DNA of 64,000 bases from Leucoraja erinacea. Lineage: Eukaryota. This document shows, one piece after another, positions 1 through 64,000 of this stretch. Where the stretch lies: NCBI RefSeq assembly GCF_028641065.1, contig NC_073390.1, positions 12,462,001-12,526,000 of the forward strand, written 5' to 3'. The notes under the pieces were generated by a model that saw only the letters and a list, made by a program, of their open reading frames with translations, was not told the DNA's origin and did no database searches. The stretch's first letter is position 1. Each line of letters begins with the position of its first letter. The position numbers and the translations under genes are program-made.

Positions 1-351
1 TGTTTGTGGGCCAAACGTTTTGATCCTCATATATTTGTTCCTCTGTGTAGCACCAGCAATGTCAAATATTAATCACACAGTTATTGACTTCACCACTGTG
101 TGTTCTGCTTTCTCCAGGCACTTCACTTGTGCAGGAACATTAAAGTAGGCTATGTTGTTTTCTCCTCCTATGCTGCTACTATTGCATGGCAGAGTTTCAT
201 TGTTCTACTGCAGATGTTGCACCTACAACATGCACTTGTATGGTGAATGCGTACAACACTACATTCTACGCATCAGTTGCTGTTGGCAGTTGATTTTATT
301 TTACAATTTAATCAGGGACAGCAAAAAACTGACAACAACCCAACTAAGTCT

Positions 352-525
352 TTGGACACAAAAATCTCATCGGGTCAGACAGCATTTTCAGCATCAGACT
401 AAAGAAGGGTCTCGGCCCAAAATGTCACCTATTCCTTTTCTCCAGAGATACTGTCTGCCCACTGAGTTACTCTAGCTTTTTGTGTCTATCTTTGGTTTAA
501 ACCAGTATCTACAGTTCCTTCCTAT
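352..525. repeat. Penelope-terminus-derived partial fold-back element, decayed hammerhead motif
   Basis: gacacaaaaa...cgggtcagacagcat arm followed by ctaaagaagggtctcggcccaaaatgtc and the common tail. Confidence 0.65.
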
Positions 526-2250
526 ACTTAATTATTAGACATCTGAGTTTCCGATTATTTCCTTTCCCTCTTTCTGAAATCTTACATGTAAGGAAGAAAC
601 TTCCAATGCTTCAACAACAGAGGGAATGAAAACATAAATGTGCTTATCCCTTCAAATAATTATTACCACAATATAATATTTCAACAGCTACTTAATGAAA
701 ATTGATTCAATTAGTCAAATAGGGATTTTTTTTCAGTAGAAAATTTAAATATTAATATTTTGACTTTTATATTTTAGCAGTTTAATGGTCTCAGTCAGGG
801 TACGACATAATCTTTACAGATTGTTTCACGTTTTGAGAAACTAAAGTTTGGCGGTGTTTGTTTTAATTCTTCTCAGTCTGGATAATCACACTTCAGACTG
901 AACTAAACTTCCCACAGGCAAAGCAACACTTATCATGATTCACACAGATGGGAACAGACTGGCAATGACAGGAATAAATGCATGGTGCATGCCAATAACT
1001 CCAGGTAAATTAATGTCATATTTATGTTTTATTGTACCAAGTGGAAAGGTAGGCTATTCTCAGACGGAACCTCTTCAGAAGATTTGTGTTGGGTTCACTG
1101 CTGTGCTTTGAAGGGTGGTTATGATTGATTCTCCCGTCGCATCATGTACAACCTAAAGCACCAGACAGCTTTAGTGTCTGTTGTTAAACGACTCAACTCA
1201 CAGCAGGCATTATTTGTGTCAGACTCGCCTTCAAAGATGCCAGGTCAGCTGATGTCAGCTGCTCCAACCCCACTGGCTCTCTTCACAGTTCATCTTGATC
1301 TGGTCCCCATTTCTTCAGCCTCTTTGCACATCTTTCTTCGCACTTACCCATTCTGTTCTTTCAAACCTGCCATCTGCACCATTGTCTTCCATCTCCCTGG
1401 ATCACCAGACTGGTGTGATCAAAACTAATCACTGCGTTGGGAACAAAACACCAGGATGATGTTGGAAGCCGGGTTACTGTTGGATACTGTGTGCAGCTTT
1501 CAAGATGGACATTATAAGACTTGCTCAGCTGAGGGAGGCAGTCAAGAGAGAGGAAGGCCGCATAAAACAAAATGGTTCTGCTGCCACATGCGACTGAAGG
1601 GTTGGTGAACTTTTGTAACTTTCTCGGCGCCAAAACATGACGACACTTGTGCACTGGCGAGGTGAGGCCTGCTACATGATTTTATTGGATTGTATGCGAA
1701 CCGAAGCATTTGACTGCACCGACTGGAGGTACATGTGACAATGAAATAATAATAATATTAATTATAATAATAATAATAATAAACTTTATTAGGACTCGAG
1801 GTCCAGACAAGGGGCAACATTACATTTAAAAAAAAATACATTGCATATTAAAAAATATCATAAAGTATATATAAAATCTTAGTATATCACTTATAAAAGC
1901 ATCATAAATGATATAAAAAAACAAAATACATGAGTTAAAAATCCAGATTAAAAGAATGATCAATGTCCTACAACGAGACAACGATACCAGTGTCTCCACA
2001 GCTGGGATTCGTGGCGTGTAGTGCTAACCCTTATGTTTGACAAGGCCACACTAATGGAGTTATCATTGAATCATTGAATCATAGGAATAGGTGGAGTTTG
2101 ATTCACTGCATTGCTGCTGGTAATTTGAAAACAGCAATATAGTGCAACCAGCAAGGAGGAGAATGGGACTGTTGGGATAAATCTGGCAATGAGAGAAATA
2201 TTGTACTATTATTAGATTGATTACAAGATAAACACATTTCTATTAAACTC

Positions 2251-2850
2251 AAAGTGTAGAAGTTGGGAGGTCATGTTGCAGTTGTATCAGACGTTGGTGA
2301 GGCCACATTTAGAGTATTGTGTTCAGTTCTGGGCATCGTGTTATAGGAAATATGTTGGCAAGCTGGAAAATGTACAGATAAGATTTACGGGAATGTTGCC
2401 AAGACTAGAGGATGTGAACGATTGGGAAAGGTTGAGTAGGCTGGGACTCTATTCCTTGGAGCGCAGGAGGATGAGGATCGATCTTATAGAGGTATGTATA
2501 TAAGATCATGAGCGGAAAAGATCGGGGAGATGCACAGAGTAGGTGAATCGAGGACCAGAGGACATAGCTTTAAGGAAAAGCAGAAAAGATTTAATAGGAA
2601 TCTGAGGGATAACTTTTTCACACAAAGGGTGGTGGGTGTATGGAACAAGCTGCCAGAGGAGGTAGTTGAGGCAGGGACCATCCCAACATTTAAGAAACTG
2701 TTGGCCAGGTATATGGATAGGATAGTTTTGGAGGGATGTGGATGAAATGCGGGCAGGTAGGACTAGTGCAGCTGGGATTTGTTGGCCAATGTGGGCGTTG
2801 GGCCAAATTGCCTGTTTCCACACTATATCAATCTATGACTCTATGACTCT
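2251..2850 (+). mobile_element. CR1 LINE 3' fragment
   Basis: LYQTLVRPHLEYCVQFW, RTRGH and FFTQRVV motifs; (ctatga)n tail. Confidence 0.9.
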
Positions 2851-3339
2851 AAACATCTTCTGTACTAGACCCACTGTTGGCAACATCTCAGGGGGCAGTT
2901 AAATGTAGAGCACGTCAGAGCATTGACATCAAAGTAATTATGTAAGGTGAGAACAACCCTTTGTCACACTAATCACAAAAGGAAATATTAATAGGAAATG
3001 GGCATGGACTGCAGTGTGGATGATCAACAATGAAGGATTACAAACATTCAAAGCCACTCCCTCCCAAATAGAGACTGGGGGGAAAGGAAGGATAGCACAG
3101 ACCAGTGACAGATACTGAATTTCAGTAACAAATTCACAACTGCCATGTTAGGTATACAGTTGTGGAGGCTCTTATGTTTACACCACCTCTCCTGCTCTTC
3201 ATGCATTGCAGAGTTTGATTGCTGTAGATTGTGGATGGCTGAGCCTTCAGCTTCCTTGGTCCTAAGGTTTTGGAGTCTATTACCTGATGCCTCCTTCCTC
3301 CCACTCCTCCTTTAAATATCTATCTATACAGTCTAGTTT

Positions 3340-3455
3340 GATCTAAACAGAAACGTTGCCTATTTCCTTCGCTCCATAGATGCTGCCGCACCTGCTGAGT
3401 TTCTGCAGCACTTTTGTCTACCTTCCATTTTCCGGCATCTGCAGTTCCTTCTTGA
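3340..3455 (+). repeat. Penelope terminal tail fragment
   Basis: gaaacgttgcctatttccttcgctccatagatgctg, the same tail as 58401-58470 (reverse complement). Confidence 0.7.
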
Positions 3456-3601
3456 GTAATTATGTGCAACCAAGTAACATTGGTCATTTAATGTTTGGTC
3501 ATTTAATGTCTTTATATTATCATTTTTAACCATATTTTGGTGGTGGAAATAGCCTTTTTTGTCAATAAATGCCTTTTTCAAGCCTTTTTTGTAATTTTAT
3601 T

Positions 3602-6000
3602 ATGAATGAATGAATCTCTTTATTGTCATTGCACATGGTACAACGAAATTTAAAAGTCAATCCCACGGTGCGATTCACAAGAGCAATTTTAAATATATAA
3701 GAAAAGGTAAAAATATATACATATTAAAAAAAAATTACAGATAAATAACAATAGCAGCTGAGGTAGAACCATTCAGTTGAATGTGAGTGTTATTTCTTAT
3801 TTTGCATTGTTAAGTTCACGTATGGCTATGGGGTAGAAGCTGTCTCTGAGTCTGTTTGCGCGAGTTTTGAAAGACCTGTACCGTCTGCCAGAGGGCAGCA
3901 GGTGGAACAGGTTGTGTCCAGGGTGGGAAGGGTCCTTCAGGATGTTGGCTGCCCTGCCAAGGCAGCGAGAGCTGACGATGTCCTTCAGGGAAGGCAGTGG
4001 GCAGCCAGTGATTTTTTGTGCGGTGTTGATGACCCTTTGAAGGGCTCTCCTGTCCGCTGCAGAGCAGCTGGCATACCATGTGGTTATACAGTACACCAGC
4101 ACACTCTCGATGGAGCAGCGGTAGAAGGACACCAGCAGCTTCTCCTCCAGGTTGTTTTTCCTGAGGATCCTCAGAAAGTAGAGTTGCTGCTGGGCCTTCT
4201 TGACTGCTGTGGTGGTGTTTGTAGTCCAGGAGAGATTCTCCGTAATTTGTGTGCCCAGGAATCTGAAGCCTGAGACCCTTTCCACAAAGTCCCCATTGAT
4301 GAATAGAGGTTTGAGGGCTGCACTGTTCTTACAGAAGTCTATGATAATTTCCTTTGTTTTTGTGGTGTTTAGGATGAGGTTGTTGTCTGAACACCACGCT
4401 GCCAGTCTTTGGACTTCCTCCCTGTAGGCTGTCTCATCTCCTCCTGAGATGCGTCCAACCACAGTCGTGTCGTCCGCAAACTTGACGATGGTGTTGGTGG
4501 AGTGGGCAGGGACACAATCGTGGGTGTAGAGGGCGTAGAGGAGGGGGCTCAACACACAGCCCTGTGGGGAGCAGGTGCTGAGTGTGATGGGGGTGGAGAG
4601 GTGATGGCCCAGTCTGACGGTCTGGTGGCGGTTAGACAGAAAGTCCTTGATCCAGAGGCAGATGGGTTGGGAGAGTCCTAAATCCATGAGTTTGGTGACC
4701 AGTCTGCTGGGGATGATGGTATTGAAGGCGGAGCTAAAGTAAATGAAAAGCATCCTCACATAGCTCCCCTGGTGTTCGAGGTGGGTCAGTGCAGTGTGAA
4801 GAGCAGTGGCGATGGCATCCTCATTGGGCCTATTTGCTCTGTAGGCAAACTGGTGTGGATCGAAGGTGGGCGGGAGGCTGGGTTTGATGTGCTGCTGGAC
4901 CAGCCTCTCGAAACACTTCATGATGACTGGCGTGTGAGAGCGACCGGTCGGTAGTCGTTAAGGCCGCTGATAACAGGCGTTTTTGGTAGTGGGATGATTG
5001 TGGCAGACTTCAGGCACGGTGGGATGATGGATTTGGACAGGGACAGGTTGAAGATTTTCGTGAAGACCTCGGAGAGCTGGTCTGCACATTCCTTCAGAAC
5101 CCTTCCTGTCACGTCATCCGGGCCGGCAGCCTTCCTCGGGTTCACCGCCCTGAGCACCCGCCTCACTTCATGCTCCTGCACAGTGAGGGTGTAGTTGTTG
5201 TTGTTAGGGGCTGGTGGGAGAATGGTGACGAACTCTTCTGGTTCTGCCTCGAAGCGAGCAAAGAAGCAGTTCAGCTCCTCTGCCAGTGAGGCGTCGCTGT
5301 CGGCCGTCGTGCTGTTGCTGGGCTTGTAGTTGGTGATGTGCTGGATGCCCTGCCACACCCGCCGTGGATCGTTGTTGTTAAAGTGGTCCTCTATCTTCCT
5401 CTTGTGGTCCGCTTTGGCATCCCTGATGCCTTTCTTCAGGTTGGCTCTAGCAGCGCTGTACAGGGCTCTGTCGCCAGACCTGAAGGTGGTGTTGCGGTCC
5501 TTGAGGAGAGTTTGGACCTCTTTTGTCATCCACGGCTTCTGGTTGGGGTACACCCGGATGAGTTTGTCGACGGTGACGTTGTCAACACAGTTCTGGATGT
5601 AAAAGAGTACCGTGGATGTGCACTCCTCCAAGTCCTGATTTCCAAAAATGTCCCAGTTTGTCCATTCAAGGCAGTCCTGTAGCTGTGAGGAAGCTCCTTC
5701 AGGCCAAGTTTTAACAGTCCTGGTGGTGGGTTGAGCTTTTCTCCTGAGGGGCGTGTATGCTGGTGCTAAGTGAATGGATAGGTGATCTGACTGGCCTAAG
5801 TGTGGTAGTGGTGTGGCTCTAAACCCCTTCTTGATGTTTGAGTAGGCCTTATCTAATGTATTTTCTCCCCTGGTTGCACATTTGATGTGTTGTTCAAACT
5901 TGGGGAGAACTGATTTTAAGTCTGCGTGATTGAAATCACCAGCTATGATATGGGCTGCTTTGGGGTAGGTGTTCTCTTGTTTGCTGATAGTGCTATGGAG
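3602..6000 (-). mobile_element. Rex1/Babar-clade LINE, 5'-truncated, largely intact ORF2 (end of APE + RT) with a frame break near 4921
   Basis: AGDFNH and GQSDHL (APE); [34 protein letters not shown] and KFADD (RT); (attc)n tail at ~3602. Confidence 0.92.
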
Positions 6001-6284
6001 GTATGTCTTTTTGCCTGCCTACTTCAGAGTTTTTTAGTGCCTAAACATCCTGGCTCTACTCATCACTGGTTCACGTGTGTTGGTGAGTGTCTTCTGGCCC
6101 TTTGCTGTCAGATAGCATCCATGACAGTAGGAGTAGATTTAAAGCTGCTGTTCCTGATGTGAGTACGTCTGAAAATTAACACAGGGGGAACCACCTCAGC
6201 TGGGAAACTAACAGAAAATCTTAAATTTATTCAAACAAATTTCAAGCTACCCGTTTCTCAAGTGTATAAAAATATCAAGGACAT

Positions 6285-6588
6285 GGGGGGCAGCACGGTG
6301 GCGCAGCGCTAGAATTGCTACATTACATCGGCAGAGATCCGGGTTCGATCCTGACTACGGGTGCTGACTGTACGGAGTTTATACATCTCCCCCGTGACTG
6401 CGTGGATTTTCTGAGTGTTCCGGTTTCTTCCCACACTCCAAAAACGTACAGGTTTGTACGTTAATTGGCTTCTGTAAATTGTCCCTGATATGTAGGACAG
6501 CGCTGGTGGATGGAGTGATCCTGGCCGGCATGCACTTGGTGGGCTGAAGGGCCTGTTTCCACGCTATATCCCACAGTAAAGTGAACTT
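6285..6588 (+). mobile_element. tRNA-derived V-SINE (HE1-like)
   Basis: A/B boxes (ggtggcgcagcg...gggttcgatcc), V-domain ggtttcttcccacactcca, CR1-like tail. Confidence 0.85.
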
Positions 6589-6649
6589 AAGACATCAAAT
6601 CACCAGCTTCAAGTTATGAAGAGCAGAGGTAGGAAAATAATACGATACT

Positions 6650-7188
6650 GTTGCTGCAGGTGAGATGATGATCCACCTCCTTGTGGACTGCGTGATGAGC
6701 AAACAGATCCGGAAAAGGATGCAACGGTTGCTAGCAGGGTTCACCTCAAGCAGCTGCATAACAGGAGACAGTGTGGTCTACAGATTGTTCCCAAGGATGC
6801 AGAATCCATCAAGCATCAACTGTTGCTACAATATCATCAACTCACTTTGGTCTTCTCGAAACATATTGGTCTGCTGTGTGGAGATATCTATAAGTGAGTT
6901 CTGCCAACTGGCATATTCCAAGATGCAGGAGCACATGTGCTTGATGCACTGGAGCTTGGTGCAGCCACCACAAAGGCTTTGTGGGCGAAGAATTGCAGTC
7001 TAGGTTCCTGCCACCATTGAACATCTGAGTCCTACAGTAGCAGCCTCTCAAACATCTTTATGGGTGTCTTATTAAGGAGGAAGCATGTGGTGTGGAGAAT
7101 GTATTGATCTGATGGCAAAATGAATGTAGAGAAGAAAATATTCATTTTTTTTAATATAAATTATTATTATAATAGATAAAGAAAAAAG
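6650..7188 (+). mobile_element. Decayed L1/Tx1-like LINE 3' end
   Basis: HLLVDC zinc-knuckle remnant, INSLWSSRNILV, A-rich tail. Confidence 0.6.
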
Positions 7189-7204
7189 TACCTTAAAAGC
7201 TGCT

Positions 7205-7500
7205 GGAAGCTAAAGTGAGTTTTCAGCCAGATCCGGGGTCTTGATTTTCAAACATCCAATTCCTCAGAAGGACAAAGGTTGTGCTGAAGCACTGAGAGAA
7301 ATAATGGGTTGCATTGCTGATGTCTGCATTCATGAGAGCTGGCTCCTGAATATGCATTTGCAGGGACCTATGGATCCTTATTGTTGCAGATACTGTGGGA
7401 ACAGGTAGTTCGAAGACCTTCGTCTTGTGGATGTTGAATGGAAGGTTCATTCCCTCATAAACTTCAGTGAAAGGGCCAACAGCGACTAAAGTAGACCGCG
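7205..7500 (-). mobile_element. Old RTE (BovB-like) LINE fragment
   Basis: NIHKTKV...ADISN...QC.STTF..LRNW.FENQD resembles the RTE post-RT region. Confidence 0.55.
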
Positions 7501-7849
7501 GCAATCTGAGAAATTAACTCTTAAATACTGTATATTACCCATTCACAAAACAGAATGAAATGTCACATGCACACAGCTTCCTACTTGTAATTATGCCATA
7601 ATTGTTACGTTACTCCTTGTGTGCTAATTGGAGAAATATCTAAACCCGATTAAATTAAAAATCAAATTACAGTCTTGCCCCCCTTAGATCACAAAGTGGC
7701 TCATTTTCCCACGTTTCACATTTTATGAAGAAGAACTGAAATTGTATAATGTCTTTCATTCCCACAGAATTGCCTGAGGCATGTCATGGCCAATTAATTA
7801 CATTTTAAGTGTGTGGTCACCTATTAAGTAGAAAATTCAAAGGTAGTGA

Positions 7850-8010
7850 ATGTATGTGCAATAAGGACCCACATGCAGCAATGCAGTTAATCTTAGTTAA
7901 TGGATGAATATTGTTCAGTTCACCAGGAGGTCCCTCTGCTTCTCTATTCACCAATGTGCCAGGAATTCTTACATCCAGCTGATCAGGCAGATGAGAATGT
8001 CTTCGGGTAG
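7850..8010 (-). mobile_element. Ancient Deu-domain SINE relic
   Basis: Minus strand gaagcagagggacctcctggtg...aatattcatcc...cattgctgcatgtggg resembles the Deu domain. Confidence 0.5.
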
Positions 8011-8417
8011 AAATCAATTATTTAATAAGTAGAAAGCAGGCACAGTGAAGACAAATTTCAGAGATTGTAAAACTGCATCGAAGAATACCAGAAATCAGAT
8101 GAATTTAATATATCTGCTTTTGTTTCTTCCACCCAGCCTGCAGCATACTTAGTGTTGAGATTTTGCCTGCTAATGTTGCTGAGGCTGGCTGCATTTTTAG
8201 CAGATTGATATAATCCAAATGAACGCTCTTCCAATTTAGTTACTTGGTCAGAGATTTCAGATAGCTGGATTGCTACAGTCAGATGACATTTTCTGAGTGC
8301 TCTACCAGACACATCACATGAAATATATATTTTTGGTTATAATGGTGTTAAATAAATTGAATCATGAGGAAAGTCCTCAGTCCTCTCACATCCTTAATAT
8401 GGCCCATTGTAGCACTG

Positions 8418-9790
8418 TAGAAACAGAAAAACATAGAAAAAAGGTACATTCAGCCCTTTGAGCCAATACTGCCATTCAGTATGATCATGGCTGATTATCC
8501 AAAATCAGTATTCCGTTCCAGCTTTCCCCCTTATCCCTTGATTCCCTTAGCCCTAAGAGCTAAATCTAACCCTCTCTTAAAAGCATCCAGTGAATTGGCC
8601 TCCACTGCCTTCTGTGGCAGAGAATTCCACAGACTCACAACTCTCTGGGTGAAAATGTTTTTCCTCATCTCAGTCCTAAATGGCCTACCTCTCATTCTTA
8701 AACTGGGACCTCTGGTTCTAGAAACCCTGAACATCGGGAACATTTTTCCTGCATCTACCCTGTCCAATCCTCTAAGAATTTTATAGGTTTCTATAAGATC
8801 CCCACTCACCCTCCTATGTTCCAGCGAATACGTGCCCAGTCGACCCATTCTTCCATCATATGTCAGTCCCGCTATCCCAGAAATTAACCTGGTGAACCTA
8901 CGCTGCACTCCCTCAATAACAATAATGTCCTTCCTCAAATTAGGAGACCAAAACACAATACCCCAGGTGCGGTCTCACCAGGACCCTGTACAACTGCAGC
9001 AGGACCTCCCTGCTCTTAAACTCAAATCCTCTCGCAATGAAGACCAACATGCCATTGGCTTTCTTCACTGCCTGCTGTACCTCAATAGTCAATAGTCTAT
9101 TTAATTGTCATTTGGACCCCTGGAGGTCCAAATGAAATGCCGTTTCTGCAGCCATACATTACACACAAATAGACCCCAGACACAACATAATTACATTTTA
9201 CATAAACATCCATCACATAGCTGTGATGGAAGGCCAAAAAAACTTATGTCTCCACTGCACTCTCCCCCCCCCCCCCCCCCGATGTCAGAGTCAAAGTCAA
9301 AGCCCCCGGCTGGCGATGGCGATTGTCCCGCGGCCATTAAAGCCACGCCGGGTGGTGCGACGTCGCACACCGGGTCTTGCTGTTAGAGCCCCCGGCGTGC
9401 GCTCGCAGAGTCCCGCGGCCATTCCAAGCCGCGCGGGGCAGTGGTGTTAGGCCCCGCTCCAGGAGCTCTTCAACCCCGCAACTCGGGCGGGAGAAGTTGC
9501 TTACCTGCAAGGGGTTACCTGCATGCTTACTTTCAGTGACTGGTGTACAAGCACACCCAGGTCTTATTGCACCTCCCCTTCTCCTAATCTGACACCATTC
9601 AGATAATAATCTACCTTCCTGTTCTTGCCACCAAAGTGAATAACCTCACATTTATCCACATTATACTGCATCTGCCATGCTTCTGCCCACTCACCCAACC
9701 TATCCAAGTCACGGTCCAGCCTCATAGCATCCTCTTTGCAGCTCACACTGCCACCCAGCTTTGTGTTATCGGTAAACTTAGAGATGTTCA
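8418..9790 (-). mobile_element. CR1 LINE fragment interrupted by insertion 9083-9515
   Basis: KFTDNTKL, WQMQYNVDKC, RTRG and FTQRVV; the CR1 sequence resumes across the insert at tacct|gcatgc. Confidence 0.9.
9083..9515 (-). mobile_element. Young GC-rich retroposon 3' end nested in CR1
   Basis: tacct duplicated at 9078-9082 and 9516-9520; (gactatt)n-type tail; 10-bp stem at 9109-9134; CpG-rich. Confidence 0.7.
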
Positions 9791-10299
9791 CTGTGATTGT
9801 GTCACTGGGCTGGTATTCCAGATAATTGCTTTAACAATCTAGAGATATGTGTTCAAACCTCACCACAGCAGCTGAAACATTTTAAAAAAGCTCATCAATT
9901 AAATAGCCTCTGTGTTGTTCATCTGGTCGACTTCAGAAAATCCAGTCTAACCACAATCTCTCACTTTCTGCCATACATCTCTCACTAAGATAAACACTGC
10001 ACTATTAGTAATATGTCCCTCAGTCCAGTCTGAATATCTTACTATTATGAGTCTCAAAGTCCTCAAATCATAACAGGTTATAAGTATAATGTATTCTCTG
10101 TTAGCAATACAGCTTCAGTCGCAAGGGGTTATCATACTAATCGCTGCATTGATCCACTTTCAGCTTGGAATAATTATCTGCATGTCCACATTATCATCAT
10201 CATTAAAACAATCTTGTATTTTCTGCTATTGCTTATGACAGATGTTTGAAACAAGCTATCTACTTTATGAACAACTGCATGTAAATTGTTGGAGGTTAG

Positions 10300-11330
10300 A
10301 TATCGGATCATCTTTGCTCTTCGAACTGGAGGCCTGTGCCTAGTGGTATGCCTTAGGGTTCGGTGCTGGGCTGTTTGTCATCTATATCAATGATTTGGAT
10401 GAGAATGTACAAGACATGATTAGCAAGTTTGCAGAAGACACTAAAGTGAGTGGTATTGCAGATAGTAAAGATGGTTGTCAAAAATTGCAGCCGGATCTTG
10501 ATCGGATGGGCTGAGGAATGGTTGATGGAATTGAATAAAGAGAAGTGTGAGGTGTTGCATTTTGGGCAGTCTAACAAGGGCAGGATGTGCACAGTGCATG
10601 GCAGAGCTCTGGGGAGTGTTATAGAGCAGAGGGACCTAGGCGTACAGGTACATAGTTCCTTGAAAGAGGCATCAATGGTAGATAGGGTGGTCAAGAAGGT
10701 TTGCCGGAACATTGGCCTTCATCAGTCAGAGTGTGGGGTATAAAAGTTGGGAGGTAATGTTACAGTTGTACAAGACATTGGTGAGGCCACATGTTGAGTA
10801 TTAATTTTAGTTTTGGTCACCAATATTACAGGAAAAATTGTTCTCAAACTAGAAAGGGTACAGGGAAGATTTAAAAGGATGTTACCAGGACTTGAGGGCC
10901 TGAGCTACAGGGAGAGGTCAAGCAGGCTAGGATTTTATTCCTTGGAGCACATGAGAATGAGGGGTGATCTTATAGAGGTGTACAAGATCATGAGAATCAT
11001 AGATCGGGTAAATACACAGTCTTTAGCCCAGAGTGGGGGAATCAAGAACAAGAGGACATAGGTTTAAAGTTAAGGGGGAAAGATTTAATAGATTCCTGAG
11101 GGGTAACTTTTTTACACAAATGGTGGTAGGTATATGGAATGAGCTGCTGGAGGAGGTAGTTGAGGCAGCTACTATCATCATGTTTAAGAGCCATTTGGAC
11201 AAGTACATGGATAGTATAGGTTTAGAAGGTTATGGGCCAAGTGTGGGTAGGTGGGACCAGTGTAGATGGGGCATGGGCAAGATGGGCAGAAGGACCTGCT
11301 CCCATGCTGTATGACTCTATGACTATGACT
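10300..11330 (+). mobile_element. CR1 LINE 3' fragment
   Basis: SKFAEDTK, KCEVLHFG, RDLGV and RTRGH; (ctatga)n tail. Confidence 0.9.
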
Positions 11331-11774
11331 AATTGTAAGAGGAGATTAGAGAAATACAGAGATATGATAGAGTTCACTTTTGGCTTTACTGGCATCCAAG
11401 TATGTCACTGAATGCAGGAGTGATGATAAATATGATTAGGTCTAAGTTAGGTCATGGACGGCTGAATTTCGGATGATCCACCTTCCCGAAGGTGGATTAT
11501 GGGAAGCTGGCCAAGACTGGGTTATAATGGTAAGATCTAGGGAATTACAAAAGTCACTAGTGAGAGGTTTAGCAGGTAAAGTGAGGCTGCAGCAGACCCA
11601 GGCAACATTCCAAGGGGGAAGTGGGGCTATTGATTACTCTTCCCATGGCAGGCAGTTCATCTCCAATCGGAGGCAAGTGCCTGCTGCCTGACTACCATTC
11701 TGAGGCCCTAGGTAGCCGCATAATGCATGAAATATGAGCATTGTGTAAGCCAATTTAATTTCTCGAACTATTCT

Positions 11775-12166
11775 AGTGGAATTCTCTTCTGCAGAAGGCA
11801 GTGGAGGCCAATTCACTGGGTGTTTTCTAGAGAGTTAGATTTAGCTAGATGCAGGAAAATTGTTCCCGATGTTGGGGAAGTCCAGAACAAGGGGCCACAG
11901 TTTAAGGATAAGGGGGAAGTCTTTTAGGACTGAGGTGAGAAAAACATTTTTCACACAGAGAGTGGTGAATCTCTGGAATTCTCTGCCACAGAAGGCAGTT
12001 GAGGCCAGTTCATTGGCTATATTTAAGAGGGAGTTAGATGTGGCCCATGTGGCTAAAGGGATCAGGGGGTATGGAGAGAAGGCAGATACAGGATACTGAG
12101 TTGGATGGCGGTGCAGGCTCGAAGGGCCGAATGGCCTACTCCTGCACCTATTTTTCAATGTTTCTA
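11775..12166 (+). mobile_element. CR1 3' end(s)
   Basis: SRTRGHSLRIRG...FFTQRVVNLWNSLP. Confidence 0.85.
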
Positions 12167-12431
12167 TTGCAAATATTCAACAGATTTCTCCAACAACTTC
12201 AAAGGCATTTTGATGTATGGGAAAGAGGGAATATTTTAAACGTCACTAATCATTTCCCTGGCCTTCATCAGTCATGGGCTTGCTCAGACAACCCTTCTGA
12301 CTGCATATTCCATTTTCTTCCCTTGTCAAAATCATTTGTGGTGTCGCATTCATCTTTGTAACAAGCCTGTGCATTGCATTAGAAAGATGGATACGATTTG
12401 TATGGTAATGCAATAATGATGAATTAAAACT

Positions 12432-12665
12432 TTTTGCAAATTTGATATTGTAGGGTAAATTAATTGTGAACAATTATCTTTGTGTTTCTTCCATTTGATA
12501 ACGTGGGGCATTTCATCATATACTGTTGATGGTGTAAGTATTGAGATCAGTTTGCAATTTTGATATTATAGGGGAAATTAATTGTGAACAATTATCTTTG
12601 TGTTCTTTCCATTGGTGTTCTGAGATATCTCATCATGTAGATGGTGTAAATATTGACCTCAGTTT
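12432..12665. repeat. Diverged tandem duplication, ~119 bp unit x2
   Basis: aaattaattgtgaacaattatctttgtgtt and gatggtgtaa..attga...cagttt each occur twice. Confidence 0.75.
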
Positions 12666-13072
12666 ACTGACTAGATGTTATTGGGGCATGTCACAGACAA
12701 CTGCTAAGATTACAGCAACTCTGTGAACAGGCACAAACATGCTTCTTATTTTCGTGTGGGTCTAGGTGATAATGAATGTACTACAGAGTGAGATTAAGGA
12801 TAAACAGATAATCTAATGATCAATTTGATGGAGTCCATTAGATCTAATTATTTTTTTCTCATTTATTTTTATGGGGTGTAGGCTTTGCTGGCAACACTGG
12901 TAATTCTTGCCCTTGAGAAAAGTTACATTTTGTGTTTGCAGGCAGCGGTACATTTGTCTCTGTGCTTGGAGTTTTCTTTGGTTCTCTGGCAGCCATCATT
13001 ATTGATTCCCTCGTGCTTTTTCATCACTTTTTGCCTGGTTTAAAAGTTAGCATCGCTGATCTTACCTCTTGG

Positions 13073-13400
13073 GGAGTCACTGTGGCACAGCAAATGGAGT
13101 TGTTGTCTCACAACTCCAGACACCCAGGTTCAATCCTGACCTCCAGTGCTTTCTATGTGGAGTTTGGCCATTCTCCCTGTGACCAAGTGGGTTTCCTTTG
13201 GGTGCTCCAGTTTCCTCCCACATCACGAAAGCAAGAGAGTTAACAGATTAATTGGCCCAGTGTGTGTAGGTGAGTGAGAGAGTGGGAGGAATGTAGGAGA
13301 ATAAAAAGGGGTTGCGTACTTGAAACTTGCCATTTGCTTATTCTGGCTAGACTAATGGGCGTTGTCTGTGTTATATGGGCCTATGACTCTGTGACACTCT
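13073..13400 (+). mobile_element. Old V-SINE copy
   Basis: caggttcaatcctgacc...gggtgctccagtttcctcccaca. Confidence 0.7.
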
Positions 13401-13664
13401 GGTGTGAAATGGCATTGCTCAGACCCAGAAGTGCTGTTTCCATTTGAGTGAACATAAAATAGCACATTAAAATATAAGACGATCAATAATAAGTGAAGAC
13501 ATGAGGAACTGCAGATGCTGGTTCACAAAAAATGTGCAAGATTAACTGAGTGGGTCAGGCAGCATTTCTGGGGAACATGCATGGGTGACATTTCTCAGTT
13601 TAAAAGGGATTTCAACCATGCTGAAAATCTGGAAATCACAATACCTTAATATGATTTAAGTGAA

Positions 13665-14196
13665 AGCTGAATAGCATGGCATGTTGGCCATCATTACGAG
13701 AGGATTTGAGTCTAGGAGCAAGGAGGTCCTATTGCAGTTGTACTTGGTGGGACTGCAGCGTAGGTTAATTCCTAGAATGGCGAGACTGACATATGATAGA
13801 ATGGATCGACTGGGCTTGTATTCACTGGAGTTTAGAAGGATGAGAGGCAATCTTATAGAAACATAAAATTCTTAAAGGATTGGGAAGGCTAGATGCAGGA
13901 AAAACGTTCCTGATGTTGGGGAGTCCAGAACCAGGGGCCATTTAGGACTGAGATGAGGAAAATCTTCTTCACCCAGAGAGTTATGAGTCTGTGGAATTCT
14001 CCGCCACAGAAGGCAGTGGAATGCAATTCACTAGATGTTTTCAAGAGTTAGATTTAGTTCTTAGGGCTAAAGGAATTAAGGGATATGGGGAAAAAGCAGG
14101 AAAGAGGTACTGATTTTAGAAGATCAGCCATGATCATATTGAATGGCAGTGCTGGCTCGAAGGGCCGAATGGCCTACTGCTGCACCTATGTTTCTA
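13665..14196 (+). mobile_element. CR1 3' fragment with internal deletions
   Basis: RGFESRSKEVLLQLY, LGLYSLEFRRMRG; CR1 tail. Confidence 0.85.
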
Positions 14197-14529
14197 AGTA
14201 ATTGAAGCACAAAATGATGAAGGTTGTGCAGGCAGTTGTTCGATGGACCACTTGCATTGAAGGGCCTTAAAACGCTATGACATTGGCCTCTTATTTACCA
14301 CTTCAAGATATCAGTGCTGAACGGGCAAGAATATTTTTTTTATTTTATGGGGACAATTTCATGAATTAAATGACAGGAATAGAGAAGATTAGGGTAATAA
14401 TGTGTGATTGAATCCCAATGAGGAGTAAAAATCACAATCTGTGGAAACATCGTTATGAGGAATTACTGCATGGTGAGTTAATTTTTATGCAGTGTGTTCG
14501 CTGGCTTGATTCTCTGGTCGATTTCTTGC

Positions 14530-14870
14530 CTGGGAGTCAGTTTGTTGTTGGCTCAAACCCCATTCACGACAATCGGCTGCATTAAATGTAGGCTGGTTCT
14601 TCAGTGCAGTACTGAAGGAAGTGTTGCCATGTCAGATGTTAAAGTGATGGGTTAGCTCTCCCTTCAGATAGGCATAAGAGGTCCCATGGCACCATTTCAA
14701 CGAAGAGCAGGAGAGATTTCCCCTGTGTTACAGCCAACATTTATCCCTCAACACTAAGCTTATTATCAGTTTGTGTTGTTGAAGAATTATTTGATTGCTC
14801 TATGGGGGAGCTTGCTCTGTAACTTCCCTTATCTTATAGCAGAAACTCATTTTCAAAAGAACAAATAAAA
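14530..14870 (+). mobile_element. Deu-domain SINE (SacSINE1/AmnSINE1-like) relic
   Basis: cccatggcaccatttcaacgaagagcaggagagatttcccctgtgttacagccaacatttatccctcaac matches the Deu central domain as I recall it. Confidence 0.65.
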
Positions 14871-15043
14871 ACTCCAGAGTTGTGCTGGTGATTAGGACAA
14901 GTTCATGCGATCCATATAGACAATAGACAATAGACAATCAGTGCAGGAGTAGGCCATTCGGCCCTTTCAGTTCAAGCCAGAACCGCCATTCAATGTGATC
15001 GTGGCTGATTATGTGCGCTGCTATGAACCAGTTTGGCTAAATC

Positions 15044-15044
15044 T

Positions 15045-15112
<68 letters not shown>
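15044..15112. repeat. (TCTA)n microsatellite
   Basis: About 17 perfect units. Confidence 0.95.
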
Positions 15113-15113
<1 letters not shown>

Positions 15114-15680
15114 AACTGAAACTCTGATCTTGTGCGCTTTCGGTTTTTCTATTTGTGCAAAAATGGTACGTGATAGCGCTACGATTTTCCGCCAGCTCGC
15201 AGTTCTCCTGTGCTGCGAGTGTAACAAGTGTCATTCCAATCGGTGGTATATTTTAAAAGTTAGCGAGGTTTAAAAATCTTTAAAAACGCGTGTGCGTAGA
15301 TCGATCTCCTTTCCTGCCAGTCAGCGCCGCACGGATTGGTTTCTTCTCCTGTCACTCCGCAGGACGATCCACCCATTCCTGCACCATCGCGTCTTTACTG
15401 GAGCTGAGCAACGCTGTGGGTGGCCGGCGGAAGTCTCCAACCGGACACAATTTTCAGATGTCACCAAACGGAAAGCAGAAAATCTGACCCCGGCGGAGGA
15501 GAGCGTCCAGCGCCCGCTGTGAGTCCCAAACGCACCGTCATCACAACGCCCCGCAGCTCCTGCCCCTTTCCCTCTGGTCCCCCTCGTTGGCTCCTGCCCC
15601 CCTCCCCGTGATACCCCCCATGGCTCTTCCACCATCTTTTCTCTGAGCTCTCCCCCCACGCCTCCCCCCTCCCCCCTCCC
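15100..15680 (+). mobile_element. Helitron-like non-autonomous element, 5' part
   Basis: tctat...aactctgatcttg start resembles the 5' end of the 50278-51749 element; CpG-rich; no 3' CTAG end found. Confidence 0.45.
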
Positions 15681-17084
15681 AAGTGAATGATTCTTACCTA
15701 ATCGAGCTGCCAGTAGGAACTCATTAGTACGTGATTCCATCTGCTCCAGTTTCAGGAGGATGCAATGCCTTAAAATGTTATGAATCATATATTCTTCAAC
15801 TTCAGCATTTTAGCTGGACTGTGTGACATGCACACTTTGTAAGAACTGCAAAATAACCTAATTAAGCTTAAATCTCCAATAGCCAAAGGGAGCATAGGTG
15901 TGTATATATTTGGGGCCCATAATTCTCATTAGACATCCAAACAGAGCTTTTAGGAGATTAAATCATCATTCTGAAACTGGAAAAATGTAAGAGATGATAA
16001 ATGAAAATGATAGCTTGGCACAGTTATAAGATTCTCATCTGTCAGAGTAACAATTCAATAGATAGTTTATTGGCATCTATAAAGATGAACCTTAGCAGAA
16101 GTTCAGCTACCTTTAATTTCCCTTCCACACTTTCTCTGCACTATAACTTGATTCTTCTCCAGCTATTTCCAATTCCCATGAGAGGTCTTTGCTCAGGTAA
16201 TGCATGCAGATAATGTATACAGCACTAGAAATAAAGTAGATCCTAATTGGAAAAGACTAGTGTCTTCCAAAACATTCACTCGCATACATCGCTGATCCTC
16301 CATCCAGTTTCTTCCCTGAAGGCATCCAGCTTTATCTCCAGCTGCTATCTCCTTCTAAATATAACCATCTCCATTTCTGAGACCACCCAACACAATCTGA
16401 TATCCTCGAATCCTGGTCTTTGGTATCAAATAATCACTGCCAATACCTTCCCATTCCCACCATTGTTCCCAACTATTTTCCCCAAGGTCATCTATGCTTC
16501 ATCTGCCGTCACTCCACATCTCAGACTTCTGCTCGAGTGCTGACATTATTTACGGCTGGCAGATTTTCTAGTTGTATTATAGAAAAACATTTACCAGGGA
16601 TGGAGCCCTTCACTGATACACAAAGCATCTTTGGATTGTCTTGCTATTAAGATGTGGACTATTGGCTTTGTTCTGTAAGGTTTACTGTATATGTTGTAGC
16701 CAGTAGCAGTATTAATGATAGCAGTCATAATATTGTAACAATGAGCTTCTGTTTGATGTTAAACAGATTTAAATCTGTATCAGCCCATAGATTCAATTTG
16801 CCCATTTAGCTTCTATTTTTGGCTTAAATACTTGTGATTCAACGAATGAACTGGTTCAATTCAACAGTTACAAATGGAAAGCAGTTGTTTGAAATTAACA
16901 CATTCACAGATAGCTTGACAATGACTCGGAATGAGTGCCAGCATGATTATTACTGCAATATGGCACAACGTGAAGTTCAAGGGAAAGATGGAAAACTGTT
17001 GAAAATCAATTACCATTGATAAATATATCAACTCGACTTAGTGTGTATGAGAAGCACAAGTAAATCTACTTGTAAAGCCATAGC

Positions 17085-17655
17085 ATTGTACAGCACGGAA
17101 ACAGGCCCTTCAGCCCATCTTGCCCATGCCAACTAAGTTGGAATCCTGGGCTTGTCGCAGTGGCCTTCATTTGGCCCATAGGTCTCTATACCTTTCCACT
17201 CCATATACTTGTCCAAATGTCATTTAAAAGTTGTAATTGTATCCACTTCTAAAGCTCACCCTGGCAGTTCACTCTAGATATGGACGACCCTCTGAGTGAA
17301 CAGGCTGCCCCTGAAGTCTTTCGTAAATAACTCTCCTCTCATCTTAAATCTACGCCCTTGATGCTTGATGCGTGTTGCATTTGCTACTCTGTGAAGAAGG
17401 CTAGGTGTTCATTTTATCCATTACCCTCATGATTTTGTACACCTCTATAAGGTATGTACAACCTCTATCGTGGACACCTCTATAAGGTGCCTCAGCCGCC
17501 TAGGCATTAAAGAGAAATATCCCAGCCCATCTAATCTCTTACTGTAACTCAAGCCACTGGTCCAGATAATATTCTGGTGATTCTCTGCTCTACCCTTTCC
17601 AATTTAATGACGTTCTTCCCATAGCTGGATGACCAGAAATGTACAAAATTCTCCA
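17085..17655 (-). mobile_element. Old CR1 3' fragment
   Basis: gaaacaggcccttcagccc tail and ccctcatgattttgtacacctctataag. Confidence 0.75.
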
Positions 17656-17709
17656 TGTATGGCCAGGAGATGTCTATGTTAATGTTGTGTTGCCACTGTA
17701 ATCACTGTA

Positions 17710-17918
17710 AGCAACTAGAGAGCAGTCCTGAACTACTATCTACCTCATTGCAGATCCTCGGACTATCTTTGATCGGACTTCCCCTTACACTAAACGTTAT
17801 TCATGCTTTTCCCTTTATCATGTATCTGTACACTGTGGATGTACTGCCTTTCTGCTGACTGGCTAGCACACAACAAAAGCTTTTCACTGTACCTCAATAC
17901 AGGTGACAATAAACTTAC
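17710..17918 (+). mobile_element. Rex/L2-type 3' tail fragment
   Basis: ttttcactgtacctc...gtgacaataaact terminus. Confidence 0.6.
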
Positions 17919-18034
17919 TTACGGATGGTCAGTGTGGTGGGTGACCATGAGCAGCATTGGCCAGCTGGTCCTTGATGCTGAATTCGCCATCTTGGCGCAG
18001 TGCTGACGGGCACCCTCGATGGTGATGGTGTTGT

Positions 18035-18358
18035 AAGGCCTGGATAAAGTGAATGTAGAGAGGACTTTCCACTAGTGGGAGAGTCTAGGATCAGAGGCCA
18101 TAGCCTCAGAATAAAAGGACGTATCTTTAGAAAGGAGATGAGGAGGAATTAATTTATTCCGAGGGTGGTGAATCTGTGGAATTCATAGCCACAGACAGTT
18201 GTGGAGGCCAAGTCAAAGTCAATGGATATTTTTAAGGCAGAGACAGACAGATGCTTGATTAGTAAGGGTGTCAGGACTTATGGGGAGAAGGCAGGAGAAT
18301 GGGGTTGAGAGGGAAAGATAGATCAGTCATGATTGAATGGTGGAGTAGACTTGATGAA
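18035..18358 (+). mobile_element. CR1 3' fragment
   Basis: gagggtggtgaatctgtggaattc and CR1 3'UTR. Confidence 0.85.
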
Positions 18359-18903
18359 CATTGAACTATCTGGGAGGTCTCTCAATCATATCATTAACAA
18401 TTAACCTTCTTCTGAAGATAGATGTCCCATCCATGTTCACATCCTCACATGCCTGCGGGCAGCCCTCTGGGCAATCCTTGCCTCCTGCCCTGGTTGCAGC
18501 ATTCACCAGAGTCTCACCACTTCCAGCATCTCCCTCTCATCTCTATGATCTACATAGTGACTGGCTGGCAGGGTGAACAACCAATATGTATTGTTCCAAT
18601 GCAGAGGGGAGAATGGTCCTCAGTGTGGATTGATACCTCTGTAACTTTCTTCTTGTTTTTCCCACAGTGCCCAATAGTTTGCATCATGTGGGTGGCTGGA
18701 ACAATAGATTATTCCATGGTCATGCTTGAGCAAGAAGAGTGGGATGAAAAACAGGTGTACGTTTGCACAATAGACACCATCTATGTAGGAAGACATAGTA
18801 GGATGAGGAAGGAGTAGGATGTGAATGAGAATTGTTCAGAAAATAGATGATCTCACAACCATTTATAGGCACAGGCAGCTACAGAAGCATCCTGTATTAC
18901 AGC

Positions 18904-19312
18904 CAAAGATCCTATAGCAAGCAAGATAGATCACTCCATCTAAATGCAATGGGCTGACGTGTAGCACGCAACGGAGCGGAACGTGGGCCTTTTTTTCATC
19001 TATTTCAGTAACCCAACCTGACCCGACCCGACTCGCAGTGTAATCAACGTTGCGGGGGAACAGTTTGTGTTAATAAATTATAATTCTGAAAATGAGGAGA
19101 AGATTTTTGCCAAAGAACTTTTATTTTTACGAGGATGTTTCCGTAACCGGCTTCCATCTCCGCACTAGTTATCTTTGCTCCGCTTTGGGATCTTTGGTGT
19201 GGAGACAGGCGTCGGTTACGGAAATGGGGCCGAAAATTACCGATGAATCTGCCCATGACCGTACTATGTCTTTTTTGTCGAGTGATCTATCTTGCTCACT
19301 ATAGGATCTTTG
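18904..19312. mobile_element. MITE with ~32-bp TIRs, CA...TG ends and imperfect 8-bp TSD (P-element-like)
   Basis: CAAAGATCCTATAGCAAGCAAGATAGATCACTC / GAGTGATCTATCTTGCTCACTATAGGATCTTTG; flanks attacagc / gttacaac (6/8). Confidence 0.8.
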
Positions 19313-19494
19313 GTTACAACGGGCATGCATGCTTCTGTACAGGGTTTACTCAAAGTGTCAAAACCCTATCATTGCAACAGGTTTTAGATCTTTGGGATAT
19401 GCAAATACAGTATGTTATGCCTTGTTGATGTTCTCTGGGGTGCTACTGTGGACAAAATATTCATAGATAAAGATGTTTGTTACCCAGGTCTCTT

Positions 19495-19790
19495 TAGGCT
19501 TCACTTAGATTTAAGGCTTACAGACCCTTCGTCCCAGGGAGTCCGTGCCGACCAGCGATCACCCATACGCTAGCACTATCCTACACACTCGGGACAATTT
19601 ACAATTTCCAGGAGTCAATCAACCTATGAACCTGCACGACTTTGGAGTGTGGGAGGAAGCCGGAGCACTCGGAGAAAACCCACGCAGTCACAGGGGGAAC
19701 GTACAAACTCCATACAGACAGCACCCGTGATCAGGATTGAACCTGGGTCACTGGTGCTGTACAACAGCAGCTCCACCATTGCTACACCGT
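19495..19790 (-). mobile_element. V-SINE
   Basis: ttggagtgtgggaggaagccggagcac...caggattgaacctggg. Confidence 0.85.
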
Positions 19791-19862
19791 CTCTCTATAA
19801 TCCCTTTACCATATTTTTCTATCCTGTAGCCACTAATCTTCCATTTGAAAAGGTGGAAGATG

Positions 19863-20533
19863 TGTCACAGTCTCCTCATTCTCATCCACTTCACCTCCCG
19901 GTACTTTTCCACCGGTTCCTCCTTCTCCTCACCTGCCTGCCTGCCACTCCCCTCTCATCAGCCCAACTCTCCTCACCTGTTGCACTCAGTTGCCTCTGAT
20001 CACCTATTAACCCGGTATATAGACTCTCCTCACCGTTCACACAGTGCCAGATTGTTCTCAGCATTCATGCAAGACTCTCCAGCGATTTCCCGACTGCCTA
20101 CACAGATTCGAACCTGCCTGCCCCTGACCATTCCGTCCTGTCGTCTTCCCAGATATCACCTCAGCCTTCTGTCCCCGACCACGGCCTTCGTCCCGTACCT
20201 CCTGGTTTCTGTCTGCCTCTCTCCTGGGCCGTTTGGTGTATCCCTGCAACGGCTCCTCGACTTCCTGCTTGGCTTCGACTCTCCTTTCGTCTGTCCCTTG
20301 CTGGTTTGTTTGCATCGTGTGTTGGATCTTCTGGTTACCGGACTTTCCGCTACCCCGACTACGTCTCCTGCCTGCCCCTCTTCGGAACCCTCACTCAATC
20401 CTGAGCCTCTGTGTGAGTACGGGGTACCCATTCCTGTGTTACTACTCTGTGTTACAGTATAGTAATAAAGTTCATTACCAATTATACCTGCCTGATTCTG
20501 TGCTGCTATTGGGTCCAAGCTATACACGTTACA
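19863..20533 (+). mobile_element. Solo LTR (Gypsy/BEL-type), 671 bp
   Basis: TGTCAC...GTTACA termini, perfect 5-bp TSD AGATG (19858-19862, 20534-20538), TATA-like ggtatataga ~20014, AATAAA ~20464, ATTGGGTCC near the 3' end. Confidence 0.85.
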
Positions 20534-21059
20534 AGATGACTGCAAAGTGAGAATGTTATTCACTCATCATAACACATGGAAGTGTCATTTGGGAAACTGG
20601 TGTGTTTCCCACCCACACTGAGGACCACTCTCACCTCAGCATTGAAACAACTAAATGCAGGTCTGTTGATCGCTTCCTGTCTGCTGATGATCCTGGCTTT
20701 CCCCTTGCACGCCATTTTAACTCGCATCTTCACACCCACTCTGACCTTCTCTCCATTGCAATACGATCCAATGCAAACTCCCACCCAGGCATTCTAGATT
20801 TAACAATAAATTCACCAATATTAGATAATTTACTCCTTCATTCCACTGGTATCAGCATTGACCATTGCTGCCTGTGATTTTGGTTTTGTTTTTCTATTTC
20901 TCTTCATGTGATTTGCATTGCCATTGTTTCACAGTCGTGCTATTAGTAACATGCAAGATATGATTCTCACTGCTGCACTAATCCATTTGATTTCATTCTT
21001 TCATCTTTGTTCCACATATTTTCTTTGCTCCACCCATATCTCCCTCGCCTTCTTTGCTA

Positions 21060-22050
21060 ATGAGGCCTCCTCCATTGTCAGAGTGAGGCTAACTGCAAAC
21101 TGGAGGAACAGCATCTCATATTTCGCTCGGGCAGCTTACAACCGAGGGGTATGTATATTGATTTCTCTAACTTCAAGTAACCCCTGCATTCCCATCTCTC
21201 TCCATCCCTCCCCCACCCAAGTCACACCAGCTGTCGTTCTCACCTAGCTACAGCTAACAATGGAATGTTTCCATTATAATTGTTACTTTTTGCATATCTT
21301 TAATTCATTAGTTCTACATCTCTCGACATCAGGGGTTGGCAACCTACGGCCCCCGGGCCGAATACGGCCCGTAACCTGAAATCATCCGGCCCTCGGGCGT
21401 ATTTTGTTTTCTGTAGTCACCGGCCCGCAGACTTCCTTCATCTCCGGTACCACCCGGGCCTGAGGCGCCCAGGCGCGGTGACGCAAGGAGGCCTGAACTG
21501 GCTGCCGCAATTGAGGAGCCGCTGAGCGCCCGAGCGGGGCCGAGCTCTGGCTGTACCGCATCCTGCGCAAAGCCGCCAGCACGGCCGCGCACCTCTGTGT
21601 CTGGGATTCACTGTTGGGATCGGGGTCGGGGTTGTCAATAGGCCGGGGATGTGTGAGTGTGAGTATTTGAGCCAACGGCTTCAGGACAGAGCCAAAGCAA
21701 TGGACCGTAGGTACGCTGTGTTCGTGAGCGCCCATAACTAGGGGCCAGCGCTCTGGGTGGTGTCCTCGAAGGGGCAGGATCCATGTGAACACGTGATTTG
21801 ACGCCTGCCATCCGTGGTGGGATGGGGGTGGGATTTATGTGAACACGTGGTAGATGTGGCCCGCCATCCGCTCACAGACATGTGTCCGGGCCCCTATGCA
21901 GAACAAGGTTGCCCACCCCTGGTCTACATCATTATCATCTATATCTCTTGTTTCCCGATCCCGTGACTTTCAGCCTGAAGAAGGGTCTCGACCCGAAATG
22001 TCACCCATTCCTTCTCTCCACAGATGCCGCCTGTCCCTGTGAGTTACTCA
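21060..22050 (+). mobile_element. Penelope-like 3' fragment (GIY-YIG C-terminus, tail, hammerhead motif) interrupted by a hAT MITE
   Basis: GLLHCQSEANCKLEEQHLIFR.GSLQPRG; CTGAAGAAGGGTCTCGACCCGAAATGTC at 21975-22002. Confidence 0.8.
21330..21921. mobile_element. hAT (Charlie-like) MITE, 592 bp
   Basis: TIRs CAGGGGTTGGCAACCT / AGGTTGCCCACCCCTG; 8-bp flanks ctcgacat / gtctacat; subterminal cggccc motifs. Confidence 0.85.
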
Positions 22051-22061
22051 AAAATGTCGAG

Positions 22062-22243
22062 TCAACCTAAAATCCTGTACGTCTTTGGAGTAAGGGAGGA
22101 AACCGAAGATCTCGGAGAAAACTCGTGCGAAGTCATGGGGAGAACGTACAAACTCTGTACAGACAAGCACCCGTAGTCAGGTTTGAACTTGGGTCTCTGG
22201 CGCTGAAAGACAGCAACTCTCCCATTATGCCACTGTGCCACAC
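22062..22243 (-). mobile_element. V-SINE fragment
   Basis: ctgtacgtctttggag...cccgtagtcagg. Confidence 0.8.
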
Positions 22244-22649
22244 CACATTTTGATGACCTCTGGTCCTAAAGCAGCCATCTTTAAACCATAGTATCTGACC
22301 CTAGTCAGACACTGAAGAAATGTTCATTGTAGGTAATTTTCCATCTGAGGTAAATTTTCATTGGTGATACCATGCTTTTTGGCAGCGCAATGCAATGACT
22401 GGCAATGAGATGAATGCCTCTGTAATCTGTTGAAATCATTCACGTTACAGGTAAATCTTCTCTCAATATTTGTTGCATCTCAGATTGAACACTTGAGCTC
22501 AGTGCAGCTCGATAACAGATTGGTGTTTGCTAAGATCTAACCAATAAATATCAATAACTGCAGCAAAGCTGCCAATCCAATGTCAAAAATATGATATCAT
22601 TGTAACTGCTTCCAGAAACCAAATAAAAACACTATGAGACAAAGCAGTA

Positions 22650-22960
22650 AGTCAGTTAGTCAGGCAGCATCTCTTGAAGGAATGGATGGGTGACGTTTCT
22701 GGTTGGGACCGTTCTTCAGATTGATTGTGGTAGGGGGGGAGAAAACTGGAAAAGAGGAGTGGGGTTTGATCAAGCACTGGCAAGTGATAGGTGGATACAG
22801 TTGGGGAGGTCGTTTGATTAGCAGATGGCAAAAAAGGAGTAAGTGACAAAGGTTGAAGATGAAGAGGAGACAAAAGGGAGTCAGATATGGAGAGAAGAGG
22901 AGTGAAATGTTACGCCAGAGGCAGGGATATGGTGGGGGGGATGGGGGGAGATGTGCAGAA
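22650..22960 (-). repeat. Penelope tail with hammerhead-like motif
   Basis: Minus strand CTGAAGAACGGTCCCAACCAGAAACGTC at 22692-22719. Confidence 0.7.
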
Positions 22961-23039
22961 TAATGGCCTAAATGGGTGTGTACCATAAAATTGAGACATT
23001 GCTGTTGTATTCATATCAAGGAATTAATTGAGCATTGTC

Positions 23040-24455
23040 ACTCTCTCCCTCTCCCAGTGTATTATCCCCACCTGTTTTAAACGGTCCACCATAATCCCTG
23101 TCCCCAAAAAAACCCAACCCAGCTGTTTAAATGACTACCGCCCCATAGCCTTGACCTCCACAGTAATGAATTCTTTTGAGAAACTCATCAAAACTTTCAT
23201 TACCTCCTCCCTACCCACCACCCTGGATCCACTACAATTTGCATACCGCCCCCAATAGACCGACTGACAATGCCACAGCCCACCTACTCCACACTACTCT
23301 CACCCACCTGGGCACCGGGAAAGGGGCTTATGTTAGACTGCTGTTCATAGATTACAGCTCAGCGTCTACACACCATAGACCCCTCAAGGCTGGCCTCCAA
23401 ATTGTACAACCTCCACTTGTGCCCATCCCTGTGCAAGTGGATCCACAATTTCCTGACCGGCAGACCACAGGCGGTGCGTGTGGGCCATCACATGTCATCC
23501 TCCCTCACCCTCGACACTGGGGCCCCCCCAGGGCTGTGTGCTGAGCCCTCTGCTGTATTCTCTCTACACCCACGACTGCAAGGCCATCTCAGACTCTAAC
23601 ATCATAGTCAAGTTTGCCGATGACACAGCAGTGGTAGGCCTAATCTCAAACGATGATGAGGCAGCCTACCACTCTGAAATCATCCACCTGGCAAACTGGT
23701 GTAGGGAGAATAACCTGGAGCTGAACACCTCCAAGACCAAGGAGCTCATAGTGGACTTCTCCATGAAGCAGCAGAGGAGCTTCCTCCCCCTCAGCATAAA
23801 CGGGGCCCAGGTGGAGAGCTTCAGGTACCTCGGCATCCACATCTCCCAGGATCTGACATGGTCACACCACCTCAGCAGCCTGGTAAAGAAGGCCAACCAG
23901 CGTCTTTACCATCTCAGACGGCTGAGGGACTTCAAGTTCCCCCTCCCCCAGGGTGCTCAAGAACTTCTACACCCATACTGTGGAGAGCATCCTGAGTGGG
24001 AGCATCATCTCCTGGAGGGGGAACACCACCAAGAGGGACCAACTGGCTCTGAGGAGGGTGGTTCGCTCAGCTGAGTAGACCATCAAAACCACCCTTCCCA
24101 ACCTGCAGGACATCTACACCAAGCGCTGCAGGTCAAGAGCCAGGAGGATGATCCAGGACCACACTCACCCCAACAACAGACTGCTTTCCCTGCTGCCCTC
24201 GGGGAAACGGTACCGGCTGCTCAGGGCCAACACGGAGAGAATGAGGAGGAATTTCTTTCCCCAGGCCATGAGACTGCTGAACGAGGACTGAGTGTTGCCG
24301 CCCCCCCCCCCCCCCCCCCCCCCCAGCCCCCCCCAACCCAACCCCCCAAAGCCCTCCCCACCCCCCCCCCCCGCCCCGCTCGCCACCCACACACACCTGC
24401 ACCCCCACCACCACACCACACCCCCCCCCCCACCCACACACACCGCCTCACCACA

Positions 24456-24493
<38 letters not shown>

Positions 24494-24752
24494 GACTGAA
24501 CTGGATGGAACATGCTGTCATCACAGGTGTTCCACGGCACTTGTCACTTTGCTTGTAACAGCACTACCACTTGTTTTGCGGTATATTTATGGGGTATGTG
24601 TTATATGTGGGGTATGTGTTATATGTGGGTATTGTTTTATGTGGGTTATGTGTAAGTGGGGAACCATGCACAACTGGACAGGTTAAGCATTTCACTACTG
24701 GTTATACCTGTATAATTGAGTACGTGACCAATAAACTTAAACTTCAAACTCT
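23040..24752 (+). mobile_element. Rex1/Babar LINE, 5'-truncated and frameshifted; C-rich/(CA)n tract at 24300-24490
   Basis: [39 protein letters not shown]; aataaacttaaactt tail. Confidence 0.9.
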
Positions 24753-25943
24753 TTCGAGTCAGATGTCAAAACAAAGCCTCTATTTGTTCTGCTGAGTAAA
24801 ATAGGCTAGAAATTGACGTGTCCTCTTAAATATGAATTACAGGACCTTTGTAGATGCACCGATGACCACTTGGTTGTTGCGTCCAAGAGTTAATGCTGGC
24901 TTTATTTTGCATGTTTTGGTACATGAAGGAAAGATGGGGAGTGATAGCAGGCAGGACATCAAAGTCAATGAGAAGCCAAGGTTGAGATAGGGGAGTTTGT
25001 GGTTCGATAGGCATCAGTTGCCCAATTGTTGCCTGGAGATCTGCACTTTGTTGGGGAATGGATGGGGTTCTTGATCCGAGAATTGGGGATGGAAGGAGCT
25101 AGTGTTCGCAGTGAGATTGGTCCAAGAGAAAGTTGGTATTAAGGCAGAGTTGGGGCCCATTGAAGTTATGGGACATAAATGGGCACGGTCCCAGCCTGAA
25201 AGACCATTATCAAAACCCAATGTGATCAGCAACAGGCGCTTACAGCACCCTCCAATGTCCGGGACAACACACTTGAAGTGGTTAGTTGCACAGGATATAA
25301 TTATTTTGATTAGTGCAAGGGTGACTTACTCTTTGATGGACCCAATATCAGTCTGGGGTAAAAGGATAGGGAAATGGCCACAATTCCATTACACTCCGGG
25401 AAAGTTCTAATTTTCAATACAGAGCCTGAAAAGAAAGTGGCCAAATCTTTGGCCGAGGTTCCATTTCAACAGACGAAGGCAAAGTTGACTTCAATGTCCT
25501 GCCCTCATTCAGTAGACCATCCCGCCTCCCCTGCCAAAACATATGTGGTCATTAATGCCATGGAAAAAGAGCCAGGGCCAGAACAGGGCACAAATCGACT
25601 GTTATATTTCCCACTTTATGACAGTAAATCAACTTCAAAAGTAATCAGCCATAAAGTCTGTCCTGAGGTTGTGAAAGGCTCTATGTAATTGTTTATCTGT
25701 TTCTGTATTCCTTGTAATTGTCAAGAATTGTATTCCTTTTTGTAACAGCATTAAAATCACTATAATGCCCCATACAGTGGGCTGTTCAATAATGAATGAA
25801 AGCATCTGTTCACAATTTTAAGTGTTCGTTTAAACCCCTGCAGTGGAGTAGCGGAAAGTAGGGCAGCTGGTAAACATCGGAAATTTTCTTCAGTGAGGAA
25901 GCTATTTATGAAAGGATTAGGAGGCAGGATGACCATGCTACAA

Positions 25944-26139
25944 AATAGACGACAAAATGTTGGAGTAACTCAGCGGGTCAGGCAGCATCTCTGGAGAACA
26001 TGGATAGACAATGTTTCAGGTTGGGACCGTTCTTCCCAAGCCAAAACATCTCCTATCCATGTTCTCCAGAGATTCTGCCTGATCCGCTGAGTTACTCCAA
26101 CACTCTGTGTCTGTTTTTGGTAAACCAGCATCTGCAGTT
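25944..26139. mobile_element. Penelope-terminus-derived fold-back element with perfect 11-bp TSD
   Basis: Inverted arms ggagtaactcagcgg...ctggagaacatggatag / ctatccatgttctccagag...ccgctgagttactcc; CCATGCTACAA at 25933-25943 and 26140-26150. Confidence 0.85.
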
Positions 26140-26654
26140 CCATGCTACAAGGCAATTTCAAATGTTTAGGCCAGGCAGATGATCAATGCTTAGAAACCAC
26201 TTGTCCAGCCAAAATGAAAGGAGAAACATGAACCATTTGACGCTGTGTCTTGAACTCTGTAACTATAAGAGGAAAGGGAAGGCAAAAATGAAATAGACAA
26301 ATAATGGAAACTGGAAGAGTAGATTGGCAACTCATTAGATTAGTGAGAATTAAGTGGGCAGATATTAAACCATTACAGCATTCTGCTGCTGCCCAGGATC
26401 AGTTTTTTCATCACTGATGCCAGTCATAACCCATGTAGGCAATAACACAGTAATACGTGACTACACGGCAAAAGGGAACTGGGAGGTAAAGAATCCCTCA
26501 CAGTCTGCGTTCTTGCACTGTGCCAAATAATAAGTGAGGATTATACAATGCAGTATCGGTGTGCCAAAACTAGGTCAAATCTGAAACCAAATAGAGATTC
26601 CCTTATATAGAAAGACTCAGATGAATATGCAAAGCTATGTGTGAAAGGAGACAC

Positions 26655-27830
26655 TGGCAGATGCCACTAAAATAAGAAGTCTCATAGACAGTGACATGGT
26701 TATCACAAATTACAGCAGGATCATGATCAGCTGGGCAGGTGGATGGAGGAATTGCTAACGGAGTTTAATTCAGATAAGTGTGAGCTATTGCTAGCCAGGA
26801 TCTTCACAGAGAATGGCATGAATAATGTGTGTTGTGGAGTGGAGGGATCTGGGAGGACAAGTACATTGTCCCCTGAAAGTGGCTTTGCATGTAGATAGTC
26901 AGGTGAAGAATGCTTTTGGCGCAGTAGTCTTCTTCAATCAGAATACTGAGCGTTGAAGTTGGAACATTACATTACAGTTGTACAAGATGTTGATGAGTCT
27001 GCACTTGGAGTATTGTGCTCTGTTTCAGTCACCCTGTTGAAGGAAAGATGACACTGCGCTGCAGAAAAGGTTTACGAAAATGTTGCCAGGACTCATGGGC
27101 TTGAGATATGATTAAATATTTCCATATCTGCCTCAATCTGGGCTCTACCATTCACTTCGAAGGTGGGTGAACTTAGGTGGGAATGAGGGCAATAGATAGG
27201 GTTACTGCACAGAGTCTTTGTCTCAAGGTAGGGGAATCAAGAACTAGAGGGCATAGGTTTAAGTTGTGAGGGGAAAGATTTAATAAGAACCTGAGGGGCA
27301 TGTCTTTCATACAGAGGGTGGTGGCTATAGGGAATGAACTGCCAGAGGAAGCAGTTTTAGTTTAGTTTTAGTTTAGAGCTACAGCGTGAAAACAGGCCCT
27401 TCGGCCCAACGAGTCCACGCCGACCACCAATCACCTGTACACTAATTCTATCCTACGCACTGGAGACAATTTACAGAAGTCAATCAACCTACAAACCTGC
27501 AAGTCTTTGGAATGTGGGAAGAAGCTGGAGTACCCGGCCAAAACCCACGCAGTCACAGGGAAACTTTGTACAGAGAGCACCCATACTCAGAATCGAACCC
27601 TGGTCTCTGGGCGCTGCAAGGCAGCAACTCTACTGCTGTACCCCTATGCTGACAACAAATAAATGGTATCATAGACAGTGGAGATGGTTATCAAGAAATA
27701 CAACAGGATCATGATCAGCTGGGCAAGTGGACGGAGGAATTGCTAATGGAGCTTAATTCAGATATAACAATATTTAATCGCGACATTTGACCGGGTATAT
27801 GGATCAGAAAGGTTTAGAGGGGTATGAGGT
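26655..27830 (+). mobile_element. Decayed CR1 interrupted by a SINE
   Basis: CR1 RT C-terminal motifs (cacttggagtattgtg, gaactagagggcatagg). Confidence 0.8.
27355..27645 (-). mobile_element. V-SINE
   Basis: (tttag)n tail, aaacaggcccttcggccc, gaatcgaaccc. Confidence 0.85.
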
Positions 27831-28422
27831 GAGAGAAATTAAAAGAAGTGGCTGGTCGAAGAAAATAGAGTAAGAGTTTTCCTTAATCGTATTTACTGCT
27901 CCCTTGCTGTGTGTCAAACCCCAAAATTATCCTCCCATTAATCAAATTAGGTGATGGACTCTACAACCATTAGGACAGTGGCGGTGTTCTTAAAGAGTTT
28001 GGAATCTCAGAATGGAGTATGGAAAGGTTAAAGATGTCCATGAATACTCCAGCCATAGACCGCACAGTCAATGTGGATGTGGCTGTGACTCTATCTGGGT
28101 CAGTTGCTTTCTGTGGGTTCCCTCTCAGGAAGCTGATCAGGTAGCTGTGATAAGACCATGGGTCCAGGCATACTCGCGGATGATGGAGTGGATAACGTCA
28201 TTCTACCGACCTTTCTGTTCAGAGAGAGCATTGTGCTCATGCATTGATGTCAGCGACACTGCCTGATTCACTTTGTACCACGGTATAGCATGCAAGCCTT
28301 GCTACAATTGATGGGTGTCCATGTCATTGCTTCGGGATTCTAGTTTGTCCAGAATTCCTTCTAAGCATCCTTGATGGCCTTGGGATGGTCACAACTAGAT
28401 TTCTAATACTGCTTTTTATCAT

Positions 28423-28620
28423 GTGTATGAATGAACTGCAGATGCTGGTTTAAACCAAAGATAGACACAAAAAGCTGGAGTAACTCAGCGGCACAGGCAA
28501 CATCTCCGGAGAGAAGTAATGGGTGGTATTTTGGGGTTTGACCCGCAATGTCATCCATTCCTTCTCTCCAGAGATGCCGCCTGTGCCGCTGATTTAGTGC
28601 AGCATTTTGTGTCTATCGCG
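28423..28620. mobile_element. Penelope-terminus-derived fold-back element
   Basis: gatagacacaaaa...cggcacaggc / gcctgtgccg...ttttgtgtctatc; imperfect flanking repeat gctttttatcat / gcttttttcat. Confidence 0.8.
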
Positions 28621-30111
28621 GCTTTTTTCATTTGATCTGGATGTTGCGGACTTGGATTTTATCTGGGAATGGACCTCACAGCTCATCCGTGGTCTCCAGT
28701 TGGGAAACATTCACATGGTCTTCTTTGGCACACATTCCTCTATACATTTGCTGATGAGGTGCATCGGCAGTGAAATACTCATTTATGTTGGTTGCAGTGA
28801 CTTTGAGTCCATCGACACAAAACAGTTATTAAGGATATCATCTGTGTGCTCAGACCAGCACTATAATGACTTACTGTACTGGATCCACCTAATTCAGTTG
28901 GTGCTTGTAAGCAAGGAGTAGTAGAAGCACAGCAGATGGTCAGATTTGATGAAATGCAATCAGGGCATGGACCGGTAGATGTCTGTGATGATTGTGTAGA
29001 AGTGGTCAAGGGTGCTGGGCCTCTGGTGGGACTCGAAATGTGCTGATAGTCTTGTTTTAGTGCGCTCTTGAGATTGGCCTAGTTGCAGCCCCTGGTTATT
29101 ATGAACAAAGCCAGGGGAGTAATTCATTTCAAGGTTATTGCAGCATTGTGTAGTTCATCCAGTGGAAGCTTTGCAGCAGCATCAATAGGAGAATGCTGGC
29201 AGGACAGCCTAAGTTTATTCCCATGGCAGGTAGAGAGGATGGCACGTCACCATTAAATATTTCAGATCTGGGGACCCGGAGCTCACCAGGACCACCACAT
29301 CCAAGCACAATGAGGAGTTGATTAGGAAGCAGATGCCTCCTCCCAAACCTTACCCGAGGATAGATACCATATGGTGCATCTGAAAATCCCAGCAAATGAT
29401 CTTTCTATCTAGCATCCAGTGAAATTGTGAATATACCCACATGTGGCATTCACTCAGGCAAACAACTGTGTTTTTAGTTGGTACTGGTTGTGCCGAGTGG
29501 CCACATAATATTGCTCTGCAATGCCTTGTGTGTGCTGGCAATAGATAACATCCGTGCCTGTTTTATTTTATTGTAGCAAGTGGAACATCTCAATTAAATG
29601 GTCCTTTATTTAAATGCGCAGACTAAGTGGAATGTGTATTGACTTTGGCAGCTGTGTGGAAGCCATTAAGTCTACTCTGTCTTCTGAAATGGAATAAGTC
29701 TCACTGAAAGCATGCATGAGGATGGCCAAGCTTGGAGTTATATTTTGATGGATTGTTTATTTTCAGTGCAACTTTCCTTTTATTGGATTCAAACTTGGGG
29801 CATATTAACAGGAATCCAGGATTCATATCCAATACTGCAGCCAACCACTACTGAATATTTGTTTTCAATGTAATGGTGAAAGGGCAAGCTTGATCCTTGT
29901 TCCTAAGAGTGAAGAATTATTAAAGCACGATTCACAAACAAAAAGATGGTAAGTTGAATTGTACATATCTAAGAAAGCACACCTAGTTTACAACGTATCA
30001 GATAGGAAAAGAACGGTTATGAACATCCATGTTTTCTCATCTAATATTCCTCTCTTTAAGGCACTAGGATGGTGCCTTTTAACTCAAGTACAATAATGAA
30101 AAGTCCTCCCT

Positions 30112-30530
30112 TTTAGTTTAGTTCAGTTTAGAGATACAGCCTGGAAAAAGGCTCTTTGGCCCACCAGTCACCCCTTAACACTTGTTCTGTGTAATCTCTC
30201 TTTCTCATCCACTCTCTACACATTAATGGCAATTTCCTGAGCCCAATTAACTATAATGGAGTAAGTCAATGGGTCGGGGAGCATCTCCGGTGTAAAGGAA
30301 TAGGTGAGCTCTGGGTAGACACCCTTCTTCAGACTGAAATTCAAGGGAAAGGGTCGTTGTTCCTTCCCACACACTAACCATAAACCCGCACATATTTGCA
30401 ATGTGGGAGGAAGCCAGAGCACCCAGAGGACATTTTGTGGTCACAAAGAGAGCACGCAACAGGTCAGGATCGAACCTGGGTCTCTGGCGCTGTGAGGCAG
30501 CAGCTCTACCCGCTGCGCCACTGTGCACCC
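30112..30530 (-). mobile_element. V-SINE interrupted by a Penelope-terminus fragment (~30255-30340)
   Basis: SINE head caggatcgaacctggg and tail (tttag)n; insert ends acccttcttcagactga. Confidence 0.75.
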
Positions 30531-31334
30531 ATTTTTCCCCGCAAATATATTCAACGTCACATCGAGTGGTGGAGGGCATAGACACAAAAGTTATTTCTAG
30601 AAAGCAAGGAGGGAGAAGGCACGTGTGATGTTGAGGGTGAGAACTGCACCCAGATGTGAAGGGGAAAACAAAAATCAAAACCGACTCACATCCCAGATGC
30701 TTTCCTGGATCTCTGGGGTTGTTGTTTCAACTCTGGCAGGAAGCTGCCTGGTCTCCTGCTGTCATACACGAAGCATTCTACGCGTTGTGCAAAAGGCAGA
30801 GGGAGATGAAAGGAGGGAATAAAAGTATCAGCGAGAAAAAGACAAAGATAAATGTTTTCAGTTCCTTACTGAAGTGTGAATTTGGAATAATTCACAGCTC
30901 AAGGCTTTTTTGTTCTGATCGGCTGATTGCCTTCGGGTTCACTGAACTGAGCAGTCATTTGCAAGAAGCATATTGCAAAGAGCAAGGAATCCACCAACAC
31001 AAGATATTAAAAAATAAAGGACATTTTAGCCTTCTGGCTTTTAAGGGAAAGGGCGTATATTCCCTGAGGAATCGAGGACTCTCTGATCGGAATCTAGCTG
31101 ACACTGCATTAGAGATCGGCAGCTGCAGCATCAACTTAAATGTCCTTTTGAAAGCATAACATGGACTAAAATTGTAATTAACTCAAGGAAGGACAGTAAT
31201 AGAATTGCACAGATCATAACATGGACTGTGGTCTTTGTTAAGATATCTCGTAAATGTACAAATAAAATGCCATTTACTTTGAAGGGTAAAAAAAAAGATC
31301 ATCTTTGGCAGCGCCAGCCTGACGCTGATCCGGG

Positions 31335-31355
31335 GTTGCTGTCCATGGTACTACA
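31335..31355 (-). promoter_or_regulatory. RE1/NRSE-like (REST) site
   Basis: Minus strand TGTAGTACCATGGACAGCAAC vs consensus TTCAGCACCACGGACAGCGCC (15/21). ACCANGGACAGC core and spacing intact. Lies upstream of a neuronal gene. Confidence 0.55.
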
Positions 31356-31681
31356 AATTGGGAGCAGTCTCAAAACTTCAACTGTCGTTCAATGTTAGCT
31401 GCGGGAGAAAAACGATGCCGGGAAAGTAGCATTTCACAATGAGCGATCGGGGGGGCACCCCTGGGGTTACCAGGAGTAAACCAACCAGTTTGGACAAAAT
31501 TAAATTAATCTCCATCCCTATCACATTGCATTCCATATCCCTACAGTTGATTAATCTATCTGGAGCATAAGTTCACATCGTTCCAAATGTGGCAGGGGAA
31601 AAAAAGACCTGATGGAAGGGTGATATTATGTATTGAATGCCTTGTCTGGGTTTAAGTGGCTGCTCATTTCACAGGGATGTT

Positions 31682-31717
31682 GTCACGTGGCTGAATTCAC
31701 CTAGACGTGTCACGTGA
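31682..31717. promoter_or_regulatory. Tandem GTCACGTG E-boxes (USF/MiT-TFE/bHLH-PAS type)
   Basis: CACGTG at 31684-31689 and 31711-31716, each preceded by GT. Confidence 0.45.
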
Positions 31718-32237
31718 GAGCGATGTGCTTCAGTGAAAGGTTCACTTGGGCTATTTTCCTAGCTGTAGGGGAGAAGGCAAGGAGTGCCACGCCGTGGAAT
31801 TGTTTTTACTTCTGTGTCACCCAGTGCACTAATCAGAGGACTGTTGTGGGGAGGAGAGGGGAGGCGAGATGCTGCCTAGACAGCAGTCTCTAATGAGGAT
31901 CGAGACCCCGGGGAGCTGGAAATTGAAAGCAGAGTGAGCTTGCTTTGCTGCCTTCTCCGGCACCACAGGCACTGTGTCCCTACCCCATCACCGATGGGTC
32001 TAGCCAAACGCTGTCCAGAGTGCTGGCATGTTGATTGCATGGTCAGTAAATACCTACAGACTGCACTCAGATCCAGACAGGGCTGCTATTTTTACCAGAA
32101 GGTAGGCGCCTATGGTGACTGTTGATTTACCATTCGGAATCCTTTGATTAATCCGCATTGAGTTGCAGAGACTGAGGCAACTGAGGGACTGTAAGCCTGC
32201 CAGTACTTATTGAGAAGAGTTGGGTTAGGGTGGGGGG

Positions 32238-32270
32238 GGGAAGGGAAGGGAAGGGAAGGGAAGGGAAGGA
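32238..32270. repeat. (GGGAA)n simple repeat
   Basis: About 6 units seen directly. Confidence 0.9.
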
Positions 32271-33053
32271 GGTGGTGGTGGCTGGTGGTTGTGGGTAAGG
32301 ATGGGGGAGGAGAAATGATGCCACAAGACAGAATGCATAGGACCTGCTGAATTTAAAAGGGAGAATGAGGAGGACGGGAAAGCGTCTCCCTGCTCCAGGA
32401 GGAAGCCATTAGGAAATGCTGTCCTGTATTTGTTATTCTCATCTCATTTTGCCAAGCTGAAACACCGTGTGCAGATGAAGCTTGGTGGTGAACTGGAGGT
32501 GATTGCATTAGGGCAGCGCCGTTTCCTTCGATGCTTTAAAGTGGGTGATACAGATCCAGCCGTCTCTTCACTGCACTAATAAGCAGGGTATAATTTACAG
32601 ACGGGCTCCCCCCTTTGGTCTCTCTTATGGATGTGGATAAGAGGATGGCAGCACCTGTTCTTAATCTGAGCTAAATCCAACAACAAAGAACCCAAGGACA
32701 ATTTGGTGCTGGATAAGCAAGCTAGACGGGGGACAAAATCAACTTGACAATTCCCTGCGTTTTATTTTCTCTCGCTGTGTACTACGGGAATTGGGAAGAC
32801 TTACAGCGCTCGCACAATGTGCTGCATGGAAAGATTGATTTGAAAAGTGTTTTTGAGTAGTCACCACATATATGATACTGGGGGAAGAAAATCCTTCAAA
32901 CTGTATGCTGTGATCGACAGGAAAGGAGAAAGGCTCTCTCCAAAAGTTGATTCGTTTAATGTAAATGTGACAGTCTCAGGTCTCATAACTGCTTTCATAT
33001 CTCAGCGCATGTGGGTACGTTTGCTGATAATTTTTTTCTCTCCACGTTGTCGG

Positions 33054-33170
33054 TGTGTGTTTTTGTGCATTCGTGTGTGTGTGTGTGTGTGTGTATTCGT
33101 GTGTGCATTTGCATGTTTTTTAGAGAGAGGGAGAGATTGAAAGAGAGAGATAGTGTGTGAGAGAGAGAGT
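33054..33170. repeat. (GT)n/(GA)n compound microsatellite
   Basis: Seen directly. Confidence 0.85.
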
Positions 33171-34567
33171 AATGGGTTCTTGTCAGATTTATATTAACTG
33201 TTATGAGGGCTGTATCGGCATCTCAGTACTAAAGTAAAAGACTGACATGGATCAAGGTCATTATTACACAGCTGGTTTCATGCATTATATCAATTCTGTT
33301 GCTTCCCAATAGGTTTAATCTTAACCATGTATCATTTGCTTTAATTCATTGCTAAAAGTCAAATATGTCAAGAAGCAAACCTGTATGAGTGTGTGCCATT
33401 AAATCAAAAATGGTCCTTCAGTGCTCAGAAGGTTAAGTGAAATCAATTCTCCTTGCTAACTAGTGACAAGCTCTATAGATTTTATAAGGATGCCAGACTA
33501 AAACATCAAACCAAAGTAATTTCTTAATTAAAGCTATCACTATATTCTGTCTTCAAAGGCCACTCTTTACTAATCAGCTATTTAAAAAAAAATTAATTGT
33601 TCATTTTGATCGGCGAAGTGAAAACAGTGCATTCCCACATAGTTTATTAATCATTAATGTCTAGATCATGGTAAAGGCAGGCAATTTTCAACAAGCTCTG
33701 CAACTTTGCACGGAAATCATTTGTTACACATTCAGCCAGGTGCTCTGCCCATCAGTGAAATGGGATGGCAGTCAGTGGTGCTCTATGTTGTACAACCTTA
33801 AACGCAATCCTGACATTTGCTGCAGAACCCATTTTGTTTGCAGTGTTCAGTTTAGTTTACAGCCATTATTGCACGCCACGTGAAAGCATGCCTACTTTTG
33901 AGTTTATTTTAAACATATCCTTGCCTAATTTTGTGACTGCACAAGAGAGTGGACCTGTGGTCAATAGCTCCCTCAAACACACACTAGAAGCTGCCTGTTC
34001 ATATATCCGTAATCACCCGTTGTAAATGTCCAACAGTTCAATTGACTCTTATTATCTTCTGGTCTTTATTATTTTGTACCGCCATGTCTATCAGGAACTA
34101 TGAACACAATTCCAAAGGGACAGCGTGATTGCACAACTTCTAAATTGTTACTTTGCCCATCTTGGTTATCATCTAAGACAATGGACAACAAAGGGTGATC
34201 AGATGGGCTTCCAACAGTGCTTCGCAGGGTCCCTTTCAGATTCAAAGAAAAATTTAGTGAATTCCTGTCTGAGTTTGGAATATGATTCTGATGTCAGCTA
34301 GGTGCAGAGGTAATATATTCTGATCTACCTGTGACAAAATATACCCAAAGTTCAGATATATGCTCACTGCAACTCGATGTCAGTCGACCATTTATGTAGT
34401 ATCACGTCCAGTGCACCTACACTTCCACAACTGACTGTGAAAATAAATCCTTTAGGCAAATGGCAGAATATTTGGCTTTACCGAGGATAGCGTTGCTGAA
34501 TTATTTGAACACACTTGCTGTTTCTGCATCACAGGCTGAGCTCGTCCCCTTATCGGCTGATTTCTGA

Positions 34568-34777
<210 letters not shown>

Positions 34778-35464
34778 TAAGTCTTGGAATCCATTTGGCT
34801 TGACCGACTGCAAAAAGAATGGTGTTCCAATATCAAAGATATTCGTGAAATGATGGTACATGATGCTCGCAGTATGTCAAAGGATGTGCTGTATTATCAG
34901 GACAGGAACATTACACCAATTGACACATAACATAATGTTCTGTGGCTGATGAGAAATTTTGTGTAATGGGTCCGTCCCTTTAAGGCCACAAGGTCTAATT
35001 GTCATAAATAGTCATATTATAAGGTCAACTAGAGGTTGATTTCTGTATGATTAATTTGCATGCAATTGGCTGTCATTTGGCAGTGCTTTTGTTAATCAAT
35101 GGCTCTTTCCAATGCCAGAAGAATCTGACAGAAAGTGACTAGCAAATAATTGATTTTAAGATTGTTTTAATCTGTAACTAAGTGTGATATTCTAAATATG
35201 ACAGTCACAGCTGTATGCTCAATGCACGAGTTATTTATAATGTGCCGTATTTATATGTAATATGAAAGTGGCTCTGTGAGACCAGTGTGCCACAGGTGCA
35301 AATCAGGGCAGGAAAATGGTCTCTCCTGCATAAAGAACATTTCTGCCTCCACCGGTGATATTAACGTTTAATTATGCTATTCTGAAAAATACTTTGTGAA
35401 TAGAAGTTATTGTACCTTAGATGTGTTGCACTGATGATTGGGTCTGGTAGTAAGTGGGTAATTG

Positions 35465-36122
35465 GATAGTAAGGAAGGCAAACGCAATGCTAACATTTAT
35501 TTCAAGAGGGCTAGAGTACAAAGATATGGATGTAATGCTGAGGCGCTATAAGGCGCTGGTCAAGCCGCATTTGGAGTATTGTGAGCATTTTTTGGGCACC
35601 ATATCCGAGGAAAGATGTGCTGGCTCTGGAGAGGGTCCAGAGGAGGTTTACAACAATGATCCCAGGATTGAGTTGGTTAACAAATGATGAGCGTTTGATG
35701 GCACTGGGCCTATAATCACTGGAGTTTAGAAGGATGAAAGGGTACCTCATTGAAACTTACACAACAGTGAAAGGTTTGGATAGCGTGGATGTGGAGAGGA
35801 TGTTTCTACTAGTGGGAGAATCAGCGCTGGAGGTCATAGCCGCAAAATTAAAGGACGTTCCTTTAGGAAAATGAGGAGGAATTTCTTTAGTCGGAGGGTG
35901 GTGAATCTGTGGAATTCTTTGCCACAGAAGCCTGTGGAGGCCAGGTCAATTGATATTTTTAAGGCAGAGATACATAGATTCTTGATTAGTAAGGGTGTCA
36001 GGGGTTATGGGAAGAAGGGCAGGAGAATGGGGTTAGGAGGGAGAGATAGATCAGCCATGATTGAATGGCGGAATAGACTTGATGGGCCAAATGACCTAAT
36101 TCTGCTCCTATCACTTATGACC
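35465..36122 (+). mobile_element. CR1 3' fragment
   Basis: KANAMLTFISRGLEYK, LVKPHLEYC, FFSRRVVNLWNSLP. Confidence 0.9.
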
Positions 36123-36794
36123 TTGTCTGAGTGTAGCAATAATTGTGACCTAATGTTCTTGTTGTACTAGTGTGGGTGAATCTAAACCACCCCATGCCAC
36201 CATTTGAAGTAAAGCAGTGAAGAAACCGCCACCCAAAACAGGATGCACCCGCTGTTGCAAAAGCACAATCAACCAATACCATCAAAAACTGATTAAGTGT
36301 TCATTCATCTCACCTGCTGCACATGGAACCATATTGCACTTTGATGGGCTGCCAAATCTCCCTTCAAAACTGTGGCAGCTACATTGCAAGAACATGTTGC
36401 AGCAGGTGAAAGGTTTCTGGAGTTTTCCAAGTGAAGTGAATGACATAATTATCCAGTGTACAAAGACTGATATTCTAGCAGGTGGCATCAAACAGCGATC
36501 TCTGTTAGCTCGCTTTGCGCCTTTGTCTTTCAGCTCAAAAAAAGAATGTTTTGCTCTGTGAGGTGATGGAAGCACAAGCTGAGAGTGGTGACTCGGCAAG
36601 CGTAAGGAGCAGCATTCTGTCACAATATCACGGGATTACATTATGGCCAAAATGCAGAGGGGAACACGGGGAACAATACCAAATGCATGTTAGGGTGGAG
36701 AATGAGGGCGGGAATTTGAACTCCACTGCACAATTAATATTTAATGTACCCATTTCACATTCCATTCTGCAAATTTGAATACTCCGTGCGTTGG

Positions 36795-37099
36795 TAGTTT
36801 TGTTTAGAGATACAGTGCGGAAACAGGCCCTTTGGCCCATCTAGTTCACACCGACCAGCGATCCCCATGCACTTACACTGTCCTACACACACTGCGTCAT
36901 TCACATTTATACCAAGCCAATAAACCTACAAGCCTGTACGTCTTTTGATTGTGGGAGGAAACCGAAGATCTCGGAGCAAACCCACGCATGTCATGGGGAG
37001 AACCCACAAACTCCATACAGGCAGCCCCCTTAGTCAGGATTGAACACGGGTCACTGGTGCTGTAAGGCAGTAGCTCCACCACTGTGCCACCGTGCCGCC
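36795..37099 (-). mobile_element. V-SINE
   Basis: Full head (gccaccgtgccgcc) to tail. Confidence 0.88.
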
Positions 37100-37229
37100 G
37101 TTGACAAAAGGCAACCGCAGATTATGAGATGCCAAAGGCATCATGAAGGCTTTTCAGTTGGAACTTGATGAGGAACACACCACCGCTGCTGTAGGCCGCA
37201 CAGAGCAGGTCACGACCTCTGACATCTAC

Positions 37230-37530
37230 ACTCTGTTGCCTCCATCTCACCCCAAGCCTCTGTCGTTAACTCTACCCATCTGCCAATTGTTCCCCTCACC
37301 TGTAATCACCTACCACTTGCCTGGCTTTGCCTCACCTCTACCTCCCTTTTGCAGCTCCTCTAATTTTCAACCTTACCCCCCCCCACCCCCCACCCCCGCT
37401 CCATTACTCTGAAGAAGAGCCCCAAGCCAAAATGTTGTCTGTCCATTTCCCTCCTCAGATGTTGCTTGACCTGCTAAGTTCCCCCAGCAGTTTTTTGTTT
37501 TACTTGTGATTCCAGCATCTGCAGTCTCTT
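37230..37530 (+). repeat. Old Penelope tail with decayed hammerhead motif
   Basis: ctctgaagaagagc...aaatgttg; ccagcatctgcagt end. Confidence 0.6.
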
Positions 37531-37539
37531 CTGTGTTAA

Positions 37540-39217
37540 ACCCCCGTCTCACGGTGCGAGTCCACCCACGAGTGATCTCGAGTTTAAAACAAATCAAACT
37601 CGTGGTAATCACGTAGAATTAACGTAGCGGGAACATCGGAACTCGGAACGCTAACGGCAGGAACTCGGAGAAACTTGTTAACTGTTGAAAATCTTTCAAC
37701 ATGATGAAAGATTTCCACGAGTCAAATTTACTCTGGAAGTAAAAATTTTAAACTTTTAAACTCGATGTAAGAACGTAGTAGCCCCTGAGTTTACCATGGT
37801 GACTCGTGAGTCTACCGTGGGCACTCTTTAACTCAGCGGGACAGGCAGCATCTCTGGAGAGAAGGAATGGGTGACGGGATGACGTTTCCAAAATTCTGCT
37901 GCGTGTTTGTGTTACTCCAGCACTGTGTGTTCACTTTTTGTCAACCAGTATTTGCCCTTTCTTGTGTATGACATTATTTGTATCCGTGGCAGTTGATTGT
38001 CACTCCCTTCAGTTTCCCAGGGGGAAGGGACGGGGCGAGGGCGAGGGGGTCAGGGGGAGATGCTGCCTAGTGACGATCTAATTTATCCAACGAGTTACAC
38101 TCTCTTCAAGGATTAATTTCTAAATAACCCGCCAATTTCTCTTCATTCGCTGTTATACCCGAGAACTGCTCCAGATGAAATTCTGGATTTGATTTTTTTT
38201 CCTCCCGGGGGTAAAAGAAAAACCAAATGCACTTAAAGCGCCAGGGGTGGGGTAGAGGCGTACAACCAACGTACGGGGCGATATTATCCAGGATTTGTAA
38301 AATAAAACAAAAATTGGAGTACTGAATAATGGCACAGATTTAAGAGGTGCAGGAAGGAACTGCATATGCTGGTTTAAACCGAAAAGCTGGGGTAAGTCAG
38401 TGGGACAGGCAGCATCTCTGGAGAAAAGAAATGGGCAAGATTTTGAATCAAGACCCTTCTTCAGGCTACAGTCTGCATTTCTCCAGAGATGCTGTCTGAC
38501 CCGCTGAGTTACTCCAGCTTTTCATGTCTGTCTAAGGATTTGAGAGAGTGAGATTCACCGCTAGACATCGTCGGTATATTAAATGTACAAGAGTCTTTCA
38601 CATGACCGTAGTCAAGGAAACAGTAGCGTACCAATAGCCCGATTATCGTAGCGGTATAGCAAAGACATCTCTGCTGTCCGTTTTTGGTGTTTCATATATT
38701 TGTTCTTTCCCCCCCCCCACACCCAACTCCAGTCCCGTCCCGACCCCCTGGGAAACTGAAGGGAGCGTCAATCAAGTGCCACGGATACAAATAATGTCAT
38801 ACACAAGAAAGGCCAAATGCTGGTTGACAAAAAGTGAACACACAGTGCTGGAGTAACACAAAGACGCAGCAGAATTTTGGAAACCTCATCCCGTCACCCA
38901 TTCCTTCGCTCCATAGATTCCGCATGTCCCGCTGAGTTAAAGAGTGCCCGCGGTAGACTCACGAGTCTCTACGGTAAACTCACGGGCTAGTACGTTCTTA
39001 CAATGAGTTTAAAAGTTAAACATTTTTACTTCAAGAATAAATTTGACTCGTGGAAATCTTTCATCATGTTGAAAGATTTTCATGAGTTAACAAGTTTCCC
39101 GAGTTCCTGCCGTTAGCTTTACGAGTTCCGACATTCCTGCTACGTTAATTCTACGTGATTACCATGAGTTCGATTTGTTTTAAACTCATGGGTGGACTCG
39201 CACTGTGAGACAGGGCC
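37540..39217. mobile_element. Fold-back non-autonomous DNA element with ~490-bp inverted arms (Harbinger-like termini)
   Basis: 37540-38034 is the reverse complement of 38734-39217 throughout (e.g. aaaatctttcaacatgatgaaagatttccacgagtcaaattta / taaatttgactcgtggaaatctttcatcatgttgaaagatttt). Confidence 0.88.
38347..38536. mobile_element. Penelope-terminus fold-back element in the spacer of the large inverted repeat
   Basis: Inverted arms; flanks gatttaagag / gatttgagag (9/10). Confidence 0.75.
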
Positions 39218-39419
39218 ACTACTTACCACTGCTTCTCGGGGAGTGAGGAAACCCCTCTGCTATAATGTCCCGACCTTTCACACTTGGACGTGGCTGCTAC
39301 CTCTGGGTGGGCAGTGGACCTAAAATGTTATTTTGTGGACTGAGAGTTCACACACCTCATGCCTGAAATCTGTGTATCCACATCCACTCACTCACAATCA
39401 GCTCCTGCTCACGAACTCT

Positions 39420-39742
39420 GTGTCGGAAGGAACTGCAGATGCTTGTTTATATTGAAGATTGGCATAAAAGGCTGGAGTAACTCAGTGGGAGAGGCAGCAT
39501 CTCTGGAGAGAAGAAATGGTGACGTTTTGGGTCCAGACCCTTCTTCAGGCTAGTCACAGATAAGGGAAACGAGAGATAGACAATGATGTAGAGAGATAAA
39601 GAATAATGAATGACAGATATTCAAAAAAGTAACGATGATAATGGAAAGGGGCCATTTTCAGCTGTTTGTTGGGTGAAAACGGGAATATGGTGCGACTTGG
39701 GTGGGGGAGGGAAAAATAGAGAGGGAATGCCGGGGTTACTTG
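39420..39742 (-). repeat. Penelope tail with hammerhead motif (G12>A)
   Basis: Minus strand CTGAAGAAGGGTCTGGACCCAAAACGTC at 39521-39548; inverse of the 21170-21320 tail. Confidence 0.8.
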
Positions 39743-40214
39743 TTTAAAACAGATAGTGTCTGTTGGATTCCTTTCACTCTCACCATCTAAATAAGATAAC
39801 TAACAAAGACCAGAGTGATATATTGTTAATATTCCTGAATAAATGGAACACCTGATGGGTAAACGATGTGGAAGGCTGATAATTCTCACTGTAAAGTTAC
39901 ATAAATAGAATTGTTCATGTCTAGCATTTTGACACATTGATACTCGTCACACTGTGATTGGAATAGAGGGCTATTTTCTGGCTGTCAATGAATTATGAAG
40001 GGACTAAGCCATATTTAAAAAATGAGCAGATTTACTGTGATTGAGCATGGGAGAATGTTGATGGACTGGAGGTGGATGTTGAATTGTATGAAAGAATTGA
40101 AAATGAGAAGAATTGATTTTAAGAGATCTGGCAGAACTCATGATGGTTAAACTGCCACACATGAATGGCACATCCCTGCTTTGATTGAAAATGCCAGAGA
40201 GCAGGTTTATTGAT

Positions 40215-40503
40215 TGAAACAGGCCCTTCTGCCTACCCAGTCCACACAGACCATCGAACACCCATTCACATTAGTTCAATGTTATCTCACTTTTGCACCC
40301 ACTCTCTACACATTTACAGAGGCCAATTAACCTACAAACCGACACGTCCTCGGGATGTGGGAGGATACCGGAGCACCCAAGGAAACCTTGCATGGTCACA
40401 GGAAGAACGAGCAAGCTCCACACAGACAGCACTTGTGGTCAGGATCAAACCCAGGTCTCCAGTGCTGTAAGGCATCAGCTCTACCAGCTGCGCCACTGTG
40501 TCG
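40215..40503 (-). mobile_element. V-SINE
   Basis: gaaacaggccctt...caggatcaaaccc. Confidence 0.8.
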
Positions 40504-40919
40504 CTTAGTAGGTGCTAAGGGTTTTGAGAGCAGTTTCATTAATACATCTCTGAACCATAAATTGCGCAGGCCAAAGTGGAGTGTAACTACTGCTGATGTA
40601 AAGTGGGTTATGGACTCCTTTTATGGCTAATAATCCCACTGTTTGCCACCAAGGTTGCTGACCCATCTCCAATGCAGCTGTGCTATGCAAAGTAAGATTA
40701 GTTGCAGAAGTTCCTCTGACCATAGTATTGGAAAGGGTGCAAGGGTGTGCAGAGCTGGTGGATCACTAGATCAATCAATGTACTCTGGTGCTTGATCCTT
40801 CCGCCAGCAAATTGTTTAACGTCAATCTTCCAGATCACGCAAGGTGTTTGGGAACAGAAATAAACGCTCCTCTCCTCAGTATTCAGGGGGATCATCAATT
40901 ACCTGCAGGATATGGAAAC

Positions 40920-41130
40920 AAAGAACTGCAGACGCTGGTTTACAAAAAAAATACACAGTGCTGGAGTAACTCAGAGGGTCAGGTACCAGCCCTGGAGAAC
41001 AAAAAAAATTGATGTTTTGTGGCTGAACCTTTCTTTAAACTGAATCAGTACCAACCCAAAACATCACCGATCCATGTTCTCCAGGCAAGCCGCCTAATGC
41101 GATGAGTTACTCCAGCACTTTGTGTCTTTT
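40920..41130. mobile_element. Penelope-terminus fold-back element
   Basis: gtgctggagtaactc / gagttactccagcac arms. Confidence 0.75.
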
Positions 41131-41477
41131 TTAAAAAGATAGTTATCCTGTAGAGTAATGCTTTGAGTAAAATCATGTTTGTTGCTATTATATTGCTTTA
41201 GAGTCTAAGTCTACATTGAATGTGTGCCTAAAGCTCAAAAACCCCTTTTGACTCCAAAGCTAGCAGAATGTCGATGTTCTCCAGAAGAGGGAAGTGAAGG
41301 GTGGCAGGTGACATTTCCGCAGGGAATATTCTGAACACTTCTCCACAGCCAGCTTTGCAAACAACAATGGATAAGGCACCTGTGGCTTACTACAATGGTT
41401 CTCAGTAAGATATGTCATATGGTTCAGCCACAGAGCCACTTTTCCTGTATCCATCACAGTCAAAGTGACTTCAACAA

Positions 41478-41689
41478 GGGCGTCACGGTGGTGCAGTGCT
41501 AGAGTTGCTGCCTTACATCGCTTGCAGCACCAGAGACCCGGGTTCGATCCCGACAACGGGTGCTGTGTGTACGGAGTTTGTGCGTTCTCCCCGTGATCGC
41601 GTGGGTTTACTCCGAGATCTTCAGTTTCCTCCCACACTCCAAAGCCATCCAGGTTTGTAGGTTAATTGGCTTGGTGTATGTGTAAATTG
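41478..41689 (+). mobile_element. V-SINE, 3'-truncated
   Basis: gggttcgatccc B box; stops at the hairpin at 41690. Confidence 0.85.
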
Positions 41690-41751
41690 CATACTAAATA
41701 TCTGACTAAAAACTGCGTACTGTGGAAGTTTTTAGTCAGATATTTAGTATG
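41690..41751. repeat. Perfect 25-bp inverted repeat, 12-nt loop
   Basis: catactaaatatctgactaaaaact / agtttttagtcagatatttagtatg. Confidence 0.95.
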
Positions 41752-43164
41752 ATAATATTGATCATGGATAGACAATAACACAAAATATAGATAATTTAGA
41801 TGTTCTCATGACATGATTGTGCAAAAAATAATGAATTTGATTATCTTGAGAGTGGATGTTTGTGGATTATGATACAGAGCTCGGATTGTGGCTGCCGCCA
41901 TGATTTTGCTCACAGTCACAGTCACAGCCGGCAGGCAGGACACAGCCGATATCGGGGCCTAAATAACATATTTCACATCATCAGATTAAAATGGGATTAC
42001 ACCAAAAATGAGATAAGATGTTAAATAAACGTCCTACAGTACATTCCTTTTGTTGTCCTGAACTTGCGATCCGTGATTTTGAAGGCGTTGAAGTTGACTT
42101 TAATCCAGCGATTCAATAGTTAAGCAATGTTTTTTTTTTAAATCACGAACGGGACAAAATGTCCTCATAAGCTTGTTGTACGAGGAAATCCCTCCGACAA
42201 CCAATAAAAACCTGCATTTTATTACTACCACCCTCCCCCCCACACACAGCCTCTTGAGTCGCACGCACAGGCTGTGGGTAGATCTAGAGCGCCACTGATG
42301 GCAGGAATTTGTAACGAACGCTACATTGATTGAACCATTGGTGGCCTGAGACTCCCCAGTTGTCCAGAAATGTTTTAACACTATGTCTTGTTCTGCAATG
42401 GATTCTGGAGTGTATAACATTTTGGTGTGAATGCAGGTTGATGGAGATCATGGACAGGTAAGCAATGATGGGGACATGATGTAGTGAGCACTGTCATAGG
42501 TTAATGATATAGTTGAAGATGCCCAAACATTTACCCAAGCCGTTGAACTCTAAGCTGCATTGAAACAAGGCTTTCACATCAAGCATTCATATTCTTAGAA
42601 ATCTGCTTCTAATCTTCCTTGTTCTCTGCACCTCTGACCTTTCTACTTCATGTGTTAAGGCCTTTAATACATCAACAGAAATGCATGAAGCTGAACTCTC
42701 TCCCTCAGTAAGCGAATCCACATGTATCTCCAAGCTCCCAAAACGTTTTGCAATTGTCAGGTACCTTCCCTTTAAGAGAGTTAGGCTGACTATAATCAAT
42801 GCAGGTTGGTTTCAACTTGACTCTTCCTCCTGTACTACTTGCTGCGGCATTGTTCAACTATAAAACAAGGCTATGAAGAATCATAGAATTATAAGTTGAA
42901 TGGGCATAACTTCGGCCGCGAGGAGCAAGGGCCAGTAGGAGGGTGAACTGGGGTAATGCCTCCAGCTCCTTCTAGGTCGGCTGCAGGAGGCACCCCTGTG
43001 GCACAAAGATGGCCAGGTAGGAGAGGGACGTTGGTTCGCAGGTCGAACCTGGCAAACTCTGGGGAGCCTGGGGCTAACCTGGATCAGGAACCGCTCCAGT
43101 AGACCGAGAGCACAGGCAGATTGGACTTTGGACTTGAGCAAATGGTGGCAAAGCATATGCATGT

Positions 43165-44376
43165 GACCAAAAAGGTCGATGAGGGCAAAGCTGCAGATGT
43201 TGCATACATGGATTTCAGTAAGGTATTTGACAAGATTCCGCATGGTAGGGTGCTCTGGAAGGTTAGATCGCAAGGGATCCAAGGAGAGATAGGTGAATGG
43301 ATAGCAAATTAGCTCCATGGAAGGAAGCAGAGGGTGATGGTGGAAAGTAGCTTCTCGGACTGGAGGTCTGTGACTAGTGGTGTGCCTCGTGGGATCGGTG
43401 CTGGGCCCATTACTGTTTGTCATCTACATCAATATTTGGATGAGAACATACAGGGCAAGATTAGCAAGTTTGCTGATGATACAAAAGTGGGAGGTTTTGC
43501 AGATAGTGAAGATGGTTGTGACAGATTGCAGCAGGATCTTGATCGATTGGCCAGGTGGGCGGAGGAATGGTTGATAGAATTTAATAGACAGAAGTGTGAG
43601 GTATTGTAGTTTGGAAAGCCTACAAAGGCAGGACTGACACAGTAAATGATAAGCCTCTGGGATGTGTTGTAGAGCAGAGGGATCTAGGACTGCATGTGCA
43701 TGGTTCCTTGAAGGCCGAGTTGCAGGTAGATAAGGTGGTCAAAAAGGCTTTTGGCACATTGGCTTTTACCAGTCAGAGTATAGAAGTTGGGAGGTCACTT
43801 TGCAGTTGTATAAGATGTTGGTGAGATCACATTTAGAATATTGTGTTCAGTTCTGAGCACCATGATATAGGAAAGATATTGTCAAGCTTGAAAAAGTTCA
43901 GAGAAGATTTATGGGGATGTTGCCAGGTCTAGAGGGTGTGGTGTGACCTATAGGGAGAGGTTGGGTAGACTGGGTCTCCATTCCTTGGAGCGCAGGAGGA
44001 TCAGGGGTGATACTTTAGAGGTATACAAAATCATGAGAGGAATTGATCGGGTAGATGCACAGAGTCTCTTGCCCAGAGTAGGGGAATTGAGGACCAGAGA
44101 ACATAGGTGAAGGGGAAAAGATTTAATAGGAATCTGAGGGGTAACGTTTTCACACAAAGGGTAGTTAGTGGGTGTATGGAATAAGCTGCCAGAGGAGGTA
44201 GTTGAGGCTGGGACTGTCCCAATGTTTTAAAACGCAGTTAGACAGGTACATGAATAGGGCAGGTTTGGAGGGATATGGACCAAGCACAAGCAGGTGGGTC
44301 TAGTGTAGCTAGGACATGTTGACTTTGTAAGTTTGGCTGAAGGACATCTTTCCACACTGTATCACTCTGTGACTAT
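43165..44376 (+). mobile_element. CR1 RT fragment to 3' end
   Basis: YMDFSKVFDKIPH, SGVP.GSVLGP, KFADDTK. Confidence 0.92.
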
Positions 44377-44920
44377 GAATATGTATAAATATGCAAACGG
44401 ATTTTTCTCTGCGGTTGCACATGTGACAAATAAAGCACAATTGAACCATTACCTGAGTTGTGCAGAGTAATTCCCGAACCATCTCGTGCAATCATCCAAT
44501 CTAATCCACCCTCTCCATTTAATCCCAATTTAAAATCAAATGAGTGGCCACTTCAACATATAAAGACTAAGCAAAGAAGTCAAATGCAAATGCGGTCCAA
44601 CATGTTTAATTTTTTTTTGCTTCCATCTGCAAAAGGAATGCAGTAACTAAGGAGTTATTTGATTTTCACAAGAGCGTAAGCATAATGCTATAACATGGAT
44701 AAACACTGTAGTTCAAAGAGAGATTGTGCTGGATTCAGATTTAAGAAACACAAAATCAAAGTAGCAAACCTAAACCAGATACATCAGCAATGCAGAGGGG
44801 CTGTAGAGGTTTACAGGAAGACTTGGGTTAATGGAACAGGAAGCAAGATATTGGAAGATTGAGATGAGAAAAAAACCCACTGAGGCTATGCACACGAGCA
44901 AAAACTGCTGAAAATACTCA

Positions 44921-45214
44921 GCGGCACGGTGGGGCAGTCATAGAGCTGCCTCCTTACAGCGCCAGAGACCCAGATTCGATCCTGACTACGGGTGCCTTCT
45001 GTACAAAGTTTGTACATTCACCCTGTGACCTGCGTAGGGTTTCTCCCGGAGTTCCAGTTTCCTCCCACACTCCATAGACGTACAGGTTTGTAGGCTAATA
45101 GGCTTTGTAACATTGTCCCTTGTTTAGGATAGTGATAATGTGCGGGGATCGCTGATCGTCGCATACTCTATGGGCCGAAGGGCCTGTTTCTGCACAGTAT
45201 CTCTAAACTAAACT
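44921..45214 (+). mobile_element. V-SINE
   Basis: Head gcggcacggtgg; (taaac)n tail. Confidence 0.87.
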
Positions 45215-45534
45215 ACTCAGCAGGTCAATGAACTTTTGTGAGAACCAGATTAAGAACAGCAGCCCATAAAATTGTACTCCATAGGTCTTCCAAGCTGCGT
45301 GATGATTTCATTGAATGTCAACATTAATTGCCTACCCAATTAGCACAATCTATCATGATCATTACTAGGGTATTGTGATGGTGTATGTATCTTGGGCTCA
45401 TGTCAATAGTATGCTGCATATGTTGTCAATGGTGTTAATCCATGTCAATGGTCGGCAGGCTCCTGCATTGCTAAATTGGGATCGGATTAATCACCACACA
45501 TGGCAAAAATGTCATTGGATGGTAGCAGAAGTAT

Positions 45535-45885
45535 TAGGAAGGAGATGAGGAGGAATTTATTTAGTCAGGATGGTGAATCTGTGGAATTCTTTGCCACAAA
45601 AAGTCGTGGAGGCAAAGTCAGTGGATAGATTTAAAGCAGAGATAGATAAATTCTTGATTAGCACTGGTGTCAAAGGTTATGAGGAGAAGGCAGGAGAATG
45701 GGGTTAGGAAGGAGAGATAGATCAGCCATGATTAGCCATGATCATATTGAATGGCGGTGCAGGCTCGAAGGGCCGAATGGCCTACTCCTGCACCTAATTT
45801 CTATGTTTCTATGTTTCTATGATTAAATGGCAGAGTAGAGTTGATGAGCCAAGTGGCCTAATTCTACTCCTATCAATGATCTTAA
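45535..45885 (+). mobile_element. CR1 3' end with a second CR1 tail nested at ~45730-45820
   Basis: gtgaatctgtggaattc; agccatgat duplicated; (tttctatg)n. Confidence 0.8.
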
Positions 45886-46199
45886 GATCTTAAGAAAAGT
45901 CTGGATTCCCCCCTTATCCAGTCCATCCCACTTGGATAATTTCAAGGGGGTCTCACTATTGTCATACATCAAATGTATTGATTCGAAGTAGAGCTGGTTG
46001 GAAATAATTCTGGTGACTCATTTTTTTTGGGGGTCTGGCCAAGGTGTATGTGGTATGAGAAGGAATAAGAGTAAGGCTTTGGAAGGATGGTTGGTCTTGC
46101 AGCTGATATGCGAGCAGACGATATATGTCTGCATTTCCAAAGTGTGGCAGCAACTCACCATAACGTCTTCAATAAGACCCGAAAAATATTTTTCTGTAA

Positions 46200-46492
46200 G
46201 GCAGCGGTAAAGTTGCTGCCTTTCACCATCAGAGATCCGGATTGAATCCTGACTACGGGTGATGTCTGTACAGAGTTTGTACGTTCTTCCCGTGACCGCA
46301 TGGGTTTTCTTTGGGTGCTCTTGCTTCCTCCCACAATACAAAAACGTACAGGGTTTAGGGTAATTGGTTTTGGTAAATTGTCCCTAGTGTGTAGGTTAGT
46401 GCTAGTGTTCAGGGATCGTTGGTCGGCACGGACTCGGTGGGCCAAAGGGTCTGTTTCCACATTGTATCTCTAAACTCAACTAAACTAAACTA
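46200..46492 (+). mobile_element. V-SINE
   Basis: V-domain and (taaac)n tail. Confidence 0.87.
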
Positions 46493-46760
46493 AGCTAGCT
46501 AAAGGGACGCGGACAGCAATCACTTGGGAATTCCTGCCACTTCCCCACGGCTTCCCCACGAGTTGCTTGTTTGTCTCATTGATCCTTGTAATCGGTTGCT
46601 GGAGGGCCCTTGATGAATCAAACTGCCTTTGAGCCTGGATGGCAGCGTTCTGAACCTGCGTGCCAGAGATTCATCTTCCAATGTAACTCTCACACACTGG
46701 ATGGTTACCAACTGGGTTGTAGTGGAACCTAGACTTCTGTCATATACAGTATGGCCATTG

Positions 46761-47080
46761 TTTTAGTTTAGTTTTAGAGATACAACACGGAAACAGGCCC
46801 ATCCGCCCACCTTGTACTCACCAACCAACGATCCCCACATACTAACACTATCCTACACACACCAGAGACAATTTTTTTTTACATTTACCAAGCCAATTTA
46901 CCTACAAACCTGTACGTCTTTGGAGTGTGGGAGGAAACCGAAGATCTCAGAGAAAACCCACGCGGTCACGGGGAAAACGTACAAACTCGTACAGACAGCA
47001 CCCGTAGTCAGGATCGAACCTGGGTCTCCGGCACTGCAAGCGTTGTAAGGCAGCAACTCTACCACTGTGCCACCGTGTCG
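46761..47080 (-). mobile_element. V-SINE
   Basis: Full-length inverse copy. Confidence 0.88.
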
Positions 47081-47627
47081 CTCTAATGTGGCCTTTCTGA
47101 CAAAAGTAAACAATTACTTGCAGACTGGTGGAGGGAGAGCAGGATAGTTAGATTACTTATAATTTATCATAATATTATCCATTGATGGCTTTGTTCTCAG
47201 CTGTAAAATACTATGGATCTACTTTGATAATATTGATGCCATGTTATGTCTAATAATATATATCAGCAATGTAGGGAGATCACACGCCAATGTTCCCAAG
47301 TGCTAAGGACAGTTATTAATGGTTCAATCAAATGCAACATGGAGCAGTTATAGAAAGCAAATATCATTGCTTTCAGTCTCCTGAGTAATGACACCATACA
47401 ATCACAGCAATATTTGCCAGTGCCACAGTAATATTATCTGATGCAGATATCTAGATGGTGGCGACTTTGTGTATGTTGGGTTTTGTGCCTGAGAATAGAG
47501 GGAGAATGAAAAATAGATATTGTTATGGGGGAAGAAATAAAAACATGAAACTAAATTCTCTTGTGAATGGATTTTCTTTCTTTGTATTAATTTCTTAAAT
47601 ATCTTCCAGGGATCTGCACAAAGTGGG

Positions 47628-47788
47628 ATAGATATAAAATGCTGGAGTAACTCAGCAGGTCAGGCAGCATTACTGGAGAAAATGGAAAGGTGACTTTCAG
47701 TCGGAAGAAGGGTCCCGACCCGAAATGTCACTTGTCCATTTTCTCCAGAGATGCTGCCTGACCCGCTGATTTGGTCCAGCATTTTGTG
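47628..47788. mobile_element. Penelope-terminus fold-back element
   Basis: aaaatgctgga...ggtcaggcagcat / atgctgcctgacc...tccagcatttt; central cggaagaagggtcccgacccgaaatgtc. Confidence 0.8.
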
Positions 47789-48591
47789 GTAGGAAATAGG
47801 TTGGCAAGAGCAAATGATTGTAATGTTGTAAGACTAGGGTGATTTTGAAAGGATTTTAAGCACTGGAGTTACAAGCACTGTAGCAATGGTAATTGTCCTC
47901 GGTGGTGGTCTCTGTCTGGCACTGAGAGGGGAAAATCATTTCGATAGGCAGCAGGGATTACGAATATCCCTCCTGAACTATATGTCAGTTAAAGACATTC
48001 CTTTAATCAGTGCACCCTCCATGTACAGCATTATGGAGCTGTTAATGTGATCTGGGTGCCAGTATTCATCAGATGTTGCAGTTCATTTAAATATTTTATT
48101 GTTCCTCCCAGTGCATTACATATGAAGTGTTCATTAAAAGAGGCAGACCTTCATTAAATAGCAAATAGGCTCCAAATGAGCATTGCATACATTCTCTGTT
48201 CATTGCAAAATGTGCAACTGGTGCACACTGTGGTTCCTTAAGCACATCAGATACTGAATCAAATGTTAACACCATATTATGCCAAAGGAAGCCACGGAGC
48301 CAGTGCCAAATGTATCTACTTGAATATCACAGATGATAACAATTTGCATTGAACCAGAATAGTGAAGCATTGCGAACCCTTTCACGGGATGTTATCAAAG
48401 GGTGAAGCTCTTTAAGGTCTCCCCTCAGCCTTCCATGTTCCAAGGAAAGAAGACATAGCCTATATCCAACTCAAACACTCTGCAACTTCCTTGTAAAGCA
48501 TTGATGCACCTTCTCCAGCTTAATGATGTCCTTCCGAAAGCTAGGCAACCATTAGTGAATACAGTACTGCAAATGTGGCCTTATCAACGTG

Positions 48592-48843
48592 TAGTTTAGT
48601 TTAGTTTAGAGATATAGTGTGGAAACAGGCCCTTCTGCTCACCAAGTCAGTGCCAACTAGCAATCCCCATACCCTAACTATATCCCACACACACAGTAGG
48701 GACAATTTACAATGTTACCAAGCCAATTAGCTGACAAACCTGTACACCTTTGGAGTGTGGGAGGAAACCGGAACACCCAAAGAAAACCCACGCAGGTCAC
48801 GGGGAGAACATCCAAACTCCATATAGACAGCACCCGTAGTCAG
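48592..48843 (-). mobile_element. V-SINE, head-truncated
   Basis: (tttag)n tail; ggagtgtgggaggaaaccgg. Confidence 0.82.
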
Positions 48844-49449
48844 CACTGAATAATGGGGCAAGTGTGGTACACCAACAATAAGGACCACAGTTCTTCAAAA
48901 GCAAGATGTGTTCACTTGAGGGATATTTCTGGCACTGAGCTACAAGCACACTTGATGTGTCACAAGGGACAAAGACAGCAAAATGGCAGCAAATGTTCGA
49001 TCAAGCAATTAGGATGTGAGCATTTTAGGAGGAGGTTGAATAAGCACATGAAGGACAAAAAATATATCAGATATATCAAATCAATTTATTTGGGGGGGAG
49101 GCTTGTGTGGAAGACAGAGGCTTGCATGGGCTTGTTGGGCCAAAATTTAAATTTCCTTTAAGTGAATATCCATATAATTCTATAAAGATTGTATTGATCA
49201 ATTATTTATTTTCCATTTTGGATAAAATCTTTGGTTGTAAAAATAACTTAAAAGATCCCTCTACTGGAGGTGAATACAGGCCCTAAATGTATGCATTTCC
49301 CTGGAACGGTGGTGTTGCATGCATTTTAGTTACTGCTCAACGTAAGATATCATTCTCTGCATGCTTGAAATAAATATGCCCTGTTTGCCATTCAATATAA
49401 CATATATCTCAGAAACAGAAGAAATAGAACATCAGCTAAAGTAACATCA

Positions 49450-49485
49450 GGGTCTGAAGAAGGGTTTTGGCCCGAAACGTTGCCT
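49450..49485 (+). ncRNA. Minimal type I hammerhead ribozyme motif, core intact
   Basis: GGGT-CTGAAGA-A-GGG(TTTTGG)CCC-GAAA-CGTT^GCCT: CUGANGA and GAAA boxes, stem II, ACGU palindromic stem III, NUH = GUU, weak stem I. Confidence 0.6.
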
Positions 49486-49578
49486 ATTTCCTTCGCTCCA
49501 TAGATGCGGCCTCACCCACTGAGTTTCTCCAGAATTTTTCTCTACCTTCGATTTTCCAGCATCTGCAGTTCCTTCTTA
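49452..49578 (+). mobile_element. 127-bp Penelope-terminus insertion with 9-bp flanking direct repeat
   Basis: AACATCAGG at 49443-49451 and 49579-49587. Confidence 0.75.
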
Positions 49579-50277
49579 AACATCAGGAAAGGGTTGCTTG
49601 CTTTTAAGTATTTAATAGAAAGGATTGCAAGGATATGCCAACAGAGCTAAATGGAGTAAGGTGGGGAAGGATTTATGTGAAACACAAACTTTGGTATCAA
49701 TCATTTTAGATTATTGACTTGCTTTCTGTGTTTGGGGAAACACACCATGTTTAGGGAAATTCATGGTTTTTGATGATTCGAATCTTAGGTATTCCATGGA
49801 GTTAACAATTGCAGTGGGTGTGATAGAAAGGCATTTCCTGCATTCACCATGCAATGGACCAGTGCTTGCAGATGCAACAGTGTAGATTCCTGATCCATTG
49901 ATAATTTTCACACATATTCACTATATGAACGCGATAACTAAGGAGGACCAGAATAACATACTAATATTTCTCTCATTGTGAACCTATCCATTAAAAAGCA
50001 AAGACTTTGTGCATTGGTGATACTTCTCATTCAAGCACTGTGCAAATTGGATTGGAGACATGTGCCAATTTGATAAACTGCAATTTCTCACCATCACTCT
50101 TTAAGTGATTCTTTAAGGAAAGTTGACAGAAACTGATGTGATACATCGCAACTTCTCAGTTTGCCTGGTTATTTTGTCTGCAGCAGGAGAATGTTACTCA
50201 GAAATCAGACCTTTTGATTAAAAAAAAAACTAGGAATGATGGAAGTTGCAACTACAACTGGCAAGTTTTAGAATTTA

Positions 50278-51749
50278 CTAGACAGTGTTATTCGCAGCTC
50301 AGGGTCCCATGTTCACATGGGAGGGCTGGTCCCCCAACGCAATATTCCACCTCTCCACCAATTCCAATATTGGTGGCCAGTGGGGGGAGGAGGGGGGCTT
50401 TCTGCAGCGCTAGTATGGGTGTTGTGGGCTGAAGGGACTGGTTTCCAGAGGGCTAGTATGGTGATTGTGGACCAAATGGATTATTGGGGTGGCAACTCAG
50501 TCACTCAAGCCTGATGTGCTGGCAGCTCAATCTCAGCTGGTGGGCTGGCAGTTAACTCACGGCTATTCCTTGAAATTCTATTTCAAGCAGGGTGCAAGGC
50601 CACCAAATTCAAATGCAGTTTCCTACCATTTCAAGTAGGGTACAAGGCAACCACATTCAAGTGCAATTTCTTACCACTTCAAGCAGGGTGCAAGGCCACC
50701 AAATAAAAGTGCAGTTTCATACCACTTCAAGCAGGGTGCAAGGCCACCACATTCAGGTGCAGTTTCATACCATTTCATGCAGGGTGCAAGGCCACCACAT
50801 TCAAATGCAGTTTCATACCATTTCAAGCAGGGTGAAACCACCATAAAACCACACAAAACACCACATAAACACCACACTCACAGTTCAGTAGACATTCAGT
50901 ATGTTCAGTTGATTCACAGCTCAGACAGAGCTGTGACCTCTCCCACCCCCATCTTGCAGAGACTGAGTCACACCCATACTTCTGGGTTTTATAATCCCTC
51001 CCCTCCTCCCCTCCCCCTCCCACCAGAAGGGGCGTGGCCTTCGTGGTGTAATTGACAGGAGAGAGATTCTCAACCATTTTAAACACTAATAACACTTATT
51101 TTTCATTGATGGGAAGAATCCTCTGCACCCGATGAGAGGAGGGGGACTGAGTAAGATGGCCAAAAATCACAGCCGAAAGTGGTAGCATTTTATCTAAAAT
51201 CAATATACAGTGCAAACAGGAAGTTGTCAAGTTTAGACTTTTATTCGTTTTTTATTTCAAACCAACCACCACCAACTGTTTGCTGTGCTTTATTTCAAAT
51301 CTACCACTTCCAACCATTTGCTGTGCTTTATTTCAAACCAACCACATTTTCATGTTTAAACCACATTAAGGGCACTCGGGGTCAGTAAAACCACACTCAC
51401 AGTTTAGTAGACAGGTGTTCAGTGTTATTCGCAGCTCAGATTGAGAGACGTGATCCTCTTGCTCCCCCATCTTGCAGAGACTGACTGAGGCACTCAATAC
51501 TTCCGGGTTTTATAGTCTCTCTGGAAGGGGCGTGGCCTTCAGATGAGAGAATCTCAACATTTTTTAAACACTAATAACACTTTTATTTTTCATCGATGGG
51601 AAAAATCCTCTTGTCCTGCACAGTGGAGGGGGACTCTGAGTAAGATGGCCAAAAATCACAGCCGTAAGTGGTAGCGTTTTTTTTCTAAAATCAATATACA
51701 GAAGAACAGGGAGTCGTCAAGATCAGATTTTTAATAATATGGATGTAGA
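50278..51749 (-). mobile_element. Non-autonomous Helitron-like element with internal repeats
   Basis: Minus strand begins A|TCTACATCCATATTATTAAAAATCTGATCTTG and ends CTAG|T; no TIR or TSD; canonical 3' hairpin not intact. Confidence 0.6.
50580..50842. repeat. 48-bp minisatellite, ~5.4 units
   Basis: Unit atttcaagcagggtgcaaggccaccacattcaaatgcagtttcatacc. Confidence 0.92.
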
Positions 51750-53436
51750 TTTAAAGAAGTTCATTCAGAATTTTGAAGAGGTTAAGATTTCAATTTGCAA
51801 GAACATATAAATGATATATGGACACACTGATCTGTTCTGTATTCATGTCTACTATATTCTGTTGTGCTGAAGCAAAGTAAGAATTTCATTGGCCTATCTG
51901 GGACACATGACAATAAACTCTCTTGAATCTTGAGTCTTGAACATAGGGGGCCATGAAAACTGGGCCACAATTTGGAAACTGCAATTGGAAGTACTGTTAA
52001 TGAATATTAGATGATTAGTAAATTAAGATATAAGCTGAAGGTGTGGCCAGGACAAAAAAGGTATGTTATAGTTTATTGGATCACTTTCAGGGTTCAACGA
52101 AGTTTTAATTTGTTGTACAGTAATCTCTGATGCTTTATTCTCAGATGAATCACAACCTGTTCAATTTCATTTCAATTCTTCAATGGGGTCATCAGAGTGG
52201 TAATCATCTCGGCTAATTTTAACACTGATGTCTATTATTTTACATTTCTTGATACTAAATATAATCTGACTAAATTGTTATTCTGTCTTCAAGTTTTTTT
52301 CTATCATCTGGAAATTCTGGCAATTTGACAGTCAATAGTCTAATTCAGATCAATTAGATATTGAAATTACACATCATTTGCCTTTCCCCTGACTATTACT
52401 TTAATCATTTGAAGTGTTGCATGGTTCATTATATTCCCATTTGCATTTCCAGACTGTCTTAGCTAAAGAGTGTGGGATGGGGAAAAACTCCGACTTTTAA
52501 TTTTGTCTACTTTATCTGTGTCACAATTTGTCCAAAAAATAACTTTTCTATAGGCTGTAAAGTTTTTAAGTGAAAACAATATTAGTTAATTTCCAAGTGA
52601 TTGTCGGGTTAGTTCACATTACAGAAATACATAGTGTTTTTTGTAAATCAGTAGACTTGCTGTGAAGCTCATACCTATGTGAATTATTGGTGTGCTTTTG
52701 AGGAAAAGCAACATGCACAGCATGTTTGGTTAAGAAGCTTCAAATGAAGATAGCTCTTGATTAAGGGTCTACAACATGAAACATTAACTGTTTCTCTCTT
52801 CCCACATGCTGCCTGACCCATTAAGATTGTCCAGTATTTTCTGTTTTTATTTCAAATATAGAAAGCTATTCCACTCCTTACAAATATCTGATTTCATCCT
52901 AAACTGTAAAGTGTAACTTAAAAAATCAAGTAAGTAAATAATTGATTCAGCCCAGAGATGGAACAAATAAAGTCATATATTTCATTGGTCACCTCTCCTC
53001 AATTGCCCTATTTTCAGTCTTAATTACCTTCCCCCCCTCCCCCGCCCTTTCTTAACAAAATCAATATCCAATTAAGAAAATGGGACTTTAGTATAAGAGC
53101 TTCAGTTTAAGCGATTTATATTTAGCAAGAAGGTCATTCTTTTCTAGAAGGAAAAATATATTCCATACATATATTCATTAGCAGCCAATCTCGTAGAATG
53201 CTTTAAACGAATTAGTGGACAATCACACTGTGACAAATAAGCCCAATTAATCCTCTGCTACAGTGCTCCTAAAAGCGCATGTTTTTCAAGTTTCACTTCT
53301 AAACTGCGTTGATTTCTCCATAAAATCCACGTCTTGCACCATCATCGCTGTCTCCAATAAAGTGCTGATTATCCAATTTGCTTTTGCTGGCTCTTGTGCA
53401 GGACAGACATACTATCTTGCTTACAATTAGCTGGAT

Positions 53437-53691
53437 TGATATTAACCACTTTAGAACCATTTTAGAAAGATATTGTTAACAGTTCCTCCCCTTCACTTGC
53501 TGTCCTCCCTTCATATCTGCTGCCATAGCCCTCTTTGTGCAAAGTAAACCTTTCTACAAATGTTCTTGCAAACTACAACCCAATCTCTGACCTGATTCTC
53601 CTATTCCAAAGTGCTTGGGCATGGTGTAACCAGGTGGAGTTGGCTCCTTCCTGACTACAGTTCTAAAATGGTTCTAAAGTGATTAATATCA
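53437..53691. repeat. 31-bp inverted repeat pair (30/31), possible old MITE
   Basis: tgatattaaccactttagaaccattttagaa (53437-53467) / ttctaaaatggttctaaagtgattaatatca (53661-53691). Confidence 0.8.
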
Positions 53692-53859
53692 GCCATGCTG
53701 ATTATGACAAAGTTAGACTGCCGTTATTTGTCTCAATGTGTGTGTAGCCTTCAACGCAGTTGACCACCATTATAGGCCAGAAGTGCAGAGTGAATCATCC
53801 ATCTCAGCCTTTTCTACTGATTCCAAGCATGGTTAATGCCAGTCTTCAGCCAATTTAGT

Positions 53860-54680
53860 TCACTCCATAAGATGTCTAATAATCACTAAAGATATTGGAT
53901 GCAGCTAGGGCTATAGGCCTTGACAACATTCCAGCAATAGCACCGAAGACATGCTTCAGAACTTGTCGTGCCCTTCGCCAGTGCAGCAATAGCACTGATA
54001 TCTATCTGACAATGAGATAAATTGCCCAACTGTGTCCTGTCCACAAGAATCAGGCCAAATCCAACCCAACAATTACAAGCCTATTGGTCTACTTTCGACC
54101 TTCAGTAATGTGATCGAGGGGATCAGTAATAGTGCTACCATGCAGCACTTTCTTAGCAACACCATCCTCACAGAAGAAGTCTGAAGAAGGGTCCTGACCC
54201 AAAACACCTATCCATTTTCTCCAGAGGTGCTGCCTGACCCGCTGACTTACTCCATGCTCATAGAAGCTCCACCAAAAACACTTGACTCCACGGCTCATTA
54301 AAGCCCCGGTCCAAACATGGACAAAAGAGATGAACTCTAGAGGTGCAGTGAGAGTAATTCCTTTGGCATTGTGACAGTATTTGATCAAGTATCCAATCAA
54401 GGAGCCCTGGCTGAACTAGTCAATGGGAATCCAGGGGAAAATGTTCCACTAGTTGGAATCATGTGCGATACAAAAGAAGATTGATATGATGGTTAGAGGT
54501 TGATTATCTCTGCAAGAAATCCTCAGGGTAGTGTTCTAAGTCCAACCATCTCCAGCTGCTTCATTAATGACCCTCCTTCAATCATAAGATCAGCGGTAGG
54601 GATATTAACTGACTCCTCAGATGAAGAAGTTCATATCCACATTCAGCAAGACCTGGACAATATCAGACTTGGGCTAATGA
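53860..54680 (+). mobile_element. Ancient CR1 RT remnant with a Penelope tail inserted at ~54178-54253
   Basis: LDAARAIGLDNIPAI, PQGSVLSP, FIND, QQDLDNI. Confidence 0.7.
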
Positions 54681-55371
54681 ATGAATGAATGAGTACGTTT
54701 ATTGGCCAAGTATTCACATACAAGGAATTTGCCTTGGTGCTCCGCCCGCAAGTGACAACATGACGTACAGTGACAGTTAGGAATGACACATAAAACATTA
54801 AACAATAATATGTCTTAAAGACCTTAAAATTTTCTGTATGCCACTGATTGTTTCTGGAGACCTCCAGCTTGTTAATATTGGGCCCCAGGACCCCCTTTCA
54901 GTGCATTTTCTCGCTTAATTATTTTACCTATGTCAGGAATCTGCCATGTCTTTAAGGTGGGCCCTCTTGCCTTTGATTAAACCATGGTAGTTTAAGTCAA
55001 GATCTTGATTGATGTTCTATGATGAAATCTTAATGTAGTACCGAGGGTGCTTCCAACAATGAATATGGATTCCAGTTGCATTCAGAGGTAGGTGGAACTG
55101 CTTCTGTGGCGTTGTTCAAAGAAGGGTAGAAGTACTAAAATGGTCATCATAGAGTGTATCCCTCTGTAGCATCTGTAAACTATGGTGACTGCTCTGCATG
55201 GCAACATTTGAACCTGATGAGACTTCTAAGATATTTCATTACTTGTGCTTTGTGATATCTTGTGAAAGTTGGTCAAAATCAACTTTCAACCATCAAAAAA
55301 AAACCCACATCACTGAGAATGGCACAGATGATGTGTAACCCAGCCTCACGCACATACATCCAGCCAACATG

Positions 55372-55968
55372 TGTACAAAGAACTGCAGATGCTGGTTTAA
55401 ATCTAAGATAGACACAAAATGCTGGAGTAACTCAGTGGGACAGGCAGCATCTCTGGAGAGGGAAGGTATGGGTGAAGTTTCGGGTCAAGACCATTCTTCA
55501 GATGTCAAGGGAGCAGTATCCGCTGTTCCAGGTGTGGACTCTTGTATATCGGCGAGACCAAGTGCAGGCTCGGCGATCATTTTGCTCAGTCTGCCTAAAC
55601 CTACCCGATCTCCCGGTTGCTCAACACTTCCCACACTGACCTTTCTGTGCTGGACCTCCTCCATTGTCAGATTGAGACCCAGTGCAAATTGGAGGAACAG
55701 CACCTTATATTTCACATGTTTAGCTTACACCCCAGTGTAATGTCAATGAACATTGACTAACTTTCAAGAACGCTGGCTTTCCCTCTCTTATCAACTCCGC
55801 ATTTCCAGTTCTCCTACCAATCTTACTGTATCCGCCAATATGTTATCTCTGTACTACCCACTCCACTGATATCAGTCTGAAGAAGGGTCTCAACCCGAAA
55901 CGCCACCCATTCCTTCTCTCCAGAGTTGCTGCCCGTCCTGCTGAGTTACTCCAGCATTTTGTGTCTAT
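55372..55968 (+). mobile_element. Miniature Penelope insertion: inverted terminus + GIY-YIG remnant + direct terminus, 15-bp TSD
   Basis: IRCSRCGLLYIGETKCRLGDHF from 55518; hammerhead-like motifs at 55474-55501 (-) and 55877-55904 (+); CA(T/C)CCAGCCAACATG at 55357-55371 and 55969-55983. Confidence 0.88.
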
Positions 55969-57177
55969 CACCCAGCCAACATGCTCTCTATTATCAATTC
56001 TGAATCTTATCGTATACTTCACAGCCTAAAAATATACATCTGAGACCCTTGTGTTTGTCTCAATGCTTTTGTTACACGGGTCATTTTCACACTCTCCGCC
56101 CCGCCCCCACCACCACAACCATCACCACATAGCATTCGGTGAATGGAGCACAAGACAATATTTACTAGTAAAGACTTAGTGGTAGAGCAGAGAGAAAGCT
56201 AATTTAATTTTAGAACAAAAAGTCTGTTTGTACTGCCTTATACTTAATGGGCCAGAGTGATTAATATTAAATGTACTGACTACTCGCCTGGCCAAGATTG
56301 TCAAATACGACATAATAAAATAAGGCACTTTATTTAATTATTTTATAATTCTCTCAAAATAGCCAACGTTTGAACACCTTTGAGTTAATATTGAGCAGTA
56401 ATGACGTTGATGGAAGTGTCTGTCAGGAGCAGTCATGATGTTGCCAGTGAAGGCATCTAAACATCTCAATTAGGAAACCCCCCAGGGTATTATTGCTAAT
56501 ATCATTCGGATCAGGTTAACCAGAACTCTTTGCAACATTTTGATCAGTGTTGGGCACAACAGTTAATTAGTGTGTAGTTCTACGTTTCTATACATCAGCA
56601 TGTGGTCAAGGCACAAAACTGTGAAAAGAATCTGAGGAGCCACAACATCAGCTAAAGTGACGAGGAATTCACAGTCCAAAACAATTGGTGATACATTATA
56701 CATTATCGGTCAATAATGCCTCATAGAGAGGCAGCAGGGATAATTGGATTAGGTGCTGGCGTGAAATAAAAATCTTGCACTTAAACTAAGCCTCTCATGG
56801 CTGCCAGATGTACAGAGTATCTCGCATTTACTTTGGTAGTTCAGTTACTAATTCAATAATGAGGGTGGAAACACAATGGATATGTTATGGAGGCAGTTAT
56901 TTCCGGAGGCCTGGACCATTGATTGGTAGAGATGCGTTCAGATCCTACTGTGTCAGTTTGGGTGAGGTGGTTAGATTCAGTTCATTAAATACTTTAAATT
57001 AAAAAACCTAAAATTAACAATGGTGTCAGTGACAATATTGGATTGTTGTCAAGACCCACTTGATTTTCAAACGTGTTTAAAGAAAGGAAATCTGTGACCA
57101 GAAATTGGGTTGTGTCCTGCCTTGGCTTGTGTCCGATTTGATTGAATTTCAATTAGAAAAAATATCAATCCTAATTT

Positions 57178-57459
57178 GGATGGCACAGACACAGCAGTAC
57201 AGTTGCTGCCTTACAGCGCCAGAGACATGGGTTCGATCCTGACTGCACATGCTGTCTAGAGAGTTTGTATCTTTTCCCTGTGACTGCATGGGTTTCCTCT
57301 GGGTGCTCTGGTTTCCTACCACACTCCAAAGACATCCAGGTTTGTAGGTTTAATTGGTTTTGGTAAAAATTGTCCCTCATGTGTGGGCTAGTACTAGTGT
57401 GATCGCTGATCGGCGTGGACGGTGGACAATGGGCTTGTTTCTACGCTGTATCTCTAAAG
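57178..57459 (+). mobile_element. V-SINE
   Basis: gggttcgatcctgact; V-domain. Confidence 0.85.
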
Positions 57460-58225
57460 TCTCATCATCAGTAAAACCAAGGAACTGATTGTGGACTTTG
57501 GAAGGGGAAGGATGAGGACCCACAATCCTGTTTATTTCAATGGGACGATGGTGGAGAGGGTCAGAAATGTCAAATTCCTGGGCATGCATGTTTCCGGATA
57601 TCTTTCCTGGACCCAGCACACTGATGCAATTGTAAAGAAGGCACATCAGCACCTCTACTTTCTTAGAATATTACAGAGATTCAGTATATCAAAGAGGGTT
57701 CTCTTGAACTTCTACAGGTGTACAGTCGAGAGCATACTGACTGGTTGCATCATGGCCTGGTTCGGCAACTTGAACGTCCAGGAGCAGAAAAGACTGCAAA
57801 AAGTTGTGACTACTGCCCAGTCTATCACCAGCTCTGACCTCCCCACCATCGAAGGGAACTAGCGAAGTCACTGCCTCAAAATGGGAGCCAACATCATCAA
57901 AGACCCACACCATCCTGGCCACACACTCATTTCACCATTGCCATCGGGAAGAAGCATTTCGGGAAGAAACAGGAGCCTGAAAACTGTAACGTCCATGTTC
58001 TGGAACAGCTTCTTCCCTACACCCATTAGGCTATTAAACACAACAACAAATAAGCTCTGAACTACAACAGACATTATGATTATTGCACTATATTTGTTTA
58101 TTTATTGAGTATATGTGTATGAACATTTGTACTCCCGTTATGTACTATGTTTACATATTCTGTTGTGCTGCATTTCATTGTCCTATCTGGGACATGACAA
58201 TAAAACACTCTTGACTCTCTTGACT
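57460..58225 (+). mobile_element. Rex1/Babar 3' fragment
   Basis: KTKELIVDF, KFLG, KKAHQHLYFLR, FYRCTVESILT; (ctcttga)n tail. Confidence 0.88.
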
Positions 58226-58400
58226 ATAATCAAAGGAATGGATTTATTACGAGTTTCATGAATACCGTGTTTTTTTTTCCTGGGTCTTCTGAACAAATCA
58301 AGTGCTGAAACACCGAGTAGCCTGCTGGCAACCAACAATTAGACAATGCAAATCTGTGAAGTCCTCCACATGGACATCTGGACACATACCTAGTCTGTGC

Positions 58401-59702
58401 AAGGTAGACAAATGTGCTGGAGAAACTCAGCGGGTGCAGCAGCATCTATGGAGCGAAGGAAATAGGCAACGTTTAGGGCCGTAACCCTTCTTCAGACTGA
58501 TGTAGGGTGGGGGGCGGGGGGGAGAAGAAAGGAAAAAGGAAGAGGAGGAGCCCAAGGGCTGAGGGAGAGCTGAGAATGGGAGGAGACAGCAAGGGCTACT
58601 GGAAATTGGAGAATTCAATGTTTATGCTGCTAGGGTGCAGACTGCCCAAGCAGAATGAGGTGCTGCTCCCCCAATTTCCGGTGGTGCTAACTCTGGCCGG
58701 GGAGGAGGCCCAAGACAGAGAGGTCGGATTTGGAATGGGAGGGGGAGTTGAAGTGCTGAGCCACCGGGAGATCAGGTTGGTTAACGCGGACCGAGTGGAG
58801 GTGTTCGGCGAAACGATCGCCAAACCTACGCTTGGTCTCACCAATGTAGATCAGATGACATCTAGAGCAGCGGATGCAATAGACGAGGTTGGTGGAGATG
58901 CAGGTAAACCTCTGTCACACCTGGAACAACTCCTTGGGTCCTTGAATGGAGTCGAGGGGGGAGGTAAATCGACAAGTGTAGCATCTCTTGCAGTTGCAAG
59001 GGAAAGTGCCCGGAGAGGGGGTGGTGCGGGAGGGAAGGGAAGAATTGACAAAGGGAGTTACGGAGGGATCGGTCTTTGCGGAAAACAGACAGGGGGGGAG
59101 ATGGGAAGATGTGGCGAGTGGTGGGGTCACGTTGGAGGTGGCGAAAATGAAGGAGGACTATTTGTTGTATGTGATGGCTAGTGGGGTGAAAGGTGAGGAC
59201 AAGGGGGACTCTGCCCATGTTACGAATGGGGGAATGGGGAGAGAGAGCAGTGTTACGGGGTATGGAAGAGACCCTGGTGAGAGCCTCATCTATAGTAGGG
59301 GAGGGGAACCCCCGTTCCCTGAAGAATGAGGATATTTCCGATGCCCTGGTGTGGTGTCATCCTGGGAGCAGATGCGGCGTAGACGTAGGAATTGGGAGTA
59401 GGGGATGGAGTCCTTACAGTAGGCAGGATGGGAAGAAGAGTAGTCAAGATGGCCATGGAAGTCAGTGGGTTTATAGTGGATGTCGGTCAGAAGTCTATCA
59501 CCTGCGATGGAGATAGTGAGGTCAAGAAATGGTAGAGAAGTGCCGGAAATGGTCCAGGTGTATTTGAGTGCCGGATGGAAGTTCGTGTTGAAGCAGATGA
59601 AGACAGTCAGTTGTGTGTGGGTGCAGGAGGTGGCCGCAAAGCAATCATCGATGGAGCGGAGGTAGAGGTCGGGGATGGGTCCCTGGTACACCTCGAACAA
59701 GG
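58401..59702 (-). mobile_element. Penelope-like element, 5'-truncated: RT C-half + GIY-YIG endonuclease + terminal repeat with hammerhead motif
   Basis: YLRSIDDCF, LPFLDLTISI, TDIHYKPTD, SIPYSQFLRLRRICS, RVPLVLTFHP, GTFPCNCKRCYTC, NLVYCIRCSRCHLIYIGETKR; minus strand CTGAAGAAGGGTTACGGCCCTAAACGTT at 58468-58495. Frameshifted. Confidence 0.92.
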
Positions 59703-60152
59703 ATTACCCGATACCCTAGTCTGTGGAATATGCGCCCAAATTAGCCTAGCAATTGTTTAACTTCATATGTAAAATCATATTGTTTTTTAAAGTCCTGGAT
59801 TTCACCTTGAGTATTCTCCATTCCCACCATTGGAATGTGGACAGTCATGAAGAAGTACTCATGAAGGTCCTCAACATTGACTATGGATCATAGATTTCAA
59901 GATGTCAGGTCAAACACAGGCAAAGAAACCTCCTGCTATTTACCATCAACCAGCAAGCAATTGATGCATTGGTTCTCCTCCATACTAACCAACCCCTGGA
60001 AGAAACACATGGAACTAGGAAGGGCACAGAATATATAGATTCATGGGGATGGTATTTCAATGTTCATCCTCTCTTAGTGCAGATGGACCTAGATGAGTAG
60101 GGAGTGAAAGAAACAATATGAGGAATACTTCATGAGGAATACAACGTACAAC

Positions 60153-60514
60153 CGGAATGGTACCATTTGGCGCCGCTGTTTCAACGCCTCCGTTTAGGCG
60201 CCTCCGTTTTGGAGGGTTAGGGTTAGCATTCACGACTGCTTTTCGTGAGGGATGGCCGATGGGGTTTTTTAACGTTTTAGAAAGTTCATCAAAATTTACT
60301 GACCTGCATTTCATGAATTTATTTTGTCATATGTAGTTAGCATTAGCACTGACATAAGACTGTGCTAATGTGCCATAGGGAAGGAAATAAGTAGAAAACT
60401 TAAAGAAGATCGTTTCCTTTGCAGCGCCGAAAAGTACCCGACCCACCCCTAACCGTAACCCTAACCCGCCAAAACGGACGGAGGCGCTGAAACGGCAGCG
60501 CCGATAAATACCCG
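60153..60514. mobile_element. Small inverted-repeat element with internal TTAGGG-like repeats
   Basis: ggcgccgctgtttcaacgcctccg...ccgttttggagggttagggtta vs taaccctaacccgccaaaacgg...cggaggcgctgaaacggcagcgcc. Confidence 0.7.
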
Positions 60515-60744
60515 ACCTATATACAACATGAGGAAGGATTCACTAAACTAGCATTTATCATTTGAAATATTGGTTGGGACGACCATCTCAAAATCCTTGT
60601 TGAGAATAATTTCTAACAAATTAATAAAATATCCTTCCTGCATCTACCATATCTAGACCTATAGGAATGATATAATCAATGAGATCTCTTCTGGACCTTG
60701 ACCTTCTATAACTGGTACAGCCCTCCCCACCTTGCCTCAAGAAG

Positions 60745-61050
60745 GTAGCAGGTGCTCTTGGAGGAGAGGATGTTTCTCAAACTGTGGAGCATCTTGGACA
60801 ATAGAGCTCACCCCCTCCATGACACACTGGTCAACCTGAGGAGCACCTTCAACAACAGACTGGTTCCACCAAGATTCCACAGAATGCCTCAGGAGATCCT
60901 TCTAGCCTGTGGCTATCAAACTGTACAACTCCTCCCTCTTCTGTCATGAGTATTATGTTTTAAGACGTGGCAGATCTATTTCCCTCCTGGAATAAATAAA
61001 GTTCTATTGTACCGTATCGCATTGTATCATTATATCGTACCATATCGTAT
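60745..61050 (+). mobile_element. LINE (Rex/L2-type) 3' end
   Basis: KLWSILDNRAHPLH; aataaa followed by a (tatcg)n-like tail. Confidence 0.7.
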
Positions 61051-61614
61051 CTATCATCAAGTATCCCCACCATCTCGGTAATACCCTGTTGTCTCAGGTG
61101 CCATCGGGCAGGTGGTACAGAATCATGAAGTTCCACACCACTAGGTTAAGGATCAGCTGCTTTGGTATAAATCAAAAAGGACACAAGCCAAGGCACGACA
61201 CAATCCAATGTTTATCCACAGATTTATTTTCTTTAAAGACCATTGAAATCAAGTGGGTCTTGACAACACTCCATTATTGTCATCGACACCATTGATAATT
61301 TTCGTTTTTTTAATTCCAAAGTATTTAATTAACTGCATCTACGCCATCAAACTGCCACAGTGGGATCTGAATGCATTTTGAACAGACCTGCACAACCTCA
61401 ATCCCACCTCAGCTGTGGAACACTACCGACCACCTCTTCCACTACCATGATGAACTTGTTACCTAATTGTGTATTTTTGCACTGATTCCTTTTTTTTTGC
61501 ACAGTTTTTCTTTTCACTGTCTTGTAGAGTTTGCGTGTAATTTATGCATCAGTTATGTATTTGGTATATTGTCTGAGTCTATGTGCCTGTTAAGCTGCTG
61601 CAAGAAAGGTTTTC

Positions 61615-62110
61615 ATTAGAACATAGAACAGAACAGCACAGGTGCAGGCACTTCGGCCCACAATGTCCATGTTGAATATGATGCCAATTTGAACTCATCT
61701 GCCTGCATGTGAACCATATCCCTCCATTCCGTGCATATCCATGTTCCTATCTAAAAGCCTCCTATATGCCACTATTGTGCCTGCCTTGACAACCACCCCA
61801 ATGCATTTCAGGCACCTATCACTCTCTGTTAAAAATTGCCCAACTCATCTCCCTTAAACTTTGCCCCTTTATCTTAAAAATATGCCCTCTTTCATATAAA
61901 ACCATCAAACTCTTTGACTCTTCTGACTGCCTACACAATCTATGGCTCTCATTTTATATGCCTATCAGGTACCCACTCAGTCACTAATGCTCCAGAGAAT
62001 ACAATCAAAGTTTCCCAACCTCTCCTGTCAGCGAATACCCTCTAAACTAATAACCAGGCAGCATTCTGGTAAAGGTCTACTGCACCCTTGTCAAACCCTT
62101 CACACCTTCA
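61615..62110 (-). mobile_element. CR1 3' fragment
   Basis: agaacatagaacag tail, ggcacttcggcccac, taaactttgcccct. Confidence 0.75.
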
Positions 62111-62444
62111 TTGTACCTGTGTCTCACCACACTTATACATATGACAATAAACAACTTGAGAATCAAATAAAGTTGACTTGATTGATTCTTCTCAACACTA
62201 GAATATATAAGAACAGACTGCCTAATCATTCTCCAGAGAGCACATCCACCATTCCAGTAAGCAATCTGATACATTTTCATTGTTCTCCCACTATCCCAAG
62301 TTTATCTGTTCTAAGGTAGGCAGATCAGTGCACAATAATGCAGATGTGACCTGACCATGGCCTTATATAATTCAATAGAACATGCTGGTCAATAATCATT
62401 CACAATAGAAAGCCCCTTCCCCTTGAAATTAGATAGCATTTTCA

Positions 62445-62727
62445 CTTTGTTTAGAAATATTCGGCCCACCGAGTCCGTGCCGACCTGCGATCCCCACACA
62501 CTAACACTATCCTACACACACTAGGGACAATTTACAATTTTACCAAAGTCAATTAACCTACAAACCTATACAGTACATCTTTGGAGTGTGGGAAGAAATC
62601 GGAGCACCCAGAGAAAATCCACGCTAGTCGCAGGGAGAACGTACAAACAGCACCTGTGGTCAGGATCGAACCTGGGTCTCTGGTGCCGTCAGGCAGCAAC
62701 TCTACTGCTGCGCCACCGTGCCACCCC
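62445..62727 (-). mobile_element. V-SINE
   Basis: caggatcgaacctggg...gcgccaccgtgcc. Confidence 0.87.
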
Positions 62728-64000
62728 AAAGTTTCTATATTCCCCATTATCCACATCCTGAAGAATCTCAGCAGGAACTTAAACAGAGCAGCACCATAAT
62801 GCAGCAACTGCTGAGGTAAGGCAGAGGCAATGTATTCCGCAATTCCTGGCATCCATGGCCTTTTCCACAATAACAGGTCAGCATTCAATGCCCATCTCTA
62901 ATTGTGGCATTAAGCATGTCTAGCCCCATTATTTCCTCAGTTGTACACAGAATAACATTCTTTGTTCTACTCCCAGCATCAGATGTCCTTCAAGAATACA
63001 AAATAAAATCAGTGTGCCTAAATTTCAAAAAGGGCAGATGCATTTCATTTGATGTTCTTTCTAAGTTTCAGTGCAGAGTCTGCTGAATAATTCATTACAA
63101 TTTCAAATTATGTTTCAGCTTCACCCTTCAATCAGTTTTCTCTCCTGTATTCTAGTGTTTAATCTGCTGCATCAATCACGTGCCTCACAGTAGGCTGTCT
63201 CCTCATGCTTTAATTAGCTCTCCGTCTTTGAAACCAGTGTGGAAGCTGCTTTCATTTAATACTGTCTCATATTCCATTCTCGCATCAAGCTTTAGTCACA
63301 TCTCTGGCCCCATATGCAATTATTTATTTTTTTGGTCTTTATTATTTCTTTGACATTTGCCGGAGCCGTCTTGGGTTAATCGTACAAAGGGGATGATAAT
63401 CCGCCTGGCAGTAATTTCCACATTGTGTCGTTGATGCTTTCACTTGCGCAGAAGTGCTGTCAGATAGCAAACGCAATGACAGTTTGCATTTGCTGCGATG
63501 GGGTTTAACGGGGTGGTCACATTTTAATACCAACGGAGAAACAACACAACAGCAATTTGCATTTTCTGTGACGGGATTAATGCGAGAATTTGAATTTAAA
63601 TGTCAGTGAACGAGAGTGCGGCCATGTGAAAGAAAACAGAGATCGAGAAATCCTCCTGATTTGACCAAGATTTATCTAAACTATAGAACACGATTCCATC
63701 TGAGGGCTAGATGCACAGTGTCAAACTAGAAAATTGTGGCTATGCTGTTGGGTCCTTGACAAGTGCGATATGCAAACATACAAGAAACTTGTATGTGCTC
63801 AGTTCACATCTGGCTCTCAGCTCCTCAAGTTAACTCAAGCATACATAGCCGGCAGATACCATGGGCTGCTCATGCAGAAGAAAGCCTGGACTACTTTGCA
63901 AGGCCATGTTTGGTGAGGGCTCCTGCCTGGCAGGGTCTGAGTCCATGAAATGTGGAGTGTGGATAGGTCTTCATCAGAAACTCCATCTGTCACTGTAGAT

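What the first reader, a model, noticed from the sequence alone, without database searches (positions are those of the whole stretch)
352..58495. Dispersed family of tiny fold-back retro-elements built from the hammerhead-bearing Penelope terminus
Seen: the ~100-130 nt terminus of the Penelope copy at 58401-58500 recurs more than ten times without coding sequence (352, 3340, 13505, 22650, 25944, 28423, 30255, 37400, 38347, 39420, 40920, 47628, 49452, 54178, 55372). Many copies are 160-210 bp palindromes that look like MITEs. However, their arms are of unequal length and their flanking duplications vary (11 bp at 25944, ~10 at 38347, 9 at 49452, 15 at 55372). Established: Penelope-like elements carry minimal hammerhead motifs in their terminal repeats and often have an inverted 5' copy of the terminus, and variable-length TSDs indicate target-primed reverse transcription rather than cut-and-paste. 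Inference: these are either a non-autonomous, ribozyme-bearing (retrozyme-like) hairpin RNA family mobilised by the Penelope RT/GIY-YIG, or extreme truncation-plus-inversion products. Either way they would be easily misannotated as DNA MITEs.
Basis: partly seen in the sequence, partly recalled or inferred. Interest (0 to 1): 0.85.

Follow-up and report, generated by a model that had tools for sequence, protein, structure and literature searches.

The report
Short inverted Penelope retrotransposon insertions
These small hairpin-shaped repeats are abortive insertions of a known kind of retrotransposon, not a separate self-copying ribozyme RNA, but where they start and stop hints at how Penelope elements build their odd inverted ends.

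Summary
All 15 listed loci carry the ~135-nt terminus of a Penelope-like element (PLE) from a shark- or ray-like genome; 26 arms were found in all. Seven insertions have two head-to-head arms. Five of 17 tested insertions have significant 9-15 bp target duplications, so these are not DNA MITEs. The uneven arms are the known PLE 'tail': 3' ends fall at consensus ~131-135 or ~97-105. The retrozyme reading fails. There are no tandem units. None of 17 well-defined 5' ends lies at the hammerhead cut site, and none of 13 palindrome arms checked keeps an intact ribozyme core. The palindromes come from several subfamilies, partner arms match each other best, and junctions differ. Best reading: independent, heavily 5'-truncated PLE insertions with an inverted second arm, probably primed from both nicked strands. 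What I did not find in print: 14 of 17 5' ends fall inside or just upstream of the hammerhead, two insertions have non-nested arms, and a repeated motif may set the tail length. One window only; genome-wide tests were not possible.

The parts
58399..59720 (-). 5'-truncated, broken PLE copy: RT C-terminal part, CX2-5CxxC linker, GIY-YIG endonuclease, 3' UTR and a tail-less terminus (58399-58501); 11-bp target duplication CCTAGTCTGTG
352..521 (+). Two-arm insertion: short inverted tail-less arm (~352-390) plus tailed sense arm; no duplication found
3350..3453 (+). Single tailed arm starting at consensus 31; same subfamily as 58401
13504..13594 (-). Single tailed arm starting at consensus 31; a possible second arm at 13595 is not significant
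21920..22055 (+). Terminus of a longer PLE copy whose GIY-YIG end and 3' UTR lie at ~21066-21331, split by a DNA MITE; hammerhead core intact; 3' end abuts another repeat
22645..22900 (-). Terminus ending at consensus ~84, plus ~165 nt of upstream sequence shared with the 37403 copy
25945..26141 (+). Palindrome: inverted tail-less arm (from consensus 13) plus tailed arm (from 24); 11-bp duplication CCATGCTACAA; arms not nested
28428..28617 (-). Palindrome centred on hammerhead helix II; one arm tailed, one not; duplication not significant
30256..30341 (-). Single arm ending at consensus 87
37250..37532 (+). Tailed terminus with ~140-170 nt of upstream sequence (left boundary approximate)
37829..37961 (.). 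Hairpin fragment of the terminus inside the left arm of a 1.7-kb foldback element; mirrored at 38814-38939
38352..38535 (-). Palindrome; tailed plus tail-less arm; junction near consensus 7 with a deletion at the tip; 10-bp duplication with 1 mismatch (borderline)
39425..39742 (-). Tailed terminus with ~190 nt of 3' UTR shared with the 21 kb copy
40920..41133 (-). Palindrome; tailed plus tail-less arm; junction near consensus 5-6 with a deletion at the tip; no duplication found
47626..47789 (.). Palindrome with both arms tail-less; junction overlaps a GTGAC..TTTC microhomology; no duplication found
49452..49576 (+). Single tailed arm from consensus 9; 9-bp duplication AACATCAGG; hammerhead core intact; same subfamily as 58401
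52760..52860 (+). Old, diverged single arm (72% to consensus)
54176..54254 (+). Single arm, consensus 8-87; duplication 18 bp with 3 mismatches, overlapping the element end
55378..55969 (.). Two-arm insertion: short inverted tailed arm (55378-55503) plus long tail-less arm with GIY-YIG coding sequence (~55518-55969); 15-bp duplication with 1 mismatch; arms not nested

Best explanation
These are independent, dead, heavily 5'-truncated insertions of a Neptune/Nematis-type PLE family; about a third carry the inverted second arm typical of PLEs. Proposed steps: (1) The PLE endonuclease nicks both target strands 9-15 bp apart (duplications shown; nicking inferred). (2) Reverse transcription starts at one of two sites ~32 nt apart in the terminus, giving tailed or tail-less ends (the two end classes are shown; start sites are inferred from the anole PLE work). 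(3) Copying runs through the hammerhead cut site, so the template was uncut, and usually ends within or just upstream of the hammerhead (end positions shown; a stall or a nearby RNA 5' end is inferred). (4) When both nicked strands prime, the two short cDNAs join head-to-head, often at self-complementary stretches of the terminus, leaving a lopsided palindrome (inferred). Confidence is 0.8 for 'independent PLE truncation-inversion products' and about 0.55 for double priming specifically.
For: Terminus sits directly 3' of RT and GIY-YIG coding sequence in three copies. Variable 9-15 bp duplications, significant in 5 of 17. Two discrete 3' ends; 11 of 25 arms are tailed; 6 of 7 two-arm insertions have one tailed and one tail-less arm. 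This matches the published 30-40 bp tail at one end of inverted pLTRs (PMC3846280, PMC8557442) and the two RT start sites, both-strand nicking and uncut template of PMC11167929. Partner arms average 83% identity against 75% across loci, the best of 720 pairings. 14 of 17 junction- or duplication-defined 5' ends lie at consensus -12 to 38 and 0 at 36-42. At 25945 and 55378 each arm has sequence the other lacks, which copying back along one cDNA cannot give.
Against: Only 7 two-arm insertions. The one-tailed-arm pattern is not significant on its own (p 0.06-0.15), and 47626 has no tail on either arm. In vitro both strands used the same start sites. Ten of 17 insertions show no duplication and two more are borderline. 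The arm tree is mostly unresolved: 1 of 21 branches strong, and the 38352 arms do not group together. The end-clustering p (2e-8) uses hand-assigned positions and an interval chosen after seeing the data. Four arms end at a third position, 84-88, that the two-site model does not explain. 38352 and 40920 join at about the same position.
Confidence: 0.8

Rival explanations
1. Same origin, different chemistry: the inverted arm arises by fold-back self-priming (of the cDNA, or of an antisense RNA as proposed in PMC3846280), and the tail is trimmed later from one end when the intermediate is resolved.
For: Junctions sit on local palindromes at 28428, 38352 and 40920. PMC3846280 reads such junction palindromes as self-priming, and PMC8557442 attributes the tail to endonuclease resolution. 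Five of 7 two-arm insertions are compatible with nested arms.
Against: The non-nested arms at 25945 and 55378 need extra trimming. PMC11167929 maps the tail to two RT start sites. Single-arm copies also end at the hammerhead, with no fold-back partner.
Confidence: 0.3
2. A short non-autonomous PLE-derived RNA of ~130 nt, starting just upstream of the hammerhead (SINE-like, not hairpin, not circular), is the usual template, which is why so many arms end at consensus 3-10.
For: Nine of 17 well-defined 5' ends lie at consensus 4-10 (positions used). Short copies outnumber long ones 19 to 6. Non-autonomous PLE derivatives are described (PMC8557442).
Against: Short and long copies share subfamily-diagnostic bases. 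The other 5' ends scatter over 13-57. A stall at the hammerhead, or run-off from the 5' pLTR of a full transcript, gives the same picture.
Confidence: 0.15
3. The palindromes are an independently replicating, ribozyme-bearing hairpin RNA family (retrozyme-like) moved by the PLE protein.
For: Very stable hairpins (-120 kcal/mol, z -16.7 for 25945). PLE-derived retrozymes exist in vertebrates, including one cartilaginous fish genome (10.64898/2026.07.22.740005). Two palindromes join at about the same position.
Against: No tandem units. 0 of 17 ends at the cut site and 0 of 13 palindrome arms with an intact core; at 25945 and 28428 neither arm spans the CUGA box. The predicted hairpin pairs up the ribozyme region. 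G-U versus A-C mismatches are 18 to 17, so no strand preference. Arms pair by locus.
Confidence: 0.06
4. They are DNA MITEs moved by a transposase.
For: Palindromic shape. One hairpin fragment lies in both ~490-bp arms of a foldback element at 37542-39215.
Against: Duplications of 9, 11, 11 and 15 bp rather than one length, ends uneven by ~32 nt, and continuity with RT and GIY-YIG coding sequence.
Confidence: 0.02

Closest known systems
Inverted pLTR plus optional 30-40 bp tail of endonuclease-bearing PLEs (Adineta Pen2a, PMC3846280; general scheme in PMC8557442; D. virilis 34-bp repeat, PMC2377424)
   Same: 5'-truncated copies, an inverted copy adjoining at the 5' end, a tail on one end only, 8-11 bp duplications, palindromes at the inverted junction, solo termini.
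   Different: Here both arms are usually cut down to ~60-130 nt, so the whole insertion is a 164-214 bp palindrome with no ORF. I found no description of that extreme, or of 5' ends clustering at the hammerhead, in the passages read.
Anolis Poseidon PAc in vitro mechanism (PMC11167929)
   Same: Two internal RT start sites bounding the tail, both strands nicked and extended, uncut hammerhead RNA as the template.
   Different: A different clade (this element has the CX2-5CxxC linker that Poseidon lacks). No ORF start was identified in this terminus. Head-to-head joining is not reported in the parts read.
Minimal type I hammerheads of metazoan PLEs (PMC4209133)
   Same: CUGAnGA box, extra nucleotide before helix II, G-C first pair, GAAA, palindromic 15.2/16.2; mostly dispersed single motifs, and pairs on opposite strands 100-700 bp apart.
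   Different: Helix I is only 2 bp in these genomic copies (4-5 bp in the paper's Schistosoma motifs, 2 bp in D. virilis); 24 of 26 arms lack an intact core.
Non-LTR retrozymes (PMC7229834; 10.64898/2026.07.22.740005)
   Same: Short, non-coding, related to the PLE terminus, type I hammerhead sequence, long duplications.
   Different: Retrozymes are head-to-tail tandem units, each with a complete ribozyme; these are single or head-to-head and do not start at the cut site.
LINE-1 twin priming (recalled, no call)
   Same: Both nicked strands prime, giving an inverted 5' part joined at microhomology.
   Different: In L1 the two cDNAs copy different parts of one RNA. Here both arms copy the same terminus, which needs two RNAs or both terminal repeats of one transcript.

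Membership tests
Endonuclease-bearing PLE | RT followed by a C-terminal GIY-YIG endonuclease with the CCHH motif | tested here: met
   [quoted passage not shown] The copy is broken and 5'-truncated.
Endonuclease-bearing PLE | 5' truncation with an inverted 5'-truncated copy adjoining | tested here: met
   7 two-arm insertions.
Endonuclease-bearing PLE | 30-40 bp tail on only one end | tested here: met
   Ends at 131-135 versus 97-105; 6 of 7 two-arm insertions have one of each.
Endonuclease-bearing PLE | Variable-length target duplication | tested here: met
   9-15 bp, significant in 5 of 17.
Endonuclease-bearing PLE | Partial tandem forming direct pLTRs around a full ORF | not testable with these tools
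   No full-length copy in the window; no eukaryotic genome collection was available.
Neptune/Nematis clade | CX2-5CxxC linker between RT and endonuclease | tested here: met
   Present in the 58918-59157 frame; criterion from PMC8557442.
Neptune/Nematis clade | Placement in an RT phylogeny with reference clades | not tested
Minimal PLE hammerhead | Core boxes, helix II and NUH triplet | tested here: met
   Met by the family consensus and by 2 of 26 arms. Rfam reports no hammerhead.
Minimal PLE hammerhead | Helices supported by covariation | tested here: inconclusive
   82% of cells pair against 14-44% when slid, but no covariation above shuffles.
Minimal PLE hammerhead | Self-cleavage | not testable with these tools
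   Needs an in vitro assay.
Non-LTR retrozyme | At least two tandem head-to-tail units, each with a complete hammerhead | tested here: not met
   None of 15 tandem rows involves the terminus; criterion.
Non-LTR retrozyme | Functional ribozyme defining the unit | tested here: not met
   0 of 17 5' ends within 3 nt of the cut site; 0 of 13 palindrome arms intact.
Non-LTR retrozyme | Unit-length circular RNA | not testable with these tools
   No RNA data.
DNA MITE | Fixed duplication length and symmetric terminal inverted repeats | tested here: not met

The most novel reading that the evidence does not exclude
These mini-palindromes are frozen intermediates of the unexplained PLE inverted-end and tail mechanism. 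A dimeric PLE complex primes from both nicked strands on uncut RNA (two RNAs, or the 5' and 3' terminal repeats of one). One strand, AGAUGCUG at consensus 58-65, can pair with either of two CAGCAU repeats 30 nt apart; RT starts ~10-11 nt past the helix in either register, which fixes the tail length. The hammerhead then acts as the usual stopping and joining point rather than as a cutter. Support: the repeat spacing matches the tail, the outer repeat is 96% conserved, and that helix is the only one RNAalifold keeps. Its covariation is not significant (40 of 500 shuffles).
Probability: 0.3. Interest if true: 0.6.

Novelty: new member of a known kind. Interest (0 to 1): 0.3.

Why it matters
For annotation: PLE termini cover about 4% of this window, and the palindromic ones look like MITEs or microRNA precursors (Rfam's best sub-threshold matches are miRNA families). 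For mechanism: PMC8557442 and PMC11167929 leave open how PLE inverted ends form. A genome this rich in complete 160-210 bp insertions offers many readable start, stop and junction points for testing double priming against fold-back.

Tried and rejected
Rfam at E<=5: no hammerhead family among 8 matches, all below gathering score. Pfam found nothing for the RT C-terminal and thumb-region frames. An ORF start inside the terminus: six-frame blastp against the 120 homologues gave nothing better than E 0.34. A second arm at 13595 and at 3350: not significant. Wide searches for duplications around nine copies: nothing clearly above the null. Selection for an RNA hairpin strand: G-U 18 versus A-C 17. 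Hammerhead covariation: none above shuffles; one search had helices I and III off by one column and is discarded. Solo arms fold no better than shuffles (z 0 to 1.2 in 4 of 4). Strict one-tailed-arm rule: not significant. The two foldback-embedded fragments were left out of the tree and of the end counts; the short 352 arm was left out of the arm-identity, tree and ribozyme tables.
Full report
Observation. A blastn with 58401-58500 gives 23 HSPs including self. A profile built from them gives 26 arms, with none in 20 control sequences. With a more permissive setting, controls gave occasional hits, the best at E=0.001, so I relied on arms with E<=2e-5. The one exception is the short arm at 352, supported by pairwise alignment above all 300 shuffles.

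Parent element. The frames at 58399-59720 (minus strand) encode the end of an RT, a CX2-5CxxC linker and a GIY-YIG domain with the internal cysteine pair. By the criteria in PMC8557442 this is a Neptune/Nematis-type PLE; I built no RT tree. The best named homologues are from a skate, rays and sharks, up to 75% identical, so the host is most likely an elasmobranch. The repeat is this family's 3' terminus. It follows GIY-YIG sequence at 58 kb, 55.5 kb and 21 kb, so not every copy lacks coding sequence. The 58401 copy groups only with the single-arm copies 3350 and 49452; the palindromes belong to related subfamilies.

3' ends. Aligned in element sense, arms end at consensus 131-135 (11 of 25 scored as tailed), at 97-105, or at 84-88 (four arms, one abutting another repeat). 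The ~32-nt difference matches the 30-40 bp PLE tail, described as optional on one of the inverted repeats (PMC3846280; PMC8557442) and mapped to two RT start sites in vitro (PMC11167929). Six of seven two-arm insertions have one tailed and one tail-less arm and none has two tails, but that is not significant on seven cases (p 0.06-0.15).

Target duplications. Of 17 insertions tested, five beat all 272 swapped-flank controls: 11, 9, 15 (1 mismatch), 11 and 18 bp (3 mismatches, overlapping the element end). One is borderline, one is weak and ten show none; three of those ten had guessed boundaries. Variable length with uneven ends rules out DNA MITEs. A real MITE with an 8-bp duplication (6 of 8 matching) sits inside the 21 kb PLE copy for contrast.

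Is there a replicating hairpin family? Partner arms are more alike (mean 83%) than arms of different loci (75%); the true pairing is the best of 720 (six insertions). The palindromes carry at least three sets of diagnostic bases, shared with single-arm or long copies, though the tree is mostly unresolved and the 38352 arms do not group together. All seven junction sequences differ. Two, 38352 and 40920, map to about the same position, a short palindrome just upstream of the hammerhead, followed by different deletions; they differ in diagnostic bases, which suggests a hotspot. Arm mismatches show no preference for either RNA strand.

Ribozyme. The consensus fits the minimal hammerhead of PMC4209133, with a helix I of only 2 bp. 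Rfam does not report it and covariation is not above shuffles. Two of 26 arms keep an intact core and none of 13 palindrome arms does; in two palindromes neither arm reaches the CUGA box. In the predicted 25945 hairpin the region is paired up. No tandem units exist, so the retrozyme definition is not met.

5' ends. Of 17 ends fixed by a junction or a duplication, 14 lie between consensus -12 and 38, one at ~57 and two far upstream. None is within 3 nt of the predicted cut site at 38|39. Counting all 25 ends, 18 lie in that interval. The stop rate there is 10-20 times that elsewhere; the positions are hand-assigned and the interval was chosen after seeing the data, so the p value (2e-8) is optimistic. 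The templates were therefore uncut RNA, as in vitro. Copying either stalls at the hammerhead or runs off an RNA 5' end close by; D. virilis Penelope starts 46 nt upstream of an intron (PMC2377424) whose end abuts its hammerhead.

How the second arm forms. At 25945 the tail-less arm reaches 11 nt further upstream than the tailed one, and at 55378 about 350 nt further. Neither arm contains the other, so copying back along one cDNA cannot make both. Two primings, one from each nicked strand, explain this directly and fit the both-strand extension and predicted dimer of PMC11167929. Fold-back on antisense RNA with later trimming (PMC3846280, PMC8557442) is not excluded.

A lead on the tail. CCAGCA occurs at consensus 85 and 115, shortly before each end class, and AGATGCTG at 58-65 can pair with either repeat; single-sequence folds choose the outer repeat when the tail is present and the inner one when it is absent. 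RNAalifold keeps only the outer helix, with one double change, which is not significant. By eye, the anole RNA printed has a comparable helix starting ~20 nt after its hammerhead cut site and a short motif repeated 34 nt apart; I did not test this.

What I read. PMC4209133 parts 1-2 of 4. PMC11167929 parts 1-3 of 4, plus the text layer of two supplementary figure files (the images were not visible). PMC7229834 part 2 of 6. Preprint 10.64898/2026.07.22.740005 parts 1-3 of 5; its supplements were closed and may list cartilaginous-fish families related to this one. Passages only of PMC3846280, PMC8557442, PMC8969392, PMC5753468 and PMC2377424. Nine searches showed no paper on an elasmobranch family of PLE mini-palindromes or on 5'-end clustering at the hammerhead. 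The library omits most subscription papers, and Repbase and Dfam could not be checked. L1 twin priming and the SINE and hAT labels are recalled.

Verdict. A real, dense set of PLE truncation-inversion products whose anatomy is already described for PLEs; not a retrozyme family on this evidence. Interest is 0.3, carried by the end-mapping clues.

Noticed in passing
window 37542-39215: Foldback element with ~490-bp arms, 90-92% complementary. Each arm carries the same PLE hairpin fragment (37829-37961, 38814-38939) and the 38352 palindrome sits in its middle. If it is a DNA MITE, it is a route for copying a PLE hairpin by DNA transposition. No target duplication was evident.
   Followed up: partly
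window 21330-21921: DNA MITE with 15-bp terminal inverted repeats and an 8-bp duplication (6 of 8 match; hAT-like, label recalled), inserted in the 3' UTR of a PLE copy.
   Followed up: partly
upstream of the hammerhead in the long copies (58501, 55870, 21967, 39552, 22726, 37403): 70-85% pyrimidine tract followed by AG in 4 of 6, just before the CUGA box; resembles a 3' splice site at the position where the D. virilis intron ends. The whole UTR is pyrimidine-rich, so this is only a resemblance.
   Followed up: partly
window 22645, 30256, 54254: A third 3'-end class at consensus 84-87; all three share one variant base just before the end, and 54178 has a duplication, so it may be a real start site of one subfamily.
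   Followed up: partly
window 6287, 13069, 19520, 22062, 27354, 30390, 36794, 40216, 41477, 44920, 46200, 46762, 48592, 57190, 62460: A ~300-bp dispersed repeat at 67-87% identity, SINE-like (V-SINE/HE1 type, label recalled).
   Followed up: no
window 3797-6018, 23170-24074, 57458-57862: LINE reverse-transcriptase fragments; Pfam RVT_1 in two of the frames scanned.
   Followed up: no
window 50580-50834 and 51251-51345: 48-bp and 38-bp minisatellites unrelated to the PLE terminus.
   Followed up: no
window 53412-53716 and 18903-19313: Other inverted pairs (56 nt at 80%, 34 nt at 94%), possibly small MITEs.
   Followed up: no
window 25959-26101, 28483-28596: The palindromes give sub-threshold Rfam matches to microRNA precursor families, a likely source of false annotation.
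   Followed up: yes
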